In this document: piece by piece, positions 1-64,000 of the stretch
How positions within the stretch are numbered: position 1 is the stretch's first letter
How the letters are laid out: every line of letters starts with the position of its first letter
Virus record (IMG/VR): IMGVR_UViG_3300005259_000074
Coordinates: 64,001 to 128,000 of that record
Origin: a virus
Taxonomy: Duplodnaviria > Caudoviricetes
Length of the DNA: 64,000 bases
Direction: 5' to 3' (one strand)
Position numbers and translations under genes: made by a program
The notes under the pieces: generated by a model
Databases searched by the model: none
What the model saw: only the letters and a program-made list of their open reading frames with translations
Told to the model about the DNA's origin: nothing

Positions 1-52
1 TGCTTTCAAAGATGCCGAGGGTTGGTGCTTCATCACGGAGGATTTCTCCTGA

Positions 53-265
53 TCATATCTCGTCCATCTTGTCGATAGCGTCGGCCTCGGCGTGCGCTAG
101 AGAAGATGCGCACATAGTGCGAGCTGGATCACCGCGGTGGATGAAGAAAGACACACACTTACCGTCTTTGATGTCAGGTTGGAAGAACTCGCAATCTCTT
201 CCGTCAGGAGATTCGCAGAAATAGCGGTAGAATCCCCAAGATCGTTTTTTGACGCACGCAGTCAT
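53..265 (-). CDS. Cys-rich miniprotein, acidic-hydrophobic C-tail family
   Basis: C..CEFF..C..C pattern, ends KMDEI; overlap-coupled to 262..465. Confidence 0.85.
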   Translation of the reverse strand: MTACVKKRSWGFYRYFCESPDGRDCEFFQPDIKDGKCVSFFIHRGDPARTMCASSLAHAEADAIDKMDEI

Positions 266-465
266 AATTCCTCTAGTTGTTCTAGCGCTATCATCTCTCT
301 GTTGTTGCAGATCTCCCCGTCACATGAAAAATACGTGCACACCGGATAATCGAGGTCTCTGTTGGGTTTGTACCCGGTACAGTTGCGAGCTCGCCCTCTG
401 ATGAGACACTTCCACTCACCTAATTGTGGGTATGCGTAAAAGAATATCTCCGCGTAGTCTTTCAT
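262..465 (-). CDS. Cys-rich miniprotein, C-tail family
   Basis: ends QLEEL; 4-nt overlaps on both sides. Confidence 0.85.
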   Translation of the reverse strand: MKDYAEIFFYAYPQLGEWKCLIRGRARNCTGYKPNRDLDYPVCTYFSCDGEICNNREMIALEQLEEL

Positions 466-710
466 ATCGCCTCCAGACGAGACAACACGTCACAGTCGCG
501 GTGCGCTTTTCCCGATAGACAGTGCATTATGTCTGGGTTGTACCCGCACTCGTAAAAAGAAGGGCGAAGTCGGGAGTGGAACACCCTCCCAGGTTCGAAG
601 TACTTACACCGTTCTTGGCCACTCGCTAGACCACAGAGGTATTCGCCGTCGTATTTCCTGCAGTAGTTTGTTGATTTAGTGCTCGTGTTGTCCACAGTGG
701 CCTCCATCAC
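462..710 (-). CDS. Cys-rich miniprotein, C-tail family
   Basis: NYC..C..CKYF..C..C, ends RLEAI. Confidence 0.85.
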   Translation of the reverse strand: MMEATVDNTSTKSTNYCRKYDGEYLCGLASGQERCKYFEPGRVFHSRLRPSFYECGYNPDIMHCLSGKAHRDCDVLSRLEAI

Positions 711-722
711 GTTTAGATTCGA

Positions 723-956
723 TCATATGCCCTCTATCTTCATGAGTAGTCTAGCGTCCGGTGATACACACTCGTACTTACCAAACAACGGTTCATACAC
801 AGCATTGGCGCATATATCCAGATCTTCATTCTGTCGTAAGAAACCGGAGCACTGTCTCATAGTCTTGTACCGAGGAGAACACACTCCGACACTAGAAATT
901 CCGCCACACAATATTGTGCTACCACCATCTGAGTACATTAGACACTCATTCATCAT
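723..956 (-). CDS. Cys-rich miniprotein, C-tail family
   Basis: NEC..C..C..C, ends KIEGI. Confidence 0.85.
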   Translation of the reverse strand: MMNECLMYSDGGSTILCGGISSVGVCSPRYKTMRQCSGFLRQNEDLDICANAVYEPLFGKYECVSPDARLLMKIEGI

Positions 957-970
957 TACATCATCCTAGT

Positions 971-1936
971 TCACAAGTTGTCGATGCTAGAGTAGATACC
1001 GATGTCGAGGATATTTCTCAAGCAGGGGTCACACAGAGCCGCTTCCATGGGCATCCTGTGGGTCTCCTTGTCTTCGAAGAACTCAGTCAAGTCTTTTGGA
1101 GCGCCGCACATGAAGCATGTTGGAATCGGATCTACTATGATCCTCTCTTTCATCTCTTGACACAGAGTCTGCAAACTTTTCTCATACAAGCGTTCAAAAG
1201 TAGACACGCCACTGAACATCTTGTGACCGATGTCTTTCTTCTTAAAAACGCACATTTTACAGTACTTATCGTCTCCACCGCATATTCTGTCTATCAAATG
1301 GCACGGAGTCGTCTGCTGTATCACGCTGGAACTGAGAGCTATGTGATCCTTCTTCGTCTTTGCAAATGGCTGCAACACTGGAAAACACGCTTCGCAGAAC
1401 CTCTGATAGCTGGCTCCGGCGAACTTGAACTCAGCTTGATCGTCCCAACACGATTTCTTTCTATGACAGTTCTCCCATTTATCATACTGAGTCCGCTCTA
1501 CTAGCCCCCTAAGCACCTTTGACATCGACACATCGGCAAATGGAATGCCCGACATGTTGAAGCTCTCTCCGTCGAATTCTATCTGGAGTTTGTCCCTTCC
1601 AGTGCGACGGACTCCTTTGACACCCCGGTCCTGGTCTGAGAAATGGTCATTCATGCTTGCGTTGCAAGCTACGACATCACCGACTTTCGCTATGCGCGTG
1701 TTACAACCACTGGAAGGAAAGCAGAAGTTGTTCGCCGACAACGACAGTGCGATATTGGCGTCTATGGGAAGATCGAACATGTCGTTTATCGCGTCTAAGA
1801 ACTGTAGTTCTTCGTCAGATATGGGATTACGAGACAAGATGAGCTCTGCAGCTAAAGCTGGCATGCTCCTACTGCCCAAGTCTACTACGAATGACGTCGT
1901 AGAGCTGTTGCTGACGAATCCTCTCCTCGTCTTCAT
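971..1936 (-). CDS. NSSSSS-leader family protein with Cys-rich C-terminal region
   Basis: start moved to ATG 1936 (ATGA overlap, GGAGGAG SD); MKTRRGFVSNSSTTSFVV; CxxC pairs; ends IDNL. Confidence 0.85.
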   Translation of the reverse strand: MKTRRGFVSNSSTTSFVVDLGSRSMPALAAELILSRNPISDEELQFLDAINDMFDLPIDANIALSLSANNFCFPSSGCNTRIAKVGDVVACNASMNDHFSDQDRGVKGVRRTGRDKLQIEFDGESFNMSGIPFADVSMSKVLRGLVERTQYDKWENCHRKKSCWDDQAEFKFAGASYQRFCEACFPVLQPFAKTKKDHIALSSSVIQQTTPCHLIDRICGGDDKYCKMCVFKKKDIGHKMFSGVSTFERLYEKSLQTLCQEMKERIIVDPIPTCFMCGAPKDLTEFFEDKETHRMPMEAALCDPCLRNILDIGIYSSIDNL

Positions 1937-2145
1937 ATCTCCTCCAGGTTCTGAGTCAGTATCGCATCGTAGTTGAGACATTTCTGATCTAACGAAAAAT
2001 CGTCATCTGTTATCTGTCCTGTCTTAAAATTTGAGGAAAAGATGCAAGCGTACATGACGTTCTTCGGGCATTGCTGTGGGCATGGCATCGACATTATATC
2101 GTGATAACAACGATATTCTCCACTGTCGTCTTTCCTGCAGTGCAT
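1933..2145 (-). CDS. Cys-rich miniprotein, C-tail family
   Basis: ends NLEEI. Confidence 0.85.
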   Translation of the reverse strand: MHCRKDDSGEYRCYHDIMSMPCPQQCPKNVMYACIFSSNFKTGQITDDDFSLDQKCLNYDAILTQNLEEI

Positions 2146-2146
2146 T

Positions 2147-2395
2147 CTATATCCCCTCCATCTTCATATCGGCCAACCTATCTGCGACAGCTTCGGGACA
2201 CCTGCCCCCGTGGAACTCAGCTCGGATGTCTTCGTACATACAGGTACCTACCAGAGCCGCTGATTCTTTGAAGTTCGCGCACTTTCGCTGGTAGTCGCGG
2301 CGATCTAAGCAATAATACCCTCCGCAGATCCACTTAGACCAAGCAAACTTCGACCTGGTGTTCTCCCTGCATAAGTTAGATTTGACACCGCTCAT
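2147..2395 (-). CDS. Cys-rich miniprotein, C-tail family
   Basis: NLC.., ends KMEGI. Confidence 0.85.
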   Translation of the reverse strand: MSGVKSNLCRENTRSKFAWSKWICGGYYCLDRRDYQRKCANFKESAALVGTCMYEDIRAEFHGGRCPEAVADRLADMKMEGI

Positions 2396-2649
2396 ATGTT
2401 GTCCAGTTTCATCTCTATTTCCGCGTCTTCAAGGGCCGCTTTGCACACGCACACTCTCATGCCGAACCACTCGCGAGGTCCTTGATGGGAGAATCTGCAC
2501 TTATCGTATTCTCCCTCGCGCGGTTTGAAGAACTCACACGCTGACACATCGATATACTCACCAGATCCTCTCATTTGGGTCCCAGGACTCTGGCACATCC
2601 CGTACATTCCCTCGTCATTCCGGTGTATCCAGCATAAGTTAGTCATCAT
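2392..2649 (-). CDS. Cys-rich miniprotein, C-tail family
   Basis: NLC..CEFF..CVC, ends KLDNI. Confidence 0.85.
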   Translation of the reverse strand: MMTNLCWIHRNDEGMYGMCQSPGTQMRGSGEYIDVSACEFFKPREGEYDKCRFSHQGPREWFGMRVCVCKAALEDAEIEMKLDNI

Positions 2650-2903
2650 ATCTCCTCCAACTTCGATGCGATATAACTGTCGGCCCTCGCTTCTTTAGAA
2701 TTGCAGTATGCGTACCCTCTCATGTAGTACGCGCAGATATTCTCCTTACCTTCTAGAGATGCGTAGACACACGCTTGGAACTCCCTGACTGGACCTCTTA
2801 GGTGCGAATCCGCGGCATAGTATTCCTTTTTGTACTTAGCAGTGCAGGAATAAGAGTCCGCACCATATCTATCATCATTAAACTTACAGTAGTTAGACTT
2901 CAT
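2646..2903 (-). CDS. Cys-rich miniprotein, C-tail family
   Basis: start moved to MKSNYCK (ATGA overlap); ends KLEEI. Confidence 0.85.
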   Translation of the reverse strand: MKSNYCKFNDDRYGADSYSCTAKYKKEYYAADSHLRGPVREFQACVYASLEGKENICAYYMRGYAYCNSKEARADSYIASKLEEI

Positions 2904-3154
2904 ACATCCTCCAACTTCGAGATGCTCACTCTGTCCCAGCGCGCTGCCTGACACTCGCAGCGGCAGCTGACAGGATCGTAGTACGTGCACACCCCATAGA
3001 GCTGGGAATCAGTTTCGTAGAAGTCACACGGTTTCTGGATCTTGACTATAGCGCGTTCCATGACGAGGTGGTTCCTGTCTTTCTCGTCGACAAACACGCA
3101 GTAGCACTCGTCTTCTGACTTCACGTACGTGCAAGCGTTGTACTCTTCTCTCAC
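2900..3154 (-). CDS. Cys-rich miniprotein, C-tail family
   Basis: CDFY..C..CRCEC, ends KLEDV. Confidence 0.85.
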   Translation of the reverse strand: MREEYNACTYVKSEDECYCVFVDEKDRNHLVMERAIVKIQKPCDFYETDSQLYGVCTYYDPVSCRCECQAARWDRVSISKLEDV

Positions 3155-3402
3155 AGCTCCTCCATCTTCATTATCACCGCTGCATCAGGATGTTGGCACC
3201 TGCTGTAGTACTCCCGGGAGTTCACATCTGTCTTGTCGATGTGTTCGTGGTGCCCTCTGCGGTAGCGGCATAGCTTGTACTCCTGGTCGGCGAACATTAC
3301 ACCGCTGGATAGGCGGCTGATCTCGAACATCTCGCACTCAGCTTGTGGCCAACCGTGGTCTTTGCACACTGCGATCTCGTCGATGAACTTACACAAGTTC
3401 AT
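3151..3402 (-). CDS. Cys-rich miniprotein, C-tail family
   Basis: start moved to MNLCK; ends KMEEL. Confidence 0.85.
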   Translation of the reverse strand: MNLCKFIDEIAVCKDHGWPQAECEMFEISRLSSGVMFADQEYKLCRYRRGHHEHIDKTDVNSREYYSRCQHPDAAVIMKMEEL

Positions 3403-3611
3403 AAGTCCTCTATCTTCTCTGTTATTTTCAAGTCTTCCCAAGCTTCTACGCTGATACAAGTGGCTGGACACTTCCGATGTCGGCAGTCGAACCACTTTCC
3501 ATCCGCCCTGTCGAAGTACTTACACATGCTCATGAGTTCCCACGCAGTGCAGGTGTACTTGCGTTCGATTTCGTGTCTGGCGCAGAAGTTGACTTTGATT
3601 TCTTCGTTCAT
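3399..3611 (-). CDS. Cys-rich miniprotein, C-tail family
   Basis: start moved to MNEEIKVNFC; ends KIEDL. Confidence 0.85.
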   Translation of the reverse strand: MNEEIKVNFCARHEIERKYTCTAWELMSMCKYFDRADGKWFDCRHRKCPATCISVEAWEDLKITEKIEDL

Positions 3612-3892
3612 ATCTTCTCGATGGCTCTGGTCAGCAGTTCGTCCGTCATCGCGTCTCCGTTCAGACATATGACGTACCCGATGTCCCTCGCGTAAGAGTA
3701 GATGCAATCCTTAGAGCAGTTCTTTCCTTTCATGAATGCGCTGTATTTGCAGTATCTGTCTGGAGGCATCCCGGTGCTGTAATGGTCTTCGTATTCTTCG
3801 ACGGAGATGTTCCTACCGACACACATGAACTCATCGTCGACTGAGACGCACAAGTTGTCTCCTCTGCTGTAAGGATTTGACCTCATGTTCAT
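3608..3892 (-). CDS. Cys-rich miniprotein, C-tail family
   Basis: NLC..CKYS..C, ends AIEKI. Confidence 0.85.
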   Translation of the reverse strand: MNMRSNPYSRGDNLCVSVDDEFMCVGRNISVEEYEDHYSTGMPPDRYCKYSAFMKGKNCSKDCIYSYARDIGYVICLNGDAMTDELLTRAIEKI

Positions 3893-4104
3893 AATTCCTC
3901 TAGTTTCTCAGCAAGTAATGCATCTGTATGTGCATCTTCACAAATACATGTAAAGAAACTGTTGTACATGCACGATGAATTCCACAATCTTCGTTTGAAA
4001 TAAGTACAATCTCGCTGTTCATCAGTGTACTCACAAGAGAACCTCAAACTATACTCTCGTGGTACCATCATCAAACGAATTAACTTGCACTTGTTCTCCT
4101 TCAT
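3889..4104 (-). CDS. Cys-rich miniprotein, C-tail family
   Basis: MKENKC..CTYF..CIC, ends KLEEL. Confidence 0.88.
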   Translation of the reverse strand: MKENKCKLIRLMMVPREYSLRFSCEYTDEQRDCTYFKRRLWNSSCMYNSFFTCICEDAHTDALLAEKLEEL

Positions 4105-4310
4105 AACTCTTCTATCTTTGCGTTGACTTCAGCCTCCTCTTGAGCTGTCTTGTGATTGCAGTACTCATCGTATTCTCCGCTGGTGAATTTACACCATCTT
4201 GAAGAACTACTGTCAAAGTACTTGCACTTCCAGTTGATGTCGTCGGTGCAATAGAATCTCTCAGAAGTTTTATTGTAGTTGAGCATCTTCACACACTTGT
4301 TTTCCTTCAT
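4101..4310 (-). CDS. Cys-rich miniprotein, C-tail family
   Basis: start moved to MKENKCVK; ends KIEEL. Confidence 0.88.
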   Translation of the reverse strand: MKENKCVKMLNYNKTSERFYCTDDINWKCKYFDSSSSRWCKFTSGEYDEYCNHKTAQEEAEVNAKIEEL

Positions 4311-4519
4311 AGCCTTTCCATCACCTCCACCGCCTGTGATTCTCGCTGTGCTGAGTAGCTCCTGCAGTACTCGTTGTGCTCTCCATCCGACTCGCGGCAA
4401 CAGTGGCGGTAGTCCCTGTAGTCGGGTGCGTAGTAGTCGCAGGGTTTCCCGCGTAATCGATAGCAGTAGAAATACCACTTTCCATTTACTACGACACTGT
4501 GACATCCATTCTTCTTCAT
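4307..4519 (-). CDS. Cys-rich miniprotein, C-tail family
   Basis: CDYY..CC..C, ends VMERL. Confidence 0.85.
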   Translation of the reverse strand: MKKNGCHSVVVNGKWYFYCYRLRGKPCDYYAPDYRDYRHCCRESDGEHNEYCRSYSAQRESQAVEVMERL

Positions 4520-4737
4520 ATCTTATCTAGTCCTATGCCTATCTTAGCTTCGTCGCACTTACAGAGTCTTCCGACCCCTGTGATGAATAATTTTCCGGCG
4601 TATATGCACATCCCGCGGCACTTTAGCTTCTTGCTCCGGACGTAGTAGTCGCACTCTGTCGCCCGACCTTTCGCGCGAGTCAAGTAATTGGTGCAGTACG
4701 TCCTGCCATCAGTTTCATTCAACCGACACATGTTCAC
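4516..4737 (-). CDS. Cys-rich miniprotein, C-tail family
   Basis: MNMC..CDYY..CKC, ends GLDKI. Confidence 0.85.
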   Translation of the reverse strand: MNMCRLNETDGRTYCTNYLTRAKGRATECDYYVRSKKLKCRGMCIYAGKLFITGVGRLCKCDEAKIGIGLDKI

Positions 4738-4738
4738 G

Positions 4739-4963
4739 TCATATCTCCCACATTCGGACGTCTATCAGCGCTTCTCTGTTGGTACACCTACACGACACTC
4801 TGCTGAGGCGGTCCACCTGTTTGCTGTGGACGCACGCGTTGGGGAATTCCCCATCTTCGCTGAAGTAGCAGCACTCCTTAGGATCAATGAGCATCACCGG
4901 AGCTCCACACATCAGAGATTCATCGTTCATGTTCTTCCACAGGAGACTTCTGACGTCACGCAT
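4739..4963 (-). CDS. Cys-rich miniprotein, C-tail family
   Basis: CCYF..C..CRC, ends RMWEI (variant tail). Confidence 0.8.
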   Translation of the reverse strand: MRDVRSLLWKNMNDESLMCGAPVMLIDPKECCYFSEDGEFPNACVHSKQVDRLSRVSCRCTNREALIDVRMWEI

Positions 4964-4964
4964 G

Positions 4965-5207
4965 TCACAGCCCTCTCATCTTCAGCTCTAACAGTGCTTC
5001 ATCACTAGTGCACATGCGAAAAGGAAGAGTACTATCTATGTTCTTCCCGTACTCGCACACGTTGTCGTAGATCAAATAGTGCCTGTCCATCTCTTCATTA
5101 CAGCATCGCTCGAAGTAATCGCAGGTGGTTTGTTCAACGTTGCTACTGCTGATTATCGCGCCGCACAAGTGAGGACCGTCCTCGTTAGTTGAAAGGCAGT
5201 AGTTCAC
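4965..5207 (-). CDS. Cys-rich miniprotein, C-tail family
   Basis: MNYC..CDYF, ends KMRGL (variant tail). Confidence 0.82.
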   Translation of the reverse strand: MNYCLSTNEDGPHLCGAIISSSNVEQTTCDYFERCCNEEMDRHYLIYDNVCEYGKNIDSTLPFRMCTSDEALLELKMRGL

Positions 5208-5422
5208 AGCTCCTCCATCTGTTTGTCTAATATAGCGTCTTTACAGAAGCAGGTGTAAGTAGTGTTAGAACTTGGGGTCTCGTATCCTTCGTATGCGCAC
5301 TTGCGAGTCCCGTCTTTCCACGATAACATATTGTTGAGTTGGTAGAAATCGCATACTAACCTAGAAGATGTGATCCACCCGCAAGTCGCTTTCCCATTTT
5401 CAGATATGTGACAGTAGTTCAC
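5204..5422 (-). CDS. Cys-rich miniprotein, C-tail family
   Basis: GTG start via GTGA overlap; ends ILDKQMEEL. Confidence 0.85.
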   Translation of the reverse strand: MNYCHISENGKATCGWITSSRLVCDFYQLNNMLSWKDGTRKCAYEGYETPSSNTTYTCFCKDAILDKQMEEL

Positions 5423-5646
5423 AACTCCTCCAGTTTCAGGTCCATCTTCAGCGACGGACAGCAACATACCACAGTAAAATTCGAATAAGGAAGACAAAGC
5501 GCGTACTTACACGGTTGTCTGTGGTTCAACAAGTTGACTCTATTGATGACTTCGCAGTAATCGCAGAGTTCTATGCCGCGAGCGGAGTCGTAGCACCCCG
5601 AAGTACATCGGTACACACCGGCTGACTCGTAGCATGCTATCTTCAT
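5419..5646 (-). CDS. Cys-rich miniprotein, C-tail family
   Basis: start moved to MKIAC; ends KLEEL. Confidence 0.85.
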   Translation of the reverse strand: MKIACYESAGVYRCTSGCYDSARGIELCDYCEVINRVNLLNHRQPCKYALCLPYSNFTVVCCCPSLKMDLKLEEL

Positions 5647-5882
5647 AGTTCCTCCATCGCCCTCTCCAGCTTGGCTTCTACACAAGAACACTGGAAATTC
5701 CTGTTACCGACTTCTTCTGCATGCTTACAAAAATCAGCGACTCGCTTCCTTTCGAAGAACTTGCAGTCCCTTTCTTCTCCGTCGTGAATCGGCAGCGTTG
5801 GTGGGAACCGCTTCAGATCGTAATCGTGGAACACGTGCCTGTGGCATTCCCCACTGGAAGAACACAAGTTGTGCAGTATCAT
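5643..5882 (-). CDS. Cys-rich miniprotein, C-tail family
   Basis: NLC..CKFF..CSC, ends AMEEL. Confidence 0.85.
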   Translation of the reverse strand: MILHNLCSSSGECHRHVFHDYDLKRFPPTLPIHDGEERDCKFFERKRVADFCKHAEEVGNRNFQCSCVEAKLERAMEEL

Positions 5883-6088
5883 AGATCCTCCACTGCGTTG
5901 TCCATCTGAGCGTCTTTACACGAGCAGAACACGTGACACGAGTCACTGGTGTCTGCGTGCACGCAGACTGGCCTCAACATGAAGGTAGAAACACCACCTA
6001 GGTCATCGTAGTACTCGCATTCATGATTCTTCATAGCGAGCAGCATGCAGTAGTACTTTCCATTTATCGCTTTAGAGCAGGCGTTCAT
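5879..6088 (-). CDS. Cys-rich miniprotein, C-tail family
   Basis: start moved to MNACS; ends AVEDL. Confidence 0.85.
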   Translation of the reverse strand: MNACSKAINGKYYCMLLAMKNHECEYYDDLGGVSTFMLRPVCVHADTSDSCHVFCSCKDAQMDNAVEDL

Positions 6089-6375
6089 AGTTCCTCTATG
6101 TTGAATTCGACTGCCGCGCTGAGGATTGCATCGCAACTGCTGCACCTATTCATCATCTTCCAGCCTATGTCGGAAGAGACGTCTACTTCGAAAGCGCACC
6201 CTAAGTAGGTCACGTACTTGATGTGGGTTGAAGATGGTTGTTCTACCGCTTTTTTCCGAGAAAAGGGATCGAATTCACATGGTTGAGATAATATGTTTTT
6301 CGCCATCTCGTGTCGCTTAGTGCAGTAAGCCACTCGCGTGGTGTTTTCGCGCTCTATCTTGCAGTAGTTCATCAT
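6085..6375 (-). CDS. Cys-rich miniprotein, C-tail family
   Basis: NYC..CEF, ends NIEEL. Confidence 0.85.
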   Translation of the reverse strand: MMNYCKIERENTTRVAYCTKRHEMAKNILSQPCEFDPFSRKKAVEQPSSTHIKYVTYLGCAFEVDVSSDIGWKMMNRCSSCDAILSAAVEFNIEEL

Positions 6376-6572
6376 AACTCTTCCATCTGTTTGTCTAGTA
6401 TAGCTTCTTTGCTATTGCACAGAGCAGCCGTACCTCTTAGATTTTCGTACATACACCTCTGTATCATCTTACTGAAGATTTCTCCTGGTTCATAGTATAC
6501 ACACTCACAACTACCTAATATAGTTTGACAGTAATAAGTCTTATCGATCAGAACGCACTTGTTGTCTTTCAC
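6372..6572 (-). CDS. Cys-rich miniprotein, C-tail family
   Basis: MKDNKC..CVYY, ends ILDKQMEEL. Confidence 0.85.
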   Translation of the reverse strand: MKDNKCVLIDKTYYCQTILGSCECVYYEPGEIFSKMIQRCMYENLRGTAALCNSKEAILDKQMEEL

Positions 6573-6775
6573 AACCTCTCCAACGCATATGACAGCTTAG
6601 CTTCTTTCGCCGCTTCTTCGCAATAGCACTGGTGCCCGTGGCAGTGGAGACAGCCGTTCTTGTCATCGCCACGAGACACGAAGTACTTGCACTCCTCTGC
6701 AGCCATGTCAAAGAACTCTGACTTGCGCCAGCACATCTCCCTTTTTACAGAGCACATGTTGATTAAACGTTTCAC
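6569..6775 (-). CDS. Cys-rich miniprotein, C-tail family
   Basis: CKYF..C..CYC, ends ALERL. Confidence 0.85.
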   Translation of the reverse strand: MKRLINMCSVKREMCWRKSEFFDMAAEECKYFVSRGDDKNGCLHCHGHQCYCEEAAKEAKLSYALERL

Positions 6776-6993
6776 AATTCCTCCAGCACGTCGGCAATTG
6801 GGTCTGTTGCAGCGATAGCGACGGGATTTTTACACACTCTAATGTTGGGGTTCGATTTAAGTATCCCGGCGAACTGACACCAAGACTTGTGGGACTTCTT
6901 GAAGAACTTACATCCATCCCACATCGACATTCCAGATAGTGAAACGCACTTCCATCCAGCGACCCGGTCGTACTTACACATGTTAGTCTTCAT
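6772..6993 (-). CDS. Cys-rich miniprotein, C-tail family
   Basis: MKTNMC..CKFF, ends VLEEL. Confidence 0.85.
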   Translation of the reverse strand: MKTNMCKYDRVAGWKCVSLSGMSMWDGCKFFKKSHKSWCQFAGILKSNPNIRVCKNPVAIAATDPIADVLEEL

Positions 6994-7199
6994 ATCTCTT
7001 CAATCTTCGCTGCGGTGATGGCTTCTTCGCAAGTGCACAACTTCATGCGCCTAACTCCAGATAAATTCTCGTATATTAACGTCTTCGTGTGTGCGCACAT
7101 TACCCACCACGTAGTGGGATTCCGATAGTCGCACGCCCCTCGCGAAGTCAGATTGACACACAATGCTCTACCTTCTTCGTCTATTTTACAGTGGTTCAT
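6990..7199 (-). CDS. Cys-rich miniprotein, C-tail family
   Basis: MNHC..CDY..CTC, ends KIEEI. Confidence 0.85.
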   Translation of the reverse strand: MNHCKIDEEGRALCVNLTSRGACDYRNPTTWWVMCAHTKTLIYENLSGVRRMKLCTCEEAITAAKIEEI

Positions 7200-7588
7200 A
7201 TGTCTTTTATCTTAGCTTCGAGACACGCCGGCTCACAACGACACACATAACCGCTAGATATCTGTACGCTAAACTTGCACTTCTCCAGACTCATGTCTGA
7301 GTACTCACACTGACTCATCGAGTAGAAACCAGTCCCAAGACACACGAACGCGTCTCCAGCAGCTTCGCAGAGGGTGTAATCGCACTTGTGCTCTTCTTCA
7401 GAGAACTTTATGGCTGTTCCACACTTGCATACGTACCGAGAGTCCCTGTGCCACTCTGCATAAAAGCACTTGTTGCAACCGGTATCTTGCTGCACGTAGT
7501 GGACGCACTCCTTCTGTCCAGCGTCTTTGACACTACAGTAGTTGCCAGTCTCGTTCCTGACGCACAAGTTGTTTGGGAGCTCCAACAA
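7196..7588 (-). CDS. Double-domain Cys-rich protein, C-tail family
   Basis: two tandem Cys units each ending VCxC; one tail KIKDI; TTG start uncertain. Confidence 0.8.
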   Translation of the reverse strand: MLELPNNLCVRNETGNYCSVKDAGQKECVHYVQQDTGCNKCFYAEWHRDSRYVCKCGTAIKFSEEEHKCDYTLCEAAGDAFVCLGTGFYSMSQCEYSDMSLEKCKFSVQISSGYVCRCEPACLEAKIKDI

Positions 7589-7609
7589 ATTTCATCCTTC
7601 GTTTACTAT

Positions 7610-7637
7610 AATCTACACCACAATTGACATTTGTAAA
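7610..7637 (-). promoter_or_regulatory. Putative sigma70-type early promoter for the leftward array
   Basis: TTTCCC-TTTACA-16nt-TAGATT, same core as promoters at 18419 and 30040. Confidence 0.55.
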
Positions 7638-7662
7638 GGGAAATCTGAGAAAAATTTCTATT

Positions 7663-7691
7663 TTGACTCCGGCATCCATTTCGCCTAGTAT
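7663..7691 (+). promoter_or_regulatory. Putative sigma70-type promoter for the rightward array
   Basis: TTGACT-17nt-TAGTAT upstream of AGGAGG SD and GTG 7712. Confidence 0.5.
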
Positions 7692-7711
7692 TCTACTGGA
7701 AAGGAGGACTC

Positions 7712-8008
7712 GTGAAGAAGTTATTGTTGACTCCGGAAGAAGACGCCGTGTTAGATGAGGCGTTCACTCGGATAGCTGATGTCCTAGAAGTCGCAGTATG
7801 CTCGTGCGATCCCGAAGTCGAGAGCGACGAGGGTACTCGTAGAAAAATTGATCGAGTGCTCCAATGGTTTGTCGCAGAGGGGTTCTTCTTGGGCTTCATC
7901 TCTCGTGTATTAGAAGAAGAGAGAATTTACGCCAACGGAGTGTATCTAGCACCGATAGAAGTGACTATAATGTTCGAAAGCGGAGCGACAATAGTCGATA
8001 AAATATGA
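7712..8008 (+). CDS. Hypothetical acidic protein with family-like tail
   Basis: strong SD; ends IVDKI; lacks the Cys pattern. Confidence 0.8.
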   Translation: MKKLLLTPEEDAVLDEAFTRIADVLEVAVCSCDPEVESDEGTRRKIDRVLQWFVAEGFFLGFISRVLEEERIYANGVYLAPIEVTIMFESGATIVDKI

Positions 8009-8307
8009 TCATGGGGTTAGACTACATCTACTTAGAACGGGGGAGGGGACCTGCGTACAGCATCTTCGATAAGAAGATGAAGTGTCTTGGTCTCTCAGGT
8101 AAGTCTATCCCAGGGTGCAAGTTCTATGTCAGAAAGAAGAAGCTCATCCCCTTCTTGGTACTCAAACTACTGCAAGTGAAGGAGGAAGATCGGTGCACTC
8201 CTTTCGAAGTGGGTGACCTAGCCGACATCACCTGCGAGTTCCACAGAGAGAAAAACACTTGTGAAAATCCCGAAGTCAAACTGGAGTTTGCCCTAGAAGA
8301 GGTATGA
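8005..8307 (+). CDS. Cys-rich miniprotein, C-tail family
   Basis: CKFY..C..C..C, ends ALEEV. Confidence 0.82.
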   Translation: MIMGLDYIYLERGRGPAYSIFDKKMKCLGLSGKSIPGCKFYVRKKKLIPFLVLKLLQVKEEDRCTPFEVGDLADITCEFHREKNTCENPEVKLEFALEEV

Positions 8308-8540
8308 CTGTGTTGAAAAGTAAGCGCGAGAGCTTGTGTAAGATTGGAGATGGGTACTATTCGTGCAACTTTGAGTTCAGATTCTTTGACGACTGCGTCC
8401 ACTTTGAACATCTCGACAAAAGGCACATTCCAGGCGTCTGTAAATTCTTTAGGTCAGTCGTAGACACTAACACTATGAAGCTGAGATGCATATGCTCGTG
8501 TCTCGAAGCGGCGGCCGCCGCTGAATTGGAGAACTTGTGA
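8304..8540 (+). CDS. Cys-rich miniprotein, C-tail family
   Basis: CVHF..CKFF..CICSC, ends ELENL. Confidence 0.85.
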   Translation: MTVLKSKRESLCKIGDGYYSCNFEFRFFDDCVHFEHLDKRHIPGVCKFFRSVVDTNTMKLRCICSCLEAAAAAELENL

Positions 8541-8761
8541 GCGAGAACTTCTGCCGGCTCAGAGAGACAGGATACGAGTGTGTTGGCTGTGCTGTCTACA
8601 ACAATGGTGGGTTAGGTTGCACATTCAGGAAATCCGCACTTGGGTCGCAGTGTTCATTCGTCCGAGTTGATGTCGTCGAGCTGTCAGAATGCAAACATGT
8701 CATGTTCTACCACTGCGGGAGTAGAGACGCTCAGATCGAAGCTAAACTCGAGGAAGTCTGA
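8537..8761 (+). CDS. Cys-rich miniprotein, C-tail family
   Basis: NFC.., ends KLEEV. Confidence 0.85.
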   Translation: MSENFCRLRETGYECVGCAVYNNGGLGCTFRKSALGSQCSFVRVDVVELSECKHVMFYHCGSRDAQIEAKLEEV

Positions 8762-8997
8762 TGATCTTGAAGAACATGTGTCAAACGTATTTCAACGATG
8801 GAGTGGGAATGCTAGGCGGAATTTGTCCGCTCAAGGTGAATGATACTGGGTGTGTTCATTTCATAGCGTTCGTCGACGTTAATAAGAACATCTATTGCAT
8901 GCACTTAGGAGTCGCTGGCAACTGCTACTGCTCTAAAGCGATCAGAGAGAACACCACTCCTGACATGAGAACACTCCAAATTCTAGAGGAAATGTGA
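8761..8997 (+). CDS. Cys-rich miniprotein, C-tail family
   Basis: NMC..CVHF..CYC, ends ILEEM. Confidence 0.85.
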   Translation: MILKNMCQTYFNDGVGMLGGICPLKVNDTGCVHFIAFVDVNKNIYCMHLGVAGNCYCSKAIRENTTPDMRTLQILEEM

Positions 8998-9218
8998 TGG
9001 AAAACTGCTGCGTCCCTAATAGAGACGGAACATTCAAGTGCACTGCGTACGCTCCCATATCAGGCAACCACTGCAGGGTGTGCAAGTACTACGAGTCATG
9101 GTACTTGATGTACTTCGGAGAGTGTAAACACCTCTGGAGGACTAACGCAGGATCGCTCACTCGCTGCGAGTGCACTAACGAGTGGGCGCGCATCGGAGAG
9201 GCAATGGAGGAGATATGA
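8994..9218 (+). CDS. Cys-rich miniprotein, C-tail family
   Basis: NCC..CKYY..CEC, ends AMEEI. Confidence 0.85.
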   Translation: MMENCCVPNRDGTFKCTAYAPISGNHCRVCKYYESWYLMYFGECKHLWRTNAGSLTRCECTNEWARIGEAMEEI

Positions 9219-9709
9219 GCATTCCCAAATCGACGCTGCGCATCGACGTATACGACACGCACAGACGGGTCCCGGTTGAACTGATCGATCCCATGTGCGA
9301 GCAGATGGTGCAACTAGAAGAAGAGGGTATGCTGTTGACCAACAAGTTGGGCATCACGCCCGGGCGTCTATTCTCCGCTGAGTCGTTCAGGAGTGATGAA
9401 TTTGGTCTGACTGCTCCCGAAGATTCGGTGTTCTTCGCGCTGATGGACGATCGCGTGCTGGCGGGATACTCTCTGTACAGGCACAACGCAGGCAGGTTGA
9501 GGATAAGTGCGCTGTACGTCGTCCTAGAGTACCGGGGACGAGGGAACGGCCGCAGATTGCTAGAGTGCGTGTTGGCCCACATCGAGGAACACTATCCGTG
9601 TTCCAGCGTGGAGATCGGAGTCATCGCTAACAACACCCGAGCTCTGAAGTTGTACGAAGACTTAGGTTTCACAGTCCCGACTCACTACACGTTCATGAGA
9701 TCGAAATGA
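9215..9709 (+). CDS. GNAT-family acetyltransferase
   Basis: LYVVLEYRGRGNGRRLL acetyl-CoA motif A and NTRALKLYEDLGF motif B; start moved to ATGA overlap. Confidence 0.88.
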   Translation: MSIPKSTLRIDVYDTHRRVPVELIDPMCEQMVQLEEEGMLLTNKLGITPGRLFSAESFRSDEFGLTAPEDSVFFALMDDRVLAGYSLYRHNAGRLRISALYVVLEYRGRGNGRRLLECVLAHIEEHYPCSSVEIGVIANNTRALKLYEDLGFTVPTHYTFMRSK

Positions 9710-9942
9710 ACTGCTGCCGCATACTCAGAGCGATAGAACCGTGCGAAGAGTACCCTCGTGGGGAGATTGAGACGTCCTGTGGTGCCGAAGATGATTTCAG
9801 GTCGTGTGAGCACGCCTTTCTAGCTGAAAATGATAGGTGCATGCACTGGTGTTTAGGGTACGACAGCTGTCGGTGTCATCAAGCTATCATAGATAATCTG
9901 CCAAGAGACATCAAAATTTGGTTGAAATTAAACGACATATGA
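9706..9942 (+). CDS. Cys-rich miniprotein, C-tail family
   Basis: MNCC..CRC, ends KLNDI. Confidence 0.85.
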   Translation: MNCCRILRAIEPCEEYPRGEIETSCGAEDDFRSCEHAFLAENDRCMHWCLGYDSCRCHQAIIDNLPRDIKIWLKLNDI

Positions 9943-10196
9943 AAACTAACGAATGTTTATATGTTATATTCTTAAACGGAAGAGGCGGGTATTGGTGCAA
10001 TGCAGCTCTCGCGCATAGCGCCGTCAGCAAAGAAGTGACTTTCAACGGTTGGATAGAGCGAATGAACCACTGCGAGGGTTTCTCACTAGAAGAGGGAAAC
10101 ACTTTCTGCAAGTACTTCAAGGAGAAGGAGACGACGTGCACTCACCGAAGATTGAGAAAAGAAGCTCGCCTCCTTTACAAATTAGAAGAACTGTGA
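9939..10196 (+). CDS. Cys-rich miniprotein, C-tail family
   Basis: start moved to MKTNEC; ends KLEEL. Confidence 0.85.
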   Translation: MKTNECLYVIFLNGRGGYWCNAALAHSAVSKEVTFNGWIERMNHCEGFSLEEGNTFCKYFKEKETTCTHRRLRKEARLLYKLEEL

Positions 10197-10315
10197 CGAG
10201 AGAGGAAGAGATCATCGATGAATGTATGATGACTTTGCTAAAAGAAGCTTTCGCAAAGGCGATAGATGAAATTACAAGTGATATGGAAGCAGATGATAGA
10301 CTAGAAAAGTTATGA
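10193..10315 (+). CDS. 40-aa acidic peptide with family tail
   Basis: GTGA overlap; ends RLEKL. Confidence 0.6.
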   Translation: MTREEEIIDECMMTLLKEAFAKAIDEITSDMEADDRLEKL

Positions 10316-10319
10316 CGAC

Positions 10320-10598
10320 TCACTTGACAGTGATGATTGACTCTACTGAGTTCTCTTTATAGGATTTGACTACTTCGACACCCGCTGCTCTAAGAGCTTT
10401 CTCAGCACTCTGGGCCTGTTTGGTGAGCACGTATAGGTCTAGCGTGTCATCATCTTCATTGGGAAGAGGACGACGAGTGAGGTATCTCTTGATGACTTCT
10501 TCGGGTGTTCTGTTCTGCTTGTTTTCTATCAGAGCAGTCTCAGCGATGGCAGCCATGATAGACTCGACCATCTTCTTATTCACCAGATCTTGGCTCAT
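10320..10598 (-). CDS. Hypothetical late protein, possible internal head protein
   Basis: ATGA overlap with 10595..10966; I-A-E and L-I-E candidate cleavage sites. Confidence 0.7.
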   Translation of the reverse strand: MSQDLVNKKMVESIMAAIAETALIENKQNRTPEEVIKRYLTRRPLPNEDDDTLDLYVLTKQAQSAEKALRAAGVEVVKSYKENSVESIITVK

Positions 10599-10966
10599 TT
10601 CCACTTCCTAGCTATTGTTCTTCCAGCGCTATCTTTAGTCTGCAGTATCCTGTTGGCTCTAGCATCAGACGCAGATGTTCTAGCGCTCCCATAGTTGGTC
10701 TTATAATGTTCTTTCAACCACTTGATCAAGAACATCGTAGGACCGTCTTTAAAAGTAGGAAATGCTGCTTTGACTTCGTCTTCCAATTTCACTCCTCTAG
10801 ACTTGCTGTCGACAATCAACTGCACAGCGCCTCTAATGTCGTCATCAGAAGGAAGTGAAGTTGCGATCGCGCTGAACTTGTCTTTCACCGCTTTGACAGC
10901 CTCTTCTTTCGCGTGAGGCACATCCATGCCGATGATAGCCTCATACAACTCTTGAAACTTACTCAT
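10595..10966 (-). CDS. Hypothetical late protein with MSKFQELYE N-terminus
   Basis: N-terminus shared with 35441, 53516, 54382. Confidence 0.8.
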   Translation of the reverse strand: MSKFQELYEAIIGMDVPHAKEEAVKAVKDKFSAIATSLPSDDDIRGAVQLIVDSKSRGVKLEDEVKAAFPTFKDGPTMFLIKWLKEHYKTNYGSARTSASDARANRILQTKDSAGRTIARKWK

Positions 10967-11199
10967 TTTTTAGGTCCATTTTTAATTAAGATGCTTTCTA
11001 TGTGTTTGAGTAATTCAGCGCGCTCAGCTTCTTCGACGTTTGGACGGGCGTCAAAGCTCCACTTCTTCCAGAAATCAGCGAGCTGCTTCTCGATCCTGAC
11101 GAATTCCGGGTCTGTCACTGGAGTCAGCTTCTTAGGCGAGTTCTGTTGGTGAAATGAACTCTCACTCAAGAGCTTCGCATATGCTGCTTTGATCCTCAT
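10963..11199 (-). CDS. Hypothetical late protein
   Basis: coupled ORF; LLSE candidate cleavage site. Confidence 0.75.
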   Translation of the reverse strand: MRIKAAYAKLLSESSFHQQNSPKKLTPVTDPEFVRIEKQLADFWKKWSFDARPNVEEAERAELLKHIESILIKNGPKK

Positions 11200-11432
11200 T
11201 TTTTTGCTGACTCACAAGCTTTCCACCCAGCTCTAAACGCATTCTTGAACATTTGAATTTCTTCATCAGCATACGCGTCTTTGAATTTCTTCAAGTATTT
11301 TTCGAGTGCAGCTGTATCGACTGCTTCAGCAATGATTTCACCTTTGGGTTCAACTGGATCTTTGACCTCTAGCATCGCCTTGAGGACGCCTCTGTCCCCC
11401 GAGTAGTTGTTGCCTGCTATAACTGTCCTCAT
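11196..11432 (-). CDS. Hypothetical late protein
   Basis: first gene behind TAAATA at 11537; IIAE candidate cleavage site. Confidence 0.75.
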   Translation of the reverse strand: MRTVIAGNNYSGDRGVLKAMLEVKDPVEPKGEIIAEAVDTAALEKYLKKFKDAYADEEIQMFKNAFRAGWKACESAKK

Positions 11433-11536
11433 GATATCGTTTCCTTCACGTTTTTTCGTGTTTAAATTTTCCGCGAACTAAATAAGATGATCATCTTATT
11501 TCAGAATTCCACCGTGGATTTCTTCACGTTCCTGTC

Positions 11537-11569
11537 TATTTACACATTTCTCGCATCTAATGATAAATA
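11537..11569. promoter_or_regulatory. Back-to-back T4-type late promoters (TAAATA)
   Basis: TAAATA on - at 11537-11542 and on + at 11564-11569, facing divergent late genes. Confidence 0.65.
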
Positions 11570-11643
11570 ACTTCAGTACGCGAGAGGCGATTCGGACCCC
11601 TCGCTTTTCTATACACCGATCTCTAAACAAGTGAGGATCAAAA

Positions 11644-13794
11644 ATGGCATCTGTAAGCACACTTGGGGCACCCGGCGTCGCTATCAGGGAGATAGACCTC
11701 TCGCAGGTCGCTCCGGCGATACAGGGGACATACTGCCTCGTTCCGGGTTTCACCGACCAGGGTCAAGAATTAGAACCCCTGGTGATCAACACGACCGACG
11801 ACTACACCGCCACATATGGTGAGCCAACTAACGAAGCCGAACGCTACCACTACTACGCTTCGCAGTCAGTCCTCTCCAACGGCGGCACGCTGATCGTCGC
11901 GAAGCTTCCCTACAACAACGTCATCAGCAAGAACTACAAGTTCGTCGGGCTGAACGTGGACACTGGGACTGCTATCACCACTGCCGCTCCGGCGTATCTT
12001 CGTCCTTTGACAGGCTCTACCTACGGTTTCACGAAGTATGCGGCGATAACAGCGTCTTCTGCGACTAACATGGCGACCAGCGGTTACGACCAGATCGTCG
12101 CTGGTGGAGACTTCCCGACTGTCGCTTCGTCTTACGACTTCGTGGTGATCGACGACTCCAAGTCGAGGATCAGTGGTCCCGCTTCTAACGAAGGCATATT
12201 CGTAGCGATCGTAGATCCTTACGACGCGATGAACGTCCAACGTGCTCTCCCGAGTCCGTCCGACGATGACGTCATGGACTGCATAGAGGGTATCAGCTAT
12301 CCAGCTGGAATAGCTCTCAGCGCTTTCATGACTCCCCTCACAGGAGAGTACAAAGGATCTTCTCTCTCAGAAGATGTCGCGAGACAGTTCCCAACTATCG
12401 TTTACGAGACAGGCGGCAACAAGCTCAATCCAGAGTACAGCCAGTACCTCGGACTCGTAGTCTGCAGGATATTCACCGACTCCAACTCTCAAGGCTTGCT
12501 CAATGCTAGCATCTTGGAGGCGTTCGTCGGCAGCATTCACAAAGGCAAGAGGGACTCTATCACCGGTCAGTCTGTCTACTTAGGCGACTTGGTCAACGCT
12601 GGCTCTAAGTACATCAAGTTCTACAGGAACGAGACGCTCGCATCTCTCTTCCCAGTGGACTCAGACACAACTGTGATAGATAAGTCTAGCTCAACTTATC
12701 CGCTCCTCGGGTTCACCGACGCAGAGAGTGTGAAGCTCGTCCAGGGCACACAGGTCGTGACTAACCTCAACCTCGCTTTCGCCAAGATCAGCAACCTCGA
12801 CGAGATGCAGGTCGACGTAGTAGTCGACGCCGGCGTGTCTACTATCGCTCAGTTCTGCGACGACACGACTTCCGGCTCGCTGTTCGACCCGGTGCTGGAC
12901 GCAGACTCCGGCGACGTCCCTCCGATCACCTCTTCTACGGCGATCGCGACTTGGTGGAGTGTCGTGACTGCGATGGAGCAGTTCTGCAGCAAGACCCGCA
13001 AGGACTGCATGGCGATCGTAGACGTCCCGAGGAACTTAGTCCTCCAGGGGAACTCGAAGCTCATCAGGAAGACTGCGCCTAACAACACGTTCGGCAACAC
13101 CATCGCACCGTGTCTGAGGTTCGTCACGGGTCTGAACAGCTCGTACGCAGCGATGTACTCCGACTGGTTCTACGCACTCGACACCTACTCCGGCACGCAG
13201 TTCTGGATGCCCCAGACTTGCAAGGTCGGTGGAGTGTACTGCTTCAACGACTCGGTCGGGAACATCTGGGACGCGCCAGCAGGTCTCAACCGCGGCGTCG
13301 TATCGGGAGTCGTGGACCTGGCTTTCAACCCAGGACAGAATACCGACGACGTGCAGCTCTACAGCAAGAGCATCAACTACGCAAGGAAGTACCAGCTAGA
13401 TGGGTTCATCGTAGAGGGCCAGAAGACAACGCAGGCAAAGAACAGCGCATTCGACAGGGTCAACGTGCGCAGGCTCTTCCTCAGGTTGGAGAGGCTCACG
13501 AGAGCTGTCGCCCGTTATTTCGTATATGAACCCAATAACTTGTTCACTCGCCGTCGGTTGGTAGACACACTCAAGCCAACGTTCAACGCGTTTAAGGCTG
13601 CTGGCGGTCTGTACGACTACCAAATCCTGTGTTCTGAAAAAAATAACACGGCAGAAGTTATTGACCGTAACGAGATGAAAGTGGCAGTTCTCCTCAAGCC
13701 AGTTCGCACCGCGGAAATGATTGAGGTAGATTTTGTAGCAACACGCACGGACGCTAACTTCGAGGAGATCATCCAGCAGGTGACAGCCGTCTGA
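11644..13794 (+). CDS. Tail sheath protein (T4 gp18-like)
   Basis: PGVAIREIDLS N-terminus, WDAPAGLNRG, FDRVNVRRLFL, KPVRTAEMI..FVATRT. Confidence 0.96.
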   Translation: MASVSTLGAPGVAIREIDLSQVAPAIQGTYCLVPGFTDQGQELEPLVINTTDDYTATYGEPTNEAERYHYYASQSVLSNGGTLIVAKLPYNNVISKNYKFVGLNVDTGTAITTAAPAYLRPLTGSTYGFTKYAAITASSATNMATSGYDQIVAGGDFPTVASSYDFVVIDDSKSRISGPASNEGIFVAIVDPYDAMNVQRALPSPSDDDVMDCIEGISYPAGIALSAFMTPLTGEYKGSSLSEDVARQFPTIVYETGGNKLNPEYSQYLGLVVCRIFTDSNSQGLLNASILEAFVGSIHKGKRDSITGQSVYLGDLVNAGSKYIKFYRNETLASLFPVDSDTTVIDKSSSTYPLLGFTDAESVKLVQGTQVVTNLNLAFAKISNLDEMQVDVVVDAGVSTIAQFCDDTTSGSLFDPVLDADSGDVPPITSSTAIATWWSVVTAMEQFCSKTRKDCMAIVDVPRNLVLQGNSKLIRKTAPNNTFGNTIAPCLRFVTGLNSSYAAMYSDWFYALDTYSGTQFWMPQTCKVGGVYCFNDSVGNIWDAPAGLNRGVVSGVVDLAFNPGQNTDDVQLYSKSINYARKYQLDGFIVEGQKTTQAKNSAFDRVNVRRLFLRLERLTRAVARYFVYEPNNLFTRRRLVDTLKPTFNAFKAAGGLYDYQILCSEKNNTAEVIDRNEMKVAVLLKPVRTAEMIEVDFVATRTDANFEEIIQQVTAV

Positions 13795-13812
13795 CTAGGC
13801 TGAAAGTTCACC

Positions 13813-13847
13813 GAGAGGGAGTGGAGAAATTCACTCCCTCTCTTTTT
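13813..13847 (+). terminator. Rho-independent terminator after the sheath gene
   Basis: 11-bp stem GAGAGGGAGTG/CACTCCCTCTC followed by a T-run. Confidence 0.85.
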
Positions 13848-14049
13848 GTATGTTTCTTTTGAGTCTAAAAAGCGATTCTTAAAACCTTCGTCAAAGTGTT
13901 TATTGGACGAAGACAACTTCTCCACCGCGCCCGTCGCCCATGATCTCATGTTTCTTCTGGTACGACGGCAACTGCCAATGAGACTTGTGACCGAGTGCTG
14001 GCATCTTTTCAGGACCCCTGGCGAGCAATTCCTTGCCGGTGTTTCTATA

Positions 14050-14283
14050 TTACAGTGAATCTAAGCTGTATTCTATCGCAGCTTCCGCGATAGCATCTTC
14101 GCACTTGCATATGCGAAGCGAGAACTCTCGGAAATGACAGTGAGTTACTTTCCTCGCGAGGAAGATGCGCTCTTCCATCTTTTTGTAGAAGACGCATTCT
14201 TTTTCGCGGCTAGTATCACAGACGAAGATGTGATCTGGAGCGTGTGCCACGCTGTCCTCTCTAGAGCACATGTTAGTCTTCAT
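14050..14283 (-). CDS. Cys-rich miniprotein, C-tail family
   Basis: start moved to MKTNMC; ends SLDSL-TAA with no coupled downstream gene. Confidence 0.85.
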   Translation of the reverse strand: MKTNMCSREDSVAHAPDHIFVCDTSREKECVFYKKMEERIFLARKVTHCHFREFSLRICKCEDAIAEAAIEYSLDSL

Positions 14284-14501
14284 ATATTCTCCAGGGTTAA
14301 AACACACAACGCATCTGTCCTAGCGTCTTCACTTTCACAAGCGTAAATGAATTGCATGTTTTTGCACCACCAACTAGACGAACTGTCTTCTGGTTTTTCG
14401 TAGTACTTACATCTTTTCACGCTCGACATGCTGCAGTCGCATAAGAAACTCCTCTGACCACCGCGATCGTCGATGCGACAATAGTTCTCTTTAGTCTTCA
14501 T
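14280..14501 (-). CDS. Cys-rich miniprotein, C-tail family
   Basis: NYC..CKYY, ends TLENI. Confidence 0.85.
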   Translation of the reverse strand: MKTKENYCRIDDRGGQRSFLCDCSMSSVKRCKYYEKPEDSSSSWWCKNMQFIYACESEDARTDALCVLTLENI

Positions 14502-14782
14502 AGTTCTTCAATCTTTCTCAGCGCCCAGTACTCGTCTCTCATCGCTTCTTCTATAGTGAAGTTCATGCACCTCCGGAATTTTCCTTGGTACTTGTGGTGT
14601 ATGCACCAACCGCTCTTGTCATTTTCTCTGAAAGCGCAGTCTTCGATATCCATTGGACTCTCACAACCCAATGTGATGTACACCTTTTCATTCTGAGTGA
14701 CATCCCATGTAAAAGCGCTGACGCTTATGTTAGTCTTATTACCCAAGCAAGACGTAGTCTTCCACTGTTCGGTGTCTTTCAC
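14498..14782 (-). CDS. Cys-rich miniprotein, C-tail family
   Basis: ends KIEEL. Confidence 0.85.
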   Translation of the reverse strand: MKDTEQWKTTSCLGNKTNISVSAFTWDVTQNEKVYITLGCESPMDIEDCAFRENDKSGWCIHHKYQGKFRRCMNFTIEEAMRDEYWALRKIEEL

Positions 14783-15000
14783 AACAATTCCAATCTGTAC
14801 TGCAGTTCGGCTTCTGGATACATTTCCTCATTCCCACAACGCATCCAACGATCGTCGACTCCGTAGAATATACACCGTCTCATTCCATCTTCAAGATCTT
14901 CAATGTATCCAATGCAATGCTCTTGGTCTTTGGGCGTATCATATGCTGCGCACTCTTTGTTGCCATATTTGTCAATACAGCATAGATTTTTCTTCTTCAT
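14779..15000 (-). CDS. Cys-rich miniprotein, C-tail family
   Basis: NLCC.., ends RLELL. Confidence 0.85.
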   Translation of the reverse strand: MKKKNLCCIDKYGNKECAAYDTPKDQEHCIGYIEDLEDGMRRCIFYGVDDRWMRCGNEEMYPEAELQYRLELL

Positions 15001-15245
15001 ATGTCTTCTAACTTCATCTCAGCGATTTTCATTGGAAGCCACACGCTGATTATAGTCGGATGATGACATATTTCTTCATATCTTACACACATATCACAGT
15101 GCCCTCCGTCTAACCGCTTCATCGCCCCGTACTGGCACAGGTGATTCTGCTCGCCGCTACTGCATATAGCCCGGTCTTCATCGAAGAGCACTGTGAAGAA
15201 GTTCTCGATGTCTCTCATGATGTCGTCATCGGTCACATCTTTCAC
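14997..15245 (-). CDS. Cys-rich miniprotein, C-tail family
   Basis: ends KLEDI. Confidence 0.85.
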   Translation of the reverse strand: MKDVTDDDIMRDIENFFTVLFDEDRAICSSGEQNHLCQYGAMKRLDGGHCDMCVRYEEICHHPTIISVWLPMKIAEMKLEDI

Positions 15246-15457
15246 AGCTGTTCTAACCTCAAGTCCACTGAAGCGTCGGCTATAGCTGCTTCACAGTGAC
15301 ACTCTCTCAATCCATTCTCCCTGAACTTACACGAACGATGATGCACAGTGATCTTTTCGTAGAACACACAGTAATCCTCGTTCCCGATGTCACACGCGAA
15401 GAAACCATCAGAAGGATCTAACCAGAATACCTCCCAAAAGCACATGTTTCTTTTCAC
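15242..15457 (-). CDS. Cys-rich miniprotein, C-tail family
   Basis: NMC..CVFY..CHC, ends RLEQL. Confidence 0.85.
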   Translation of the reverse strand: MKRNMCFWEVFWLDPSDGFFACDIGNEDYCVFYEKITVHHRSCKFRENGLRECHCEAAIADASVDLRLEQL

Positions 15458-15666
15458 AGTTCTTCTATCTTCTTTCTGACGTCCTCTTCCAGATGAACGT
15501 CGATGCTTCTACAATATCCACCTTCCCTGTGCACACAGCTAAGTCTGTTGAAGAACAGCCCTCTTACGTAGAACTCGCACTTCAGCTCATCTTCCTCTTC
15601 TGTTGCACTGCACCAGTAGAGGTATTTCCCGAAGAACGGCTGCAACGAGCGAAAGCAGTTGTTCAC
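15454..15666 (-). CDS. Cys-rich miniprotein, C-tail family
   Basis: GTG start via GTGA overlap; ends KIEEL. Confidence 0.85.
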   Translation of the reverse strand: MNNCFRSLQPFFGKYLYWCSATEEEDELKCEFYVRGLFFNRLSCVHREGGYCRSIDVHLEEDVRKKIEEL

Positions 15667-15893
15667 AGAGACCTCATTTTGGCGTCTACTATCGCATCTC
15701 TGTTCTTGCACAGCGATTCTACAACAAGCACACTGAGGATCATGGATATGTGTAAGTGAATGCATCCAAATGCTTTATCATCATCTCCTTCAAAATATTG
15801 ACAAGGTGGTGTCGTCTTAGAAGTATATGTACACCTATAGAACTCCTCTCCAGTCTTATCTATTGTCCATATCTCGCACATGTTGTCTCTCAT
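15663..15893 (-). CDS. Cys-rich miniprotein, C-tail family
   Basis: start moved to MRDNMC; ends KMRSL (variant). Confidence 0.82.
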   Translation of the reverse strand: MRDNMCEIWTIDKTGEEFYRCTYTSKTTPPCQYFEGDDDKAFGCIHLHISMILSVLVVESLCKNRDAIVDAKMRSL

Positions 15894-16129
15894 ATGTTGT
15901 CTAACGCTGATTCGGCTAGTGCGACCGAGTTGGTGCACTCTTGTCCTTGTCCGCGTGACTTCACATATATGCATCCATTCCAACACGATTCCCATGTATG
16001 AGGATCAGCTTCCGGAGCACACTTGAAGTGTATGCAAAGATTAATGCACATATTAGTCTTTGCATTAGTAACTATCTGTCTAAGGCACTTTCCCCCGACG
16101 ACGCAGTTGTTCTTCAAGTAAACTCTCAT
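15890..16129 (-). CDS. Cys-rich miniprotein, C-tail family
   Basis: ends ALDNI. Confidence 0.85.
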   Translation of the reverse strand: MRVYLKNNCVVGGKCLRQIVTNAKTNMCINLCIHFKCAPEADPHTWESCWNGCIYVKSRGQGQECTNSVALAESALDNI

Positions 16130-16323
16130 AGTTCCTCGATCTTTCGCTCTATCACTGCATCTTTACTCTTACATCGCCCCCAGCGACGCCAATGAGCGCA
16201 ACACGCGTCTTCTTTTCCGCACTCGTAATAATGGCACAGCAGCATCTCGTACACTGTTGAAGTATCACAGAAGTACTTTTTGTTTCGCTCTATACACAAG
16301 TTCTTCTTCTCAAGGTCTTTCAT
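16126..16323 (-). CDS. Cys-rich miniprotein, C-tail family
   Basis: NLC..CHYY, ends KIEEL. Confidence 0.85.
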   Translation of the reverse strand: MKDLEKKNLCIERNKKYFCDTSTVYEMLLCHYYECGKEDACCAHWRRWGRCKSKDAVIERKIEEL

Positions 16324-16535
16324 ATGCTGTCTAACTTAAAAATACTCTGTGATTCTCTCCACGCTTCTTCATTAGCGCACCAGAAAGAAAATTTAAAACG
16401 CTTATTGTGACCGCATAGGTAGGTAGTCTGGTACTTGCATCGCATGCCAGTGTAGCTGTAATTCATCCGCACGAAGAACTTACACTGACTGCTAGTACAT
16501 ACTCTATCCGCAGAGCACCTGTTATTCTTAGTCAT
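16320..16535 (-). CDS. Cys-rich miniprotein, C-tail family
   Basis: CKFF.., ends KLDSI. Confidence 0.85.
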   Translation of the reverse strand: MTKNNRCSADRVCTSSQCKFFVRMNYSYTGMRCKYQTTYLCGHNKRFKFSFWCANEEAWRESQSIFKLDSI

Positions 16536-16542
16536 GATACTT

Positions 16543-16791
16543 TTAGATGTCCTCCATCTTCGCCGCCGTGAGTGCTTCGGAGTTCCAGCACTTGTTCACG
16601 TCAAATTCTCCTTCTTTCTCGTGGTGGGCGCAGGCTGGCGTGATGTCTCTGAGGTTTATGCTATGCTTGTAGAATGTGCAGAAGCGTTCGAAAGATGAAT
16701 TGATGGTCATACAAGCACCGTCTACGTGGCAGCAGTTCAATTTCTCGTCGAGTGCGTTTAGATCTTTTGTAAAAGAGATGAGTGGAATCAT
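16543..16791 (-). CDS. Cys-rich miniprotein, C-tail family
   Basis: NCC..CTFY, ends KMEDI-TAA without overlap. Confidence 0.85.
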   Translation of the reverse strand: MIPLISFTKDLNALDEKLNCCHVDGACMTINSSFERFCTFYKHSINLRDITPACAHHEKEGEFDVNKCWNSEALTAAKMEDI

Positions 16792-17024
16792 AGTTCCTCT
16801 ATCTTAGTGTCGAGGAGTGCTTCACTGCACGTGCAGTGAGGTATAGACACGCTGTTGGGATCTCTGATCATCGTCCTCCAACGGCACTGGTTGTCAGCTG
16901 ACTCTCCAAAATAAAAACAAGTGCTGTACATATGACCGGGTGAAAGACACCACCCTTCAGGTGTGCAGAAGTTGAATCCACTGGTCCTCCGCAGTTCTGC
17001 TACGAATTCGTCTACGTCTGTCAT
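16788..17024 (-). CDS. Cys-rich miniprotein, C-tail family
   Basis: NFC..CFYF..CTC, ends KIEEL. Confidence 0.85.
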   Translation of the reverse strand: MTDVDEFVAELRRTSGFNFCTPEGWCLSPGHMYSTCFYFGESADNQCRWRTMIRDPNSVSIPHCTCSEALLDTKIEEL

Positions 17025-17233
17025 AGTAGTTCCATCTCGATAGATAAGATAGCGTCTTTGTCGCTGCAGGCGTATACGTCCGATGAGACGCTGTCATCTG
17101 CGATGCGATGTCCCAAGCACATCAACAGCTCTTTGTCTAACTTAAAGAAAGGGCACTTATCCTCATCTTCGAAGCCGTTAGCAGTGCACTGGTAGTCCCC
17201 ATTATCAGACCTAGCTATCACGTCACTCGTCAT
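17021..17233 (-). CDS. Cys-rich miniprotein, C-tail family
   Basis: start moved to MTSDV; CPFF; ends EMELL. Confidence 0.8.
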   Translation of the reverse strand: MTSDVIARSDNGDYQCTANGFEDEDKCPFFKLDKELLMCLGHRIADDSVSSDVYACSDKDAILSIEMELL

Positions 17234-17729
17234 CTTGTATGTAGGTGAACTGCCTCCCCGGTCCAGACGATCGCATGTCAGCTTCTGCTCCTCCATCTTC
17301 GTCGCTGAACGTCATGTAGTACACGTCATTACCAATGAACTTCTTCGAGATCTCTCTCGATATGATGTTGTACCCCAGGCACATGATGAGGGCCTTCTCT
17401 TCGTCGGTGTCGTACGTGTCATCGACGTCTATGATCTTTGAGATAGTGTCATGTTCTTTGTTGATGACATCGCGCAGCAATTTATCGATGTCATTGTGTG
17501 ATCTCCTAGACAGAGTAGTTGCATTGTCGTTGTACTTGACTCTCGACACCAGCGCATGCGCGACTCCGATAGCGCTAGCCGAGACATTCGCGAGTTCTTG
17601 GTCGATCACAGGGCGCTCGTCTTCACTGCACTGGTCCAGCAGTTTATTGCGTTCTTTTGGGTCTTTCGGAATGACCACTATGAACGAGGAAGAACTGCTG
17701 TTCGAGACGAATCCATTTCGAATCTTCAT
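17223..17729 (-). CDS. NSSSSS-leader family protein
   Basis: MKIRNGFVSNSSSSSFIVV N-terminus. Confidence 0.88.
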   Translation of the reverse strand: MKIRNGFVSNSSSSSFIVVIPKDPKERNKLLDQCSEDERPVIDQELANVSASAIGVAHALVSRVKYNDNATTLSRRSHNDIDKLLRDVINKEHDTISKIIDVDDTYDTDEEKALIMCLGYNIISREISKKFIGNDVYYMTFSDEDGGAEADMRSSGPGRQFTYIQDDE

Positions 17730-17950
17730 ATGTCTTCTATCCTCTTTGTCAAGTTGAATTCTTTCAATAGAGTGTCGAGCAGATCCTCACTAGCGCAGTA
17801 CTTCTTGCGTTTCAACGTGAAAGAGTCTTCGCACGCCTTCTTGTTCCCTTTCCAGAACTCACACTTACCTTTGTCAGTCGCGAGACACTCAGCTGGATTG
17901 TTCACAGCATCCCACTTGTCCTTCGCGTCAGTCTTTGCTGCGTGTTTCAT
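17726..17950 (-). CDS. Cys-containing miniprotein, C-tail family
   Basis: CEFW..C..C, ends RIEDI. Confidence 0.82.
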   Translation of the reverse strand: MKHAAKTDAKDKWDAVNNPAECLATDKGKCEFWKGNKKACEDSFTLKRKKYCASEDLLDTLLKEFNLTKRIEDI

Positions 17951-18255
17951 CAGACATCCTCTAACTTGAGATTAATTGCAGCCTCTCTGCTGGTGCAGAC
18001 TACTATGTCTACCGTACCGCTAGAACCGCTGATCATCCTACTACCGTGCCACAGCTGAGACCAGCGACATGCCGTAGAGAACCTCCACTTATCCGAAGTG
18101 ACGATAGTCGAATGCGTCTTCTTGTAGAAAGAGCACTTGGTCATCTGCTCGTAGTTCTTACAGCTGCACCACCAGCGGTCAGCCATCCACTTCGTGTTAG
18201 CAGACGTTCTAGACCCATCGTACTTCTTACAGAAAGAACTCTTGTCTCTCGGCAT
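17950..18255 (-). CDS. Cys-rich miniprotein, C-tail family
   Basis: CSFY.., ends KLEDV; AGGAG SD. Confidence 0.85.
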   Translation of the reverse strand: MPRDKSSFCKKYDGSRTSANTKWMADRWWCSCKNYEQMTKCSFYKKTHSTIVTSDKWRFSTACRWSQLWHGSRMISGSSGTVDIVVCTSREAAINLKLEDV

Positions 18256-18413
18256 CGGAACTCCTGACTTCTGAAATTTTTCTATCTATACCTCGAGATG
18301 GCGAGGCGCTATACCTTATTATAAAGGGAATTGGACGCGTCACTGTATCATAATTCCACGTAAGTCATTGGTACTGAGTGAATTAAAAGAAAATGTGAAA
18401 AATATGCCAGCAT

Positions 18414-18499
18414 TTTCCTTTACATCTGTGTAGAATGGTTGTATATTAGACTCCATTAGGGGAACCAACACGGCTCCCACCAAACGGAGAATGGCAATG
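18414..18499 (+). promoter_or_regulatory. Early promoter plus leader cassette (copy 1)
   Basis: TTTACA(18419)-17-TATATT(18442), CCATTAGGGGAAC, GGAGA SD; paralog of 30034..30122. Confidence 0.8.
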
Positions 18500-18817
18500 A
18501 AAAAGATCACGTCGACAATCCTCGAGAACTCGATGATCGGAATTTTCGTCCAGAAGGGTGTCCCTGCGAGCTGCGGTGCTCGGATGTTCAACAAGACGGC
18601 GGACACCTTCACGTTTGGCAAGGGCTTCTTCTACAGCAATGGGATGACTGCCGAGACATTTGCGGCGAAGGTATTGCTGGACCTCCGCACCTCTGGATAC
18701 ACCGTCGAGAGGCTCGACTGCGGCCAGCATGGGGCGCCTTTCCACGGCGGTGCCGACCGCTTCCAGAGCAAGAACAGCTTCTTCTGGGTCGTATGTAACG
18801 TCACCAAGAACGCTTGA
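18497..18817 (+). CDS. Hypothetical early protein
   Basis: first gene after the promoter; start set by alignment to the 30120 cassette. Confidence 0.8.
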   Translation: MKKITSTILENSMIGIFVQKGVPASCGARMFNKTADTFTFGKGFFYSNGMTAETFAAKVLLDLRTSGYTVERLDCGQHGAPFHGGADRFQSKNSFFWVVCNVTKNA

Positions 18818-18826
18818 GAGGGAGAT

Positions 18827-19045
18827 ATGAAACAGAGATTCTTGTATCTGCTAGTAAGGGAGATGGGAACGCCTCCTAACATAATAAATGCCTTTCCTTT
18901 CGCGAGCGAAGCGGAGCGCGACCAGAAGATCGCAGAGTACCTCGAAGATGACCCGGAACTCAACATCGCGAAAGTGGACACGACTCCCGACAACATGTGG
19001 ATCACCCCGGTCAACCACACCATGTTGAAAAGGAAGAACACATGA
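18827..19045 (+). CDS. Hypothetical protein
   Basis: GAGGGAG SD; coupled to next gene. Confidence 0.75.
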   Translation: MKQRFLYLLVREMGTPPNIINAFPFASEAERDQKIAEYLEDDPELNIAKVDTTPDNMWITPVNHTMLKRKNT

Positions 19046-19347
19046 CACACATCGAGATAGCCGTCGCCGATGACGTCGACCCGAATGTTAAGAAGACTGT
19101 CGGCCACCTCATGGCCGACAAAGACTTCATGAAGATGATCACCGGCATCCGCTCCGTAGGCTCTTCGTGCGTTTTTTTCTTCACGAAGAAAAGCCACAAG
19201 AGCGTAGACAGAGCGATTGCTCTTGCAAAACTGCAAGTCACGGGCGAGGTCGACGTCAGAGACAACGTGTTCGACTGGGGGATCAAACTGGTCAAACGCT
19301 TTCCGGTAGCTCTTGCATCAAAAATTCAAACGAAAGGTCAATTCTGA
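19042..19347 (+). CDS. Hypothetical protein
   Basis: start moved to ATGA overlap (MTHIE). Confidence 0.75.
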   Translation: MTHIEIAVADDVDPNVKKTVGHLMADKDFMKMITGIRSVGSSCVFFFTKKSHKSVDRAIALAKLQVTGEVDVRDNVFDWGIKLVKRFPVALASKIQTKGQF

Positions 19348-19348
19348 C

Positions 19349-19465
19349 ATGGAAGTCTTCATATTTCTTATGTTAGTTTTCATAGCATGCAATCTCCCGA
19401 ATACTTCACGAATAGAAGGTCAGTTAGATAAAATAATCAGACTGTTAGAAGAGAAGAACAAGTGA
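19349..19465 (+). CDS. 38-aa putative membrane peptide
   Basis: MEVFIFLMLVFIAC hydrophobic N-terminus; fills the gap; below ORF-track cutoff. Confidence 0.55.
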   Translation: MEVFIFLMLVFIACNLPNTSRIEGQLDKIIRLLEEKNK

Positions 19466-19498
19466 ACAATACTAGTAAGTGAGAAGATAGGGGTGTAA

Positions 19499-19876
19499 GT
19501 GAGAGACAAGAGTTCGATGGAGTTCTTCTTTAAAGGCGCGCGCGTAGTGTGCACGTTGACAGACTCTATCATGTCATTCTCAATGGAGGACCAGACTAGA
19601 CACACTATCACGAACAACTTAGAAGAGATATACCGCACGTCTATTCCCCATCTACCGATCACCAACATAAAGGAATTCCTCGTCGGCATGCTTAACAAGA
19701 AGAGGGCAATCATCTACAGAGATTCTGATGGCACTTGGAACGTAGTCTTCCACGGTGGCGAAGAGTGGAAATCTCTGGTTGACAAGCTAGTGCCGGAGTG
19801 GGTTGCGACGGATCTGCCGACAGAAGATGTTGCTATGAGAGAGGCGATGTGTCGCATAAAACTAGAAGGACTGTGA
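19499..19876 (+). CDS. Hypothetical protein carrying the family tail
   Basis: non-family fold ending IKLEGL. Confidence 0.78.
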   Translation: MRDKSSMEFFFKGARVVCTLTDSIMSFSMEDQTRHTITNNLEEIYRTSIPHLPITNIKEFLVGMLNKKRAIIYRDSDGTWNVVFHGGEEWKSLVDKLVPEWVATDLPTEDVAMREAMCRIKLEGL

Positions 19877-19989
19877 AATTGCTGTCAACTTACATAGAGA
19901 TGCGCAACAGCGGTTTCGCCCTGAGTGACGTCTACGGAATGACAGGGGACCCTTTCGACGAAGAAGACATAGAACACCCAGTAATATAG
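19873..19989 (+). CDS. 38-aa hypothetical peptide
   Basis: GTGA overlap; fills the gap. Confidence 0.5.
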   Translation: MKLLSTYIEMRNSGFALSDVYGMTGDPFDEEDIEHPVI

Positions 19990-20004
19990 ACAAAGGAGAT
20001 TGAT

Positions 20005-20700
20005 ATGAGAAGAGAATTCGCGATCGTCAGGAAAGTTAAGGTGATCGACTGCGAGGGGAACGAGAAAAACGTCGAGTACTTCTCCGTCATCGGTGGAGCG
20101 AAGGCGACGAAGGAGATCCTCGAGAAGTGGCTCAAGCCCGAGTACGACCCAGTGCTCGAAGAGGCGATGATGCCCATCGCCAACCTCAACGAGCGCAACG
20201 AGGAGGTCGCCAGAGGCCGGGAGAACGGCCCGGTGACTGTCACCACCACGGTCGACGAGTTGGGAGGCGAGGAGAACATCTCCGCATCTGAACTGGACAG
20301 GGTCGCTGCGGAAGACTGCGGGGAGGAAGACTGCGGCTCCTGCAACACTCCTTCGTGCCACGCTCCGAAGAGCAAGACAGAAGAAGCCGAAGAAGAGCCG
20401 ATGCCCAACCCCTCTCGCGAGTTCGCCGAGCAGAAGCTCGACGCCATCGTCAACATGGCAGAGTTCTTCAACACCCTCGCGAAGATCGCGAAGGAGATCA
20501 AAGAGACCGCTAAAGAAGACGACTTCGAAGCTGCTCTTCGCGTGAAGGGCTCATTCTACGACATCGACCAGGCACTGGGCGAACACCCGGAAGTCCCAGT
20601 GCTCACCAAACTCGATTTGAAGAAAGTCAACCGCTGGTTCAACGAGATAGCGGCGGACCTATTGCAAGTCCCGATGAAACCGGAAGAAGAGGAAAAATGA
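20005..20700 (+). CDS. Acidic hypothetical protein
   Basis: AAGGAG SD; CxxC..C..H cluster in an acidic linker. Confidence 0.85.
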   Translation: MRREFAIVRKVKVIDCEGNEKNVEYFSVIGGAKATKEILEKWLKPEYDPVLEEAMMPIANLNERNEEVARGRENGPVTVTTTVDELGGEENISASELDRVAAEDCGEEDCGSCNTPSCHAPKSKTEEAEEEPMPNPSREFAEQKLDAIVNMAEFFNTLAKIAKEIKETAKEDDFEAALRVKGSFYDIDQALGEHPEVPVLTKLDLKKVNRWFNEIAADLLQVPMKPEEEEK

Positions 20701-20957
20701 TACTGCTGGCGCTCATAGGATTCGTAGTAATGATATGCGTGATCTTGTACATGCTGTTGTTCTTGATAGCGCTGATACCCAACACCATGTTCTTCGCTAG
20801 CTATCCAGGAGTTTCCATCTGTGTCGTCCTACGTGAAGGATTCAAGAGCGCCAGGGGTTTCGGAGACATAGCTCTGATGGCATTAATCGCATTTACCAGC
20901 ATTCCGCTGATCATCCTACAAGCAATCGGAACACCTTTCGCATCTAAAGATGAGTGA
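20697..20957 (+). CDS. Putative membrane protein
   Basis: 2-3 long hydrophobic segments. Confidence 0.75.
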   Translation: MILLALIGFVVMICVILYMLLFLIALIPNTMFFASYPGVSICVVLREGFKSARGFGDIALMALIAFTSIPLIILQAIGTPFASKDE

Positions 20958-20969
20958 CATAGAGATACT

Positions 20970-21206
20970 ATGAAATCCCCATACAATACGTATGTTCATC
21001 CATATGGGACTTTCATAACCTGTAAAGTACCTCCGGATGAACAGTGCACACACGCATGTAAGTACTTTGGATGTAGAAATGAATATCTTCCAGTAACTTT
21101 GAAATATGCTGGACAATGCCGGCACTTCTCGTGGTCGAACAGCGAGTGCATGAATCCAGATGTCAGGAAAGAAGTGAAATTGGTAGAGGAGATGGAACTA
21201 ATTTGA
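20970..21206 (+). CDS. Cys-rich miniprotein, C-tail family
   Basis: CKYF..C..C, ends EMELI. Confidence 0.85.
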   Translation: MKSPYNTYVHPYGTFITCKVPPDEQCTHACKYFGCRNEYLPVTLKYAGQCRHFSWSNSECMNPDVRKEVKLVEEMELI

Positions 21207-21424
21207 ATATCAAAGATGAAACGTACTACGGCTTCACATACAATCCCCGGTGGAAAGCTGATTGCAAGAACGGTATCCACCTCTGGGACGAGGTGCTGTC
21301 TGCGGACGGACACTATCTAGTGTGTGATGAGTGCCAGTTGATGATACGCATCGAGAGCAAAGCGGTAGACCGCTCGTACGAAGAGCCAGAGTACTCGCTC
21401 AACAAGAAACTGGAGGAGATATGA
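21203..21424 (+). CDS. Small Cys/His protein, C-tail family
   Basis: TTGA overlap; C..H..CxxC; ends KLEEI. Confidence 0.75.
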   Translation: MNIKDETYYGFTYNPRWKADCKNGIHLWDEVLSADGHYLVCDECQLMIRIESKAVDRSYEEPEYSLNKKLEEI

Positions 21425-21681
21425 ATGCCCCACGTTCGTGCTGCAAGAGGATAAACGGACGCTTCTTGTGCTACCGCTACGCCGTCCCGGAAGCAGTGTG
21501 CGCGTATTTCTTGCACAAACCGGGTGTTCATGATGACCCTAAGTTAGTGCCATCTAGATGCGAATTCGCGTTAGATCCAGCTATTACAGGCACTTCTACC
21601 AAAGGACTGATCACGATAGAAATCTTCGGAGAGTGCTTCAACGACGAGGCGAAGCTGTTAGCTGAGCTGGAGGAGATATGA
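21421..21681 (+). CDS. Cys-rich miniprotein, C-tail family
   Basis: start moved to MNAPRSCC; ends ELEEI. Confidence 0.85.
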   Translation: MNAPRSCCKRINGRFLCYRYAVPEAVCAYFLHKPGVHDDPKLVPSRCEFALDPAITGTSTKGLITIEIFGECFNDEAKLLAELEEI

Positions 21682-21935
21682 ACGGCTGCGAGATTATAGT
21701 CTGTGACACTGGAGATGCTTGGGCAAACTGCAGGACATCGACGGAGAGCAATCTGATAGAGACTATGTGTGAGTTCTTTAAAGATACTTCAAACACGTAT
21801 CCACAGTGTGTCTACAACAAAAAGTTCCCGCAGTGTACTTGTATCACGGCGATAGAGAAAGCTTGTGCACAGCAGGGGATAGACACCTCGGTCATATGGA
21901 ACTCCATAGCAGAAGAAAAATTGGACGACATATGA
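21678..21935 (+). CDS. Cys-rich miniprotein, C-tail family
   Basis: CEFF..CTC, ends KLDDI. Confidence 0.85.
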   Translation: MNGCEIIVCDTGDAWANCRTSTESNLIETMCEFFKDTSNTYPQCVYNKKFPQCTCITAIEKACAQQGIDTSVIWNSIAEEKLDDI

Positions 21936-21936
21936 C

Positions 21937-22164
21937 ATGACAACACCGTCGACAAGAAACAACCAGTGCGTAGTAACGAAGCAGACGGGTGGAACATTCT
22001 ACAAGTGCGTCGACAACAGATTTCCCTTTCAATCTGCGTGTTCGTTCTTTGTGCTGTATCTTTCTCTGTACAAATGCAAGTACTATGAGTCACAATGCGG
22101 CAATTGCACCAACAAAAAAGCGATGAGAGACGCACTCGCAATGAAGAGATTGGACGACTTATGA
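21937..22164 (+). CDS. Cys-rich miniprotein, C-tail family
   Basis: CSFF..CKYY, ends RLDDL. Confidence 0.85.
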   Translation: MTTPSTRNNQCVVTKQTGGTFYKCVDNRFPFQSACSFFVLYLSLYKCKYYESQCGNCTNKKAMRDALAMKRLDDL

Positions 22165-22406
22165 GCCAGAAGAAGAACTTCTGCGTCTGGAAAGACACTA
22201 CCGACGTGATCGGCCTCAGCTACTCTTATGCTAGGTGTGAGGCGTCTTTAAATATGTGGAGACATCAGACGGAATGCGCATTTTTCGTCCCAAAACTCAA
22301 ATGGTCAGACTCTTGTCTATTCTTCGCGTTCGACGAACTTCCAACGTGTTTGTGTAGCGCTGCTATCAGTGAATCACAACTCATGAAGAAGATAGAAGAC
22401 ATATGA
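22161..22406 (+). CDS. Cys-rich miniprotein, C-tail family
   Basis: start moved to MSQKKNFC; ends KIEDI. Confidence 0.85.
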   Translation: MSQKKNFCVWKDTTDVIGLSYSYARCEASLNMWRHQTECAFFVPKLKWSDSCLFFAFDELPTCLCSAAISESQLMKKIEDI

Positions 22407-22621
22407 AGAAAAACATGGGTGTGATAGTTGAGAGCAAAGCTACGAACACAGAGGAACTACTGTGCATTGCGATATCTGACTTCTTTGAAACGGAGTGCAA
22501 GTTCTATTCACAGTCTGAAGGTGAATTCCGAATATGTAAGCACGCTTTAGATTCTCACTTCTGTGCATGTGCAGAAGCTAAAATGGACGCACTGACAGAT
22601 AAGAGGATGAACCAGAAATGA
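22403..22621 (+). CDS. Cys-rich miniprotein, atypical tail
   Basis: CKFY..C..CAC; ends KRMNQK. Confidence 0.82.
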   Translation: MKKNMGVIVESKATNTEELLCIAISDFFETECKFYSQSEGEFRICKHALDSHFCACAEAKMDALTDKRMNQK

Positions 22622-22920
22622 GTGTGGACTATATGAGATCCTACAGGTTAGACATGGAGAATAACCGAAAACGTAAGAAGACGTTGGAACCGATGCAGAA
22701 CTTCTGCAAGGTGTACGAAGAGCTCAACACCGTCACTAGAAAAGTCGACACTGCGCAGAAGACTTGCGCCGCGCCGTCTAACCAAGCGTACCGCTGCACG
22801 TTCTTCAAGTTCAAGTGTCATGACACATGCGAGTACATGGAGTGGTCTGATGAGTTAGACTGCACTAACAAAGAAGCGTACAGAGATGCGATGACGAACG
22901 AGAAGTTAGAGCAGATATGA
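22618..22920 (+). CDS. Cys-rich miniprotein, C-tail family
   Basis: NFC..CTFF, ends KLEQI. Confidence 0.85.
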   Translation: MSVDYMRSYRLDMENNRKRKKTLEPMQNFCKVYEELNTVTRKVDTAQKTCAAPSNQAYRCTFFKFKCHDTCEYMEWSDELDCTNKEAYRDAMTNEKLEQI

Positions 22921-23144
22921 CTGGCTGCAAACTCATCAACAATAGCACCGTGAATTCGGACGGCTTTCCAGTGTGCGGCATAGATATGAACTCGCAGAGC
23001 CTGTCGACATGCGATCACTACACGAGGTACATGGGTTACAACGGTCGACACACGTGTTCCAATTATGATCGGAAGTACAGAGAGTGTCTCAACGAAGAAG
23101 CGATAAAGGAAGCGAAATTAGACAGACGATTGGAGAACTTGTGA
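22917..23144 (+). CDS. Cys-rich miniprotein, C-tail family
   Basis: CDHY.., ends RLENL. Confidence 0.85.
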   Translation: MTGCKLINNSTVNSDGFPVCGIDMNSQSLSTCDHYTRYMGYNGRHTCSNYDRKYRECLNEEAIKEAKLDRRLENL

Positions 23145-23205
23145 AACGACTGGAGAACGTCACTATCGCGGGCACCCGTTCACTAGTCTTTCCGCGGTAT
23201 ATGAT

Positions 23206-23388
23206 ATGTCTTCACAGGATAAAGTACTCGTGTGGCAGTACGAGTGTCGTGACAATATGATAGAGGAGAACGTTAAGTCTATGATTGACAACCGCCGTTC
23301 GTGCAAATACGTGAGGCTGCTGTCCAATAACGACGTATTCTGTATTCACGAAGAAGCAACACTACAAAGAAGACTGGAAGAACTATGA
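23206..23388 (+). CDS. Cys-containing miniprotein, C-tail family
   Basis: C..CKY..C, ends RLEEL; coupled to radical SAM gene. Confidence 0.8.
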   Translation: MSSQDKVLVWQYECRDNMIEENVKSMIDNRRSCKYVRLLSNNDVFCIHEEATLQRRLEEL

Positions 23389-24458
23389 ACACTGAGATTA
23401 TGAGGCTCTGGCACCGCGCAGTTAAAGATGGGAAGATTAAGGAGAATGAAAACTTCAAGATCTTGTTCTCACCGGAATACAACTTCGCTTTCGACAAGCG
23501 CACAGGCATGTTCGCTCGCTGGGGGAAGACTCTCGAAGAAGACCCTCAGTGGAGTCCCTACGGTCCGGAGATTGCTGACATAGAGATATCTGCAGGTGAG
23601 TGCTCGTCTCGGTGCGCGTTCTGCTACAAGGGGAACGGCGACCATTCCGGCAGAGCCAACAACATGTCTCTCGACACGTTCAAGAAGCTGTTCAGCAAGC
23701 TCCCGAAGACCGTCACACAGATCGCCTTCGGCATATGCGACGTCACCACTAACGAGGACTTCTTTTCCATCATGGAGTACTCGAAGTCGAACGGCGTCAT
23801 CCCGAACTACACATGCAACGGGCACTTCGTGACTGACGGAGTCGCCATGGCCACAGCAGCTCTCTGCGGCGCAGTGGCTGTGTCAGTCGTCGACAAGCAG
23901 CTCAGCTACGACGCCATCAAGAAGTTCACAGATGCTGGGATGAAGCAAGTGAACATACACGCCCTACTCAGCGAAGAGACCTACGACAAGTGCATGGGCA
24001 TCGTAGACGACATGGCGACTGACCCTCGCTTAGCTAAAATGAGGGCTATAGTGTTCCTCCAGTACAAGCACAAGAATCCGAAGTCTCCGTTCCACTCGAT
24101 GATAGACAAGGTGAAGTACCAGAAGTTGGTCGCGCACTGCCAGCGGAGGGGGATTAACTTCGGCTTCGACTCATGCTCCGCAAACCTCTTCGTCGAGAGC
24201 ATGGAGGGACATCCTCAGCTAGACCAGTTTAAGTCCGTCTCAGAGCCATGTGAGAGTGGAGTATTCAGTTCCTATATCAATTGGGAGGGAAAGTTCTTCC
24301 CGTGCAGCTTCTGCGAGAACGTGAAAGACTGGAAAGAAGGACTGGATGCAGTCAACTGCGAGGACTTCTTAAAAGACGTGTGGATGCATCCTCGTGTGCA
24401 GGAGTTCCGCGCTAGACTACTGGATAACAAACGCAATTGCTTGATGTACAACATATAA
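23385..24458 (+). CDS. Radical SAM protein with SPASM/twitch-like C-terminus
   Basis: CSSRCAFC (CxxxCxxC); C-terminal CESG..YINWEGKFFPCSF. Confidence 0.93.
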   Translation: MNTEIMRLWHRAVKDGKIKENENFKILFSPEYNFAFDKRTGMFARWGKTLEEDPQWSPYGPEIADIEISAGECSSRCAFCYKGNGDHSGRANNMSLDTFKKLFSKLPKTVTQIAFGICDVTTNEDFFSIMEYSKSNGVIPNYTCNGHFVTDGVAMATAALCGAVAVSVVDKQLSYDAIKKFTDAGMKQVNIHALLSEETYDKCMGIVDDMATDPRLAKMRAIVFLQYKHKNPKSPFHSMIDKVKYQKLVAHCQRRGINFGFDSCSANLFVESMEGHPQLDQFKSVSEPCESGVFSSYINWEGKFFPCSFCENVKDWKEGLDAVNCEDFLKDVWMHPRVQEFRARLLDNKRNCLMYNI

Positions 24459-24466
24459 GGAGACCT

Positions 24467-24721
24467 ATGAAAGAACAGAGTAAGACAACAGATGCTGTAA
24501 AGACTGTCACTATTCCAATGTCACTAGTCAACGACATCAACCACGCTCTCTTTGAAGCAGATATTGCGATGACTGAGTTCTGGCAAGTGCAGGAGAAGCG
24601 CTTCGCCAAAGAAGAATTCACTAAGCGAGCGGTGTTAGGCGCTCTGACGGACAAGATCCTCTTCATGAAAGCCGCTAAAGAAAAATTGGAAGAAGCTGCT
24701 ATCACACAGCGCCGAGGATGA
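24467..24721 (+). CDS. Hypothetical helical protein
   Basis: AGGAG SD; start moved to MKEQS. Confidence 0.75.
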   Translation: MKEQSKTTDAVKTVTIPMSLVNDINHALFEADIAMTEFWQVQEKRFAKEEFTKRAVLGALTDKILFMKAAKEKLEEAAITQRRG

Positions 24722-25191
24722 CGATGAAGACGTACTTCAGTGACGAACTACTCCCAACTGACTTCGACGGAAGTGTATTCCTCGCTGGACCGACTCCGCG
24801 AGACCGCGCTCTCAAGTCATGGAGGCCAATGGCAGTAGAGATGTTGACCTTCGGCGGCACCTTCAAGAAGTGTTTCATTCCAGAGAGAAAAGATTGGAAA
24901 GTTGGATTCGACTACATAGACCAAGTGGAATGGGAGCTCGAAGCGCTCGAGAAGTGCTCCGTCATATTGTTCTGGGTTCCACGAGACATTAAGACTATGC
25001 CAGCATTCACGACGAACGTTGAGTTCGGGATGTTCGTGCGAGACTCGAGGAGCGTGTACGGCCGCCCTCCCAATGCAGAGAACTGTAGATACCTCGACTA
25101 CGTGTACAAAAAGTTCAGAGGGCTCCGCCCGGCAGTTAACTTGCAGATACTCGTGTCTAGCGCTGAGAACACTATGGTGAACTCGTGTTGA
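24718..25191 (+). CDS. Nucleoside 2-deoxyribosyltransferase-like protein
   Basis: VFLAGPTPR, QVEWE, ILFWVPRDIKTMPAFTTNVEFG motifs. Confidence 0.85.
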   Translation: MTMKTYFSDELLPTDFDGSVFLAGPTPRDRALKSWRPMAVEMLTFGGTFKKCFIPERKDWKVGFDYIDQVEWELEALEKCSVILFWVPRDIKTMPAFTTNVEFGMFVRDSRSVYGRPPNAENCRYLDYVYKKFRGLRPAVNLQILVSSAENTMVNSC

Positions 25192-25625
25192 CGTCAATAA
25201 GGCTGGCTGAGGTATTGATCAACCCTCCGTATAAATTCGAGCGCCATAATTTGTACTCCGTGTGCTCTATAGAAGACACCTCAGTCAATCTGATATGGAT
25301 GTGGAAACCAGAAGACGTCGCGACGGTGCAGCGTGCGTGGTTAGAAGATGTGATATCGCTCTATGATAGCGGCGTATTCGCCGAGGAGAGACGGCAGATT
25401 TTCAGATCTTGGTTCGAAGACTCAAAGTGTAGAGTCGGTTGCATATACAGCATCTCGAATGCACTTTCTTCTAGGTACGAGAATGACCTCAAAGAGCTAG
25501 GCTCAAGGTTGTCTTGCATAGACATCGCTGGATATGAGTGGAGAGAGTACTTTTACGCTGCTGACGAGAGAGGAAGAAAATTCTTGCAAGAAGCAGAGAT
25601 CATGGCAAAACTAGAACTGTTGTGA
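25185..25625 (+). CDS. Hypothetical protein carrying the family tail
   Basis: non-family fold ending AKLELL. Confidence 0.78.
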   Translation: MLTSIRLAEVLINPPYKFERHNLYSVCSIEDTSVNLIWMWKPEDVATVQRAWLEDVISLYDSGVFAEERRQIFRSWFEDSKCRVGCIYSISNALSSRYENDLKELGSRLSCIDIAGYEWREYFYAADERGRKFLQEAEIMAKLELL

Positions 25626-25658
25626 AGTATATTATCAAGAACTTTGAGAGGACGAAAG

Positions 25659-26111
25659 ATGAAAGTTAGAGTCGGGTTCGTCAGCAACAGCAGCTCTAGC
25701 AGTTTCGTAGTGTCAGGACCCGGAGAGTTGATCCTCGAGAACACTCTCGTCGGCAAAATCTATGTTATCGGAGCTAATGGTAAGAGAGAGTTCGGCTGGG
25801 AGAGAGAACGGACTTTTGATTTTGATTCGAAGGTTAACTGGGCAGCAATGCAGGCGATGTACTCTCCAGACGACTTGCTCGAGATGAAGATGTACATGCT
25901 GGAGAACGTCATCAAAGAGCACATGGGAGCGGCCCACGTGGATATCTCGTTGCAGATCGATGATTACGACAAACCTGGGTACGGCTACATAGACCACCAG
26001 TCGACTTCATCAGAAGACGATAGTTTCTTAGAGATATTTGAGTCGGAACAACAGCTGAAGGAGTTCCTGTTCTGCCCGAAGAACTACATACAAGGTGGAA
26101 ATGACAACTGA
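25659..26111 (+). CDS. NSSSSS-leader family protein
   Basis: MKVRVGFVSNSSSSSFVV; GYIDHQS; ends GGNDN; start moved to 25659. Confidence 0.88.
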   Translation: MKVRVGFVSNSSSSSFVVSGPGELILENTLVGKIYVIGANGKREFGWERERTFDFDSKVNWAAMQAMYSPDDLLEMKMYMLENVIKEHMGAAHVDISLQIDDYDKPGYGYIDHQSTSSEDDSFLEIFESEQQLKEFLFCPKNYIQGGNDN

Positions 26112-26120
26112 GGAGACAGC

Positions 26121-26474
26121 ATGAAGTTCAGAGATGGTTTCGTCAGCAATTCGTCCAGCAGTTCTTTCGTCGTGTTCGGCGTCAAGCTGAGCGCTAGAAA
26201 GTTGGGCGAAGAAGACTACTTCATCAGCAGCATCGCAGAAGACATCGGTTGCTACGACGAAGATGGGATGGCGATACTCCTAGGAAATGATGACATCTAC
26301 TTCGGGAAGATACTCGCAGAGGGAGAAGACGACTTGACTGAGAGCGAGACATCAGCAAGAGAATTAGCTGACCTCGAAGAGAGCATCGTCGACAACCTCA
26401 AGAAAGTGCTGAAGAAAGACAAGCAGAACATGAAAATGACGGTCAAGCTCTACACGGGGCAGAGATCATGCTGA
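26121..26474 (+). CDS. NSSSSS-leader family protein
   Basis: MKFRDGFVSNSSSSSFVV; GAGGAG SD. Confidence 0.88.
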   Translation: MKFRDGFVSNSSSSSFVVFGVKLSARKLGEEDYFISSIAEDIGCYDEDGMAILLGNDDIYFGKILAEGEDDLTESETSARELADLEESIVDNLKKVLKKDKQNMKMTVKLYTGQRSC

Positions 26475-26487
26475 CGGGAGATGCAGA

Positions 26488-26859
26488 GTGAAGACTAGAG
26501 ACGGATTCATCAGCAACAGCAGCTCTTCGAGCTTCGTCGTAGTGCTTTCACCGAAGTTCAACATCGATAAGTTCATCGATGAGAACTACGAGAAGAATCC
26601 AGACACTGACGAGGAGCTCGTTTTTGCGGAAGAAGCTCTCTCGAGGTCTGAGTTGGTGGATGTCATCAAACAGATAAGAAGTGGAAAAATCATCTACGAA
26701 AATGACTGCGACTACGGCATCTACGTCAGCCTCCAAGAAAAACTGAAAGATTTCGTGATAGTTGAGAATGAAATTGGACCAGACGAGGGACACATCCTCG
26801 GCTTGAAGATGACCGAACTAGAGAGACAACTCAAAAAGATAAAGGAATACGGAGTATGA
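26488..26859 (+). CDS. NSSSSS-leader family protein
   Basis: GTG start; KTRDGFISNSSSSSFVV. Confidence 0.88.
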   Translation: MKTRDGFISNSSSSSFVVVLSPKFNIDKFIDENYEKNPDTDEELVFAEEALSRSELVDVIKQIRSGKIIYENDCDYGIYVSLQEKLKDFVIVENEIGPDEGHILGLKMTELERQLKKIKEYGV

Positions 26860-27188
26860 AGGTCAGGAATGGTTTCGTGTCGAACAGCAGCTCTTCGAGC
26901 TTCTGCATCTACGGGTTCCGCATCGACGAGCACGACTACGAGCTGCGCGGGCAGATCGAAGAGTGGATATCTAAGAACGTGGGGAACCGCGGGTGGACGA
27001 TTTCCAGTGGTCCCGGTGGAGAGGCCATCTACTGCGGCCGCGACTTCACCACTATCAAAGATGACGAGACAGGCGCTCAGTTCAAGAAGTCGGTCGCGGA
27101 CGCCGTCGAGAAGATGACTGTCGAGCTGGGACTCCCGGAAGATTGCAAGACACTTTCCTCATTCGAAGAAGGCTGGTACGACGGCTGA
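26856..27188 (+). CDS. NSSSSS-leader family protein
   Basis: MKVRNGFVSNSSSSSFCIY; ends EEGWYDG. Confidence 0.88.
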   Translation: MKVRNGFVSNSSSSSFCIYGFRIDEHDYELRGQIEEWISKNVGNRGWTISSGPGGEAIYCGRDFTTIKDDETGAQFKKSVADAVEKMTVELGLPEDCKTLSSFEEGWYDG

Positions 27189-27235
27189 CCCATCCGTCGG
27201 TAATATAGACAGCGAACAAACGAGAACGGAGCACA

Positions 27236-28159
27236 ATGGAAAAGAGAGAACTCTGGGTAGACAAACACGCCCCACCGACTCTCGATGACATGGTCATCGA
27301 CAGCGACATGAGGAAGATGTTCGAAGAGTACGTCAAGCAGAAGACGATCCCCAACATGCTGCTCGCCGGAAGACAGGGAACTGGAAAGAGCACGTTGGCT
27401 CATGCATTAGCCCACGACATCGGTGCGACAGTGCTCTACGTCAATGCTGGATACGAGTCAGGCATTGAAGTCATAAGGACTAAGGTCAAAGACTTCTGCG
27501 ATGCTTTCGCTTTCGGCGGTGCACTCAAAGTCGTGATATTAGATGAGGCGGACGCTCTATCAGGTCAGGGTGGTGGAGGGAACGGCGCCAGCGCTCAGGG
27601 AGGTCTCAGAAACCTCATTGAAGAGGCGTCTGATGACACTCGCTTCATCATGACGTGTAACTACGTGAACAAGATAATTCCCGCACTACAATCACGCTGC
27701 ACGCCTATAAAGGTCAAGTTTACCGTAGAAGACGTGATGCGGAGAGTCGTGAAGATACTGAAAGCCGAGAAGGTGAAGTTCGACGCAGACACCCTAACGG
27801 CATTCACCGCTAGGATCGTCAAGAAGAAGTTCCCAGACGTCAGGTCGATCATCAACTGCTTGGAGCAGTGGAGCATATCCGGAGAGCTGAAAGACGGAAA
27901 AGCTACTGATGACCAAGCTGGCGATGAAGTGGTGAATAAGATACTCGCTTTTGGGACTATGAGAGAAGCTCGCGAGTGGTGGATATCGAACGAAGAGGCG
28001 TTCGCGTCTGACTACGAAGCGCTAGCGTCTAAGGTGTTCGACGCGCTAGAAGACCCGAAGAAGCAGCTCGCTGTGGCCGAGGGGATGTACCGCATGGCGG
28101 TCTGCCTCGACAAGGAGATCCAGTTCGCAGCGATGGTTTACCAACTCAAGGGATCGTGA
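27236..28159 (+). CDS. Clamp loader AAA+ subunit (T4 gp44 / RFC small subunit-like)
   Basis: WVDKHAP, Walker A GRQGTGKS, Walker B ILDEAD, SRC motif. Confidence 0.95.
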   Translation: MEKRELWVDKHAPPTLDDMVIDSDMRKMFEEYVKQKTIPNMLLAGRQGTGKSTLAHALAHDIGATVLYVNAGYESGIEVIRTKVKDFCDAFAFGGALKVVILDEADALSGQGGGGNGASAQGGLRNLIEEASDDTRFIMTCNYVNKIIPALQSRCTPIKVKFTVEDVMRRVVKILKAEKVKFDADTLTAFTARIVKKKFPDVRSIINCLEQWSISGELKDGKATDDQAGDEVVNKILAFGTMREAREWWISNEEAFASDYEALASKVFDALEDPKKQLAVAEGMYRMAVCLDKEIQFAAMVYQLKGS

Positions 28160-28160
28160 C

Positions 28161-28649
28161 ATGTCAAACAGCACTGCCGGTGTTCCGCAGTCTACTTCTA
28201 TGTTGACAGCAGAGAACTTGTGCAGCAGCCGCGCATCGATAGATTCCCTACATGTCAATAAATCTTTGAACGCAAACACCGCTCAGATATCATGCGACAA
28301 TGTGGACATTGACATGTCAAATTCAAATTTGAGGATGTCTGGTGGAATTTTAAACATGTTGAATACATCTGTGTTTATTTCTGAGTCAATGAATCTGCAC
28401 TTTGGAAAACTGCATATCAGATCGGTCGATGGACTACCCAATGATGTACTGCCATGCAAGGAGATCTCCGATTGCGAGATATTTAGAGGGTCAACGTTAA
28501 TTGTCTCTTATGACAGCATAGTCCACATGGCGTTCACACCGTTCTGCTACCATTGCACTCACTTTAATCCAGACAGAATAGACTTTAAGAAGAAAATAGC
28601 AGATCACTACAAAGACGCCGAAGCCAACAAGAAGTTAGAATCTATCTGA
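28161..28649 (+). CDS. Hypothetical protein carrying the family tail
   Basis: C-terminal CYHC; ends KKLESI. Confidence 0.7.
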   Translation: MSNSTAGVPQSTSMLTAENLCSSRASIDSLHVNKSLNANTAQISCDNVDIDMSNSNLRMSGGILNMLNTSVFISESMNLHFGKLHIRSVDGLPNDVLPCKEISDCEIFRGSTLIVSYDSIVHMAFTPFCYHCTHFNPDRIDFKKKIADHYKDAEANKKLESI

Positions 28650-28661
28650 CATGGGTGTAAG

Positions 28662-28901
28662 ATGGAACACATAGATATAAAAGAACACTGTGAACCGGTG
28701 TATTCATCTAGTCATCCACCGTACTTGCACTGCAAATACCAGAACGAGTTTTCCGAAAGAATGTACCGGTGTCCGATGTTTGAATCATCTTTCGTCGACA
28801 AAAATTTCTGCTACTGGTTCATTGCGAGAGATCGTGGAGAGTGCCGGACCCCATCCGCGCTGAAGGAACTAGAAGTAGATGAGAAGATGGACAGCATATG
28901 A
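28662..28901 (+). CDS. Cys-rich miniprotein, C-tail family
   Basis: C..C..CPMF..C..C, ends KMDSI. Confidence 0.85.
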   Translation: MEHIDIKEHCEPVYSSSHPPYLHCKYQNEFSERMYRCPMFESSFVDKNFCYWFIARDRGECRTPSALKELEVDEKMDSI

Positions 28902-29143
28902 GGATGACGTTCAAATATCATAAACACGGAGACCGCCGTACTGTCAAGAAGTTCATATGGTGGCCTATGATACTGATGCTAGACCCACCGAAGAACGGTT
29001 CTCTCGAACGGGGTGATGTGCAGATGCGGTGGTTGGAGTACACTTACGTCACTCAGCTGTACCTCATTAGCGGAAAAGGATCTCACTGGATAGACTTTTG
29101 TTGGGGTGACGCTGCGTTAGAAAGAGCTCTTGATGACCTCTAG
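28898..29143 (+). CDS. Hypothetical protein carrying the family tail
   Basis: KKFIWWP..RWLE; ends ALDDL-TAG. Confidence 0.78.
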   Translation: MRMTFKYHKHGDRRTVKKFIWWPMILMLDPPKNGSLERGDVQMRWLEYTYVTQLYLISGKGSHWIDFCWGDAALERALDDL

Positions 29144-29772
29144 CACTTGGAGTACTTGGAGACACCTGCTCTCCGTCTCTTTATCTTCTCGAAAGCGTTC
29201 GCATAGTCGTGAGCGTCATCATAGTCCCAGTTCTCTACTGCCATTTGGACTATCTCGCGGTACTCATGCTCTTCTATGAACGGCCTTTCTGCTTCTAAGA
29301 TCTTGTCGTCTATGATGATCAAGTTCTTCTGCCCGACGTAGTCGTACACCAGACCGTGACCACCGTACTTGAAGTTGGGATCGAACAGCCGTCTGACTTT
29401 CTGTCCGTCGACTAGAGATATCTCGAAGTCGCCTCTAGTGATCTTCATGCCGACTAGAAGACCACATGCGTTGACTCTTGGAACGAGGCCACTCTCTGGC
29501 TGACGCATTGCAACTTTGGCTTCTTCGTAGTCCTTCCCACTCCTCATTAGTTCACGCATCTTAGTATACGTCTCGATGAAGAAGTCAGCTTCATCAGCGT
29601 ATATCTTATCTAGCCACAGTCTTCCCACTGGTACTATCGGGTTCATATCGTGGTCAGCCAGACCGGAGAAATCTATGTCGAGAGTGTTCCTGATGTGGTA
29701 GCCGTCTACTAACTCCAAGTTCCTGCTGACGGAAAAGTAAGCTTTATTTATGTGGAAAGAAGAAGGGTTCAT
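29140..29772 (-). CDS. Hypothetical protein with zincin-like HExxE...H motif
   Basis: VDG..R..F..GGH, HEYRE, DAHDYA. Confidence 0.8.
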   Translation of the reverse strand: MNPSSFHINKAYFSVSRNLELVDGYHIRNTLDIDFSGLADHDMNPIVPVGRLWLDKIYADEADFFIETYTKMRELMRSGKDYEEAKVAMRQPESGLVPRVNACGLLVGMKITRGDFEISLVDGQKVRRLFDPNFKYGGHGLVYDYVGQKNLIIIDDKILEAERPFIEEHEYREIVQMAVENWDYDDAHDYANAFEKIKRRRAGVSKYSKC

Positions 29773-29969
29773 TCGCCAGCTCCTGGAAAGTCGGGTAGGT
29801 CTAACTTCTCGTGCGAGTAGTCCGTCGGGTCAGCAGTCAACCTATTGCACTCTCTATTCCAGCAAACCGAGCACAACTTCTGCTCGTTCAGCTTGCTGGG
29901 ACGGCGGACGTTGCACTGCAAACCGCAGCGCTGGCATATCTGCATCCTGATGTTGTACCGGTTCTCCAT
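29769..29969 (-). CDS. Small zinc-finger protein
   Basis: CQRC and CSVC pairs; start moved downstream of TAAATA (29975-29980). Confidence 0.7.
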   Translation of the reverse strand: MENRYNIRMQICQRCGLQCNVRRPSKLNEQKLCSVCWNRECNRLTADPTDYSHEKLDLPDFPGAGE

Positions 29970-30033
29970 GTCTCTATTTATCATTTCAGAAACATCTCGT
30001 TGATAATTAACGACTTAGAAGAAATAATGCGAG

Positions 30034-30122
30034 TTTCCCTTTACAAGCCCACTATTTGGTTGTATATTGATTACCATTAAGGGAACTTAACACGGGCTTC
30101 CGCCAAATGGAGAACGGAAATG
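30034..30122 (+). promoter_or_regulatory. Early promoter plus leader cassette (copy 2)
   Basis: TTTACA(30040)-17-TATATT(30063), CCATTAAGGGAAC, GGAGA SD. Confidence 0.8.
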
Positions 30123-30431
30123 AAAGCAAGAACGAAGCGAGACCTCGAGATCGACCTCGACGTCATGACCAACCAGTACAACGAGGCGATGAAGAGGGCG
30201 AACGCGGCTGAAGCAAAACTTGCTCAGTGCACGAAGTACGCGGTCCTCCAACTCTGTCCCGCATATCCCACACTCGAAGACTTGAAAGGGGCAGAATGCG
30301 AGGCCGAGCAGGCGGACGTCAGAGACACCAAAGAAGACGCCAATATTCTTGCTCGCTATCGGAATGCCGTCAGCGTCACTGAAAATTACATCATCGCCGA
30401 AGTCTTCAACGGCAAATTCACCGGAAAGTGA
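30120..30431 (+). CDS. Hypothetical early protein
   Basis: first gene after the promoter cassette. Confidence 0.8.
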   Translation: MKARTKRDLEIDLDVMTNQYNEAMKRANAAEAKLAQCTKYAVLQLCPAYPTLEDLKGAECEAEQADVRDTKEDANILARYRNAVSVTENYIIAEVFNGKFTGK

Positions 30432-30742
30432 GATACGCAATGGAGCAGACACTCAGGAAGTACTGCGATAAGACGGATTTTGGCATCATCCGTAAGACGA
30501 TAGCCGAGGTCGGAGCCCTCCACGGTTTCGGACATGGGACGGGAAAGATCTACTCGGTCCGTAAAGCGCTGGAAGACGCCAGCATACAGCCACCGCCGGT
30601 AGAATCTCTCGACGCCCTCATAGCGGTCGCCATCAACATCATTCGCGACACGGACCACGAACTGGCAGCTCGGTTCCAGAGCTACGACCTAGACGAGATC
30701 ACCACCGACGAATTCACCAAGAACATGAGGGACGGAAAGTGA
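30428..30742 (+). CDS. Hypothetical protein
   Basis: GTGA-coupled ORF. Confidence 0.75.
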   Translation: MRYAMEQTLRKYCDKTDFGIIRKTIAEVGALHGFGHGTGKIYSVRKALEDASIQPPPVESLDALIAVAINIIRDTDHELAARFQSYDLDEITTDEFTKNMRDGK

Positions 30743-31155
30743 AGACAGAAAACGTGCTGACTTTGCTCAAGAAGGTGGGGACTCCTGATGACGTGCTCAA
30801 TAAGATGAGGCTCGACATACTGAGTGACGGCGTTGAACCAGTCTTAGAGGGCTTCTTGGAGAAATTGAACCACGACGAGATCAAAAAACTCTGTTCTTCC
30901 ATCCGGACTTCTTACAGAGGCACGGTCAATTTCATACCGATTATCATCACAATGTTGAAAAACTTCTCGTCAGCCTACCCTGATCTGGACATGCGAGTTC
31001 TCATCGAGAAGACTGAGCGCGCGCGCGATAAAAAGGAATTTTTGAAAGAATTGCGCGAGGTAATGAACTTACCTCTTCAAGACAAAGCAAAGAATGACGC
31101 CGCTCGTCGGAAGTTCTTGTCTGAGCACTTCGCGAACATAATGAATGAAGAGTAG
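30739..31155 (+). CDS. Hypothetical helical protein
   Basis: GTGA-coupled ORF. Confidence 0.78.
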   Translation: MKTENVLTLLKKVGTPDDVLNKMRLDILSDGVEPVLEGFLEKLNHDEIKKLCSSIRTSYRGTVNFIPIIITMLKNFSSAYPDLDMRVLIEKTERARDKKEFLKELREVMNLPLQDKAKNDAARRKFLSEHFANIMNEE

Positions 31156-31158
31156 GAT

Positions 31159-31380
31159 GTGGTGAAGCGGGAAAACGAGTGTTTCGACGTGGACGATCAC
31201 TGGGACGATGAAGTGAACAACTGTGGTTGTCGTTTCGATAAGAGGTTCTCCCGCTGCCTATTCTACTCGCCAGAGGATGCGGTGTACGACGACTGTAGGT
31301 GGTTTGACGGTTATAGGTACTGCCGAAACCCAGAAGCGATACGCAACAAGAACTTATACAGAGCGATTGACGAAATATGA
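31159..31380 (+). CDS. Cys-rich miniprotein, C-tail family
   Basis: NEC..CLFY..C..C, ends AIDEI. Confidence 0.85.
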   Translation: MVKRENECFDVDDHWDDEVNNCGCRFDKRFSRCLFYSPEDAVYDDCRWFDGYRYCRNPEAIRNKNLYRAIDEI

Positions 31381-31598
31381 TGACCACTAAAAAGAACATG
31401 TGTTGCGATACTGATGACGTCTTAGGAGGTATGCAGAACTGGTGCGCTGCTACGTCTAGAGGACACCTACAATCGGAGTGCAAGTTCTATGGAAAACTTG
31501 CAACTGGATCGTGCTACTGGCGAGACAGATCTGCAATGTGCACTAACCCACTGGCGATAGAAGACAAAGACCTGACTAACGCACTGGAGAAAATATGA
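31377..31598 (+). CDS. Cys-rich miniprotein, C-tail family
   Basis: NMCC..CKFY, ends ALEKI. Confidence 0.85.
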   Translation: MMTTKKNMCCDTDDVLGGMQNWCAATSRGHLQSECKFYGKLATGSCYWRDRSAMCTNPLAIEDKDLTNALEKI

Positions 31599-32014
31599 AC
31601 ACTAGGAGGACGACAGTGGAATCTCACATGAAAGCGACTAGCAAGATGCTAGCAAAGAGGCTGAACAAGACGGCAGAGCTCGCCGAAGACCTCAGGAAGG
31701 AACGCGACATCCTCAGAAGGGGACTGCTCCTGTCGCTCTTGCTGTCCGTCAAGTGGTCTACGAACAAGAAGTCCAACTTCGACCGGCGGAACTCGTGGGA
31801 GGCCAAGATAGGCAGAGAAGCTATCCCGAGGACTGACCTCCGGAAACACGAGACGTTCGGCTACGACTCCGATAGACACGAGGAGACTTCGAAGACTCAC
31901 GTCTTCGTGTGGACTCAGTGCGCTGACGAAGACGGGATCGTGCTCGTCTGCTCTGACATCTCCAGCGAAAAGAAAGTGCGCGCTATTCTCCGACAGCACT
32001 TGGAAGACCTCTGA
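31595..32014 (+). CDS. Hypothetical protein carrying the family tail
   Basis: non-family fold ending HLEDL. Confidence 0.78.
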   Translation: MNTRRTTVESHMKATSKMLAKRLNKTAELAEDLRKERDILRRGLLLSLLLSVKWSTNKKSNFDRRNSWEAKIGREAIPRTDLRKHETFGYDSDRHEETSKTHVFVWTQCADEDGIVLVCSDISSEKKVRAILRQHLEDL

Positions 32015-32238
32015 TGTCAGAGAAGGAGAACATGTGCAAGGCGTATTTCAGGCAGCCCTTTCGACACGTGTACGGTAGGTGCAGCGGGGCGATCGCTGCG
32101 AAGAACTACTCTGAGTGTAAGTTCTTCTGCGCGAATTCTCAGCGTCCCAACAAGTGTTGCTTCAACGACCTCAGCAACTGCTACAACAAAGCAGCCATAA
32201 AGGACAACATGCTAGAAGAAAAGCTCAACGATCTCTAA
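32014..32238 (+). CDS. Cys-rich miniprotein, C-tail family
   Basis: NMC..CKFF..CC..C, ends KLNDL-TAA. Confidence 0.85.
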   Translation: MSEKENMCKAYFRQPFRHVYGRCSGAIAAKNYSECKFFCANSQRPNKCCFNDLSNCYNKAAIKDNMLEEKLNDL

Positions 32239-33835
32239 GTCCATCTCTCATCGCGCGCAACTCCTTCAGCTCCTTCAACCAGGCCGCTAACTGCTGGTGG
32301 TCCTTAGCGCAGCCAGATATCTCCCTCGACTTCTCGTCGCAGTGGTTTATAGCCTCGTCTAAGGTGATGGGGATGCTGTCGATCGCCATCTTCTTCTTTT
32401 TCATCATCTTGAACGAGAGCTTCGCCGTCCCGGGGTACTTCGGAGAGCCGGCGAAGTAGAACTGGAAGAATGCGTCCTCGAAAGTGCAGACTCTGAACTT
32501 CACGTCAGTCTTCGAGAGATTGATGTACACCTGCAGCACGTCTATCGAAGTCATCACCTTGTTCAAGAAAGCGATCATGGATTCGTCTTTGTTGAACGTC
32601 TGGTATATCTTGGTTGCGAGAGGAGCTGAGAACAGCCCGCGGGCGTCGAGAGACTTGTCTTTCATGACGAACCGGATAGTCTCCTCGGTGACCGCGCTTG
32701 GGATCTTGTCGAGCCAGTTAGTTCTGAGGAACTCGACGGTCTCCTCTTCTCCCATCTCCCGCATCCAGTCTCTGATGCCCCTGTTGGTGAGGTTCTCGAA
32801 GTCGAGGCTCTCAGTCTTCTCGTGGTTCTTGAGGTCAGCCCACTCGCTCAGCTTCAGCTCGTCACCCATCTCGAACATCCCCGAGATAGCCGGAGAATTG
32901 TGCATCATAGATATCATGTCGGCTGCGCGCTGCTCTGCCGGTGTCAGGCACTTGAACTTCTGCATGGCTTCGTAAACTGACTTGATAGACGGCGCAGCTC
33001 CGTCTTTAGACTTCGCGCTGACTCCGCGTTGCTCGTTGTCGACCATGACGTAGAAGTCGACGAGTGGTTCGTTCGCTGCCACGGGGAACTTGACGCTGTC
33101 GACCCCCCTGTTGTGCATCATCCAGTGAGCGCTCAGCACCTCGCCGAAGTCTTTGGCTATGACTCCCATGTCTGGGTCAGCCATCGGCTCTGCCAGCTTC
33201 TTCAGCTCTTCTCCGAACTCGATCGCGCTCGAGTTGGTCGCGACTACGTCTACGAGGCCCTTCAGCAGCGGTAAGAACTTGACGTAGTCTCTGTTAGACT
33301 TCTCCAGTGATGTTCTCGCAGCCTCGTAGACACGCTCGCTGAAGGTCGGCTTGTCCATCCACTGGTCGTCCTTTGCTATGCCTAGGGATGCTGGAGTGAG
33401 CTGTTTCGGCCTTATAGAAGACCCAGCTTTCTTAGCTTCTCTGAGGTTAGTTATGACGACCGTCGCGCCCTTCGGTATCTTCTTCTCGATGAGCCCATTC
33501 CTCACTCCTCGCTGGACGCAGAAGTCGTCCTCTAGGGTGAACGCGTACGACACGTAAGTAGACGACACAGAAGTGTCTTTGACGCAAGTCGCGCGAAATG
33601 GGGTTCCCGTCTCGGCGTCTACGAGAGACGAGACCACTACTTCTACGGTGCCAGGCTCCATCTTTATGCGAGCTGCTCCGTGCTTGTTGAGGTTGTCCAT
33701 GTCGTAGACGGTGTAAGAGGGGTGCGGCTTGTTACCGCGGCGGATCAGGCCCTTCTGCTTAGCGAGAGCGTCCTTAAAGTAGCTCAAGTGCTTCTCGGAC
33801 TCGCTTCGGGACACAGGAATAGCTGGAGCTTTCAT
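32225..33835 (-). CDS. Large protein with putative PD-(D/E)xK nuclease-like core
   Basis: FGEVL..FP..NEPLVDF..VSAKSKDGAAPS spacing resembles a restriction-endonuclease fold. Confidence 0.7.
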   Translation of the reverse strand: MKAPAIPVSRSESEKHLSYFKDALAKQKGLIRRGNKPHPSYTVYDMDNLNKHGAARIKMEPGTVEVVVSSLVDAETGTPFRATCVKDTSVSSTYVSYAFTLEDDFCVQRGVRNGLIEKKIPKGATVVITNLREAKKAGSSIRPKQLTPASLGIAKDDQWMDKPTFSERVYEAARTSLEKSNRDYVKFLPLLKGLVDVVATNSSAIEFGEELKKLAEPMADPDMGVIAKDFGEVLSAHWMMHNRGVDSVKFPVAANEPLVDFYVMVDNEQRGVSAKSKDGAAPSIKSVYEAMQKFKCLTPAEQRAADMISMMHNSPAISGMFEMGDELKLSEWADLKNHEKTESLDFENLTNRGIRDWMREMGEEETVEFLRTNWLDKIPSAVTEETIRFVMKDKSLDARGLFSAPLATKIYQTFNKDESMIAFLNKVMTSIDVLQVYINLSKTDVKFRVCTFEDAFFQFYFAGSPKYPGTAKLSFKMMKKKKMAIDSIPITLDEAINHCDEKSREISGCAKDHQQLAAWLKELKELRAMRDGLRDR

Positions 33836-33910
33836 AGAAGTTCCCTTTCAAGTTGGATTCAAAGGCACTATCGTAGCGTCACACATTTCATCGGAATGAA
33901 GTGAAGACCA

Positions 33911-34516
33911 TCAGACGATGCACTCTCGCATCTTGTCGAAGGTATCCTTCTTGAGGCCGGGCATCACTCTAGAGGTAGTCTGGTAGTCGCCGTCTCTCAC
34001 CAGAGACCTGACTCTAGTCGCCGACACCCTAGACACCACTACTTCTCCGGACTCGTCGATGAGGGCCCCTGAGGTCTCGACGTCTCTGTCTAGCAGTTTG
34101 ACTGTGACGTACCCGTCCATCAGCGGAGGGTAGAGCGTCGCCTGCTTCTTGTACGAGTCGAACCTGTCGGAGCCGCAGTAGACCTCTGTCAGCTCGTAAC
34201 CGCGGTCCCTCAGCTTGTCTAAGATTACATCGAGGGCGGCGTTCTGGAAGACTTCGACGCAGACCACGTTAGCTGGCGCTACTTCGGAGATGATCTCTCT
34301 CTGAAGAGATTCGCTGAGGGGATTCTTCTGAGGATCGGGATTCTTCCCTCTGATCAGGCCCACGACTACGGGAAGTTGTGAAGCTGTCATGAGGTTCTTG
34401 TGCCCTATGTGGAGGGGCTGGAACCGGCCGAGGACCAGAGCGACTCTGGTGTGTTTCGGACGGGGGTTCTTAGGATTGCGGTAGCCGTAAGACGTCTCTG
34501 TCACCATTGCACTCAC
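33911..34516 (-). CDS. HIGH-motif cytidylyltransferase/adenylyltransferase
   Basis: GRFQPLHIGH, NPL, CGSDR, SATRVR. Confidence 0.9.
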   Translation of the reverse strand: MSAMVTETSYGYRNPKNPRPKHTRVALVLGRFQPLHIGHKNLMTASQLPVVVGLIRGKNPDPQKNPLSESLQREIISEVAPANVVCVEVFQNAALDVILDKLRDRGYELTEVYCGSDRFDSYKKQATLYPPLMDGYVTVKLLDRDVETSGALIDESGEVVVSRVSATRVRSLVRDGDYQTTSRVMPGLKKDTFDKMRECIV

Positions 34517-34646
34517 TCTTTACATTCGCTCATTCGTCTCGCTGGGCGTCAGCGAGCTCGGGTGTCTCCTTGGTAGTTCTTCGTGTCGTTCTCAGTCTTG
34601 TTGGTTCGTCACGCTAGAATACCCCGTGCCTCCACCGTCTTTAGAC

Positions 34647-34675
34647 AAAAATAGCGGGACTTGTGATCCCGCTAT
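34647..34675 (-). terminator. Rho-independent terminator
   Basis: ATAGCGGGA/TCCCGCTAT stem followed by a T-run on the - strand. Confidence 0.75.
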
Positions 34676-34701
34676 CGTCGTCAGAATGTGAAGTTATTTC
34701 T

Positions 34702-34800
34702 TTATTTCGAACTTGTTTCCGTTTCAACTTTGTGTATTACTTGATCAGCTTTGTTGAACGACGATAGAGTGCTCTCGTAAAGCTCTTCGAACTTGCTCAT
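34702..34800 (-). CDS. 32-aa ORF made of the MSKFEEL leader and little else
   Basis: MSKFEELYESTLSSFNKADQVIHKVETETSSK; 25 nt identical to the start of gene 53516. Confidence 0.55.
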   Translation of the reverse strand: MSKFEELYESTLSSFNKADQVIHKVETETSSK

Positions 34801-34858
34801 ATAATCATTCTTTCAGTTATTCTTTACTGCCGACCCACTCGTATGAGCCGTACTTAGC

Positions 34859-35005
34859 TTACAACCGCCAGTCGTCAGCTAGCTTATTCAACTCCTCCTC
34901 CTCCTCCTCGGGGATGTCGAACTTCTTCCTCATCCCCTTGCACGCCAACTCATCGAAAGCGATATCTTCACGAAGCTGTTCATCACTTCTTCCATTTATC
35001 TTCAT
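34859..35005 (-). CDS. 48-aa acidic peptide
   Basis: MKINGRSDEQLREDIAFDELACKGMRKKFDIPEEEEEELNKLADDWRL; fills the gap. Confidence 0.5.
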   Translation of the reverse strand: MKINGRSDEQLREDIAFDELACKGMRKKFDIPEEEEEELNKLADDWRL

Positions 35006-35441
35006 CAGCTTCTATGTAAGGGTAGAACTCCTTCGTGAATGCGTTTTTGGCTATCAATTTGTGAGTGTCATCCAATTTCTCATGAGCATCAACCAATTTG
35101 TGGAAGTACTGACCCATCGAGACGATGTCGTCCATAGTCTGCCTCGGAATCATGTTAGACTTATCAGCTTTTCTCCGATACTTGCTAGCATCCTTCCAAG
35201 TGTCTTTCATCTCATCATCAGAATCTATGACATTCTTCACGTGTTCTACATCTTTAGGATTTATCTTCTCGAACTTCCCACTGACTTTTCTGAATTCTGG
35301 AGCGCCAGCTTCTCTACCGTAGAGACCTCTGCCTAACGAGTGAGTGCCGTCTGGCCCCTTCTTTTCGGAGTTCTCGTAGTGCTCGTGAAAACTGTCGCGG
35401 CGTTGGACTATGCTCTCAACTAATTCTTCGAACTTGCTCAT
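34983..35441 (-). CDS. Putative internal head protein (MSKFEEL leader plus GPDGTH module)
   Basis: shared N-terminal motifs; downstream of late promoter. Confidence 0.82.
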   Translation of the reverse strand: MSKFEELVESIVQRRDSFHEHYENSEKKGPDGTHSLGRGLYGREAGAPEFRKVSGKFEKINPKDVEHVKNVIDSDDEMKDTWKDASKYRRKADKSNMIPRQTMDDIVSMGQYFHKLVDAHEKLDDTHKLIAKNAFTKEFYPYIEADEDKWKK

Positions 35442-35451
35442 GTCATCCCTT

Positions 35452-35853
35452 TCAGTCTGAGAAGTCTTCTACCGAGCCAACTTCCTTAATGCGCTTCAGC
35501 ATCTTGTCGTCGAACACCTTCTTAGCAGAAGCGGCGTCTTCTATCTTGACGTTAACTACGATCGTGTCGTGCTCGACGTCCACTTCTATCTCAGCCCACT
35601 TCTCCAGAGGCTCTTTGCCTCCGGACTTGCGGAACTCAGCCTCTTCATCGGGCTTCATCTTCTTGAACTTGGCTTTCTCGTCCATGTAGCTCTTGTGGAA
35701 GTCCCTCTTGAGCTGGTTGACGTGAGCACGCAAATCGGAGACGATAGCTTTGGTGTCGGTTTCGTCTTTCTTGAGGACGACGGAGAACTCAGACATCTCG
35801 TCCAGACGGTTTCCCAGCAAAAACTCTCTGACAGCTGATTCAAAAAATTTCAT
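35452..35853 (-). CDS. Hypothetical late protein, possible internal head protein
   Basis: TAAATA at 35880-35885; start moved to MKFFE with GAGGGA SD. Confidence 0.78.
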   Translation of the reverse strand: MKFFESAVREFLLGNRLDEMSEFSVVLKKDETDTKAIVSDLRAHVNQLKRDFHKSYMDEKAKFKKMKPDEEAEFRKSGGKEPLEKWAEIEVDVEHDTIVVNVKIEDAASAKKVFDDKMLKRIKEVGSVEDFSD

Positions 35854-35889
35854 GTATGATTCCCTCATTTACTTTGTTTTATTTATCGC

Positions 35890-36435
35890 TCAGAAGCTCC
35901 GTTTCGCCACTAATATGTCGTCTTTCTCGTAGCCGTCTTCGAACGTGTAGGAGAACGCCTCTCCAAACACCTGCTCCAGGGCGCTCATTATGCCAGCTTC
36001 GTCGACCATGTTCCACTGTGGTATTCCACCCCTCCGGAAGTACCGGAAGTCATCGACCATGATCGTGTGGTCCCTACGATCCGGGTGTTTGGCTATCGCG
36101 CGGATCTCGGACAACACGGGGCAGCTGTCCGCGATGGGCTTTGGATCTATCGGGCTGTACGAGAAGTGGGAGTCGAGCCAGAAAGTAGCGGGGCCGGAGA
36201 ACCTAGAAAGCATGTCGGGCACACACTGAGAGCTGTCTCCGAAGAACAGAGACACCTGTGGGTAGTCTGCGAACTTCTTCTGGCACTTTCCGAACTTTAT
36301 CATGTTGCACTCGACGCTGTACGCCCGCTTGAAACCGCATTCCAGGGCCAGAGACACAGCTTCCCCCTCGCTGGTCCCAGTCTCGAAGAACACCGGGCTC
36401 ACGTACTTCTGCAGGACTTCTCTCGTCAACGGCAT
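35890..36435 (-). CDS. SAM-dependent methyltransferase-like protein
   Basis: FFETGT..G, SVE, GDS, FWLDSH, IMVDD motifs. Confidence 0.82.
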   Translation of the reverse strand: MPLTREVLQKYVSPVFFETGTSEGEAVSLALECGFKRAYSVECNMIKFGKCQKKFADYPQVSLFFGDSSQCVPDMLSRFSGPATFWLDSHFSYSPIDPKPIADSCPVLSEIRAIAKHPDRRDHTIMVDDFRYFRRGGIPQWNMVDEAGIMSALEQVFGEAFSYTFEDGYEKDDILVAKRSF

Positions 36436-36438
36436 CGC

Positions 36439-37314
36439 TCATCCCTCCTCTATGATCTTCAACAGATCTCTCGCTCTAGCGGCTACGGTGTGCCGCGCGG
36501 CGACTAAGTCTCTCGCGTTCTTCCCGACAGTCTTCCAAGCATCAGACTCTATCAGAGCGTCGATCTGTTCTAGCGATCTTATCTTACAGCAGGTGACACC
36601 GTCTTCGAAACCCAGCTCTCCCAGCTTCGCCATGTCGAACGTGATTATAGCAGCTCCGGCAGCTGCAGCTTCAAAGTACTTCGGCGGCACTAACCTATCG
36701 AAGACTCCACCCGAAGCGTAGTACTTAGCTGACGCTAACGCTCTCTCGTACTCGTCGGTGGTCAGCGCGTAGTTACCGAAAGTAGACGAGCACGACACCA
36801 CCGATTTCGGAAACTTCTTAGTCGCCACGTATTGGCTCACGATCCTCCTCAGGGGGTAGTTGTGGTTGACGCAGCCCGAGCACATGACCGACACGTCTCT
36901 GTCGGGGTTCCACTCTGGGACGCTCTCGACGAACCACGGTATGAAAGCGCACTTGATCCCCAAGTCTGATGCAAAAGCCTCGAAGTCTCTCGGGACTTCC
37001 TGCAGGAAGCACACTAAGTTGGGGCGGACTAACTTCGTCCAAGATTTCAGTTGAGACTCGTAATAGTCGCTGACAAACGTGTAGACGTACTCGGCGGGGC
37101 GGTGCTTCGGGACTGCATACAGCTGACAGTACGCTATGTCGTAGAACTCTCTCGGGACTTCGTACTCCTCGCACAGACGGTCCGAGCTGATCGGGTGCGG
37201 CGTTACGCTTGTACTCATCGCTCTCGGAAGAGCTGTGGCAATGCCCGTCTCCCAGAATTTGAAGTGGTCTGACTCACTCGCAGGTAAGTAGAAAGAAGCA
37301 ATGTGCAGATCCAT
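36439..37314 (-). CDS. Glycosyltransferase (GT-B, CgeB-like)
   Basis: G..N..YPLR, KYFEAAAAGA, HTVAARA; TAAATA at 37339-37344. Confidence 0.82.
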   Translation of the reverse strand: MDLHIASFYLPASESDHFKFWETGIATALPRAMSTSVTPHPISSDRLCEEYEVPREFYDIAYCQLYAVPKHRPAEYVYTFVSDYYESQLKSWTKLVRPNLVCFLQEVPRDFEAFASDLGIKCAFIPWFVESVPEWNPDRDVSVMCSGCVNHNYPLRRIVSQYVATKKFPKSVVSCSSTFGNYALTTDEYERALASAKYYASGGVFDRLVPPKYFEAAAAGAAIITFDMAKLGELGFEDGVTCCKIRSLEQIDALIESDAWKTVGKNARDLVAARHTVAARARDLLKIIEEG

Positions 37315-37714
37315 CGTTAGTTCCTCGGTTGAGCGAACTATTTACACGCATTTTTGAGTTCAAAATCCGGGTGCTGGATGATGATTCGCTCTCAGATGTG
37401 GTTCAACGTGGGGCAGATCACTACTAGCGGTCTGCGCCTCTGGAAACACGCGTACGCCACTCGAGACCGTGTGCGGTGATCTCCGTGCGATCTACTCGCT
37501 GACACTCTAAATGAAATCTAGAGGAGACTGTGAATTATCTGTAGATGAAAAATCCACCAGTTCAAAAATCTTCTTCTGAGCGGTATATTCAAGAGTTAAT
37601 CCGTTGGACGGTAAAGAATAGAGGAATTGAAATAGTATTAGTATCATTAAGAGATCGAGAGTACAGAACTACTGAATATTGATTTGGAGATACAGATTCG
37701 CGAAAAATCACGAG

Positions 37715-38353
37715 TCAGTTGAATACTGACGATGCCTGCTCAGAGTGCGAGACTAATTTTACTGACGCTATCATCGGCATGCACCACGTCCAAACTCGGT
37801 GTCTGCGGTAGACTTCTTCAAGCTCTCCGTACTTGTCGGCGTCGATCTTCTTCTCGCACAGTACCTTTCCCAACGACGCTCTGACGTTGTCGTTAGCGCC
37901 GGAGAATGGCGTCCAGTCCAGCTTGACTAATGTGTCGGTGGTGACCACGGGTAACGACGTGGTCTGCGTTACGGTCTGCCAGGTGATCACGTGGTCTAAG
38001 TGGCCGTACTCTCCGAACATGTTGTGGGTGAACACGCAGTCGCAACCGACAGACATAGACGTGATGTTCTTCGATATCTCCGAGAGGATGTCGCTGCGGA
38101 GGCCGTTCCTGTGGTTGACCTTCGCGAACTCGGAGTCGAAGGGGAGCACTCTGCGGTCAGCAGCTCTTATCCCGACTCTGTCGCACACTTCGAAGAGAGC
38201 GTCTTTCCTGTGCGCGCACCACTTCCTAACTGGGTTGTTCTCGTCGCTGGAGCACACTAAGATGCGCTTCTCCACCGTCGGGTCTAACAGCACGGCTGCG
38301 CCGAATATCAGCTCGTCGTCGGGATGAGACACTACGACTAAGACTCTAGACAC
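37715..38353 (-). CDS. PIG-L family deacetylase
   Basis: VVSHPDDELI, FTHN..GEYGHLDH. Confidence 0.88.
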   Translation of the reverse strand: MSRVLVVVSHPDDELIFGAAVLLDPTVEKRILVCSSDENNPVRKWCAHRKDALFEVCDRVGIRAADRRVLPFDSEFAKVNHRNGLRSDILSEISKNITSMSVGCDCVFTHNMFGEYGHLDHVITWQTVTQTTSLPVVTTDTLVKLDWTPFSGANDNVRASLGKVLCEKKIDADKYGELEEVYRRHRVWTWCMPMIASVKLVSHSEQASSVFN

Positions 38354-38365
38354 TAACGCACCTCG

Positions 38366-38680
38366 TCAGGAGTTCAACTTCTTCCACGCCGGCTCTGATG
38401 TCCCCTCGTCGAACCTAGCCAGCTCGAGGAGAGCGTACGATATCGTCAGTTCTGCCAACTCAGCGTCTCTGCAGGTGACTAATGCCGCTGGATCCATCTC
38501 GGGGTCGCCGTAGCAGTTGCACGCGAGAATTTTGCCCGCTTCTTCTGCGTCGAAGAACCGCTTGCTGGATGTCAGCGGACACCTGACTACGGAGCACTCG
38601 CAACTGGCTACGATTATCTCGGGATATCCGCACAGAGACATCCAGAGACACGATAAGAATCTGAACAGCTTGAACGCCAT
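38366..38680 (-). CDS. Hypothetical Cys-containing late protein
   Basis: GAGGAGG SD; TAAATA at 38705-38710. Confidence 0.72.
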   Translation of the reverse strand: MAFKLFRFLSCLWMSLCGYPEIIVASCECSVVRCPLTSSKRFFDAEEAGKILACNCYGDPEMDPAALVTCRDAELAELTISYALLELARFDEGTSEPAWKKLNS

Positions 38681-38727
38681 CGTGAGTCCTCCTCGGTGAC
38701 CGATTATTTACGGTTCCCGAGTCGGAA

Positions 38728-39300
38728 TCACTCCTCGAGTGCTGCTATGAAGTCGAGCGCCTGTACGACGTTGTTCGGGTGGAACACCCAGCGCTTGCCG
38801 CTGACTGACTCGAACCACTGTCTAGCTGTGTTAGTCTTCAGCTCCTTAGACATCGCTTGCCAGTCGGCGACCATCTCGGCGACGGCTTCTACTGGCATCT
38901 CGCGGACTTTTATCATCTTCTCTAGGCGATCGCGGTTCTTCGGGTCGAACACTATCGGGTCCTCGCTGTACGACTCAGGGTGGTGCCTGTTGTTGACCAC
39001 GTGGTGCAGCGTAGCGGCCCTTATAGACTCCTGGAGGTCAGCTGGGATAGCCAGGGGTGTGCCCTCGCGCTTGTTCTTGTACATCCAGTTGACCCACACG
39101 TAAGGTTCCTTCTCCTCTGCGTCGTTCAGCTTGCTGAAGTCGTGCATCCTCGGCATGTTGTCCAAGCCGAACTCGGCTGCCAGTTGCTGGTAGAACTCCT
39201 CGACGTACCCGATGTGCATCTTAGTGCGCGCGTCCGAGTATTTCTGCATCTCCGGTGTGATCTTCAAGTTCAGCGCTTCCATCATCTCTTCGAAAAGCAT
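38728..39300 (-). CDS. HD-like domain protein (DUF5662-type)
   Basis: H..V, HDFSK, HHVVNNRHHPE, EMVADW. Confidence 0.8.
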   Translation of the reverse strand: MLFEEMMEALNLKITPEMQKYSDARTKMHIGYVEEFYQQLAAEFGLDNMPRMHDFSKLNDAEEKEPYVWVNWMYKNKREGTPLAIPADLQESIRAATLHHVVNNRHHPESYSEDPIVFDPKNRDRLEKMIKVREMPVEAVAEMVADWQAMSKELKTNTARQWFESVSGKRWVFHPNNVVQALDFIAALEE

Positions 39301-39321
39301 GATTTCTATTTCCTCTCTGTG

Positions 39322-40188
39322 TTAAAGATCTACGAAATTATCGTAGATCATTGTCTCATAGTTGGTGATTATTAGTTCGTTCAACGCTAGACTATCTTTC
39401 CCATATTTGACTCCTCGACGAGAGTTAATCTTCTGTATGTAGAAATCATAGTATATTTTCTCTATGAAGTCGTCTCCTTCTATGTAAGAATTGCTGATCA
39501 TTGCCGAACATTTTTCGTGTCTTTTCAGACATTTCATCAACCTCAAGTGATCTTCAGGTGAAAATCCGCTTGCGTTATAAGAATCGAACGTCTTATAGTA
39601 CGGTGGATCGCAGTAGATGAATGCTCCATCATCGGCGTGTTTGTCTATGACCGTCTCAAAATCTTCATTCAATATCTCGATACATTCGAACATCGATGAT
39701 AGTTTCCTGATATTGTCTTCTTTAAATATCGTCTCAGATAAATGAGCTCTGTATGAAGAGTTGAACTCCCCTTTTGAGTTGAATCTGAACAATCCACAAT
39801 AACACGTCTTATTTAAAAACATTACTAAAGACGAACTAGCGATGATGTCTTCTTTTTTCAGAGAGTTGAATTCTCTCTTCTTAGAGTTGTAGAATTCGCG
39901 TTTGGATTCTAACGTCCCGCATGCATAGTATTCGTCTCGCAGCTCACGCAATGCGGATATCAGCTCTTCTTTAGAATCTCTTATAGCTATGTAACACGAG
40001 ATTAACATCTTGTTCTTATCGGAGACGACTATTTTTTGAGGATGATACTTTTCTACCACGTCTAATAACACTGAACCAGCTCCGACAAATGGTTCTATAT
40101 AAATGTCTATCTTCTCAGGAAAGTGTTCTCTGAGTTTTGGAAGAAGCTTTCTCTTTCCTCCTAACCACTTTAAAAACGGTTCTGGCAT
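39322..40188 (-). CDS. dam: DNA adenine methyltransferase (D12 class)
   Basis: LKWLGGK, EPFVGAGSV, FNSKGEFN, YCDPPY. Confidence 0.93.
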   Translation of the reverse strand: MPEPFLKWLGGKRKLLPKLREHFPEKIDIYIEPFVGAGSVLLDVVEKYHPQKIVVSDKNKMLISCYIAIRDSKEELISALRELRDEYYACGTLESKREFYNSKKREFNSLKKEDIIASSSLVMFLNKTCYCGLFRFNSKGEFNSSYRAHLSETIFKEDNIRKLSSMFECIEILNEDFETVIDKHADDGAFIYCDPPYYKTFDSYNASGFSPEDHLRLMKCLKRHEKCSAMISNSYIEGDDFIEKIYYDFYIQKINSRRGVKYGKDSLALNELIITNYETMIYDNFVDL

Positions 40189-40194
40189 ATTGTT

Positions 40195-40548
40195 CTAGAG
40201 TATCTCCAATGTGTAGTCTAATTCTTTGTCTTCCACGAGTTCGCGTGCGTTCACCAGAGTGCATATCCTGATGTGCATGTTTTTCAATCCGGTATCATAC
40301 AGGTGTTGGTGTTCACAACCCACAAATTCTTGGAACTATGAGGAGAACTACGACAGCAATACCTCCACGATTCACCAGCACCGGCTTGACATTCCACTAG
40401 GTTAGCTGCCAGCGTCTTCTCCTCAGCCGCGGCTAGTCCTTCAGTGTTGGGGGTAGTGCTTCTTGAAGTAGTCGTTAGTAAACAACGTCCCGTAGTACTA
40501 GTACCCGCTGTAGTACTTATTGTCAGACATCTCTTATTTTTCTTTCAT
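40195..40548 (-). pseudogene. Probable frameshifted C-tail family member
   Basis: 3' segment 40195-40323 ends KELDYTLEIL; Cys-bearing upstream segment lies in the adjacent frame. Confidence 0.4.
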
Positions 40549-40737
40549 CTCCTCGAGTTGTTTCTTCAGCTTCTCTACCAGCATTCCATTTTCGCACCAG
40601 TCTTCACAGAACAGCTCTCGACAGTGGCAGTAGTACTCCTCGAGCGCTCCTATGCATTCAGACAGCGCTGCTTTGACTCGCTCAGTCCTCCGGAATCTCT
40701 CCTCATCGGGACACATCCATGTCGGTCTGTTCTTCAT
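40534..40737 (-). CDS. Small Cys-containing hypothetical protein
   Basis: ATGA-coupled; ends QLEEMKEK. Confidence 0.7.
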   Translation of the reverse strand: MKNRPTWMCPDEERFRRTERVKAALSECIGALEEYYCHCRELFCEDWCENGMLVEKLKKQLEEMKEK

Positions 40738-40904
40738 CTTTCGTCTCTCAAGAGCCTTTCGAGTTTCTCGATAGTGTCTTCATCCCAACCTCGCTCTCTG
40801 ACTGATTGCAGGCGTTCTTGGATCATGCCTTCGGTGATGGTGAATTTCTTCCCTCGACAGGCTCTCAACTTGCGTTTGACACTCCTGTTGGTGTTGTGCT
40901 TCAT
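40734..40904 (-). CDS. 56-aa basic hypothetical protein
   Basis: ATGA overlaps on both sides; below track cutoff. Confidence 0.65.
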   Translation of the reverse strand: MKHNTNRSVKRKLRACRGKKFTITEGMIQERLQSVRERGWDEDTIEKLERLLRDER

Positions 40905-41080
40905 TCTCTTCCACCATCACACCTGTCTTCTAGTGGGCAGTCGGCCGGAAAACATAGCAGATCTTCACACGACATCTCACTTTCGCGCCGAGAGCAGATG
41001 TGTTCACCCCTCCAGCTCATTATGTTGACTTCGCGAAATGGGCATTTCGCGGGAGATTCGATTGTGTATATCTTAGACAT
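40901..41080 (-). CDS. 59-aa Cys-rich hypothetical protein
   Basis: CPFRE..C..C..FPADCPL; below track cutoff. Confidence 0.65.
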   Translation of the reverse strand: MSKIYTIESPAKCPFREVNIMSWRGEHICSRRESEMSCEDLLCFPADCPLEDRCDGGRE

Positions 41081-41090
41081 TCACTCTTCT

Positions 41091-41291
41091 TCAGCAGGGT
41101 TTGACGCCCTTCAAGCTCTTGGCTATCTTAGAGCACTCGGGACACGTCGGCTTTCCTCCTGCAGACTCCCACCCGAAGTCGTCTACCGAGTTCCACTTGT
41201 GGCCGCACACGGTGTAGTCGTCCCACGCTTCGTTGACGACGTGCACTATCCCATCAGCGGGGTTCTTGATCAACTTCAGTTTGCTCTTCAC
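41091..41291 (-). CDS. Small zinc-finger protein
   Basis: H..CG..CPEC. Confidence 0.75.
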   Translation of the reverse strand: MKSKLKLIKNPADGIVHVVNEAWDDYTVCGHKWNSVDDFGWESAGGKPTCPECSKIAKSLKGVKPC

Positions 41292-41310
41292 GTGTAAAGA
41301 CCCCTTATGT

Positions 41311-41604
41311 TTACTCTATTCTTTTCACTCTGTCTACCGAGATGGGCACAAAGACTGAGAACTGCCAACACACCATTCCTTCAGGTGGGTCAAACCCATA
41401 GTTATCTACATGGCTCCCTATTCCCTTTGGCTCGTACTCGACCTCTAGCAGCACTACTCCGAAGCTCTTAGGGAAGGGCTCCGGACTTAGGTAGGTATAT
41501 CTGTATGACGTATGCCCTCTCCTAGGAGTTGGTATTCCCCATAGCACACCCTCGGCTTGTATCTTCTTCCAATTCTCTTCTGTCGTGCGGTGGTAGAACT
41601 TCAT
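41311..41604 (-). CDS. Putative ADP-ribosyltransferase-fold protein
   Basis: N-terminal YHRT..I..EG.L and YTYLS resemble H-Y-type ART/Tpt1 proteins. Confidence 0.55.
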   Translation of the reverse strand: MKFYHRTTEENWKKIQAEGVLWGIPTPRRGHTSYRYTYLSPEPFPKSFGVVLLEVEYEPKGIGSHVDNYGFDPPEGMVCWQFSVFVPISVDRVKRIE

Positions 41605-42290
41605 GTTCTACCCTCTAGATAGTGCCTCTTGACGCTATCGTGCCCGGTGTGCAGTATGATCTCGTTCCCACACCCGATGTCTTTCTCGCACACGCAGAAC
41701 TGCGGAGGAAGCGTGTAAGCAGCGAACTCAGTGTTCCACATAGCCCTCCACATAGCAGTTGGCCCTCTCACCGGAGTATTCTCCATGATGGTAAGATACT
41801 CTTCGAGGACTCTTCTAGATTGGTCGTGACAAGTGTTGAATGCTATCGGTGACATGTTCACTGCGTAGCCGCACCCCATCGCTTCTAACAGACCGTCGGA
41901 GTCGGCGCCGACCGTGTTGTCGACCGACACTAAGTGCCTAGCGTTAGCTGGGACTAGCAGGCCGAACTGCTCTGCTAAGTACAGCAGCGATCTGACTCTC
42001 ACCGCATCTACTACTAGCATGTCTGTGTCTACTGCGATCGCTACGTCAGCTTTAGACTCCGCGAGTCCTTTGACTTTGTAGTAGTCGTTGCACCGCCAGC
42101 CGTACCTGGGGTGAGCTCTGTCGTAAGGAGGAATGGCCGTCTTGACGTTGAACTCGGGAGGTCCGTCTCCGAAGTCGTCGGTGTACAGCGTCCAAGACGC
42201 TTCCGGAAAAGCGCTCTTGAAGCTGCTGAAAGACGGTTCGAACGAAGTTGCCCTCCCTCCGAACTGAGCCATCACGAACTCGACTCTCAC
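41601..42290 (-). CDS. Glycosyltransferase-like protein (GT-A)
   Basis: DTD (DxD) motif and late H; similar to the neighbouring gene. Confidence 0.7.
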   Translation of the reverse strand: MRVEFVMAQFGGRATSFEPSFSSFKSAFPEASWTLYTDDFGDGPPEFNVKTAIPPYDRAHPRYGWRCNDYYKVKGLAESKADVAIAVDTDMLVVDAVRVRSLLYLAEQFGLLVPANARHLVSVDNTVGADSDGLLEAMGCGYAVNMSPIAFNTCHDQSRRVLEEYLTIMENTPVRGPTAMWRAMWNTEFAAYTLPPQFCVCEKDIGCGNEIILHTGHDSVKRHYLEGRT

Positions 42291-43048
42291 GCGTTCACCA
42301 CTTCTTTCAGTCTTCCCTTGTAGTGTAAGACTATCACGTCCGGGTCGTTCACCGCTCTGCGGATCTCCATCGAAGCCCTGTCGAAGCTCTGTGGGTCGCG
42401 CTGCTCGACCGATGGGCAGTAGTTGTACCCAGGTCCCAGGTCAGCTAGAGATATGTCGCCTGGCGTCTTCCCAGTCTTGACGTAGTCCTCCCATACTGCG
42501 CAGAAGAAGTCTTGCTCGGAGAACCACTCTAAGTGCAGAGGGTGGTTGAACTTGCGGCGGAACTTGACGTAGGGCTCCCACGTGGGGGTCTTCATCTGCT
42601 CTAGGTAGAACTTTAAGAAATCGCGAGTCTTAGCGTTCCACCTGAACGCCTCAAAACCGGTGTTTATGACGTACCAGTACTTGTAGTGGCGAGTCGTGAC
42701 AGCCCAGTCGAAGTCCATCTTGAAGCAAGAAGTGACGTCTCTCTTCGCTATCATGTCTGTGTCCATCGTCACAACGCGGTCTCCGACTTTAAGATCGAGA
42801 TCGCTGAGGGTGGATATCTTATCATAAGTCGGGAACTCCGACTTCTCGTAGTGCTTCCACGTCATCATACCCGGGTAGTTCTCGGATATCTCGGCGGCGA
42901 ACTCACCTCTGGAGTCGTCCCAAGCTTCTCCTGCCGCGTGGAACACCATCGTCACGTCTTTCGGCACGTTAGACAGCACGGACCTGACCATCGACTTAGT
43001 CATCGAGTCTATCTTCTTGTCGAATATGCAGTGTACTAACGTCTTCAT
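42287..43048 (-). CDS. Glycosyltransferase (GT-A, GT8-like)
   Basis: KI..L, MDTDMI, INTGF, SEQDF, YN, VLHYKG. Confidence 0.85.
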   Translation of the reverse strand: MKTLVHCIFDKKIDSMTKSMVRSVLSNVPKDVTMVFHAAGEAWDDSRGEFAAEISENYPGMMTWKHYEKSEFPTYDKISTLSDLDLKVGDRVVTMDTDMIAKRDVTSCFKMDFDWAVTTRHYKYWYVINTGFEAFRWNAKTRDFLKFYLEQMKTPTWEPYVKFRRKFNHPLHLEWFSEQDFFCAVWEDYVKTGKTPGDISLADLGPGYNYCPSVEQRDPQSFDRASMEIRRAVNDPDVIVLHYKGRLKEVVNA

Positions 43049-43935
43049 TTCTTTCCGTTCATCGTCGTCTCGAACATGTATTTAAACGATTCGACTTTGA
43101 CGTCCCACGACCAGCTCACCATCTTAGCGCTGACTTGTCTGCCGATGAACTCCCTGCGGGAGGAGTCGTCCATCTTCAGGTCGGCCAGCACATCTGCGAA
43201 AGCCTTGGCGTCTCTGTCGACTAAGAACTCTTCACTGACCATCTCGGCGGCAGCTCCGACTCGCGTCGACACTACCGGAGTCCCGCACGCCATCGCCTCC
43301 ATCGTCGGGTTGTTCTGCCCCTCTGATGCGGAAGCTATGCACAGCACGTCCAGACTCCTGTAGAAATCGGCCATCTCGTCTCGAGACAGCTTCTCCGCGT
43401 ACTTCAGCTCACAACCGGCTACTTCACATGCGCGCTTGACGACGTCGAATCCCTTGTCCCCACCTGATCTGGGGTTTCCCGCGACTCCGACTACCAGGCC
43501 GGAGTCTCTCCAGATGCGTTCTCCGACGTTGAATACCCTTAAGTCTATCCCGTGTTGGACGAGTAACACGCTGGGATCGACTTTTGCGAACTCGTCTTGG
43601 TGAGCTCTACACACCACGTGGAACACAGATGCTCGGTCTTTTACGTATCTGGCATAGTGTTTGTCGGCACCTTCGTTCTTCCAGGAGAACTCGCACCTTA
43701 TCCCAACGCACGTCTTGTCTCGTGGGACCGGTGGATTCCTCTCGAAGAGCCTAGTGTCCATCACGTAGACGCAGTCGAAAGCATCGTAGAACTTGGGATC
43801 TTTAGGAAATCCTATGTCTCTGTAAACGCACTGAGTCTCGTATTCCGGAGTCAACCGCTTCGATATCTCCCTCCTGTGGGAGTCGAACACCCAAGACGGT
43901 GTGTCAGCTAGGAACAAGAGTTTCTTCACACTCAC
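43045..43935 (-). CDS. Glycosyltransferase family 4 (GT-B)
   Basis: LDVLCIASASEGQNNPTMEAMACGTPVVSTRVG. Confidence 0.92.
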   Translation of the reverse strand: MSVKKLLFLADTPSWVFDSHRREISKRLTPEYETQCVYRDIGFPKDPKFYDAFDCVYVMDTRLFERNPPVPRDKTCVGIRCEFSWKNEGADKHYARYVKDRASVFHVVCRAHQDEFAKVDPSVLLVQHGIDLRVFNVGERIWRDSGLVVGVAGNPRSGGDKGFDVVKRACEVAGCELKYAEKLSRDEMADFYRSLDVLCIASASEGQNNPTMEAMACGTPVVSTRVGAAAEMVSEEFLVDRDAKAFADVLADLKMDDSSRREFIGRQVSAKMVSWSWDVKVESFKYMFETTMNGKK

Positions 43936-44357
43936 CTCAACTTCAGCTCTGCCATCTTCAACTCAGTCAGGTCTTCGAACTGGTCTGCTTCTGCTTCCAG
44001 AGCTCTCCCGAAGAGTGGGAGTCTGCGCAAAGAGTACTTGAAGAAGCCCATGCGCTTCAGCTGGAGCATGTGAGTCATCTCGTGGATGAGGACCTTCACC
44101 ATCATGCCTCGTTGACCTCGGAAGTCTGCTAAGAAGATAGTGTCAGGTTGGCTCGCGCAGAAACAGCCCAGAGTTGCGCCGTCGTCAGCCATGTGCGGGC
44201 ACCAGTACACGTCGATGGCCGCTATGTCTATCTCAGCATGGTCTCTGAACCTCGAGTCTGACGCGAACACCGCTGAGCAAGTCCTGGTGAAGTATCCTAG
44301 TTCTTCGATGTCTATGTGGTATGCGCCTCTGGTGTAGAAGTACGAGGGGAAGATCAC
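43932..44357 (-). CDS. HExxH zinc metallopeptidase-like protein
   Basis: LIHEMTHMLQ plus downstream EAEA. Confidence 0.8.
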   Translation of the reverse strand: MIFPSYFYTRGAYHIDIEELGYFTRTCSAVFASDSRFRDHAEIDIAAIDVYWCPHMADDGATLGCFCASQPDTIFLADFRGQRGMMVKVLIHEMTHMLQLKRMGFFKYSLRRLPLFGRALEAEADQFEDLTELKMAELKLR

Positions 44358-45634
44358 TTCTTGCTCCCGTTGACCGAGAACTTCTTCGGCAGCTTATTGT
44401 TCCACGCTGAGAACGTGGTCCTGTCGACGACTTTGACTGTGTTCTTCGGCGTGATTATCACGAAACCCTCTCCTGGAGTAGGTTCTAGTGTGCCATCAGG
44501 TGTCCTGATGAACGTCTTCCAATCGCCGGCTCTTGTGTTGGCCAGCGCTCTGTGTATGGTGTTCTTCATCTGTATCATCTTATAGTACACGTCGAACAGG
44601 TTTCTGAACGACTCCCTGTGGCTCTCTACGACACCTACCCACTTGTCGAGTTTCTCCATCTTCGAGAGTTTGACTTTCTCAGTCTTCACTTTATCAGCTT
44701 CTCGTTTCCAGTAAGTGGTGAAAGCTGCGACTAGCTCTGAGCACAGTCCATCTGCGTCTATCGGTTCTCCCCTGAGAGCGGCTCCGAATATCCCCATGTC
44801 AGCTCTGTCTTTCAGCTGGGAGTTGGCGAACACCTTCATCCGTTCTGTGAACTCTGGCAGGGTATCTATCACTCTGTACAGCTTTTTGACAGTTTTCTCG
44901 TGTCGCGTAATGGTGTCAGCCGCGTGTCCTAACAGGACTCGATGCTCGGACATGTATGCGTCTCTGGCGTATATTTCAGGCACGTTATTGAGGCTCTCTA
45001 CTATGGCGCCGACGCCTCTGTCAGACTGTTTCCACACGATGTCGTCTTCCCAACCCATCTCCTCATCTTCTCCGTCGCATTCAACTTGCTCTATCTCCAA
45101 GTCGTAAGCGGTGTGCACAACTCCTCCGAGTCTGGAGTTCATAACCCTGTAGAAAGACGGGTCATCATAGGTGACGGCGTACGTTATGGTGTTGGGAGAG
45201 AACAAGATGTGTCCCACACCGTCAATCTTCTCGTAAGTCTTATCTTCCTCGGTGAACATCAAGTCCATCTGATAAGCTTCGCCTGGAGACAGCTTCAGTC
45301 TTCCCTTCAGTTGTTCGAACAGCGCTCTCACCTGTTTCCTAGGCCCCGTTGGGATTATCATCCTGTCAACGTCAGAGATCTTCTTTATCAGTCGACCAGA
45401 GCTCATTGCGGACTTAGTGCCGACGAAGAACTTCTCGTCTGTGGGGTCCACTCCAAATACCAGAGCTGGAGCGCCATCGTACTTTTGAGTTATGCGCACA
45501 CCATTCCATGTAGACAGTCTAGATGCGATATCAATAAATGCGCAGATGCCGGCGGCCCCGAGTTCTATCGCGAGGTCGTCGAGGTGGGACAAGTGAGTTA
45601 TCGCGGCTTTGCCGCTGGTGTCGGAGGCTCTCAT
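44354..45634 (-). CDS. DUF6267-like protein with KxDG motif
   Basis: THLSHLDD, KYDGAPALVFG, FFVGTKS, FSPNTITY, PGEGFV..VKVVDR..FS. Confidence 0.8.
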   Translation of the reverse strand: MRASDTSGKAAITHLSHLDDLAIELGAAGICAFIDIASRLSTWNGVRITQKYDGAPALVFGVDPTDEKFFVGTKSAMSSGRLIKKISDVDRMIIPTGPRKQVRALFEQLKGRLKLSPGEAYQMDLMFTEEDKTYEKIDGVGHILFSPNTITYAVTYDDPSFYRVMNSRLGGVVHTAYDLEIEQVECDGEDEEMGWEDDIVWKQSDRGVGAIVESLNNVPEIYARDAYMSEHRVLLGHAADTITRHEKTVKKLYRVIDTLPEFTERMKVFANSQLKDRADMGIFGAALRGEPIDADGLCSELVAAFTTYWKREADKVKTEKVKLSKMEKLDKWVGVVESHRESFRNLFDVYYKMIQMKNTIHRALANTRAGDWKTFIRTPDGTLEPTPGEGFVIITPKNTVKVVDRTTFSAWNNKLPKKFSVNGSKK

Positions 45635-45645
45635 GACACGTCCTG

Positions 45646-47277
45646 TCAGCTGAGTTTTGCGAGTTCCTTGGTGAAGCCCTCAGATATCGACAAGTTCAGC
45701 GCGAAATTGCTAGACCCGATGGGTTTCTCCCTTATCTCGAGGTCGGCTATCTCGACAACTTTCTTATCGTTGCCCATAGAATACACTATGACTGGGCGGC
45801 CGAGCCTCCCCTTCGCTACTTTCAGGTGCTCTCTGATGTCGTTCATGTCGTCGGTGCCGAACATCTTCGCGCACGCTGCTTGGTCGAACACCTTGTCACC
45901 TATGATCATTGTCTCGCGTCCAGTGGCGACAGACTTGATGGGGAACTCGTCTCTGACGCTGTCTAGTAGACCAGTGACCATCTGGTGGTTGCTCATTATC
46001 GCCTTCGTCGCAGCTTCTTGGAACAACCGCCTGTCGTTGATCACGTCTTTGACCACGGCTCGGGCTTCAGGTGTCTTGAGTTTCGCAGCTACGCTGAGCA
46101 GCGCGGCGCTGTCTTTAGCGGATATGGCGATCACTTTGGACTCGTCGTTCTTGCTCTTCAAGCTGTCCAGCAGCTCCAAGTCAGCTTTGTTCTTTATCTT
46201 CTTCTCGACCGCAGCTGCTATCTCGGGAGTCGAGAACAAGTTAGCCAGCTTCTTGTTCAGCTTGCTCTTGTACGCGACTTTGTTGATCTCCTCTGGCTCT
46301 CCGCCGTGGGGGAAGACCCCTTTGACGAGCGTGTCGAACCAGCCGTTCTTGAAGTTCGTGTAGTCGTCTTTCTTCAGAGACACTTCGTGCACTTCTACGA
46401 GGCCGTCTTTGTCGACAGTCTTGATGAAAGCGTCAGTAGAGCTCTCGGCGTCATCGTAGTCCATGCCCAGTGCGTTGACGTCTTCTCTGGCGTCCCAAGC
46501 CGCTGCGACGATCTCTTTGCCCTTGAAAGCTTTGAGCACCGCTCTCCGGTTCTTCTCCGCAGCGTCCACCCAGGACTCGTCAATAGCACACTCCTGACCA
46601 GAGGTGGTCATCTCTTTCACTCGGGCCTTAATGTCGTGGAAGAACTTCTTAGCACGCGGAGCGTCCATAGTGCACGACATTAACGACATCAGCTCTCCAG
46701 TCCTCGACTTGAGAGAACCAGCTCCGGTGTCAGTCTTCTCGGTATAGAAACTCATGCTCTTGTGGCGTTTGTCGCTCTTGAGGTCGGTGTTCAGCATCCT
46801 ATCTATGATCTGATCGTACTTCTTCGGGTACTTTCCACCGCTGTCTGGACCATCTAAGCGGAACCTCTTGAAGTTAGATAGCACTTCTCGTCTCGTGTAG
46901 AACTTTTTGTCGTCGTGGTCGCGGAGGTCTTCTTTGAAAGCTTTCTCACCCTCGTGTCCAGTCGGAGACTGTGTGACCTGCTTCTTCGGCTTCAGCTGTC
47001 GAGCAGGAGACGTCACGACGAAGCCGTCTTCGTGGTCTGACGTAGCCAGCACGTCGTTAGCTCTGGACTTAGACGGAGGTCGTTCTTTCGCTACTTTATT
47101 GAGTTCTTTTAACGTGGGACGATCTTTATCCGTAACTTTCTTGAATTTTCCATCAACTTTCCTGTAGAGAGCGATGCCTTCTTCTTTGCCGTACCATCCG
47201 CCGCCTAAGTGGTGAGTGCCCTCCGGACCAGTGTCTAGCACTGTCTCAGCTAAGTACAACAAATAGTTAAACTTCAC
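45646..47277 (-). CDS. Putative internal head protein: GPEGTH module plus PD-(D/E)xK-like core
   Basis: MKFNYLLYLAE leader; GPEGTHHLGGGWYG; GELMS..STDAF..EVSLKK. Confidence 0.75.
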   Translation of the reverse strand: MKFNYLLYLAETVLDTGPEGTHHLGGGWYGKEEGIALYRKVDGKFKKVTDKDRPTLKELNKVAKERPPSKSRANDVLATSDHEDGFVVTSPARQLKPKKQVTQSPTGHEGEKAFKEDLRDHDDKKFYTRREVLSNFKRFRLDGPDSGGKYPKKYDQIIDRMLNTDLKSDKRHKSMSFYTEKTDTGAGSLKSRTGELMSLMSCTMDAPRAKKFFHDIKARVKEMTTSGQECAIDESWVDAAEKNRRAVLKAFKGKEIVAAAWDAREDVNALGMDYDDAESSTDAFIKTVDKDGLVEVHEVSLKKDDYTNFKNGWFDTLVKGVFPHGGEPEEINKVAYKSKLNKKLANLFSTPEIAAAVEKKIKNKADLELLDSLKSKNDESKVIAISAKDSAALLSVAAKLKTPEARAVVKDVINDRRLFQEAATKAIMSNHQMVTGLLDSVRDEFPIKSVATGRETMIIGDKVFDQAACAKMFGTDDMNDIREHLKVAKGRLGRPVIVYSMGNDKKVVEIADLEIREKPIGSSNFALNLSISEGFTKELAKLS

Positions 47278-48296
47278 AGTATCTCTCCGTTCATGATGTT
47301 ACCACTCAGGTCTCCGCTCAGAGTCTCCAAGTAGAAGTCGTAGTAATCTAGCGTCGACATGCCCTTTGGAAAATACCCCGTGTCATTCACCAGAAGGAGG
47401 TCTCCATCAGTGGTCGTCAAGAACTGCGGATCGCCTGAGAGGGGGGCAGGCCCTGACACCAGACCTGAGACGGTCCCTGACACGTCACTCCAATATCCCG
47501 AGAGGCCGGCGGATATCGGGAGGAAGTCCCACGCGTCTAACTTTATGAGGCCGCATATGATTGCTCCCTCATACTGGGAGAACGTTGTGGTCATAGGCAC
47601 TGTGTACCAGCGGTCCAGCATGTAGTTCTCTCCGACGGTCAGTAAACCAGGAGCGAAGTTGATGCGCTTTATTAGTGGTGTCGAGTCTCCGAGAGCGTCT
47701 GGGTCTGCTCCCATCCCTGGAAATATCCAAGTCTTATATGTGAACTGGGTGTTGGCGATTATCCTGTAAGGGTCGTTCTCGGTGACCTCTTCTGGCCAGT
47801 CCACTTGTAAGTCTCCGTCCCACACCACTTGGGACTTGATGTTCTTAGTCGGTTGCTTGGGGTGTGGCCAGACCACGTAGAAGTCTGGGTTGCAGAAAGG
47901 TATGAAGTTCGACACTATCTGGTCGAGATCGCTGTGGGTCTTAGTCACTATCGAGAGTGTGAAACCTATGTTCATCGGTACTGGAGAGTTCTTTATCAGC
48001 TGTGGGAGGCCGTCTGACGTCCCCTGGTAACGCAGCCTCTGCTGTAAGTCGTATGCCCGGGTGTTGTCTCTGGTCATGGAGTTCACCGAGAGCGTGATCA
48101 GCGGTATCTTCAGCGTCTTATCTCTGTTCTCTAGTGACTTGAGGACGCGGTCGCGCTGGCCGAACACACACGGGACCTTTATCAGCTCTTGCACGACGTT
48201 CTTGTTGTCGCGGCGGTCTATCACTATCGACGAGAAGACGTCTAACAGCTGAGCGGTGCTGGTCCTAAACTCTGCATTGTAAGAGCGGTACTTCAT
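47274..48296 (-). CDS. Tail completion / sheath stabiliser (T4 gp15-like)
   Basis: F..I.IDRRD, KVPCVFG, VPMNIGFTLSI, DQIVSNFIPFCNP. Confidence 0.88.
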   Translation of the reverse strand: MKYRSYNAEFRTSTAQLLDVFSSIVIDRRDNKNVVQELIKVPCVFGQRDRVLKSLENRDKTLKIPLITLSVNSMTRDNTRAYDLQQRLRYQGTSDGLPQLIKNSPVPMNIGFTLSIVTKTHSDLDQIVSNFIPFCNPDFYVVWPHPKQPTKNIKSQVVWDGDLQVDWPEEVTENDPYRIIANTQFTYKTWIFPGMGADPDALGDSTPLIKRINFAPGLLTVGENYMLDRWYTVPMTTTFSQYEGAIICGLIKLDAWDFLPISAGLSGYWSDVSGTVSGLVSGPAPLSGDPQFLTTTDGDLLLVNDTGYFPKGMSTLDYYDFYLETLSGDLSGNIMNGEIL

Positions 48297-48321
48297 TTGG
48301 AAAACTCCGGAAGTTGCTCTC

Positions 48322-48357
48322 TATTTATGGCGCATTGGCGCCCAACGCGTGTAAATA
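48322..48357. promoter_or_regulatory. Back-to-back T4-type late promoters (TAAATA)
   Basis: TAAATA on - at 48322-48327 and on + at 48352-48357. Confidence 0.7.
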
Positions 48358-48428
48358 CTAACGGCCGAGTTGGCCTATCGTGCAACAGTGTCAGTGACAT
48401 AGAGTTCAAATTAAGAGGAAACGACTGC

Positions 48429-51400
48429 ATGGCTATCATAGGTACCTGGACCTCGAACAACACCCAGCTGTTCGGCGGCATAAAGCGGTTCTCTCACGCG
48501 CAAGCGGAAGCCGGCAACTACAAGCTTCCAGTCTTTGACGAAGTGAAGAGAGACTCCGACGTAGTCTCAGACATGAGCGTTATTGACAAGTACTTCAAGA
48601 ACATGCAGGAGCGAGAGACGTCTGGCGCTTACTGGGATTCTACTTCGTTCGGAAAGTTCTTGTACGCTTCGATCTCGACCAACAAACCAACTAGAGTTGG
48701 CAGCTATCGCCGCATGGCGATGTTCCCGGAGGTCGGAGACGCTATCGACGAGATCTGCGACAACGCGATGGCGTTCGATGAAAACAATAAGATAGTCGCG
48801 TTTAAGCTCAACCGTAAGTTCGACGCCGCGGCCGAGAAGGAGATCAACGCCGCTGCCGAAGAGTACTTGAACTTGTTCAACTTCGAGTCTAACATGTTCG
48901 AGATCATGCGGCAGCTCGTAGTAGAGGGCGAAGTCTGCTGGGAGAACATCATATCCAAAGACCACCCGGACGCGGGCGTCATCGGCATCAACCCCATCCC
49001 ATGCGAGACTTATGATTTCGCTATCGACACTAAAGCTAATAAAAAGACTGGAATAATCATCAACATAGCTTCCTCTGACCAGTCTGCCGACAACAAAGAG
49101 GGCACTGGCAAGAACAACAATAACAAGCGCGTTGTCGGCAACATGTCAGTTGAAACGCTGTCTAGCATAAACAACTTGAGCTCCTACGAGAAGATTAAGA
49201 ACGGTGAAGTGTGCTACATGCCGTTCGAACAGGTGACCTATGCCAACACCGGGCTCATATCTTTCGACGGTCTGATGGTGTACCCCGTGCTGGAGAGGGC
49301 TAGGAAGGCTTACAACCAGCTGTCACTCATCGAAGACTCCATAATCATATACCGTCTCGTCCGCGCTCCGGAGCGCTACGTGTTCAACGTGGACACGGGG
49401 ACTGCTTCTAGGTCTAGGGCCGAACAAGAGGTCCTCAAGATGATGAAGCGGTACAACACCAAGAAGGTGTACAACCCCTCGACGGGGACGACGACGAACG
49501 AGTACGATCCCTGCCTGCTTCTCGAGTGTCTTTCGATGAACACTGGAGTTCCTCTGCTCGACGGAAGAACTCTAACTATCTCTCAGATATCTGACGAAAT
49601 GAACGGTGGAAAGCAACTCTGGGCTTACAGCTTCGATCCTGAGACTGGTAAGTTCGCCCCAGGTAAGATCAGCTGGGCTGGAGTCACGAGAAAAGACGCT
49701 GAAGTGATGAAGATCACTTTCGACAACGACAAGACGATGACAGTCACGCCCGACCACAAGTTCCCGGTATGGGGCAAAGGCAAAGTCGAAGCTAAAGACC
49801 TCGTGATCGGCGACAGCATGATAGCGTTCAACAGGAAAAAAGAGAAGATCACCGCTGAGAAGAATGACTACGAAATGATATACGATCACGCTTCGCAGAA
49901 GTGGATATACACCCACCAGGCTGTCGCAGACTACTTCAAAGGCACGCTGTGTGAGCAATACGTATGGGACGAGGAGAATTTCTCCAAGAACAAGCGCTTC
50001 TCCGTCAGACACCACAAGAACTACGATAAGTCAATGAAAGCCGCGTGGAAGCGTTCGGACAGCATTCGATCTGCTCTCAAGAAGTACAACGATGAAAAAT
50101 GGGCTGATCCTAAGAATAGAGAAAGACTTTCGGCGTGGTACAGCTTCAAGCCTTCTAAGTTGATATTCGACCGCATCACTACCGCAATTGCCGATAAAAG
50201 ATTGGCGTTCATCGATGAAGTAGTAGAATTCTGCAATTCTGATGAGCTGTGCGCAGCTGAATACTCCAGGGTACACACAAGCGTCCACACCGTCGGCGAG
50301 AAGATCAGCAGACAGTACTTGATGATGCTCTCCAAGAATTTTGGATTCGACTCCTTCAGAAGCCTGATCAGAGAGTTCAATCCAACTGCGAAGTTCGTCA
50401 ACCAGAGGACGCTCGATCGTGCTAGACTTCAGAAAAAGTTCGTCTACACGCACGACATGCTCAAGATGCTGATAGACACCGTCAAGGCCAACAGAGACAT
50501 CAAGATGAAGGAATGCGCGGTCATCCTCAAAAATGATCAGCGGTTCATGGAATTGATGGATGAAGCCAACGGTGACAACTCGCAGTACAAGAGAGAAAAA
50601 TTCGGTTGGGGGCACGTGCAGAGCCTCGTTCACTCTTTTGGATACGAAGATTTCAGGTTGTTCCGCAAAGAACTTCAGAACCACAACCACCGCGTAGTGA
50701 AGATCGAGTACCTCTCTCAGAGAGAAGACACTGGCACGCTGGTCATCGACGGAGACAACGAGTTCCACGACTATCACACGTTCGCCACTGATGCTGGAGT
50801 TGCGACATGTAACAGTTTCTGGTTCAGCAAGCCCGCTGGAAGCACTGGAACCACTGTCGACACGTTGTCATCCAGCGTCAACCTCGGCGAGATGAAGGAC
50901 TTAGACTACTTCCTCAGGAAGTTGTACGTCTCTCTCAAGATACCCTACAACAGGTACGCACAGCCGGAGATCAACATCCAACGTGGCGAGCAGATCAACT
51001 ATGAAGAGTATCGCTTTGCGAAGTTCATCATGCGCTTACAGCAGTGCCTCGCAAAGGGCCTCGCCAATGGGCTCATATCTCACCTCCGCTTAAGAGGAGT
51101 CTGGGACCGCTTGAAGTTGCGCAACAGAGATTTCATCGTCCAGTTCACTCCTCCGACCTCGTTCGACATATACGAATCACAGAAGCGCCTCCAACTCATG
51201 ACGGAGCGCTACTCGCTGATGGCGCAGTACCAAGAGATGTCCAAGACTCTCCTCCAGAAGAAGTACCTCGGGTGGACCGAGATAGACGTCGAGGAGAACT
51301 GGCGCTTCCTAGAGGAAGAGCAAATAAAAGCAGCTAAGATCCGCTGGAAGACCATGCAGATAGAGCAGACGGGTAAGGTCGGAAAACCAGGCACAGACCC

Positions 51401-51599
51401 TTACGCTTCCCAGGTCGTGGGTGCCGAGGGTCAGTCTCCAGAAGGACAACAGGGGCAGGAAAACGTGATCCAACCGTCTTCAAGCCAGAGTCAGCCCGGC
51501 CAGTACCCCGGTCTTCCACCTCCGCTACAGGACCACGAGGACGACCAGCAAGGACAAATTAAAGACGATGAGGAAGGGGACGAGAGAGATGTTGAATAA
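48429..51599 (+). CDS. Portal protein (T4 gp20-like) containing an intein
   Basis: YRRMAMFPEVGDAIDEI, EDSIIIYRLVRAPERYVFNVDTG, NLGEMKDLDYF.RKLY.SL.IP; start moved to 48429 (GAGGAA SD). Confidence 0.95.
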   Translation: MAIIGTWTSNNTQLFGGIKRFSHAQAEAGNYKLPVFDEVKRDSDVVSDMSVIDKYFKNMQERETSGAYWDSTSFGKFLYASISTNKPTRVGSYRRMAMFPEVGDAIDEICDNAMAFDENNKIVAFKLNRKFDAAAEKEINAAAEEYLNLFNFESNMFEIMRQLVVEGEVCWENIISKDHPDAGVIGINPIPCETYDFAIDTKANKKTGIIINIASSDQSADNKEGTGKNNNNKRVVGNMSVETLSSINNLSSYEKIKNGEVCYMPFEQVTYANTGLISFDGLMVYPVLERARKAYNQLSLIEDSIIIYRLVRAPERYVFNVDTGTASRSRAEQEVLKMMKRYNTKKVYNPSTGTTTNEYDPCLLLECLSMNTGVPLLDGRTLTISQISDEMNGGKQLWAYSFDPETGKFAPGKISWAGVTRKDAEVMKITFDNDKTMTVTPDHKFPVWGKGKVEAKDLVIGDSMIAFNRKKEKITAEKNDYEMIYDHASQKWIYTHQAVADYFKGTLCEQYVWDEENFSKNKRFSVRHHKNYDKSMKAAWKRSDSIRSALKKYNDEKWADPKNRERLSAWYSFKPSKLIFDRITTAIADKRLAFIDEVVEFCNSDELCAAEYSRVHTSVHTVGEKISRQYLMMLSKNFGFDSFRSLIREFNPTAKFVNQRTLDRARLQKKFVYTHDMLKMLIDTVKANRDIKMKECAVILKNDQRFMELMDEANGDNSQYKREKFGWGHVQSLVHSFGYEDFRLFRKELQNHNHRVVKIEYLSQREDTGTLVIDGDNEFHDYHTFATDAGVATCNSFWFSKPAGSTGTTVDTLSSSVNLGEMKDLDYFLRKLYVSLKIPYNRYAQPEINIQRGEQINYEEYRFAKFIMRLQQCLAKGLANGLISHLRLRGVWDRLKLRNRDFIVQFTPPTSFDIYESQKRLQLMTERYSLMAQYQEMSKTLLQKKYLGWTEIDVEENWRFLEEEQIKAAKIRWKTMQIEQTGKVGKPGTDPYASQVVGAEGQSPEGQQGQENVIQPSSSQSQPGQYPGLPPPLQDHEDDQQGQIKDDEEGDERDVE
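49527..50813 (+). mobile_element. Intein (429 aa) in the portal protein
   Basis: starts CLSMNT, block B VTPDHKF, ends HTFATDAGVATCN before S+1; flanks rejoin as LLE/SFWF. Confidence 0.9.
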
Positions 51600-52713
51600 G
51601 TTCGAGATGCTCTGCGCCGGTATAGTGTTAGAAGGAGTCGACCCAGTCCCTTATCCGCTAGAAGTCAGCGAGAAGGGAAAATTGGCCGTCGACAGCCTGA
51701 ACAAGGGCATCGAAGACAAGATGATCCTTAACCCAGTCTTCCAAGACGCTAAGTCTCGTCTGAACAACAACATAGAGCTCATAACTTGGCACAACGGCAA
51801 CGTGCTCGGGCCAGAAGGCATGTACAACGTGGCGTACCGCGTAGACGCTATCCCTCACGGACTGCGAGACGTCCCCAAAGCTATCAAAGGACTCAAGACC
51901 ATAGTCGATTCACCAGAGCTCCCCGCGAAATTCACCAATTTCAACGCCAATTTTAGTGAGGAATGGGCAAGGACGAACTGGATCGCCCTGCGAGATGGGA
52001 TGCGGAAGTACTTGAAGATACTCGAGTCTTGGCTACCTGTGATCAAGATGCTAGACGAACTGAAACCTCTGATAGTCAAGGGTAGGCAGCCGAACCCCAA
52101 CGCAGTCCCATCGTTCCAACCTCAGAAGGCCGACCCAGCTACTGAGAAGATAGTGGTAGACGTGCTGAACCAGCTCGCGGCCCCTCTGAAACCGAAAGTG
52201 GTAGAGACTCTCGTCGCGCAAGACGAGAAGTACGTCAAGCGGTTCCAGGAGTCCGGTCTCCCAGTCAGCTACAACGACATTCGCAAGTTCTTCAAGAACG
52301 ACATCGAAGCTATGAAGGTAGTCGACTCGTGCTTGAACCCCGCTGCGACGGCCATCATCCCCAACTACAGAGACAAACTGACACAGTCCGCGACGAGATC
52401 TGTCAACGACATGGTCACTAGGTTCATCAGCAAGAACGTGGAGAAGATAGCGCCTCTGCTAGCTCGCAAGCAGGGTTCTGAAGCCAGAGTGCTCCACGGC
52501 AACCTCGATGGGATAGGTTTCAGCGGAGAGATCTCGTTCAAGTTCAACGACGGCACTAGCTTCGTAGTCAGGAACAAAGTAGTCATGAAGTACACCGCGA
52601 TGCAGCAGCAGTTCCTGCAGTTCCCGACGACTTTCCACAACGTGGTGTTCCCAGACGGCTCTAAGAAAGCGATGCAGTCTGAAGAGCAGATGCACAAAGA
52701 CTGGCTGAAGTGA
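51589..52713 (+). CDS. Hypothetical protein between portal and protease (possible internal head protein)
   Basis: MLNKFEML leader, IVLE/G candidate cleavage site; C-terminal QFPTTFHNV.FPDG motif. Confidence 0.82.
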   Translation: MLNKFEMLCAGIVLEGVDPVPYPLEVSEKGKLAVDSLNKGIEDKMILNPVFQDAKSRLNNNIELITWHNGNVLGPEGMYNVAYRVDAIPHGLRDVPKAIKGLKTIVDSPELPAKFTNFNANFSEEWARTNWIALRDGMRKYLKILESWLPVIKMLDELKPLIVKGRQPNPNAVPSFQPQKADPATEKIVVDVLNQLAAPLKPKVVETLVAQDEKYVKRFQESGLPVSYNDIRKFFKNDIEAMKVVDSCLNPAATAIIPNYRDKLTQSATRSVNDMVTRFISKNVEKIAPLLARKQGSEARVLHGNLDGIGFSGEISFKFNDGTSFVVRNKVVMKYTAMQQQFLQFPTTFHNVVFPDGSKKAMQSEEQMHKDWLK

Positions 52714-52776
52714 AGATCCACACGAGTCTACGATAAATATGTCAACGCATTCAACTAAGCACACAGGAGGCTGATA

Positions 52777-53514
52777 ATGCCGGCTGAAATCATAGCTAGC
52801 GGACTGAAACTGCTGACGGAGACTCTCTATACAGACGTAGACATCGAGACCATCGTCGAGCAGAAGAACCCGAACGAAGCGAAGTTCCTCAAGATCAGAG
52901 GACCTTACATCGTCTCCGAGAAGCGGAACATCAACGGGCGCACCTACTCCCGCTCTCTGATGGAGAGCTCGGTCGCAGAGTGGAAGAAAGAGTGGCTCGA
53001 CACGAAACGCTCTTACGCTGAGCTGAACCACCCGGACTACATCAAAGTCGACCCAAAGAACGCGTCCGACCTCATCGTCGCGCTAGAACAGCAGGGCGAC
53101 ATGTGGATTGGCGAGTCGATCGTCCTGTGCAGCGACTTCGCCCACAACATCAAGGGCACTATGAACGGAGACACCCTGGCAGCGCTGATCCAGCACGGCG
53201 GTAAGATCGGCAAGTCGACCCGCGGCGTCGGCCAGATCAGCGAAGACAAGCGCGTAGACAAGATCTACAAGCTCATAACGGTCGACACCGTGGTAGACCC
53301 ATCTGGCCCTGGGTGCATGGTCGACGGGATACTCGAGAGCAAGGAGTTCCTCATCACCGCGCACGGCGACATCATGGAGAACGCGATCAACAAGTTCGCT
53401 TCGTCTGTGGCTAACATACCGTCTCACTCTGTGAAGACGGACATCGGCAGGGAGTACGTAGTCTCGCTGTTCGACAAGTTCATAATTGACATTAATTCTA
53501 AGAGGAGCATCTGA
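52777..53514 (+). CDS. Prohead core protease (T4 gp21-like)
   Basis: NINGRTY, YAELNHP, GKSTRGVG, TVDTVVDPS; TAAATA at 52734-52739. Confidence 0.93.
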   Translation: MPAEIIASGLKLLTETLYTDVDIETIVEQKNPNEAKFLKIRGPYIVSEKRNINGRTYSRSLMESSVAEWKKEWLDTKRSYAELNHPDYIKVDPKNASDLIVALEQQGDMWIGESIVLCSDFAHNIKGTMNGDTLAALIQHGGKIGKSTRGVGQISEDKRVDKIYKLITVDTVVDPSGPGCMVDGILESKEFLITAHGDIMENAINKFASSVANIPSHSVKTDIGREYVVSLFDKFIIDINSKRSI

Positions 53515-53515
53515 C

Positions 53516-54334
53516 ATGGGTAAGTTCGAAGAGCTTTACGAGAGCATCACCGACGATCTGATTTCAGAAGGGAAAGAAAATGCCGGTCTGATGGGTCCTG
53601 ACGGAACTCACAGCATTGGACAGGGTTTCTACGGTCACCACATCGGCGAAGCTATGTTCAAGAAGGCCGGAGGCAAGTTCGTGAAAGTTAATAAGGGTGA
53701 AGGACCGTCTGACGAGCATTCAGGACACAAGAAATTGCTCGCTCAAACCGCAGCAATCGGGGAAGACGACTGGGCCGCGCGTCATAAAATCTACCAACTC
53801 GTCGGAAAAGCTGACGCTCACACTCTGCATAAATTAGCTGATCACAAAAATTTTAATGTTCGGCAAGCAGTTGCTAGCAGCTCCGAAACGCATCCCGACA
53901 CGCTGCGAAAGTTAGCTGACGATAAAAATGAACACGCGCGGAGAGAAGTTCTTATGAATCCTAAGACACCACAAGACGTGCTAAGGAAAGCTGCTAAACA
54001 TCACAGTCAGTACGTTCGATATTACGTAGCAGGGAATCCCAATGCGCATCCTGACGATCTACACAACTTAGCTAATGAGAAAAGTCATCATACAAGAAGT
54101 GAGGTCGCAAGCAATCCTAATACCAGTGAAAAGACTCTTTTGAAATTGGCCGACGACACGAATAATATCGTGAAAACTAACGTGGCTGACCACCCCAACG
54201 CTACTGAAAGAGTGTTGAACGCACTTTTAAAACATAAGAGAGAGGGGAACCAGGACCTAAGTCATGGAAACGTCGAGTTTGCTGTGGATATAGCCAGAAA
54301 GAAACTCAAGAAGAAACTTGAGAAGAAAGATTAA
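53516..54334 (+). CDS. Putative internal head protein with LRV-like repeats
   Basis: MGKFEELYES leader, GPDGTH module, repeats of L..LA.D....VR..VA.NP.T. Confidence 0.85.
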   Translation: MGKFEELYESITDDLISEGKENAGLMGPDGTHSIGQGFYGHHIGEAMFKKAGGKFVKVNKGEGPSDEHSGHKKLLAQTAAIGEDDWAARHKIYQLVGKADAHTLHKLADHKNFNVRQAVASSSETHPDTLRKLADDKNEHARREVLMNPKTPQDVLRKAAKHHSQYVRYYVAGNPNAHPDDLHNLANEKSHHTRSEVASNPNTSEKTLLKLADDTNNIVKTNVADHPNATERVLNALLKHKREGNQDLSHGNVEFAVDIARKKLKKKLEKKD

Positions 54335-54343
54335 GATATATTA

Positions 54344-54363
54344 GGACGGGAACGTTCCCGTCC
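54344..54363. repeat. Perfect 20-bp palindrome
   Basis: GGACGGGAACGTTCCCGTCC in the intergenic gap. Confidence 0.8.
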
Positions 54364-54381
54364 GCAAATTCGAGGAGAAAC

Positions 54382-54858
54382 ATGAGTAAATTCGAAGAAC
54401 TCTGCGAGAGCATCCTGTCGGAAGCGAAAGCTGCTGACAAGGAAGTCAAAGGTAGGAACTCCAAGGGCCAACTGCGGGGTCCCGAAGGTACTCACTCTCT
54501 CGGCGGCGGCTTCTACGGTAAGAACAAGGGCGAAGCTGAGTACAGGAAGGTCGACGGAAAGTTCGAGAAGATAGACTCCACCACTCACCACATAGACCTA
54601 GACATCGCCGACGAGCGCGGCTTACTCCGAAATAAGAATAAACTGCCTTTCAAGCATATTGTCAAGGTCAAGCAGCACGGGCCAGGCGGCGGGAACCCGG
54701 TCTACAGGTTCGCAGCAGACAGACACACGCTGCACCGCTACATACACAAGCACTACGCGAACGACGCAGAAGAAGCCAGAGAGCTGATGAACAGCGCGAA
54801 GAAGTCTTCCGACGACGAGCTGAAAGAGCTCAAGAAGATGGAGAAAGCCGAGCATTGA
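54382..54858 (+). CDS. Putative internal head protein (MSKFEEL leader plus GPEGTH module)
   Basis: GAGGAG SD; ILSE/A candidate cleavage site. Confidence 0.85.
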   Translation: MSKFEELCESILSEAKAADKEVKGRNSKGQLRGPEGTHSLGGGFYGKNKGEAEYRKVDGKFEKIDSTTHHIDLDIADERGLLRNKNKLPFKHIVKVKQHGPGGGNPVYRFAADRHTLHRYIHKHYANDAEEARELMNSAKKSSDDELKELKKMEKAEH

Positions 54859-55130
54859 CGGTCGAGAACCTTCTAACGTTGAAGAAAAGACCCATGTGGC
54901 AGCTGTACTTATCTAACTGTCTAGTATTAAACGGTTGGACTGCTACTGTGTTTAACAACGGTGATGTCAGGCTGAGAAAGAAGTTCGGCGTCGGTAAAGG
55001 GGAACACGAGTTGACTATAAGTCTTAAGACTACTGTGATATCTAGAGAGATGTTCGTAGATGCTCTGAAGAGGTTCTGCGACCGCTCAGACCCCGAGAAT
55101 GTAGTTGACAAGTTCTCTGGAGTCGTTTAA
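54855..55130 (+). CDS. Hypothetical protein
   Basis: TTGA overlap. Confidence 0.65.
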   Translation: MTVENLLTLKKRPMWQLYLSNCLVLNGWTATVFNNGDVRLRKKFGVGKGEHELTISLKTTVISREMFVDALKRFCDRSDPENVVDKFSGVV

Positions 55131-55148
55131 CAACTCGGAGGACTCTAC

Positions 55149-56204
55149 ATGGCGTCATCGAATCTCCTGCAGAACTTCTACTCGAAGTTCGGAGCGTCTG
55201 GAGCGAAGGGGAAGAACACCGATCCCCACTTCAACTTCTCTCGTAACTATCTCTGCGCAATGTCGTTCTCGTTCCCAAAGGGAATCCCCTTCCCGACCGA
55301 GTACACACTGCAAGACATAACACTGATGTCTCAAGCTGTCAACACCCCGGACATCGAGCTGTCGGGCGTAGAGCGCGAGTCGACAGTCGAGATCAAGAAC
55401 TTGGGCGGTTCGTGGACAGGCGTCGGCGAAGTCAACGTACAACCGGTAGACAACACGTTCAACATATCTCTCATCGACACCGTCAGACCGGTGCACGAGA
55501 TGTTCTTCCTCCCGTGGTTGAAGTACGTCGTAGAGGCCAACCGCCGTCCACCTGATTCAGAAGTGGGCAGTGGAGGTACAGACCAAGAGTACCCGTTCGC
55601 TCGCGCGGTCCTCCACCTCATGTTCTTCAACAACATCAGTAGTCCGAGTCTAGCTCTAGACAGCGACGTAGCTCTCGAGTACATCATAGACGGAGTGTTC
55701 CCCGTAGAGATAGAGAACCGTAAGATGGCGTACGGCGAACAGCAGAAACTGGTCAGGGACGTGAAATTCGCGTTCAACCGCATAGATTGTGTGACTCTTC
55801 CCAACGTCAACAAAGTTACAGAGGGGCTGTCGTACGCAACTCCCGCCGTCATCGAGGCGCCGATAGCACTAACTCCTCCAGCTAAAATCGTAGTTGAAGC
55901 TCCTAAGAAAGAGCAGACTCAGCCCACTACTCCCCCAGTGAACATAGTAGCTCCGCCAGATCAGACACTCAGACATTTCATCACTGTAGAACCGCAGACC
56001 GTGGTAGGGATAGATTTGTTGGGTGGTATAGCTGCTGCTGGCGCAGCTGGAATGGCCGGAGCTGGAGCCAGAGGAATTGCTTCTGCGGGTCTCAGAGGAG
56101 CTGTCAACGCCCAAGAAGTAGTAGTCGTCACCGACACCGTCGGTGGACGTGGGAGTCCAGCTGCCTCGGTAGATGCCTTCGGAAACATCATCAGATTCCG
56201 CTAA
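55149..56204 (+). CDS. Tail-tube-fold protein (gp19/gp54-like) with low-complexity extension
   Basis: QAVNTPD, FNISLIDT, W..Y, Y.I.GVFP.EI, V.FAFN; Pro/Ala/Gly-rich tail. Confidence 0.72.
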   Translation: MASSNLLQNFYSKFGASGAKGKNTDPHFNFSRNYLCAMSFSFPKGIPFPTEYTLQDITLMSQAVNTPDIELSGVERESTVEIKNLGGSWTGVGEVNVQPVDNTFNISLIDTVRPVHEMFFLPWLKYVVEANRRPPDSEVGSGGTDQEYPFARAVLHLMFFNNISSPSLALDSDVALEYIIDGVFPVEIENRKMAYGEQQKLVRDVKFAFNRIDCVTLPNVNKVTEGLSYATPAVIEAPIALTPPAKIVVEAPKKEQTQPTTPPVNIVAPPDQTLRHFITVEPQTVVGIDLLGGIAAAGAAGMAGAGARGIASAGLRGAVNAQEVVVVTDTVGGRGSPAASVDAFGNIIRFR

Positions 56205-56246
56205 TTCCCCACCTAATAAATAGATCTAAACACGGAGGCCTCACGC

Positions 56247-57074
56247 ATGAAGTCAGATGTTCTAGTCAAATTGTTGAAAGAGTCTAATGGTTCCCACGTG
56301 TACGATGTGTGGGTTCCATCTATGAAACGCACAGTCAAATTCTTACCGCTAACCGTTGGACAGCAAAAGACCATCAGCAAACTCGCGATGGACGTGTCTT
56401 CAACTAAGATAGAAGACGAAATGACATATCGTCTGCAGAAGAAGGACGTCATAGTATCGCTTGCTACCGAAATGTTAGACGAAGCGGCACTCACAGAAAT
56501 AGACGCGATCGCGATATCCGCAGCAATCAGACGCTCTAATGTGATGGCTCCGCTGAAGATGACGATGAAGTGCGACTGCGGGGAAGAGATGGGTTTCGTC
56601 GTCGATTTTGATTCGATCATCACGAAGTGCAAAGAATTCAATTTCAAAGACGTTGAAGTAGAGAAAGTCATACAAGACAAGAAGTGGAAGATAATCCTCG
56701 GAGACGCGACGTTCGATGACTCTATCAGCTATAAGAACTTACAAGCGATGTACAGAGAAGAAGGAGCTGAACGTTTAGTGATAGACGTCGAAAAGTTCCA
56801 ATTCATGGATTGGCCGGCGCAGTTCATCAAGAGGGTGTTCGTGGACGACGAAGAAGTGGAAGACATCCCAACGATGAGCTTGTTCGACAAGATAGGCTTC
56901 TTCATCAGCGCTCCACAAGAAGTGTGGTTCGGCGAGGGGAACGTACTAGACGCCTGCATGGCCAACTTCAACCAGAAGTACTACGGAGACTTGCTGTTCC
57001 AAGACGTTGTCTGCCCTAAGTGTAAGAAGACGCACAAGGGGGTCGTCTCCTATGACAGTTTTTTTACGCTATGA
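56247..57074 (+). CDS. Baseplate hub / tail chaperone (T4 gp26-like)
   Basis: VKFLPLTVGQQK, CDC and CPKC zinc ligands, ends DSFF; TAAATA at 56217-56222. Confidence 0.82.
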   Translation: MKSDVLVKLLKESNGSHVYDVWVPSMKRTVKFLPLTVGQQKTISKLAMDVSSTKIEDEMTYRLQKKDVIVSLATEMLDEAALTEIDAIAISAAIRRSNVMAPLKMTMKCDCGEEMGFVVDFDSIITKCKEFNFKDVEVEKVIQDKKWKIILGDATFDDSISYKNLQAMYREEGAERLVIDVEKFQFMDWPAQFIKRVFVDDEEVEDIPTMSLFDKIGFFISAPQEVWFGEGNVLDACMANFNQKYYGDLLFQDVVCPKCKKTHKGVVSYDSFFTL

Positions 57075-57241
57075 GAGACGGAGATGCATCGATGCTGATG
57101 TCTCTGTACCAGAGGGACATGTTCTTGAAAAAACACGGTTTCTCGGTGCAAGAGATGAATGCTCTTCCGATGGCGGAGATCACGACATACGAAGCTATGA
57201 TAGTGTCAGAGCTCGTAGAGCAGTCTAAGCAAAAGAATTGA
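57071..57241 (+). CDS. gp51-like small chaperone ORF
   Basis: LY...F...GFS..EM..LP..E...Y pattern; lies between gp26-like gene and tape measure. Confidence 0.7.
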   Translation: MRDGDASMLMSLYQRDMFLKKHGFSVQEMNALPMAEITTYEAMIVSELVEQSKQKN

Positions 57242-57253
57242 GAGGAATGGCTG

Positions 57254-60016
57254 ATGGCGGGGATGACAAACGTGGGTGAAACTGGCACTGGTGGAGACTT
57301 CAAGACGATAGAGAAGTCTCTGAACGAGTTGTCAAAGTCTCTCAAAGAGACTGGTAAGACCATCCGCGAGGATTCTCGAAAGAGAGCTGAAGCAACTCTT
57401 CCTCGGCGAGAACACAGAGATGACACCTCAATCAGAGATGACATCGACAAGTCAATAAGGTTCTTCTCGGAGAAGATAGACAAACTTGCGACCACCTCGG
57501 AAGCATTGGCGAACTCTATCGAAGAGATAGAGAGGTCAAAAGATCTTCCAACGCGTCTGCTAGCTAACATAAAGTCGGGTACTCCTGAGTATGCTCCGTT
57601 CAAAAATAGAGAAGCGGAACTGAGCAAGAGGATAAAAGACGCCGACAGGCAGTTAGAGTCTCTCCGAAGAGAGCGCGTAGCTAACGAGAAGTTCCAAGAA
57701 GAACTCACGAAACTGATAGAACTCCAACAAGGACAGATGGAAGCGCCGGGAGGTAAGACTTCCAACGCAATGTACAACAAGTTCTCCGCACTGGGAGAGA
57801 CTGTTCCAGGCAACGTCAAAGCGCAAATGTTCCTTCAAGCGAAGGGTCTCAGAGCTGCGATGAAAGACATTGGCACCCCAAGAGATGCCATTTCTAATCA
57901 GATGAAGCAGATCCAGGACAAGATCGACCGTAACATGGACTTAGCGTTCCGCGGGGCATCTACCGGAAAAGACGAGAAAGGTCGTTTCCGCAGATTGACG
58001 ACGCTTGCGATGAACGATGCAAGACAGCTATTAGACCTCCAGAAGCTCAAGACTAAGCAAGATTCCGACTTCAAGATGCTCAAAGACCGAGTCGAAAAAG
58101 AGAAGGGGCAATTCGCCAACATACTCGATACGCTGTACGGTCCAGCAGTCAATCCAAAGCTCAGAGTGCGCGAAGACTTGTTGAAGAAGCTCAATGAGAA
58201 CATGGAAGACTTGACAGACAATATCGACGACCTCAAGACTAACCTCAAAGAGGCTGAATTATCTGAAAAGATAGCAGGGCTCCGTCGAAAGACAGAGAGG
58301 AGTTGGGTGTTGAACCCCGCTGAGATGCTGTCGAAGACGATCGGCAAGTATAAGGACAAAGCCATAGCTGCTACTCTCGGTGGACTGGGTAAAGTGACTG
58401 GACTTAGCGCGTTGACTGCTAAGAGCCAATTGATAACAGCTGAACAAGAGGAAGAGGAGTTCGCTGAGAGTCGTCAAGAGAGACAGGCTAGTAAACACAT
58501 TCGCTCTAGAAAACGCGAGCTCGAGCGCGAGCAATCGCGCATGGAAGCGACTGCTGATGAACTCGACGAGACTGTCACCAACATTGAAGAGATAAACGAC
58601 GAACTGAGAGAAGTCAAGAAGCACTTTGAAGACGTGTACAGCATCGCTGGCATCAAAAAGGACCTAGCAGACATCCTTCCAGAAGCTGCAACTCCTGTTA
58701 TGACCGAGAAGTACAGGAATAAGATAAAGACATTCAGAGGTAAGATCAATGCTGCTGGGACTGCCACGTCTGGCATCTCAGCTAACGATGCGCGGACTCG
58801 TGAAGAGAAGGCTGACAGAGTTCAAGAAGGCATAGAAGATGGAATTAATACTTTAGTAGACCTCGCGAAGAAAGAGCACAAGACCGAGAAAGCTAAGGAG
58901 AAGGGCGAGACTAAAGCATCATCTGGAATGGGGCTGACTGCGCTAGCTCTGGGGCTAGTCCAAGGCGTAGCTGGCTACGAAGCCGCTAAAGTCGCCAAAC
59001 TGTGGTCATTCGCGAGCAAGATACCGGGGATGGCGAAGCTCGCCGCGCCAATGAAAACGATGATGTCGAGCAAACTAGCGCCCATCATCACAGGAGGGCG
59101 TGAAATTACTGCAGCTGCTAAGACTGGTCTTGGAGGGATAGCGAAGCTTGGAGGCATGGGTGTCAAGGCTGCGTTAGGTGCCGAGACTGGAGCGAAAGCT
59201 CTCGGGTGGGGCGCTAAAGGACTCTCAATGATCAAGGGAGCTGCTACTTCCAAAATATCATCAGTCCTTGGAACTGCTGGCAAAGTGGCAGGGGGCGTCG
59301 CGAAAGTGATGCCAATCATCGACGTGTTAGGACTCGCTTATGGTGGCTACAAAGGCGCAACGATGGACGATAAGTCTAAGCAAGCTGAGATAGAGAGGTT
59401 GCGCCAAGCTAACAGCACATTCTCTGGGGGTCTGTGGGAAGCTACGAAGACGTTCTTCAACCCAGTACAGCAAGGGAAGAACATTGCTCTAGCTGCCAGA
59501 GAAGGTGGTGGATTAGTCAGCGATCTCTATAAGAACCACATGGATGGAATAGCCGTCATGAAGAAGACGACTGCTCTCAAAGAGAGACAAATAAAGCACC
59601 TCCAGGACATGGGAGCTTCGGACTCCGACATTTCAGCTCTTCGAGGAGCGGCACTTGAGAACGACGACCTATTCCAGAAGAAGTACCGCGAGATACTGAT
59701 GAAGAACAAAGACGCTGAGAAAGAAACTGCTAAAGCGTCCGCGGTGCCTCCAGCTAGCGCGGCAGAAGCACTGAGGAAAGCAACTGATATCGACTCGAAA
59801 GAAGTAGAAAAAGCTACCGATGCTGTCAAGACTTCTCCACAAGCTGCGAGAGATAAAGCGATTGCTGATGCCATGAACAGGGGATTTGAGATGGTCGCTG
59901 ACACTATTGTGAAAAATAAGCCAGTCGTAACTACTATTGTTCCCAAAGGGAGCCCTCCTAGAGACAGCCGATACCCAGTGTTGAGTTCTGCTCTGCCGTC
60001 GGGTGCGGGAAACTGA
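57254..60016 (+). CDS. Tape measure protein
   Basis: 920 aa coiled-coil with Ala/Gly/Lys-rich segment; position after the chaperones. Confidence 0.82.
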   Translation: MAGMTNVGETGTGGDFKTIEKSLNELSKSLKETGKTIREDSRKRAEATLPRREHRDDTSIRDDIDKSIRFFSEKIDKLATTSEALANSIEEIERSKDLPTRLLANIKSGTPEYAPFKNREAELSKRIKDADRQLESLRRERVANEKFQEELTKLIELQQGQMEAPGGKTSNAMYNKFSALGETVPGNVKAQMFLQAKGLRAAMKDIGTPRDAISNQMKQIQDKIDRNMDLAFRGASTGKDEKGRFRRLTTLAMNDARQLLDLQKLKTKQDSDFKMLKDRVEKEKGQFANILDTLYGPAVNPKLRVREDLLKKLNENMEDLTDNIDDLKTNLKEAELSEKIAGLRRKTERSWVLNPAEMLSKTIGKYKDKAIAATLGGLGKVTGLSALTAKSQLITAEQEEEEFAESRQERQASKHIRSRKRELEREQSRMEATADELDETVTNIEEINDELREVKKHFEDVYSIAGIKKDLADILPEAATPVMTEKYRNKIKTFRGKINAAGTATSGISANDARTREEKADRVQEGIEDGINTLVDLAKKEHKTEKAKEKGETKASSGMGLTALALGLVQGVAGYEAAKVAKLWSFASKIPGMAKLAAPMKTMMSSKLAPIITGGREITAAAKTGLGGIAKLGGMGVKAALGAETGAKALGWGAKGLSMIKGAATSKISSVLGTAGKVAGGVAKVMPIIDVLGLAYGGYKGATMDDKSKQAEIERLRQANSTFSGGLWEATKTFFNPVQQGKNIALAAREGGGLVSDLYKNHMDGIAVMKKTTALKERQIKHLQDMGASDSDISALRGAALENDDLFQKKYREILMKNKDAEKETAKASAVPPASAAEALRKATDIDSKEVEKATDAVKTSPQAARDKAIADAMNRGFEMVADTIVKNKPVVTTIVPKGSPPRDSRYPVLSSALPSGAGN

Positions 60017-60053
60017 AGTAAATAGTTCTAGAACAACTCCGCGGAGATCTTTA

Positions 60054-61253
60054 ATGGCCAGCAACACTAACCAGCAGTCAACTAGCATCTCTGGACCGGG
60101 AGACGTCAGGTACGAGCTGACATTCAGGAGCGGCAAAGGAGCTGCGACCCCATCGACTAACGTGCAGAACGGCACGACTGCTGCCAACACTAACACAGCT
60201 TACAGTATCAATGACTACACATGGGCTCAGGGATTTGGAGATGGAAGAGCTTTCGGCTCTACGTCAGATCTAGGTCTCGCTGTTCCGAAGTTGATATGCA
60301 CCGAGTTCCAACCGACTAGGACATTCGGATGGAACACCCTCTTGGGTGAGACGCTGAACTCACTGACGGGATTCCTCGGTGGTTTAGGTGGAGGTTGGGG
60401 TGAAAAAGCGGCTGGAGTACTGACCGATAAGATAGTGTTCAACCCTCAGACATTTTTGAACTCCTATGCGCAAGGTGGTGGGAAGTCTGCGCTGGGCACT
60501 GAGAGCATGACGTTCATCAAGCAACTATTCACTGGCATATACCTAAAATCGTACGAACTTCCCTATTTTGGGAAGACGTTCATCAATGCCGACACATCAG
60601 ATTCGTGGTCGGTCGGTGGTTCTGACGTCGCGATAGGCACCACTGCGAGCAAATTCTTAGAGGAAAGGTACTCGATAAACTTCCCGATGGTGCCCGTGTG
60701 GAACCACGGTAAAGACAACTATCTTAACTTCGATTTCGACTTCTATCTCATCAATACAAGCGTAGACTCGCTAGTCAGTAACTTCAAGTTCTTGACGGCC
60801 TTCGCCTCTGGCAACTTTTGGGTGCAGTTGGGCATGGTGCAGCAGTCCCCTAACGTATGGGACATACAAGTGCCGGGTCGGTTCCACATATACTTCGCAG
60901 CGATGGGAGTGAAAGTCGAGTACGCTGGTAAGACGCGCTTGAGCTCGGCTGCTACTAACAAGCTGAACGGCTCCGGGTCATACAGCCTCCCATCTGACAT
61001 GTTGTTCCCAGATGCTTACCACGTGGAGATAACTGTGAAATCTTTCACGCCGAACAACTTCAACTGCTTCTTGGAGTACTTCAAGAACGGAGACAAGGTG
61101 ACGGTGGGCGACTCTACGACTACTATCGGCAACGTCAAGTCCGGACAGCAGGTCACATCGCTAGACCCGAACAAAGCTGCGGTGAATACCCTCATCAACA
61201 CGACGGGGTCAACTGATCTCGTCAACCAAGCTAGAAAAATGATGAACAAGTGA
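60054..61253 (+). CDS. Baseplate tail-tube cap-like protein (gp48-like)
   Basis: YELPY, FDFYL.N, P..W.I..PG, PDAY.V.IT..S..PN; start moved to 60054 after TAAATA at 60019. Confidence 0.7.
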   Translation: MASNTNQQSTSISGPGDVRYELTFRSGKGAATPSTNVQNGTTAANTNTAYSINDYTWAQGFGDGRAFGSTSDLGLAVPKLICTEFQPTRTFGWNTLLGETLNSLTGFLGGLGGGWGEKAAGVLTDKIVFNPQTFLNSYAQGGGKSALGTESMTFIKQLFTGIYLKSYELPYFGKTFINADTSDSWSVGGSDVAIGTTASKFLEERYSINFPMVPVWNHGKDNYLNFDFDFYLINTSVDSLVSNFKFLTAFASGNFWVQLGMVQQSPNVWDIQVPGRFHIYFAAMGVKVEYAGKTRLSSAATNKLNGSGSYSLPSDMLFPDAYHVEITVKSFTPNNFNCFLEYFKNGDKVTVGDSTTTIGNVKSGQQVTSLDPNKAAVNTLINTTGSTDLVNQARKMMNK

Positions 61254-61257
61254 AAAC

Positions 61258-61620
61258 ATGCAAGTATCAGATCTAGTCACACTGAGCCAGTACAACTTCG
61301 CGAACATATTCGACGTCGCGAAGAACTCCGACGGGAACTACGGGTTCGTCATCAACAAGTCGGTGTACATCCCCAATCCAGATATGATGTACACCACGTA
61401 CTACACCAACTACACAGTAGAGGTGAACGACACCTGGCCGCTGATCAGCTACAAGACCTACGGCACTACTGAGCTGTGGTGGTTGGTGTGCAAGACTAAC
61501 CAAGTGATAGATGCTACGGTGTCTCCCAATCCCGGAGACATCATACGCCTCCTGACTAAGGAGATAGCACAGGGCATTCTCAACTCGATGCAGAACGTCG
61601 GGCAAGTGGTGGAGAGCTGA
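61258..61620 (+). CDS. Baseplate wedge LysM-like protein (gp53-like)
   Basis: YTV..NDTWPLISYK.YGT.ELWWLVC..N. Confidence 0.88.
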   Translation: MQVSDLVTLSQYNFANIFDVAKNSDGNYGFVINKSVYIPNPDMMYTTYYTNYTVEVNDTWPLISYKTYGTTELWWLVCKTNQVIDATVSPNPGDIIRLLTKEIAQGILNSMQNVGQVVES

Positions 61621-62888
61621 TGATCAGTCCAAACATACAGCTGAACGACGACAAGTACTTCCGGGAAATAGTCATCGGGCGCATGAAAGATGACACTACT
61701 AACACAGTCTTTGACAAGTTAGTAGTGCCAGACGACTCCGTACACAACATGACGCTGACAACAGACGTAGCAGAACCCTACCCGACGCTGACTATCACCG
61801 TAGCAGACCCGGACGGGGGTAAGAGCGTGCCGAAGTACCAGCCAGACGGTTACAGCGTCATCCAGCTGACTTTCTCCTACTATGACACCTCTTCTAACAA
61901 GCCTTACACGATGCAGCACCGGTTCGTCATAACTAACTGCGAGATAGTCAGCAGGACCAACGAAGAAGCTATATTCCTACTGACGGCTGTCACATTCTAC
62001 TACCCAATACTGAACGCGAGAGTGGCTTACGCCGACCAGAACGACACCTCTTGCACAAGGCACATACAGAGCCTCTTGAAGACGGTCGGTCTCCCTGTCG
62101 CTGCGCCCGCTGGGTTCAACCACTCTTCTAGGAAGATGCCCTTTACGTCTACGGCCAACGACACCGTTATGGCAAACGTCAACTTCTTACTAAAGCACTC
62201 GAACACCGCTGACACAGGGATATACTGGCTCTGCTTCAACATGCTAGACAACCAGTACAGCGTAGTGTCGCTCAAAGACCTGTTCAAGTCTAAACCGCTG
62301 TACTTCAACGCGACTACCGTCGGCACTAAGCACGGCTTTAGCTCTATGGAAGCCCTGTCGGACGCCGAGCGGACTAATAACTACATCGGTGGAGTAGAGA
62401 TGTACGACTTCGCCAGCCAGACTACGGTACACAACTTCGACTACGCTACGCGCACATGGAACCCCAACGTGTATCCGACTAAGAGGATCCGTCAGTTCTT
62501 TCCTCGAAGTCCAGACTTACAAGACAGGATAGTCGACCACCTAGTCGTGAACGTCCCTAGCTCTTACACGCGCAAGGGGGCTAAGTTCGAGATACAGCGC
62601 GCAAACACCACGGAACAGATGCTGGGAGACAGAGTCGACAAAGTGCTGCGCTACGGAGACGTGCTGCAGCTAGATGTCAGGGGTTTCATAGCGAGAGACG
62701 TCGGACAGCTCTTCGTGGTGTCGGCCAGCAGAGACGACGACGCCAACTTCAAGAAGTTCTCGGGTGTCTACGCTATCACCAGGGTGTACAGCACGTGGAC
62801 AAGGGGCATATACAACCAGAACTTGAGCTTGGTCAGAGTGCAAAAACCATCGTACTACTTGCAGAGCGGCAGCATCGGCGCTAACTGA
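61620..62888 (+). CDS. Baseplate hub protein (gp27-like)
   Basis: position; L.VRG...RDVGQ, KFSG.Y.ITRV. Confidence 0.72.
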   Translation: MISPNIQLNDDKYFREIVIGRMKDDTTNTVFDKLVVPDDSVHNMTLTTDVAEPYPTLTITVADPDGGKSVPKYQPDGYSVIQLTFSYYDTSSNKPYTMQHRFVITNCEIVSRTNEEAIFLLTAVTFYYPILNARVAYADQNDTSCTRHIQSLLKTVGLPVAAPAGFNHSSRKMPFTSTANDTVMANVNFLLKHSNTADTGIYWLCFNMLDNQYSVVSLKDLFKSKPLYFNATTVGTKHGFSSMEALSDAERTNNYIGGVEMYDFASQTTVHNFDYATRTWNPNVYPTKRIRQFFPRSPDLQDRIVDHLVVNVPSSYTRKGAKFEIQRANTTEQMLGDRVDKVLRYGDVLQLDVRGFIARDVGQLFVVSASRDDDANFKKFSGVYAITRVYSTWTRGIYNQNLSLVRVQKPSYYLQSGSIGAN

Positions 62889-62891
62889 TCT

Positions 62892-62899
62892 TATAAATA
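62892..62899 (+). promoter_or_regulatory. T4 late promoter, full consensus TATAAATA
   Basis: exact match 30 nt upstream of ATG 62929. Confidence 0.75.
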
Positions 62900-62928
62900 A
62901 CGAGAACCAACTAACGGAGCGAATTGAC

Positions 62929-63219
62929 ATGTCTAAACGCAACGAATTCTTGAAGATCTACGAGAACGTTCGCATGAGCGATGAACAGAAACCCATGACA
63001 GAGAGCGTTGAGAGAGAATTGCAAGCTAAGTGTGTGGCGTCAGCGAAATCTCTGAATGACGCTGAACGCGTGTTGCAGAAAGCTATCGACATCGCTTCGA
63101 AAGAAGTCAAGAAAGACGCGACTCTCGGAGACGTCGTGGGCGACCTCGTAGCAGCTAAGGAAACTCTCGTCAAGCTGGTCAAAGACATCAACGACATCGA
63201 GACTAAGCTCGTAGGGTAA
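62929..63219 (+). CDS. Small helical late protein
   Basis: own late promoter and hairpin; MTE/S candidate cleavage site. Confidence 0.78.
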   Translation: MSKRNEFLKIYENVRMSDEQKPMTESVERELQAKCVASAKSLNDAERVLQKAIDIASKEVKKDATLGDVVGDLVAAKETLVKLVKDINDIETKLVG

Positions 63220-63236
63220 AACTGATTCTTCACAGG

Positions 63237-63257
63237 GCGGGGAGTGATCCCCGCTTT
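63237..63257 (+). terminator. Putative terminator hairpin
   Basis: GCGGGGA-GTGA-TCCCCGC plus short T-tract. Confidence 0.55.
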
Positions 63258-63287
63258 CTCAGTCTGTAGCGAAGATAAATACTATCG

Positions 63288-64000
63288 ATGAGCGACAAAG
63301 TAACAGTTCCCTACTACGGCAACTTCAGGGGGATAGTCATCTCTAACGACGATCCGCTTGTCAAAGGTCGTCTGAAGATATTTGTCCACGGCGTCTACCC
63401 AGAAGACTTCAAGGACAAGCCGGGAAAGCTCCCGTGGGCTGAGCCTGCTATGCCACTGGGTGGAGGCAGTTGGACCAACGAGAACTCCGGGATGAACTCC
63501 GAGACTGGGGTGACTACTATCCCCCATGCCGGGAACTCCGGATCTAATGGCGCGATACTATGGGTCTTCTTCGAACAGGGACAAGCTCAACGTCCTGTGT
63601 ACTTCGCTGCGTGTCAAGGCGGAGACGGTTGGCTCAGCGAGCACAAAAACCAACACGTCATGAAGACAGATAACGTCACCGTGAGGATCGACGAGAACCC
63701 GTCTCTTCCGACGGCTGTCAACCCAGCTCTGGTGTTCAAGTTCAGCTACGTCAAGACGCAAGTGGATTCTAATGGGACTAACTCTACCGTCAACCAGGAG
63801 TCTAGGCAGTTCAGCTCGTACGAAGCTGGAGAAGCTTGGATAGGGACTGTCGAATCAGCGTTAGAGGTGAACCAGAACATAACGTGGGACTGGGTGAGGC
63901 TGGCAGATTCTGGAGTCGAGAGGTCGTCGTGTAAGTTCGACAGTTACAACTCGAAGAACACCGCAGTCTCCATAGGCGACGACTCCAAGAGCCAGATGCC
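63288..64000 (+). CDS. Baseplate central spike (gp5/VgrG OB-fold), runs off the window
   Basis: FRGIVISNDDP..KGRLKIFVHGVY, LPWAEP, WVFFEQG...RPVYFA; TAAATA at 63276-63281. Confidence 0.9.
   Translation, partial: MSDKVTVPYYGNFRGIVISNDDPLVKGRLKIFVHGVYPEDFKDKPGKLPWAEPAMPLGGGSWTNENSGMNSETGVTTIPHAGNSGSNGAILWVFFEQGQAQRPVYFAACQGGDGWLSEHKNQHVMKTDNVTVRIDENPSLPTAVNPALVFKFSYVKTQVDSNGTNSTVNQESRQFSSYEAGEAWIGTVESALEVNQNITWDWVRLADSGVERSSCKFDSYNSKNTAVSIGDDSKSQM

Follow-up and report, generated by a model that had tools for sequence, protein, structure and literature searches.

A large family of diverging cysteine-scaffold mini-proteins and a portable C-terminal motif in a distantly T4-like phage

Why does a phage carry chains of small cysteine-rich genes whose products differ almost everywhere except at a few cysteines and at their very ends? 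We analyzed this question in a window of 64 kb (the whole stretch of DNA under study, positions 64,001 to 128,000 of IMG/VR record IMGVR_UViG_3300005259_000074). A first-pass annotation had described about 65 such genes in five arrays and proposed an adaptor model, in which each variable head binds a different host target and a constant tail docks on one common partner.

Gene arrays and the cysteine scaffold

Manual curation of the gene models gave 63 family genes in the window, 60-130 aa long with a median of 75 and covering about 15 kb, in arrays placed as first described, except that array 4 is contiguous only over the part listed in Table 1. An HMM recovers 59 of these 63 at E≤0.01 and yields 111 family matches in the whole 262-kb genome (96 by six-frame matching); the family thus extends well beyond the window, in arrays scattered over the phage genome, and accounts for about 10% of the phage DNA. 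In this distantly T4-like myovirus, the region makes up the core of a lineage-specific family of about 100 paralogues. The family genes form translationally coupled chains, linked via ATGA or GTGA, with an exact 4-nt overlap in 78 of the 111 family ORFs. The last gene of array 4 overlaps in the same way (ATGA) with the start of a radical SAM/SPASM gene, which is followed by a nucleoside deoxyribosyltransferase-like gene, gp44 and a gp62-like gene, all non-family, and then by one more member.

Table 1. Features of the window, with positions counted from its first nucleotide
Feature	Position	Strand	Details
Array 1	53..7588	-	28 family genes, single chain, nearly all joined by ATGA/GTGA 4-nt overlaps
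Non-family Cys-rich gene interrupting array 1	971-1936	-	321 aa; tail-like end SIDNL
Dual-coded junction (example)	3889..3909	-	GAG AAA CTA GAG GAA TTA TGA = E-K-L-E-E-L-stop of gene 3889-4104
Representative member for model	6372..6572	-	66 aa; Cys at 6, 15, 22, 24, 40, 52
Two-domain family member	7196-7588	-	130 aa, 15 Cys; last gene of array 1
Divergent pair of sigma-70-like promoter matches	7610..7691	both	between arrays 1 and 2; consensus matches
Array 2	7712..10196	+	seven family genes, non-family first gene, internal GNAT gene
Non-family gene opening array 2	7712-8008	+	98 aa; tail-like end IVDKI
Array 2 family genes	8077-8307, 8304-8540, 8537-8761, 8761-8997, 8994-9218, 9706-9942, 9939-10196	+	
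GNAT acetyltransferase gene within array 2 chain	9215-9709	+	
Array 3	14050..18255	-	15 curated family genes, one non-family ORF
Array 3 terminal gene	14050-14283	-	TAA stop, without SD string; end still L-D-S-L
Non-family ORF in array 3	17223-17729	-	168 aa
Array 4, contiguous part	20970..23388	+	9 curated family genes
Extra HMM match in array 4	~22403-22621	+	
Radical SAM/SPASM gene adjoining array 4	23385..24458	+	tested as maturase candidate
Non-family gene	25185..25625	+	136-146 aa by start choice; end AKLELL (L001 orthologue KKLEEL)
gp44 clamp-loader gene	27236-28159	+	
gp62-like clamp-loader small subunit, non-family	28161..28649	+	162 aa; end KKLESI (L001 orthologue RKLETI)
Lone family member	28662..28901	+	just 3' of clamp-loader genes
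Non-family gene after lone member	28898-29143	+	81 aa; end ALDDL
Array 5	31162..32238	+	family genes 31162-31380, 31380-31598, 32014-32238
Non-family tail-bearing gene in array 5	31595-32014	+	139 aa; end HLEDL

In the space that separates arrays 1 and 2, AAAGGAGG and a GTG start at 7712 come after the + strand promoter match (TTGACT-17-TAGTAT), and the - strand match (TTTACA-16-TAGATT) lies upstream of the start at 7588. Sigma-70 consensus sites are not significantly enriched in the scanned region (21, vs 14.4 +/- 3.5 in shuffles), and no array head has the T4 late box TATAAATA. The arrays are probably transcribed early, from putative sigma-70-type promoters.

The family alignment (A1) has five conserved cysteines, of which C2-C5 are 98-100% invariant and C1 89% among 164 non-redundant members, and the scaffold includes both C-x-[FY]-[FY] and C-x-x-[ED]-A. 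Loop lengths span 5-34 residues, and the heads are on average 23% identical in pairwise comparison, a value that falls to 15% once the Cys columns are removed, in line with the initial description of a kept scaffold with hypervariable loops. Signal peptides are missing, as had also been stated: none of the 63 curated members has a hydrophobic run of at least 12 residues within its first 30. Because of this, and because Cys totals are often odd (5, 6 and 7 in 40, 77 and 25 of the 164 members), a cytoplasmic metal site fits better than disulfides, as first suggested, and the scaffold may form a Cys4 site for Zn or Fe-S. Such a site would be atypical for a zinc ribbon, with lone cysteines that stand 10-12 residues apart and form no CxxC knuckles.

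AlphaFold2 with alignment A1 gave a confident model of a representative member (pLDDT 87.1, pTM 0.69), with two predicted hairpins (strands 6-9, 12-15, 43-46 and 49-52) and then a C-terminal helix, residues 55-65, that bears the tail (...KQMEEL) at pLDDT 92-95. Searches of Pfam, PHROGs, NCBIfam, PDB, AFDB and BFVD matched the family to no known family or fold. The architecture is real and undescribed, with no known family, fold or system matching it, as the first-pass annotation had supposed.

Sequence, mobility and coding of the tail

The tail follows the pattern [KR]-[LIM]-[ED]-x-[LI]-COOH (among 63 members, L/M/I at -4 in 62, E/D at -3 in 58, I/L at -1 in 58 and K/R at -5 in 39), but in pairwise comparison the last 12 residues are only 27% identical. 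The shared feature is a degenerate motif of residue classes rather than a constant sequence. Internal positions match the 4-mer motif in 0.8% of cases, whereas the C-terminus matches it in 98 of 111 family genes and in 53 of 335 non-family genes (binomial p about 1e-49).

These 53 non-family genes belong to 51 unrelated clusters, gp62 included; 25 of them have at most three Cys and four have none. By size, the tail is borne by 32 of 83 non-family genes at 60-100 aa vs 1 of 39 above 400 aa, and by context it is most frequent at ATGA overlaps, with 27 of 68 non-family genes (40%). About one third of all phage genes, mostly small ones, bear the tail. Conversely, it is absent from 12 of 83 foreign family homologues, and two such tail-less homologues that we traced are single-copy Cys heads in unrelated phages. 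Since the tail is found on some 50 unrelated small proteins, and the head without the tail in unrelated phages, head and tail are separable modules, as the variable-head, shared-tail description implied, and the tail is portable.

The tail codons also provide the Shine-Dalgarno sequence (SD), the spacer and the start of the next cistron. In the junction listed in Table 1, gene 3608-3892 takes its SD (GAGGA), its spacer and its ATG start from the codons of one tail. GGAG, GAGG or AGGA lies within the tail codons of 56 of 102 non-terminal family ORFs, and the tail is strongly linked to UGA stops and 4-nt overlaps. This dual coding with the next gene's ribosome-binding site, which the first-pass annotation had not weighed, makes an explanation without docking a serious rival.

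Terminal genes separate the two functions. Among terminal family genes, the tail is kept in 8/9 and an SD-like string in 1/9; the terminal gene of array 5, for instance, has a TAA stop, ends K-L-N-D-L and has no SD. Over all tail-bearing genes, SD-like strings occur in 3 of 22 terminal genes vs 76 of 142 with a downstream ORF (p=4e-4), and Glu at -3 is coded GAA:GAG 14:4 in the former vs 37:74 in the latter (Fisher p=5e-4). At -4 and -1, 6-8 synonymous or class-equivalent codons are in use. In an unrelated large phage, the motif is present on 0.9% of ORFs, the chance level, and at 0/22 ATGA junctions. The L/I at -1 opposes the general bacterial C-terminal bias, which disfavours hydrophobic last residues (PMC7246954). 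Because genes without a downstream ORF keep the motif but lose the SD, the tail is selected as a peptide, at the protein level.

Possible roles of head and tail

The explanation that we favour, tentatively and with rather less than even confidence, is a head repertoire diversified against host components and joined to a shared handle for one factor. Each gene would give a 65-95-aa cytoplasmic mini-protein. Its rigid two-hairpin scaffold, fixed by four or five single cysteines that are invariant and far apart, would display four loops free to vary in length and sequence, and an amphipathic acidic helix of 12-14 residues then closes the chain with the tail motif. The genes lie in long translationally coupled chains, in which the last five codons of each gene also supply SD, spacer and start to the one that follows, and the helix is an independent, portable module maintained by peptide-level selection. 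The heads would act as binding surfaces for host components, in takeover or counter-defence, and one factor would recognise, hold or dispose of all tail-bearing small proteins. The adaptor model is partly supported, by the separable modules, the peptide-level selection on the tail, the fast divergence of the heads, the features that fit a cytoplasmic metal site and the lack of a described relative. Early timing, the binding of host targets and a reader for the tail are what we infer, and each head could conceivably bind a different host or defence target.

Given its pLDDT, the tail helix may simply pack its hydrophobic face (-8, -4, -1) on the domain, in a structural rather than a docking role. 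This leads to a rather unlikely reading with no tail reader, in which a structural helix is combined with a junction cassette: the last 12-14 codons would spread and persist by bringing an initiation region that works for the cistron behind them (SD, spacer, overlapping start) and would also supply a generically stabilising, well-capped terminal helix, while duplication and recombination at the repeated junctions would build the arrays and graft the ending onto inserted unrelated ORFs. Enrichment of tails at 4-nt overlaps is expected from such an origin, and the frequent overlaps and SD strings in the family, the high share of tails among non-family genes at ATGA overlaps, the preference for GAG over GAA exactly where a gene follows, the degeneracy of the motif and the modelled position of the helix within a compact domain agree with it. 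However, it does not account for terminal genes that keep the peptide and lose the SD, nor for the nearly half of coupled junctions that keep the peptide without an SD-like string; the diverse -4 and -1 codons leave little microhomology for recombination; a generic helix on 50 unrelated folds would not call for K/R at -5, L/I/M at -4, E/D at -3 and L/I at -1; selection normally acts against a hydrophobic last residue (PMC7246954); and the unrelated phage has ATGA junctions but no such motif. The link to UGA stops and 4-nt overlaps could also reflect a nascent peptide that tunes RF2 termination at UGA for re-initiation at the overlapping AUG/GUG, and the tail's character recalls the acidic-hydrophobic N-terminal capsid-targeting sequences of T4, as if it were a signal for head loading and ejection. 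We give these two possibilities together a very small chance, as terminal genes with TAA or TAG stops retain the tail, the conserved helix spans 12-14 residues with a surface-like and not a tunnel-like pattern, and the array promoter matches are sigma-70-like, not late.

Of the readers looked for in the phage (PDZ and S41 domains, the sliding clamp and the radical SAM enzyme), none was established as the partner of the tail. Among specific readers, a protease or unfoldase adaptor (host PDZ-type or other, or an unrecognised phage one) would make the tail a C-terminal degron or handling signal, giving early small proteins a common, timed turnover. As a C-terminus of the form [DE]-x-hydrophobic-COOH, the tail profile agrees with that of class III PDZ ligands, and its carriers are chiefly small and probably early proteins. 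We nevertheless find this improbable: the phage genome has no PDZ_6, PDZ_2 or Peptidase_S41 domain; bacterial PDZ proteases are mostly periplasmic, whereas the mini-proteins carry no signal for export; the ligands of PDZ domains are extended strands, whereas the tail is predicted to be helical; and the tail resembles no ClpX, Lon or Tsp signal that we know of. T4 gp43, gp33 and gp55 carry clamp-binding peptides at their C-termini, and by this likeness the tail would hold many small proteins on DNA through the sliding clamp of the phage. The DNA polymerase of the phage ends S-D-I-N-S-L-COOH, gp62 has a matching end here and in the relative, and gp44/gp62 sit inside the array neighbourhood, which keeps the clamp as a lead from the earlier proposal. 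Yet the clamp gene is not confidently found in the phage genome (no Pfam DNA_PPF or gp45-slide_C match, nothing significant with an HMM of four gp45s, and only a weak hhalign match for the best candidate), the polymerase matches the loose motif only, with a chance probability of about 4%, some 150 competing ligands seem hard to square with replication, and the tail is without the aromatic residues that clamp-binding peptides typically carry; this reading is highly improbable. Still less credible, at the very bottom of our scale, is that the mini-proteins are RiPP-like substrates (compare SCIFF/ranthipeptide and sactipeptide precursors), cross-linked at Cys by the radical SAM/SPASM enzyme with the tail as follower recognition sequence. 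Its gene abuts array 4, an adjacency conserved in L001, it is weakly similar to the peptide maturases WgkB, ScmE and StsB, and six is the commonest Cys count; but the maturase matches lie far under family cut-offs (33 bits vs 650), the enzyme falls in large virus-only clusters, the members are predicted to fold as a confident globular domain, the tail is also found on proteins lacking Cys, and the arrays are scattered. With a positive control included, phages that have neither family nor tail carry the enzyme at 52% and 40% identity; the evidence speaks against a functional tie between the enzyme and the family.

Divergence in a related phage

The family is confined to a narrow lineage, in which a related phage (L001 and L029, one JGI sample) has matching arrays. 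Family orthologues are 33-72% identical, vs 80-94% for neighbouring genes, with dN of 0.18-0.69 vs 0.05 for gp44 and 0.08 for the radical SAM gene. With the two available relatives, family dN/dS is 0.11-0.27 at saturated dS, so diversifying selection on the loops is not demonstrated. The heads diverge several times faster than the neighbouring genes, and one slot is occupied by a non-orthologous member.

Family size, Cys scaffold and divergence

The virus record estimates the single 262,470-bp contig, of which the window is bases 64001-128000, to be 97% complete. T4-like functions encoded on it include a T4-type portal that contains an intein, a tail sheath and a gp44/gp62 clamp loader. At the DNA level the contig has no match among deposited phages, and the best protein matches to these phages (about 29% identity for the portal, to cyanophages, and about 36% for gp44) point to a very distant T4-like myovirus. 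The intein that interrupts the portal gave a weak Intein_splicing match (residues 419-811), which lies under the Pfam cut-off. By ORF listing and hand curation, we found 63 genes of the Cys-scaffold family in the window, encoding mini-proteins of 60-130 aa (median 75). An HMM built from the curated genes gave 111 matches across the genome, 59 of them in the window, and a six-frame search with a 43-sequence family alignment, independent of the HMM, gave 96 in the genome. At about 230 nt per gene the family accounts for about 15 kb in the window and for about 10% of the genome as a whole, in agreement with the roughly 65 genes and 15 kb of the first-pass annotation. The five arrays also lie where that annotation had placed them, except that array 4 is contiguous in its first part only and one of its members stands alone after the clamp-loader genes. 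In the 120-bp spacer from which arrays 1 and 2 diverge, both strands have a good match to a sigma-70-type promoter, and the window's single T4 late box is at no array; these consensus matches fit early transcription of the arrays.

Coordinates of the features discussed (window positions unless marked)
Feature	Position	Strand	Remarks
321-aa protein of the second paralogue family	971-1936	-	inside array 1; tail-like end SIDNL
Coupled junction, example	3889-3909	-	
66-aa mini-protein, modelled representative	6372-6572	-	
Two-domain family gene	7196-7588		with tail
GNAT acetyltransferase	9215-9709	+	embedded in array 2
86-aa strongly hydrophobic ORF	20697-20957	+	directly before first array 4 gene
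Array 4, contiguous part	20970-23388		
Radical SAM/SPASM gene	23385-24458	+	
Nucleoside 2-deoxyribosyltransferase-like gene	24718-25191	+	after the radical SAM gene
Second paralogue family, other genes	25659-26111, 26121-26474, 26856-27188	+	
Second paralogue family, relative	L001 3894-4349, 4505-4858, 5242-5574		
Array 4, isolated member	28662-28901		
210-aa ORF	29140-29772	-	87% identical in L001
71-aa ORF	29769-29984	-	94% identical in L001
T4-type portal	48297-51599	+	Pfam Portal_T4, E 4.5e-83
247-aa ORF	genome 197552-198295 (L011:7552-8295)	-	directly downstream of gp32-like SSB (phrog_224)
Family-B DNA polymerase	genome 213163-215757	-	DTDS motif, 864 aa, ends S-D-I-N-S-L-COOH

Five Cys are conserved in the family alignment. 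Among 164 non-redundant sequences, which comprise the phage's own members and their metagenomic homologues, C2-C5 are 98-100% invariant and C1 89%. The anchors are single Cys; the four loops between them measure 5-34 residues (medians 10-12), and the distance from C5 to the C terminus is almost constant (quartiles 14-18 residues). Mean identity of the heads, the Cys domains preceding the tail, is 23% and falls to 15% without the Cys columns, and all members lack an N-terminal hydrophobic segment, so that the initial description of a Cys scaffold with near-unalignable loops and no signal peptides is borne out. Total Cys number is 5 in 40, 6 in 77 and 7 in 25 of the 164 members, the sole common extra Cys being C5+2 (55/164). 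Given these odd totals, the lack of export signals and the four almost invariant Cys, we infer a Cys4 metal site rather than disulfides. The heads lie between about -7 and +6 in net charge, a spread that diversified surfaces would be expected to show. An AlphaFold2 model of the 66-aa member, built on the 43-sequence alignment, shows two beta-hairpins and a C-terminal helix at a pLDDT of 87.1; a homodimer model of the same protein has a pLDDT of 42, with the chains unfolded in that model, and so argues neither for nor against self-association.

Ten members searched against Pfam and PHROGs v4 gave nothing under E 0.1 and E 0.05, respectively, NCBIfam held no family match to the mini-proteins, and tblastn of the family against 50,697 deposited phage records found nothing. 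A full HMMER profile scan of 1.84 billion representatives returned 113 proteins, 33 from the phage's own genome and the others unnamed metagenomic ones. With the AlphaFold2 model, Foldseek gave 0 matches in the PDB at E<=10 and best matches of E 2.9 in the AFDB clusters and E 1.7 in BFVD, VIA-align against 48,161 chains found no Z of at least 2, and the ESM atlas yielded unnamed clusters only, both by structure (TM 0.5-0.6) and by features (score 0.85). The HMM and the structure prediction, both proposed in the first-pass annotation as checks, thus matched no characterised family or known fold. Since the modelled domain is small and such searches can miss small domains, these missing matches are not proof of a new fold. 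Among the metagenomic homologues, P0078 (136 aa), P0096 (106 aa) and P0107 (307 aa) are two- or multi-domain Cys heads, all without tail; a two-domain family gene with tail is present in array 1.

A related phage (loci L001 and L029) in one JGI sample shares both the synteny and the long arrays. Between the window phage and L001, amino acid identity is 92% for gp44 (dN 0.05), 86% for the radical SAM protein (dN 0.08) and 77-94% for other well-conserved neighbours (dN 0.03-0.17), vs. 33-72% for mini-protein orthologues (dN 0.18-0.69), and one array slot is occupied by a non-orthologous member. Given that dN/dS of the mini-proteins is 0.11-0.27, with dS saturated at 0.7-3.5, these alignments show fast divergence and turnover of the family, not positive selection. 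The 71-aa and 210-aa ORFs are the most conserved small genes of the mini-protein neighbourhood; such conservation beside the divergent mini-proteins suggests that both are probably essential.

A tail shared by unrelated proteins and by gene junctions

The tail ends in [KR]-[LIM]-[ED]-x-[LI]-COOH, and its strict 4-mer motif is found at the C terminus of 53 of the 335 called non-family genes, vs. 0.8% of internal positions (p about 1e-49). Once the tail is taken off, BLAST sorts the 53 proteins into 51 unrelated clusters; 25 of the proteins have at most three Cys, four have none, and a gp62-like clamp-loader subunit is among them. Small non-family genes carry the tail most often (32/83 at 60-100 aa vs. 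1/39 above 400 aa), and in total it is present on about 150 of about 440 genes. Twelve of 83 metagenomic head homologues lack it. We traced two of the tail-less homologues. Each is present in single copy in an unrelated phage: a lambda-like one, where SMC-like and RecT genes lie next to it, and one that has an SU10-type capsid. The presence of the tail on unrelated genes and the existence of tail-less heads indicate that head and tail are separable, as the first-pass annotation had supposed, and the architecture of variable head and constant tail that it put forward is supported by these gene-level comparisons.

Almost every member ends xTA-TGA or xTG-TGA, the stop codon overlapping the start codon (ATG or GTG) of the gene that follows, and the two preceding codons are usually GAG-GAx. 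The codons for L-E-E-L-stop therefore also supply the Shine-Dalgarno sequence, spacer and start codon of the next cistron, and the tail could be nothing but this signal read in frame. Over its last 12-14 residues, counted back from the C-terminal one (-1), the tail has the profile [ED] at -11, A at -10, L/I/V at -8, K/R at -5, L/I/M at -4, E/D at -3 and L/I at -1; among the 63 curated members, -3 is E/D in 58 and -1 is I/L/V/M in all 63. In the model the tail is an amphipathic acidic helix (residues 55-65). Six to eight different codons are used at each of the hydrophobic positions -4 and -1, so that the residue class is conserved rather than the nucleotides.

To separate peptide from RNA signal we used terminal genes, defined independently of the gene caller as those with no ATG, GTG or TTG from -4 to +40 nt of the stop that opens an ORF of at least 40 codons. 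Eight of the nine terminal family genes keep a recognisable tail (RRLENL, DKMDEI, KKLEDI, EKLNDL, EKLEDL, KIMEDF, LKMEEM and KRLELV), and a GGAG, GAGG or AGGA string is found in only one of the nine; the 13 terminal non-family tail bearers behave in the same way. When family and non-family genes were pooled, the GAA:GAG ratio for Glu at -3 was 14:4 in terminal genes vs. 37:74 where an ORF follows (Fisher p = 5e-4), and SD-like strings were present in 3/22 vs. 76/142 (p = 4e-4). Terminal genes thus keep the peptide but lose the RNA signal, and GAG is favoured only where a Shine-Dalgarno sequence is useful. In the 213-kb control phage G001, the 4-mer motif is on 0.9% of ORFs and on 0/22 pairs with a 4-nt overlap; by the same measures it is on 9.2% of ORFs and 41.6% of 4-nt-overlap pairs in the window phage. 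On the strength of the terminal genes, the codon shift and the 0/22 pairs, we rejected the in-frame Shine-Dalgarno sequence as the sole explanation of the tail. In bacteria generally, K/R are enriched and hydrophobic residues depleted at the last position (PMC7246954), a bias opposite to that of the tail. These comparisons support selection on the tail at the peptide level.

The preference for GAG when a gene follows shows that dual coding at the junctions is also real. It is unusually clean, the same 15 nucleotides specifying a selected peptide and the initiation region of the next gene, with a measurable shift from GAG to GAA when the initiation role lapses. At coupled junctions (an example is in the table), the upstream stop TGA lies inside ATGA or GTGA, so the second codon of the downstream gene must start with A. 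This gives the family its M-K, M-N and M-T starts (MKxNxC), a second and smaller dual-coding constraint.

Candidate readers of the tail and the radical SAM gene

The first-pass annotation had compared the tail with class III PDZ ligands. The pattern [DE]-x-hydrophobic-COOH does fit, but PDZ_6, PDZ_2 and S41 domains were all absent from the window phage, in a search that found its positive controls in 11-14 of 14 genomes; a phage-encoded PDZ or S41 reader was accordingly rejected. A tail that binds the sliding clamp is improbable on our estimate. The DNA polymerase ends SDINSL, which matches the loose tail motif only, and gp62 ends KKLESI; the two endings keep clamp binding as a lead. Neither Pfam DNA_PPF and gp45-slide_C nor an HMM of four annotated gp45 proteins (nothing significant) revealed a sliding clamp in the genome, PHROGs on the clamp candidates named an SSB and an exonuclease and no clamp, and gp55 and gp33 homologues were not identified in the window phage. 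The best of the candidates examined is the 247-aa ORF, which aligns weakly and co-linearly with the four annotated gp45 clamps (hhalign, 146 columns, E 0.0075, probability 5%) and has an AlphaFold model with a pLDDT of 32; it is possibly a highly diverged sliding clamp.

The radical SAM gene overlaps the end of array 4, and this adjacency, conserved in L001, raised the suspicion of a RiPP-like system in which the mini-proteins would be its precursors. The protein scores 33 bits against peptide maturase profiles whose cut-offs are 380-650, it belongs to large virus-only clusters in the ESM atlas (178, 81 and 56 members), and homologues with 52% and 40% identity are encoded on two phage contigs without family or tail (positive control passed). 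These low scores, virus-wide clusters and occurrences apart from the family weaken the RiPP reading, which we regard as highly improbable, and we consider the radical SAM gene unrelated to the mini-proteins. G001 was also rejected as a relative: tblastn with the polymerase, gp44 and SSB of the window phage finds nothing in it. By these searches it is an unrelated phage that has the radical SAM gene, and it was used as a control only.

Interpretation and comparison with known systems

The exact residue pattern recurs on about 50 unrelated folds, against the general C-terminal bias and even where the RNA role has lapsed. For these reasons we prefer to see the tail as a common handle, a reading to which we give a little less than an even chance. 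Its main rival, that the ending combines a structural helix with a junction cassette and nothing reads the tail, would accommodate both the modelled helix and the dual-coding junctions; the retention of the residue pattern on unrelated folds and at terminal genes counts against it, and we think it rather unlikely. A degron role for the tail and a nascent-peptide or capsid-targeting role both appear to us improbable. An extended form of the common-handle reading is a long shot: the tail would be a proteome-wide C-terminal address, with one hub of phage or host reading about 150 tails and about 100 metal-stabilised mini-binders acting as interchangeable substrate receptors, which would bring diverse host proteins (e.g., defence systems) to the hub for inhibition, modification or destruction. 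If true, this would give viruses a counterpart of F-box/BTB adaptors made of the tiniest possible units, each tag doubling as the ribosome-binding site of the next gene.

Selection at the protein level of a tail carried by one third of the genes, against a universal C-terminal bias, would point to a recognition step shared by these proteins during infection, of a kind not known to be described for any phage. If the heads are binders, each genome would offer about 100 metal-stabilised 70-residue scaffolds as a natural library, with more in relatives, and four loops that tolerate almost any sequence and length; this would be of interest both for the biology of the phage-host arms race and as a minimal binder scaffold. 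The family also illustrates that unannotated small genes of large phages can be one expanded family wholly missed by standard profile libraries.

The hyperplastic regions of T4-type phages hold many small, non-essential, fast-turnover early genes, placed head to tail behind sigma-70-type promoters. Their ORFs, presumed to serve host takeover and counter-defence, are mostly unrelated singletons. The arrays resemble them in being small genes of apparently early type packed head to tail, but consist of about 100 paralogues with one Cys scaffold and one C-terminal helix that take up about a tenth of the genome. Prochlorosin-type lanthipeptide libraries and SCIFF/ranthipeptide precursors are likewise paralogues with a constant and a hypervariable Cys-containing segment, and a radical SAM/SPASM gene adjoins one array here. 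In the mini-proteins, however, the constant segment is a C-terminal helix, the products are folded domains of 65-95 aa, the radical SAM gene is found in phages without the family, and the tail is also borne by Cys-free proteins. With Cys1 at residue 4-6, they also lack the N-terminal leader of SCIFF, ranthipeptide and sactipeptide precursors.

As small beta-hairpin domains held by four Cys, the modelled heads recall zinc ribbons, treble-clef and CCCH fingers, and the aromatics after C3 and C4 (C-x-[FY]-[FY], C-x-[FYH]) are shared with CCCH fingers; P0097, a tandem CCCH-like protein, gave a weak repeat match to the family profile (E 4e-4). Unlike zinc ribbons and rubredoxin-like proteins, with two CxxC/CPxCG knuckles on beta-hairpins, the mini-proteins have no CxxC knuckles and five invariant Cys instead of four; lacking such knuckles, the domain is not a zinc ribbon. 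It differs from the CCCH finger (C-x7-8-C-x5-C-x3-H) in its variable spacing and in having Cys rather than His at the fourth ligand position, and from the knottin, defensin and EGF-like disulfide mini-proteins, which have an export route and even Cys numbers, in the missing N-terminal hydrophobic segment and the common odd Cys totals.

The tail shares a short acidic stretch, a hydrophobic last residue and a free carboxylate, common to otherwise unrelated proteins, with class III PDZ ligands, the clamp-binding ends of T4 gp43, gp33 and gp55 and the tails of SSB and T7 gp2.5. In SSB and gp2.5 one tail serves many partners, whereas here about 150 proteins share one tail; a further difference from these docking tails is its predicted helical form, and no domain able to read it turned up in the phage. 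F-box/BTB receptors, which are cellular adaptors, and the multigene families of large eukaryotic viruses also join expanded variable binding modules to a constant element, but have no sequence or fold relationship to the prokaryotic viral and tiny units found here. The libraries and literature searched describe no phage family of about 100 Cys-scaffold mini-proteins, no C-terminal motif common to a third of a phage proteome and no junctions where a selected peptide motif is the initiation region of the next gene; the first-pass view that no described system has this architecture stands, with no curated family, fold or literature match found.

Further genes lie in and around the arrays, namely a GNAT acetyltransferase, a nucleoside 2-deoxyribosyltransferase-like gene and the strongly hydrophobic 86-aa ORF, which is probably a membrane protein. 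A second small paralogue family, without Pfam or NCBIfam match, has the common N terminus MK[VFT]R[NR]GFVSNSS[ST]SSF and is present in both the window phage and L001; its 321-aa member lies among the mini-proteins and has a tail-like end of its own.

Follow-up and report, generated by a model that had tools for sequence, protein, structure and literature searches.

Stop/start junctions beneath a conserved peptide tail in the mini-protein gene arrays of an uncultured T4-like phage

Along a 64,000-nucleotide stretch of phage DNA (the window; positions 64,001 to 128,000 of IMG/VR record IMGVR_UViG_3300005259_000074), genes of a mini-protein family follow one another head to tail in long operons, and a 16-mer, CTGGAGGAGATATGAA, recurs in identical form at points where genes meet. 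The question is whether these junctions serve the gain, loss and shuffling of genes, as a first-pass annotation had proposed, or whether the repeat follows from the way in which the genes are joined and from the peptide tail that they encode.

The source genome is that of a 262-kb uncultured T4-like phage, which encodes a RecA/UvsX-like recombinase. Iterated HMM searches assigned 112 genes genome-wide to the family, with approximately 56 in the window, and a separate sequence search of the same genome recovered 84 members. The products are Cys-framed mini-proteins of roughly 75 residues (range about 65–100) with a five- or six-Cys framework, which start with M-K/N-x-N-x-C and end with hydrophobic-E-E/D-I/L. 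In all, about 150 phage genes, 112 of them from this one family, close with a short helix, the last four residues being hydrophobic-Glu-Glu/Asp-Ile/Leu. No match to the family was found in Pfam or PHROG. Among 1.84 billion representatives searched, 87 further non-self proteins match it; 83 of these have at most 130 residues, and the few long proteins are probably chance matches.

The arrays and the features discussed here are listed in Table 1. The leftmost chain extends beyond the window to genome position 59258 and has a promoter-like site (7637-7610) at its head, and a promoter-plus-leader element heads the plus-strand operon that holds the 20970-23388 array. Across positions 1-20000, promoter-like sites (27 versus 21.3±4.1) and terminator-like sites (14 versus 13.7±3.9) occur at chance level, and an Rfam search of the window returned nothing.

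Table 1. Arrays, repeats and other features of the window
Feature	Position	Strand	Remarks
Chain of about 33 tail-bearing mini-genes	53..7588	-	interrupted by the serine-tag gene
Serine-tag protein gene	about 971-1936	-	starts MKTRRGFVSNSS at the overlapped ATG
16-mer, copy 1	1932..1947	-	joins weak family-like gene 1933-2145 (ends ...NLEEI) to the serine-tag protein gene
14-mer core, TGGAGGAGATATGA	2646..2659	-	joins two family genes, 2646-2903 into 2392-2649
Junction-centred similarity patch	5196..5242	-	50 nt at 84% with 6361-6410 (-)
Family gene chain including the GNAT gene	8005..10196	+	
14-mer core	9205..9218	+	joins family gene 8994-9218 to an array-embedded GNAT acetyltransferase gene (about 9215-9709)
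Tail sheath gene	11644..13794	+	isolated between arrays; strong terminator-like hairpin at 13813-13842
Family gene chain	14050..18255	-	
Junction patch	14262..14293	-	32 nt at 94% with genome 31209-31240
Tail-bearing non-family orphan gene	14997..15245	-	between two genes with orthologues on a 13,619-bp contig; no homologue found elsewhere
Promoter-plus-leader element, about 120 nt	18388..18506	+	TTTACA-17-TATATT, then GGAGAA, ATG; one of five copies
Family gene chain	20970..23388	+	runs into radical SAM/SPASM gene (23385-24458)
16-mer, copy 2	21410..21425	+	joins non-family small gene (about 21203-21424, ends KKLEEI) to family gene 21421-21681
Weak family member	21421..21681	+	bounded by identical 16-mers in direct orientation; a search of 5.8 billion protein clusters found no homologue elsewhere
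16-mer, copy 3	21667..21682	+	joins family genes 21421-21681 and 21678-21935

The observation that most family genes abut through ATGA, GTGA or TTGA overlaps is borne out genome-wide: 90 of the 112 end in NTGA (66 ATGA, 22 GTGA and 2 TTGA). Four more have a 1-nt overlap, and TGA is the stop codon of 99. The overlapped start opens a reading frame of at least 40 codons in 78 of 112 cases, and another family gene in 63, the corresponding figure for 1932-21682 being 34 of 42. Codon choice ahead of the stop is uneven. The last codon is strongly biased to NTA or NTG: a terminal Ile is encoded by ATA in 85% of cases, compared with 36% inside the same genes (p=5e-11), and a terminal Leu by xTA or xTG in 94%, compared with 66% internally. 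The Glu at -3 favours GAG (63% versus 48%, p=0.013), with GAA in a third of cases, and the Glu at -2 shows no codon bias. Junctions resemble one another only between about -15 and +2 relative to the stop, identity being at background level by +3, and their most invariant nucleotides form the core xTG-GAG-GAx-xTA-TGA.

The Glu-Glu codons had also been proposed to supply the next gene's Shine-Dalgarno (SD) sequence, GGAGGAG. An SD-like site is indeed present in approximately 60% of junctions, but just 6 of 65 coupled family junctions contain the complete GGAGGAG. Of these 65, about 24-25 have GGAG or GAGG, and a clear SD-like site is lacking in about 40% of junctions. The strength of the sites is ordinary. 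The mean energy of the duplex with the anti-SD is -5.7 kcal/mol for coupled family starts, while ordinary genes average -5.1 and random coding 20-mers -2.8, and energies of -4.4 kcal/mol or lower are reached by 62%, 61% and 23% of these classes, respectively. Spacing is short: the motif starts at -9/-8, with GGAG at -9, whereas the genome-wide peak lies at -12/-11.

We consider it probable that the junction is a compact joint for translational coupling laid over a conserved peptide tail, and that it is no site dedicated to recombination. Together with the TG of the TGA stop, the third base of the last codon, which is under strong bias, forms the start codon of the next gene. A few bases upstream, the purine-rich codons for Leu/Met-Glu-Glu would act, in those junctions that carry it, as a ribosome-binding site of the GGAG/GAGG type. 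By analogy with characterized overlapping pairs (Huber et al. 2019, PMC6728339), a ribosome that completes one mini-protein probably re-initiates on the next.

A different view would deny the tail any function as a peptide and take its C-terminal residues as a mere translation of an RNA signal composed of SD and start codon. It is true that the core just described holds the most invariant nucleotides, and that SD-like strength is somewhat greater where a downstream start exists (-5.8 for tails with a coupled start versus -4.6 for tails without one, p=0.014). However, the 18 family genes that lack an overlapping start still end in hydrophobic-Glu/Asp-x-hydrophobic or a close variant, conservation takes in an Ala at about -11 and a Lys at about -5, both beyond any SD, and the Glu codons are unbiased at -2 and GAA in a third of cases at -3. 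The same tail is also retained in 64 of the 83 family members from other metagenome contigs. The tail persists without a downstream start, so we reject it as a by-product of the SD and regard this explanation as highly improbable.

The peptide tail and the coupling joint together would also account for the repeated 16-mer. All three exact copies that had been noted, at 1932-1947 (-), 21410-21425 (+) and 21667-21682 (+), are present, as is the additional occurrence of the 14-mer core at 2646-2659 (-) and 9205-9218 (+). The whole 262-kb genome holds only these three exact 16-mers, of which copies 2 and 3 are direct repeats 257 bp apart. With up to two mismatches allowed there are nine matches, all at gene junctions, where window shuffles predict 0.10. 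The notion that three identical copies arose by pure coincidence, with no shared cause, is barely credible in the face of these nine near-matches, even though about 10% of junction-model shuffles also yield three identical copies. Shuffling of codon columns and synonymous resampling of the junctions place the probability that some 16-mer occurs at least three times at 0.09-0.13, and the adjacent identical pair at 21410 and 21667 has P=0.02 under column shuffling and 0.12 with the amino acids fixed. The triple 16-mer is thus far above the genome background, yet not above what the codon composition of the junction itself produces. Its recurrence is caused by the shared junction grammar, and the exact triple is unremarkable. 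The 16-mer would be the consensus spelling of the joint, LEEI-stop overlapping Met-Lys/Asn, and it recurs because about 150 junctions draw on one narrow pool of codons.

The first-pass annotation went further and treated each gene as a self-contained cassette open to integron-like gain, loss and shuffling. The first part holds: a start, a tail and a stop belong to every gene, about 60% of the genes also bring an SD-like site for the next, and an in-register crossover between two junctions would therefore leave the genes intact. For the second part we found no positive support. DNA similarity longer than 50 nt is absent between family pairs throughout the genome, the best paralogues share 25-43% protein identity, and typical junction pairs match exactly over about 6-10 nt. 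Related contigs retain the neighbourhoods of the window. A 14,670-bp metagenome contig carries orthologues of 10 genes from window -5221 to 5497, and a 13,619-bp contig those of five genes at 14050-15666; a third JGI contig, of 31,561 bp, also carries orthologues and would align with window 21678-31598. Two smaller ENA contigs (4,730 and 4,299 bp) each carry orthologues of near-neighbour window genes. All of these contigs give co-location of the genes, not their order. Stable gene order had been named as the outcome that would count against shuffling, and these contigs bear it out in part, since orthologues on single contigs mirror the neighbourhoods of the window.

Tails of orthologues are 57% identical, compared with 52% for the bodies, and retain gene-specific signatures. 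Because the tails are gene-specific among orthologues they have not been homogenised, and concerted evolution of the tails is rejected. Taken together, several indirect results lean against frequent shuffling, and from these sequence comparisons the arrays look old and mostly vertically inherited. More distant relatives lack the family. Megablast and blastn searches of cultured phages with the arrays, and a tblastn search with one family member, gave no match. Queries with the sheath and radical SAM genes found only distant relatives (L004-L007, 40-56% identity), in which the mini-protein family is absent by a search whose sensitivity was verified on the phage's own genome. Orthologue-based scans of viral, metagenome and genome collections were empty, and a degenerate junction pattern run over IMG/VR found 40 loci, none with family genes.

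Some features nevertheless weakly hint at change at the level of the cassette, namely two orphans between conserved neighbours and two or three junction-centred patches of similarity. Insertion or replacement of a cassette would fit the orphans at 21421-21681 and 14997-15245. The patch shared by 5196-5242 and 6361-6410 spans the last 12 codons of a gene, its stop/start overlap and the opening codons of the following gene, the remainder of the gene bodies being dissimilar. For the patch at 14262-14293, identity sets in 11 nt ahead of the stop and continues into the N-terminal residues (MKTNMC) of the paralogue downstream. Three junction pairs have patch scores of 26, 24 and 23, where the maximum under column shuffling averages 20 and has a 95th percentile of 23.

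Such features would fit a junction that doubled as a coding 'linker', a preferred crossover point for gene gain and loss. Homology of 16-21 nt, used by phage recombination or by microhomology joining, would then add, delete, replace or invert mini-genes with expression unbroken, and would have aided the expansion of the family to about 110 copies. Repeats of at least 16 nt in window 1-24000 lie nearly all at junctions, in direct and inverted orientation, and the phage has a recombinase of the RecA/UvsX type. One orphan lies between identical direct 16-mers and has no homologue elsewhere, the other sits between two genes conserved in a relative, and the identity of the 14262-14293 patch begins inside the junction and extends into a paralogous gene. 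In addition, foreign genes (GNAT and the serine-tag protein) are inserted exactly at junctions, and structural genes that form one contiguous block in a distant relative are dispersed among arrays here. However, recent duplicates are absent, and the exact matches of 6-10 nt between typical junctions are far shorter than the roughly 50 bp reported for efficient homologous recombination in T4. Neighbourhoods are conserved in two related contig sets of differing divergence, and the lack of homogenised tails likewise runs counter to frequent exchange. The orphans may be fast-evolving or missed by a word-based search, and precise boundaries are what one would expect of any gene persisting in a compact operon. 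We therefore hold a crossover role for the junction possible but doubtful. If the junction is primarily a coupling joint over a peptide tail, any aid that its short homology gives to gene gain or loss would be an incidental side effect.

Several known systems resemble these arrays in part. Like integron cassettes (IntI with attI/attC), the array genes are small, promoterless and co-directional, with expression driven from an upstream promoter. Unlike integron cassettes, which hold unrelated genes, they are paralogues. The tyrosine recombinase profile PF00589 has no match in the 262-kb genome, although all 14 control genomes match, and attC-like imperfect palindromes are absent from the junctions, where the repeats are coding sequences of 16-49 nt. 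With integrase and attC sites absent, membership in the integrons is rejected.

The modular theory of Susskind and Botstein reportedly proposed conserved boundary 'linker' sequences to explain the mosaicism of lambdoid phages. The present junctions are similar in that short conserved sequences at gene boundaries would favour in-register exchange of modules. They differ in that the boundary lies inside the coding sequence of a paralogous family, and a role in exchange is putative.

Promoter-early stem-loop (PeSL) elements are mobile regulatory cassettes in the hyperplastic regions of T4-type phages (Arbiol et al. 2010, PMC2839356). They are intergenic, combine a sigma-70 promoter with a stem-loop terminator, bound indels between phi1 and RB49, and form mini-circles (PMC2839356). 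As with PeSLs, a short repeat sits where small, non-essential genes meet in a T4-like phage, it is a conceivable recombination joint, and the arrays occupy hyperplastic regions between core genes. In contrast, the junction is coding and about 16 nt long, its part in recombination is putative, and because the genes overlap by 4 nt it has no intergenic space; it carries neither promoter nor hairpin, on which grounds we reject PeSL membership. The separate 120-nt promoter-leader repeat (18388-18506) is nearer to a PeSL in form. That the junction is a coding counterpart of the PeSL cassettes, a linker of 16-21 nt for the in-register addition, removal, replacement and inversion of mini-genes, seems to us rather unlikely. 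If true, it would account for the expansion of the family to about 110 copies and also for the dispersal of core structural genes among the arrays. Were relatives to show gain and loss bounded by junctions, the PeSL and linker ideas of phage mosaicism would be extended to sequence that codes for protein. The available evidence, however, favours arrays that are old and largely stable.

Translational coupling is known from co-directional gene pairs with ATGA or TGATG stop-start overlaps and an SD inside the upstream gene (Huber et al. 2019, PMC6728339). Like coupled ATGA pairs, the junctions show a 4-nt NTGA overlap, the final codons of their upstream gene contain a purine-rich, SD-like motif, and their codon choice is bent to suit the downstream start. 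Both sequence features of coupling, the overlap and the motif within the upstream gene, are thus present, and coupling is predicted. Unlike those pairs, a single grammar, with its predicted coupling, is here reused about 80-150 times in one phage genome. This grammar coincides with the peptide tail, and the same 12-15 nt therefore encode a protein motif, an SD-like site, a stop and a start. The arrays are an unusually clean example, repeated across a whole genome, of a short DNA segment constrained at once by a peptide tail, a ribosome-binding site and a stop/start overlap. This triple constraint makes them a useful natural data set for separating codon selection at the protein level from that at the RNA level.

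The source virus is a large myovirus with T4-like phages as distant relatives, and the window spans positions 64001-128000 of its 262,470-bp IMG/VR record. Its tail sheath is about 29% identical to sheaths of cyanophages and vibriophages, and no DNA-level match to cultured phages was found. An HMM iterated on the ORFs of the genome recovered 112 members of a family of Cys-framed mini-proteins, about 56 of them in the window (one match on reversed sequences as a control). These proteins have 65–130 residues, a conserved cysteine framework, an N-terminus resembling M-K/N-x-N-x-C and a tail of the form hydrophobic-Glu-Glu/Asp-Ile/Leu, and are without a match in Pfam or PHROGs. The same four-residue ending occurs in about 150 predicted genes of the genome, non-family proteins among them, and the region is packed with small genes in head-to-tail chains. 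One family member carries two cysteine frameworks in a single ORF and is apparently a two-unit fusion; two-unit forms also occur among metagenome matches (protein P0081).

The junction between chained genes is a real and compact element, in which 12–16 nucleotides encode the last part of the peptide tail together with a stop, a start and a ribosome-binding site, and it is reused roughly a hundred times. TGA is the stop codon in 99 of 112 family genes. As the first-pass annotation had noted, most of these genes end in a stop/start overlap (NTGA in 90/112). In 78/112 an ORF of 40 codons or more begins at the overlapped start, and in 63 this ORF is another family gene; the corresponding figure for 1932-21682 is 34/42. 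Within one chain of mini-genes lies a GNAT acetyltransferase gene with 4-nt overlaps at both ends and no tail.

The strongest constraint on codon choice acts at the last codon: where this encodes Ile, ATA is used in 85% (36% at internal positions of these genes, p=5e-11), and where it encodes Leu, xTA/xTG is used in 94% (66% internally). Both spellings produce the overlapped start. For the first Glu of the tail, GAG makes up 63% vs 48% (p=0.013), and for the Leu before it xTG makes up 55% vs 39%; the second Glu is unbiased. Thus the suggestion that the Glu codons supply a GGAGGAG Shine-Dalgarno (SD) sequence holds for its GGAG/GAGG core, which is common, but the full motif is exceptional (6/65 coupled junctions). 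Predicted anti-SD pairing at coupled junctions (−5.7 kcal/mol) is as good as at ordinary genes (−5.1), vs −2.8 for random coding sequence. The SD-like motif lies at −9/−8, the short end of the spacing range of the genome, which peaks at −12/−11. Tails with a coupled start pair at −5.8 vs −4.6 without (p=0.014), a contrast blurred by the start calls used. The tail is also retained as a peptide: 18 family genes without an overlapping start codon keep the motif or a close variant, and junction conservation extends to residues beyond any SD.

The repeated 16-mer and its 14-mer core lie exactly where the first-pass annotation placed them, and the genome holds only three exact copies of the former. 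Nearly all repeats of at least 16 nt in window positions 1-24000 are tail junctions. Identity between junctions spans only about −15 to +2 relative to the stop codon, with background directly downstream, and the 16-mer has the commonest nucleotide at 15/16 positions. The repeated sequence is thus the consensus of the joint. Two nulls were used: codon columns were shuffled across 148 tail junctions, or synonymous codons were resampled with amino acids fixed. Some 16-mer was present at least three times in 9–13% of null trials, so the recurrence is explained by the grammar that the junctions share. An adjacent identical pair, like that at 21410 and 21667, had P=0.02 by column shuffle and P=0.12 with amino acids fixed.

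It had further been proposed that such junctions permit integron-like gain, loss and shuffling of genes. We found no positive evidence for this, and the tests for integron membership came out negative. The genome has a RecA/UvsX-like gene, and a tyrosine recombinase was not found in it. Self-comparison of the genome gave no pair of family genes alike at the DNA level for more than 50 nt, and best paralogues share 25–43% protein identity; recent duplications that might be mapped are absent. Immediate neighbours account for 16/76 best-paralogue relations, consistent with old tandem duplication. Typical junction pairs match in register over 6–10 nt. Three pairs are slight outliers (scores 26, 24 and 23; null maximum mean 20, 95th percentile 23), and such patches, few in number, would fit exchange or duplication that occasionally took place with the junction as boundary.

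When 1.84 billion representative proteins were searched in full with HMMER, 120 matches were obtained, 87 of them from outside this genome, and the same tail is present in 64 of 83 small non-self matches. Co-location of orthologues was judged using the recorded bp size of each protein's contig as a fingerprint. Because orthologues are co-located on related contigs, neighbourhoods are conserved at two levels of divergence; a prior prediction held when the last look-up placed four further orthologues on the 14,670-bp contig. Orthologue tails and bodies are similarly conserved (57% vs 52%) and the tails keep gene-specific signatures, which argues against homogenisation through frequent exchange. 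Two array genes, one flanked by identical 16-mers and the other between two conserved genes, had no detectable homologue anywhere by word-based search. Cassette-level turnover would fit these orphans, but rapid divergence, or the limited reach of such a search, could also account for them. ENA proteins P0043 and P0077 (51% mutual identity), each assigned to a 1,900-bp contig, both best match the single gene at genome 31665-31883 and may represent a tandem copy-number difference between relatives. The nearest readable large viral record, of 213 kb and with a radical SAM gene of 52% identity, has zero family members by a search that detects 84 in the present genome. Orthologue and junction-pattern scans of viral, metagenome and genome collections gave no DNA of a family-bearing relative. 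Overall, the evidence indirectly favours arrays that are old and largely stable.

Coordinates of repeats, genes and orthologue-bearing contigs (window positions unless marked genome)
Feature	Position	Strand	Remark
16-mer	1932-1947	-	family-like gene to serine-tag protein gene
16-mer	21410-21425	+	non-family gene to family gene
16-mer	21667-21682	+	family gene to family gene
14-mer core	2646-2659	-	
14-mer core	9205-9218	+	
Outlying patch	5196-5242 and 6361-6410		50 nt common to both
Outlying patch	14262-14293		32 nt; identity from 11 nt before stop into paralogous downstream gene
Two-framework family member	7196-7588	-	130 residues
GNAT acetyltransferase gene	9215-9709	+	
Orphan flanked by 16-mers	21421-21681		
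Orphan between conserved genes	14997-15245		
~120-nt element	18388-18506, 29988-30129; genome 29710-29862, 36982-37127, 175786-175873		
81-nt element	37551-37631; genome 152118-152198, 231108-231192		
Tail sheath gene	11644-13794		
257-aa gene homologue	-60455 to -59778		
Tube gene	-8372 to -7830	opposite	
313-aa and 275-aa gene homologues	55314-57071		remaining genes of block
MKxRxGFVSNSSSSS family	971-1936	-	
MKxRxGFVSNSSSSS family	17223-17729	-	
MKxRxGFVSNSSSSS family	25644-27188	+	
Radical SAM/SPASM gene	23385-24458		
JGI contig, 14,670 bp	-5221 to 5497		orthologues (35-68% identity) of ten genes
Contig, 13,619 bp	14050-15666		orthologues of five genes
Contig, 31,561 bp	22161-22406 and 31377-31598		orthologues of both
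Two ENA contigs, more distant relative			each with orthologues of two near-neighbour window genes

In the distant relative L005 (5431-11654), a 257-aa gene, sheath, tube, and 313-aa and 275-aa genes are contiguous. Homologues of this structural block are dispersed here with mini-gene arrays between them, so the module has been broken up in this phage. A second paralogous family, starting MKxRxGFVSNSSSSS (phrog_7397), adjoins a radical SAM/SPASM gene, a pairing also found in L006 and L007, two further distant relatives. An 81-nt element (three copies, 84–88% identical) ends in an AGGAG/AGGAA-like motif and probably serves as a common promoter or leader.

A weaker version of the shuffling proposal, with the junction acting now and then as an in-register breakpoint and as a coding analogue of the promoter-early stem-loop cassettes (PeSLs) of T4-type phages, seems to us rather unlikely. 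Promoter-like and terminator-like sites within the arrays occur at chance level only, and the junctions are therefore unlike PeSLs, as described in PMC2839356. Nearer in form to such a regulatory cassette is a ~120-nt element (five copies, 75–87% identical) with a sigma-70-like promoter (TTTACA-17-TATATT), a conserved leader, GGAGAA and ATG, which heads plus-strand operons in divergent intergenic regions. For the coding junction itself, the principle of such a joint is already known (PMC6728339).

What the first reader, a model, noticed from the sequence alone, without database searches (positions are those of the whole stretch)
971..27188. Six otherwise dissimilar proteins share the leader MKxRxGF(V/I)SNSSSSSF
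Seen: 971..1936, 17223..17729, 25659..26111, 26121..26474, 26488..26859 and 26856..27188 share a near-invariant 16-18 aa N-terminus and diverge immediately after it; four are tandem. Their C-termini are short and distinctive (GGNDN, GQRSC, EEGWYDG, FSDEDGG region). From memory, similar NSSS-leader hypothetical proteins recur in phages and anaerobes without a known function (not verified here). Inference: the leader is a recognition or modification site or a shared assembly strand, for example in a heteromeric complex, or an autoprocessing site exposing an N-terminal Ser.
Basis: partly seen in the sequence, partly recalled or inferred. Interest (0 to 1): 0.8.

Follow-up and report, generated by a model that had tools for sequence, protein, structure and literature searches.

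The report
Radical-SAM target tag on phage proteins
Nine otherwise unrelated small acidic proteins of a 262-kb T4-like phage begin with the same 16-residue serine-rich peptide, which is most likely where a radical-SAM enzyme encoded beside them docks and modifies them; the pairing recurs in thousands of phages, including culturable coliphages, and no function has been described for it.

Summary
All six ORFs begin with MKxRxGFVSNSSSSSF (two lie on the minus strand), and three more copies lie elsewhere in the same 262-kb phage. Conservation is at the peptide level: Ser codons switch between AGY and TCN, and the tag-coding DNA is only 65% identical. Without the tag the bodies are unrelated, with a median hhalign probability of 0.3%. 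AlphaFold2 models of two different bodies leave residues 1-12 disordered, so the tag is not the first strand of one domain.

The key context is a radical-SAM enzyme with a twitch/SPASM-like end (window 23385-24458), 1.2 kb upstream of the four tandem genes and on the same strand. Enzyme and tag co-occur in both directions. Of 80 enzyme-seeded loci, 78 carry tags, and every phage record at least 90% complete that carries tags has the enzyme. No other gene is a conserved neighbour.

A complex model with controls (ipSAE 0.62, best control 0.00) lays tag residues 1-6 on an enzyme strand and places F7 among invariant barrel residues.

My best reading is a recognition-and-modification tag. The chemistry and the biological role remain unknown. 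I found no literature on it. This scan has noted the same tag-enzyme pairing on other phage DNA. Coliphages Lw1 and RB43 carry the enzyme (Lw1 also two tag genes), so it can be tested.

The parts
23385..24458 (+). Radical-SAM enzyme with a twitch/SPASM-like C-terminal domain (P0013, 357 aa). It is the single copy in the genome and the proposed partner of the tag.
   Evidence: Pfam Radical_SAM and SPASM hits. CX3CX2C at C73/C77/C80, plus four more conserved Cys at 264, 289, 307 and 352. Only one copy in the genome. Orthologues accompany tagged genes.
25659..26111 (+). Tagged protein P0001 (150 aa). Its body belongs to the '...GGNDN' subfamily.
   Evidence: it clusters with bodies from other phages.
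26121..26474 (+). Tagged protein P0002 (117 aa). Its C-terminus ...TGQRSC looks, by eye, like the '...GTRxC' subfamily.
   Evidence: BLAST (tag removed, E<=1e-4) left its body a singleton.
26488..26859 (+). Tagged protein P0003 (123 aa, GTG start).
   Evidence: Its body was a singleton in the BLAST clustering, but it grouped with tagged ORFs from 15 loci in the neighbour clustering.
26856..27188 (+). Tagged protein P0004 (110 aa). Its body belongs to the widespread '...EEAWYDG' subfamily. This is the protein used for the monomer and complex models.
17223..17729 (-). Tagged protein P0006 (168 aa). It is a divergent member of the about-180-aa subfamily matched by phrog_7397, and it lacks that subfamily's near-invariant E-H and terminal H.
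971..1936 (-). Tagged protein P0012 (321 aa, 16 Cys, several CxxC pairs in the C-terminal half). Its tag variant is ...SNSSTTSF.
   Evidence: The tag-consistent start is at 1936, not at the upstream ATG at 1981.

Best explanation
The shared 16-19 residues are a portable N-terminal tag. It is the site where the phage's single radical-SAM enzyme (twitch/SPASM-like, window 23385-24458) recognises many unrelated small acidic proteins and very probably modifies them.

Proposed mechanism:
- Residues 1-6 (M-K-x-R-x-G) pair as an antiparallel strand with the invariant N-terminal strand of the enzyme (residues 40-47, motif G-x-F-x-R-W-G).
- F7 and the following V-S-N-S-S run enter the barrel beside invariant Q112, N141, G162/A163 and Q188.
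- The 5'-deoxyadenosyl radical then abstracts a hydrogen somewhere in F7-S12.
- The product would be either an oxidised serine (formylglycine-like) or a small crosslink within the tag (a cyclophane or ether type, on F7-V8-S9 or around N10).
- Residues 13-19 (S-S-S-F plus three hydrophobic residues) are the first strand of each body. The modified peptide would therefore sit as a common cap on many different proteins.

What is shown: the tag, its peptide-level selection, the unrelated bodies, the disordered residues 1-12, the two-way gene linkage, and a passing complex model.

What is inferred: that the tag is a substrate rather than only a docking peptide, which residue is modified, the chemistry, and the biological role. 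My guess for the role is early-expressed host-directed effectors, because the bodies are small and acidic, highly diversified, and lie among early-type and replication genes.
For: 1. Linkage from tag to enzyme. 33 of 64 tag-seeded loci hold a full-length orthologue (36-56% identity) within 6 kb. Of the remaining records, 16 of 29 have it elsewhere on the contig, including 7 of 7 that are at least 90% complete.
2. Linkage from enzyme to tag. 75 of 80 enzyme-seeded loci have canonical tags, and 329 of the 330 tags are co-oriented with the enzyme. Three of the five 'empty' loci carry variant tags, giving 78 of 80.
3. No other gene family is a conserved neighbour. The next non-tag families occur in 8 of 81 loci.
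4. The tag is not part of a common fold. Profile-profile comparison of the 14 largest body families with the tag removed gave a median probability of 0.3%, and 1 of 91 pairs exceeded 50%. AF2 models of P0004 (pLDDT 79) and P0006 (pLDDT 73) have different topologies. Both leave residues 1-12 as coil with pLDDT mostly below 50 (first-10-residue mean 44 and 46), although these are the best-conserved columns of their alignments.
5. Complex model. ipSAE was 0.62 (runs 0.65, 0.62, 0.52) against a best control of 0.00. That mark was reached by 58 of 80 solved complexes and 2 of 110 mismatched pairs. The runs share at least 31% of contacts, and the partner pLDDT was at least 67. The confident interface is tag residues 1-9 against enzyme residues 40-47, 50-53, 63, 112, 114, 139, 141, 161-163, 165, 188, 284-285 and 287. 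Most of these are invariant in orthologues.
6. One suggestive co-variation. In the one lineage where all four tags have H7 instead of F7, Q112 is S. Q112 is Q in 199 of 201 orthologues and is predicted to touch residue 7.
7. Selection acts on the peptide. Tag positions K2, R4, G6, F7, S9-S12, S15 and F16 are 96-100% conserved in 546 unique proteins, although S9-S12 were partly fixed by the search pattern.
Against: No chemistry is shown and no mass data exist. The complex score is a model's own confidence. The job used my own alignments and riding ligands, which the calibration did not cover, and solved radical-SAM-peptide complexes may have helped it pass from memory. The co-variation is a single evolutionary event, and single H7 tags also occur in a phage whose enzyme keeps Q112. 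Two large tag-bearing records (88% and 79% complete) show no enzyme. In this genome five of the nine tagged genes lie 6-80 kb from the enzyme and on the other strand. The tag lacks the substrate motif of every characterised relative. G6 and S9 can be replaced in some phages, so the modified residue is not pinned down.
Confidence: 0.7

Rival explanations
1. The tag docks on the radical-SAM enzyme but is not its substrate. The tagged proteins would be interchangeable adaptor, regulatory or inhibitor subunits. They would bring other targets (host proteins, nucleic acids, small molecules) to the enzyme, or tune it.
For: Gene linkage and the binding model fit this reading equally well. The many different bodies could act as specificity modules. 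G6 and S9 are replaceable.
Against: The model puts F7 inside the barrel among invariant active-site-side residues, not merely on the surface. Strict invariance of N10-S11-S12 beyond the docking strand is hard to explain by docking alone. Known relatives of this enzyme class act on the peptide they bind (review PMC10114670).
Confidence: 0.12
2. The tag is an address label unrelated to the enzyme's chemistry. It would be a capsid-targeting, packaging or assembly signal, like the T4 capsid-targeting sequence of internal proteins, or a shared strand that joins the proteins into a heteromer.
For: One short N-terminal peptide on unrelated proteins in a T4-like phage is exactly the T4 internal-protein pattern (my knowledge of T4 biology). 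Residues 13-19 do form a strand.
Against: The tag is nearly identical across phages from 20 kb fragments to a 548-kb contig and across many host groups. It tracks the radical-SAM gene, not any structural gene. It holds no Glu for a T4-type prohead-protease site. In this window, four of the tagged genes sit with replication genes and two among small-ORF arrays of unknown timing.
Confidence: 0.08
3. All these proteins are one very divergent domain family, and the motif is simply its best-conserved first strand or loop (for example a phosphate- or metal-binding Ser loop).
For: The motif is followed by a hydrophobic strand in every copy. phrog_7397 covers P0006 end to end.
Against: There is no profile-profile similarity among 14 body families once 19 residues are removed. 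Two body models have different topologies, and both leave residues 1-12 disordered. Body lengths range from 88 to 212 aa (5th-95th percentile).
Confidence: 0.05
4. The Ser run is a self-processing site (serinolysis giving an N-terminal Ser or a pyruvoyl group), or a glycosylation or phosphorylation site used by a host enzyme.
For: Ser-Ser and Gly-Ser bonds are the cleavage sites of pyruvoyl enzymes, and N10-S11-S12 fits an N-x-S sequon (my knowledge; not tested).
Against: No conserved glycosyltransferase, kinase or protease accompanies the tag. This reading does not explain the two-way linkage to the radical-SAM gene, or the invariance of K2 and R4.
Confidence: 0.03

Closest known systems
Anaerobic sulfatase-maturating enzymes (AtsB/anSME) and their sulfatase substrates
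   Same: Both are radical-SAM enzymes with a C-terminal Cys-rich auxiliary-cluster domain that act on a short linear motif of a whole protein, not a small peptide. anSME oxidises a Ser or Cys C-beta to formylglycine (review PMC10114670). The tag here is Ser-rich.
   Different: Only four conserved extra Cys are present, enough for one auxiliary cluster rather than two. No anSME model appears among the NCBIfam hits. The tag has no C/S-x-P/A-x-R motif. One enzyme serves many unrelated proteins through an N-terminal tag. The system is essentially viral.
RiPP radical-SAM SPASM/twitch maturases (SkfB, StrB, WgkB, PqqE, MftC and others)
   Same: The logic is the same: one maturase with adjacent, co-oriented substrate genes that share a conserved recognition sequence. 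Binding is predicted to occur by strand addition. The nearest solved sequences are SkfB (E 2.7e-4) and BtrN (E 2e-3), and the best NCBIfam partial hit is WgkB.
   Different: The substrates are folded proteins of roughly 90-320 aa. The conserved part is at the extreme N-terminus and itself enters the active site. No protease, exporter or PqqD-like domain is conserved alongside. All curated model scores fall far below their cut-offs.
Triceptide synthases (three-residue cyclophane-forming radical-SAM enzymes)
   Same: These enzymes crosslink an aromatic ring to C-beta of the residue two positions on, in aromatic-X-X motifs (PMC11499958). Tag position 7 is F, rarely H or Y, followed by V8 and S/A9, and F7 is modelled inside the barrel.
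   Different: The enzyme is not a member of a curated cyclophane family: among named cyclophane synthases only WgkB was listed, 33 bits against a 650-bit cut-off. The motif match is generic. No crosslink is shown.
T4 capsid-targeting sequence of internal proteins IPI/IPII/IPIII and Alt
   Same: It is a short shared N-terminal peptide on otherwise unrelated proteins of a T4-type phage, some of them in tandem.
   Different: The T4 sequence is lineage-specific and is removed by the prohead protease after Glu (my knowledge). This tag is near-invariant across very different phages, has no Glu, and travels with a radical-SAM gene.
PHROG phrog_7397 (unknown function)
   Same: P0006 matches it over residues 1-152 (E 1.7e-10). 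Four of the other five window copies match it only through the tag; P0012 has no match.
   Different: It covers one body subfamily only, and it carries no functional annotation.

Membership tests
Radical-SAM superfamily (the enzyme P0013) | CX3CX2C motif for the SAM-binding 4Fe-4S cluster, within a Radical_SAM core | tested here: met
   C73, C77 and C80 are conserved in 199-201 of 201 orthologues. The Pfam Radical_SAM hit is 24 bits, below the 29.5-bit cut-off, for this copy. Some orthologues have a CX6CX2C spacing instead.
SPASM-domain radical-SAM enzymes | A seven-to-eight-Cys C-terminal motif that binds two auxiliary clusters | tested here: not met
   The Pfam SPASM hit just passes (22.5 bits against a 21.5-bit cut-off). 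However, only C264, C289, C307 and C352 are conserved. That is enough for one cluster, as in twitch domains.
Anaerobic sulfatase-maturating enzymes | Substrate motif C/S-x-P/A-x-R, and a match to the curated enzyme models | tested here: not met
   The tag has no such motif. No anSME model appears among the NCBIfam hits at E<=0.01.
RiPP maturase systems | Substrate genes adjacent and co-oriented, sharing a conserved recognition sequence | tested here: met
   78 of 80 enzyme loci hold tags, and 329 of 330 tags are co-oriented with the enzyme.
RiPP maturase systems | A short precursor whose leader is removed, with a conserved protease and/or exporter | tested here: not met
   The bodies are predicted folded domains, 88-212 aa in the 5th-95th percentile. 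No other neighbour is conserved.
RiPP maturase systems | A PqqD-like recognition element on or beside the enzyme | tested here: inconclusive
   There is no Pfam hit in residues 1-60. The complex model instead uses strand 40-47.
Triceptide (three-residue cyclophane) systems | An aromatic-X-X motif in the substrate | tested here: met
   F/H/Y7-V8-S/A9. This is a generic feature and weak on its own.
Triceptide (three-residue cyclophane) systems | The enzyme belongs to a characterised cyclophane-synthase family | tested here: not met
   WgkB, a cyclophane synthase though not a triceptide family, was the only such hit: 33 bits against a 650-bit cut-off. No XyeB, GrrM or FxsB model was listed.
Triceptide (three-residue cyclophane) systems | An aromatic-to-C-beta crosslink in the product | not testable with these tools
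   This needs MS and NMR of the modified tag.
Glycyl-radical enzymes and their activases | An R-V-x-G-[FWY] fingerprint with an indispensable Gly | tested here: not met
   The tag spacing is R-x-G-F. In one phage, G6 is A, S, K or R in five of its six tags.
T4-type capsid-targeting sequence | A prohead-protease site (hydrophobic-x-Glu) ending the shared peptide | tested here: not met
   There is no Glu at positions 1-16 in 546 unique tags, apart from rare E at position 14.
T4-type capsid-targeting sequence | The tagged proteins are present in virions | not testable with these tools
   This needs virion proteomics.

The most novel reading that the evidence does not exclude
Phages run a protein-scale version of RiPP logic. 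A single radical-SAM enzyme installs one unusual chemical structure (an aldehyde or a strained crosslink) on a universal N-terminal tag carried by many unrelated small acidic early proteins. This gives a whole set of effectors a common cap or reactive warhead, for example for stability, covalent capture of host targets, or evasion of host proteolysis.
Probability: 0.45. Interest if true: 0.9.

Novelty: new variant of a known kind. Interest (0 to 1): 0.8.

Why it matters
The tagged family is very large: 19,587 clusters at 50% identity. The enzyme has at least 3,134 orthologue clusters. Public annotation calls the tagged proteins 'hypothetical protein' and gives the enzyme only generic radical-SAM names. 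I found no paper on the tag.

If the reading holds, it defines a new post-translational modification system that acts on whole proteins through a 16-residue portable tag. That would be of interest for phage-host biology, because these are dozens of diversified small acidic proteins per phage. It would also extend radical-SAM enzymology to a twitch-type enzyme with a new substrate class. A short tag recognised by one enzyme could also serve as a protein-engineering handle.

The system is directly testable. E. coli phages Lw1 and RB43, and many Klebsiella, Enterobacter and Cronobacter phages, carry the enzyme. In Lw1, the one I examined, it is a minimal version of one enzyme and two tagged proteins.

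Tried and rejected
- **No close public relative.** Megablast of the locus and tblastn of P0006 against deposited phages found nothing.
- **Word-indexed search is weak here.** With P0006 it found only two relatives, because a 16-residue match scores too low against 5.8 billion sequences. The exhaustive profile search was needed.
- **No known domain in the bodies.** Pfam and NCBIfam gave nothing for the nine paralogues. Pfam also gave nothing for 48 diverse tagged proteins or 70 members of the P0006 subfamily.
- **No informative fold match.** For P0004, Foldseek against PDB gave no E<=1e-3, and VIA-align gave Z<=6.3 with generic ferredoxin-like sandwiches. For P0006, VIA-align gave Z<=5.1, helical hairpins only. 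The Atlas returned only viral hypothetical clusters.
- **DNA-repeat or gene-conversion origin rejected.** See the codon and identity figures.
- **Cys-rich mini-ORF as alternative substrate rejected.** The ORF at 23206-23388, coupled to the enzyme gene, was raised by another first-stage note. ORFs upstream of the enzyme are heterogeneous across 80 loci, and often are tagged genes themselves.
- **Glycyl-radical idea rejected.** G6 is replaceable.
- **PPR matches are artefacts.** The pentatricopeptide-repeat hits to the enzyme profile in the PDB search come from many sub-threshold repeats.
- **Co-variation search for independent H7 events.** Only one lineage had all tags changed. Single H7 tags also occur with a Q112 enzyme, so the co-variation stays suggestive.
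- **KamA-like radical-SAM gene.** It sits beside the third tag cluster and was considered as a second partner. It is a lysine-2,3-aminomutase-family protein. It was not among the conserved neighbour families of enzyme-seeded loci; its own linkage to tags was not tested.
- **One unfollowed hit.** One of the 48 tagged proteins hit phrog_132 'head-tail adaptor'. It was not among the ten longest proteins rechecked and was not followed further.

Full report
**1. The observation**

26488 is a GTG start, and the last two genes overlap by 4 nt.

The window is bases 64001-128000 of a 262,470-bp viral record. The phage is T4-like: it has a gp20-type portal, a gp15-like protein, a tail sheath and a gp44-type clamp loader. 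A search of the whole genome found three more copies in tandem at about 168.2-169.4 kb. That makes nine in all.

Selection is on the peptide, not the DNA. At one and the same Ser position the paralogues use AGC, AGT, TCT, TCG, TCC and TCA. The first 48 nt are on average 65% identical. Third-codon positions agree in only 54% of codons that encode the same residue.

**2. How widespread it is**

- A back-translated pattern (RxGFVSNSS) hit 472 stretches in IMG/VR.
- In 64 fetched loci I found 274 tagged ORFs, up to 11 per 12 kb. The Gly lies exactly five residues after the start codon in 259 of the 274.
- An exhaustive profile search of 1.84 billion representatives found 19,587 clusters at E<=1e-3.
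- In 546 unique proteins, K2, R4, G6, S9, N10, S11 and S12 are 100% conserved, F7 99%, V8 95%, S15 96% and F16 97%. Positions 3 and 5 are free, and positions 17-18 are hydrophobic. Part of the S9-S12 invariance comes from the search pattern.
- Pfam and NCBIfam know nothing of these proteins. phrog_7397 (unknown function) covers one body type.

**3. Tag or first strand of one domain?**

- With 19 residues removed, 401 unique proteins fall into 126 BLAST components. About 30 of these recur across phages.
P0002's ...TGQRSC end looks by eye like the ...GTRxC subfamily, but BLAST left its body a singleton.
- Profile-profile comparison of the 14 largest body families gave a median probability of 0.3%. 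Only 1 of 91 pairs exceeded 50%.
- AlphaFold2 with family alignments gave different topologies for two bodies. P0004 (pLDDT 79.4) is strand-helix-strand-strand-helix-strand. P0006 (pLDDT 72.8) is largely helical. In both models residues 1-12 are coil with pLDDT mostly below 50 (first-10-residue mean 44 and 46), although they are the best-conserved columns. The fold starts at residue 13.

So residues 1-12 behave as a free linear motif, and S13-F16 plus three hydrophobic residues form the first strand of each body. Neither body has a meaningful structural match. The bodies are small and acidic, with a median length of 131 aa and a median pI of 4.6.

**4. The partner**

After six calls I consulted this scan's earlier notes. 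Several reported the same tag next to a phage radical-SAM enzyme on other DNA. I took that as a lead and tested it here.

Window 23385-24458 (+) encodes a 357-aa radical-SAM protein. It has CX3CX2C at C73/C77/C80 and a weak SPASM hit. It lies 1.2 kb upstream of the four tandem tagged genes on the same strand, and it is the only copy in the genome.

Across 201 orthologues, only C264, C289, C307 and C352 are conserved in addition. That is enough for one auxiliary cluster, as in a twitch domain, and not for a full SPASM domain. The nearest solved sequences are SkfB and BtrN, both weak. All curated NCBIfam scores are far below their cut-offs.

Co-occurrence holds in both directions:

- From tag to enzyme: 33 of 64 tag-seeded loci contain a full-length orthologue within 6 kb. 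For the rest, 16 of 29 records have it elsewhere on the contig, including all 7 that are at least 90% complete.
- From enzyme to tag: 75 of 80 enzyme-seeded loci contain canonical tags. There are 330 copies, 329 of them co-oriented with the enzyme, and none in reversed-sequence controls.
- Three of the five apparent exceptions carry variant tags, giving 78 of 80.
- No other gene family is a conserved neighbour. A Cys-rich mini-ORF coupled to the enzyme gene in this window is not conserved elsewhere.

In 185,579 prokaryote species the enzyme turned up at 21 places, mostly in metagenome bins of many phyla. Seventeen of the 21 have tags beside it.

**5. Predicted contact**

I ran a complex model of the enzyme (with SAM and two 4Fe-4S clusters riding along) and P0004.

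- The score was ipSAE 0.62 (runs 0.65, 0.62, 0.52), against 0.00 for the best of three controls.
- That mark was reached by 58 of 80 solved complexes and 2 of 110 mismatched pairs in the tool's calibration.
- The runs agree in at least 31% of contacts, and the partner pLDDT was at least 67.
- The counts hold only roughly here, because my own alignments and ligands were used. A pass may also owe something to solved radical-SAM-peptide complexes.

The confident interface is exactly tag residues 1-9. Residues 1-6 run antiparallel to enzyme residues 47-40, the invariant G-x-F-x-R-W-G strand. F7 touches Q112, N141, residues 161-163 and Q188, which are invariant or nearly so.

One evolutionary observation fits this model. 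In the single lineage whose four tags all have H7 instead of F7, the enzyme has S at position 112. Position 112 is Q in 199 of 201 orthologues. It is one of only two highly conserved columns that differ in that enzyme. This is one event, and isolated H7 tags also occur in a phage that keeps Q112, so I count it as suggestive only.

**6. Chemistry**

The chemistry is unresolved.

- Variants show that G6 can be A, S, K or R, and that S9 can be A. This argues against a glycyl radical at G6 and against S9 as the only target.
- N10-S11-S12 stay invariant.
- Position 7 is aromatic (F, H or Y).
- Two precedents fit. The first is C-beta oxidation of Ser to formylglycine, as by AtsB/anSME (review PMC10114670). 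The second is an aromatic-to-C-beta crosslink on an aromatic-X-X motif, as in triceptides (PMC11499958). An ether or other crosslink around N10 is also conceivable.
- The enzyme fails the membership tests for both families, so these are analogies and not assignments.

**7. Role**

The role is inferred only. Four of the six window genes sit in a replication cluster (enzyme, then a nucleoside-deoxyribosyltransferase-like gene, then an unknown gene, then four tagged genes, then the clamp loader). The other two lie among dense arrays of small ORFs whose expression timing I did not test. The bodies are small, acidic and highly diversified. This pattern suggests early host-directed proteins rather than virion parts. 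Virion packaging is not excluded.

**8. Known or new**

Text searches for the motif and for phage radical-SAM/SPASM systems found nothing relevant. One paper merely repeats an automatic label, 'peptide-modifying radical SAM enzyme', for a Klebsiella phage gene.

The enzyme is present in 172 deposited phage genomes. These include coliphages RB43 and Lw1, and many Klebsiella, Enterobacter, Cronobacter and Citrobacter T4-like phages. Lw1 has a minimal system: enzyme gp161 plus tagged gp116 and gp111, the two tagged genes flanking the 739-aa gp114. All three are annotated as hypothetical or only putative.

This scan has noted the same pairing before on other DNA. My scores rest on the tests run here.

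**Verdict**

The system works like a radical-SAM maturase with multiple substrates but is not a member of any characterised family, so I class it as a new variant of a known kind. It is of high interest, with the chemistry and the biology still to be found.

Noticed in passing
L009:543-1643 (+), which is G000 about 166.5-167.6 kb, outside the window: A lysine-2,3-aminomutase-family (KamA-like) radical-SAM gene lies directly beside the third cluster of three tagged genes, on the opposite strand. It was not among the conserved neighbour families of enzyme-seeded loci; whether it tracks tags was not tested. What it does in a phage is unexplained.
   Followed up: partly
window 48297-51599 (+): The T4-type portal protein (gp20 family) is 1100 aa long. 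It carries an intein-splicing-domain match inside it, at residues 419-811.
   Followed up: no
window 24718-25191 (+) and 25185-25625 (+): A nucleoside 2-deoxyribosyltransferase-like ORF and a 146-aa ORF with no family match sit between the radical-SAM gene and the tagged array. Neither is conserved in this position in other phages.
   Followed up: partly
window 17223-17729 (-): P0006 has lost the near-invariant L-E-H-G motif and the terminal His pair of its body subfamily, while keeping a perfect tag. It may be a degenerate or repurposed paralogue.
   Followed up: partly
L012:2659-3684 (contig of 547,943 bp): The enzyme orthologue of a 548-kb phage contig has one in-frame TAG. This may point to stop-codon recoding in that megaphage.
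   Followed up: no
G017 (record of L046) 10018-12030, and cultured phages: In some phages the enzyme gene is split or interrupted. One record shows four in-frame stops and two pieces. Several Klebsiella and Cronobacter phage records show two CDS, or a homing endonuclease under the match (also described in PMC9960720).
   Followed up: no
alignment A2, around P0013 residues 73-80: Many orthologues have an insertion that gives CX6CX2C instead of CX3CX2C in the radical-SAM cluster motif.
   Followed up: no
alignment A5 (48 diverse tagged proteins from related loci): One tagged protein matched phrog_132 'head-tail adaptor' at E 1.1e-9. I did not identify which member it was. It would bear on the virion-targeting rival.
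   Followed up: partly
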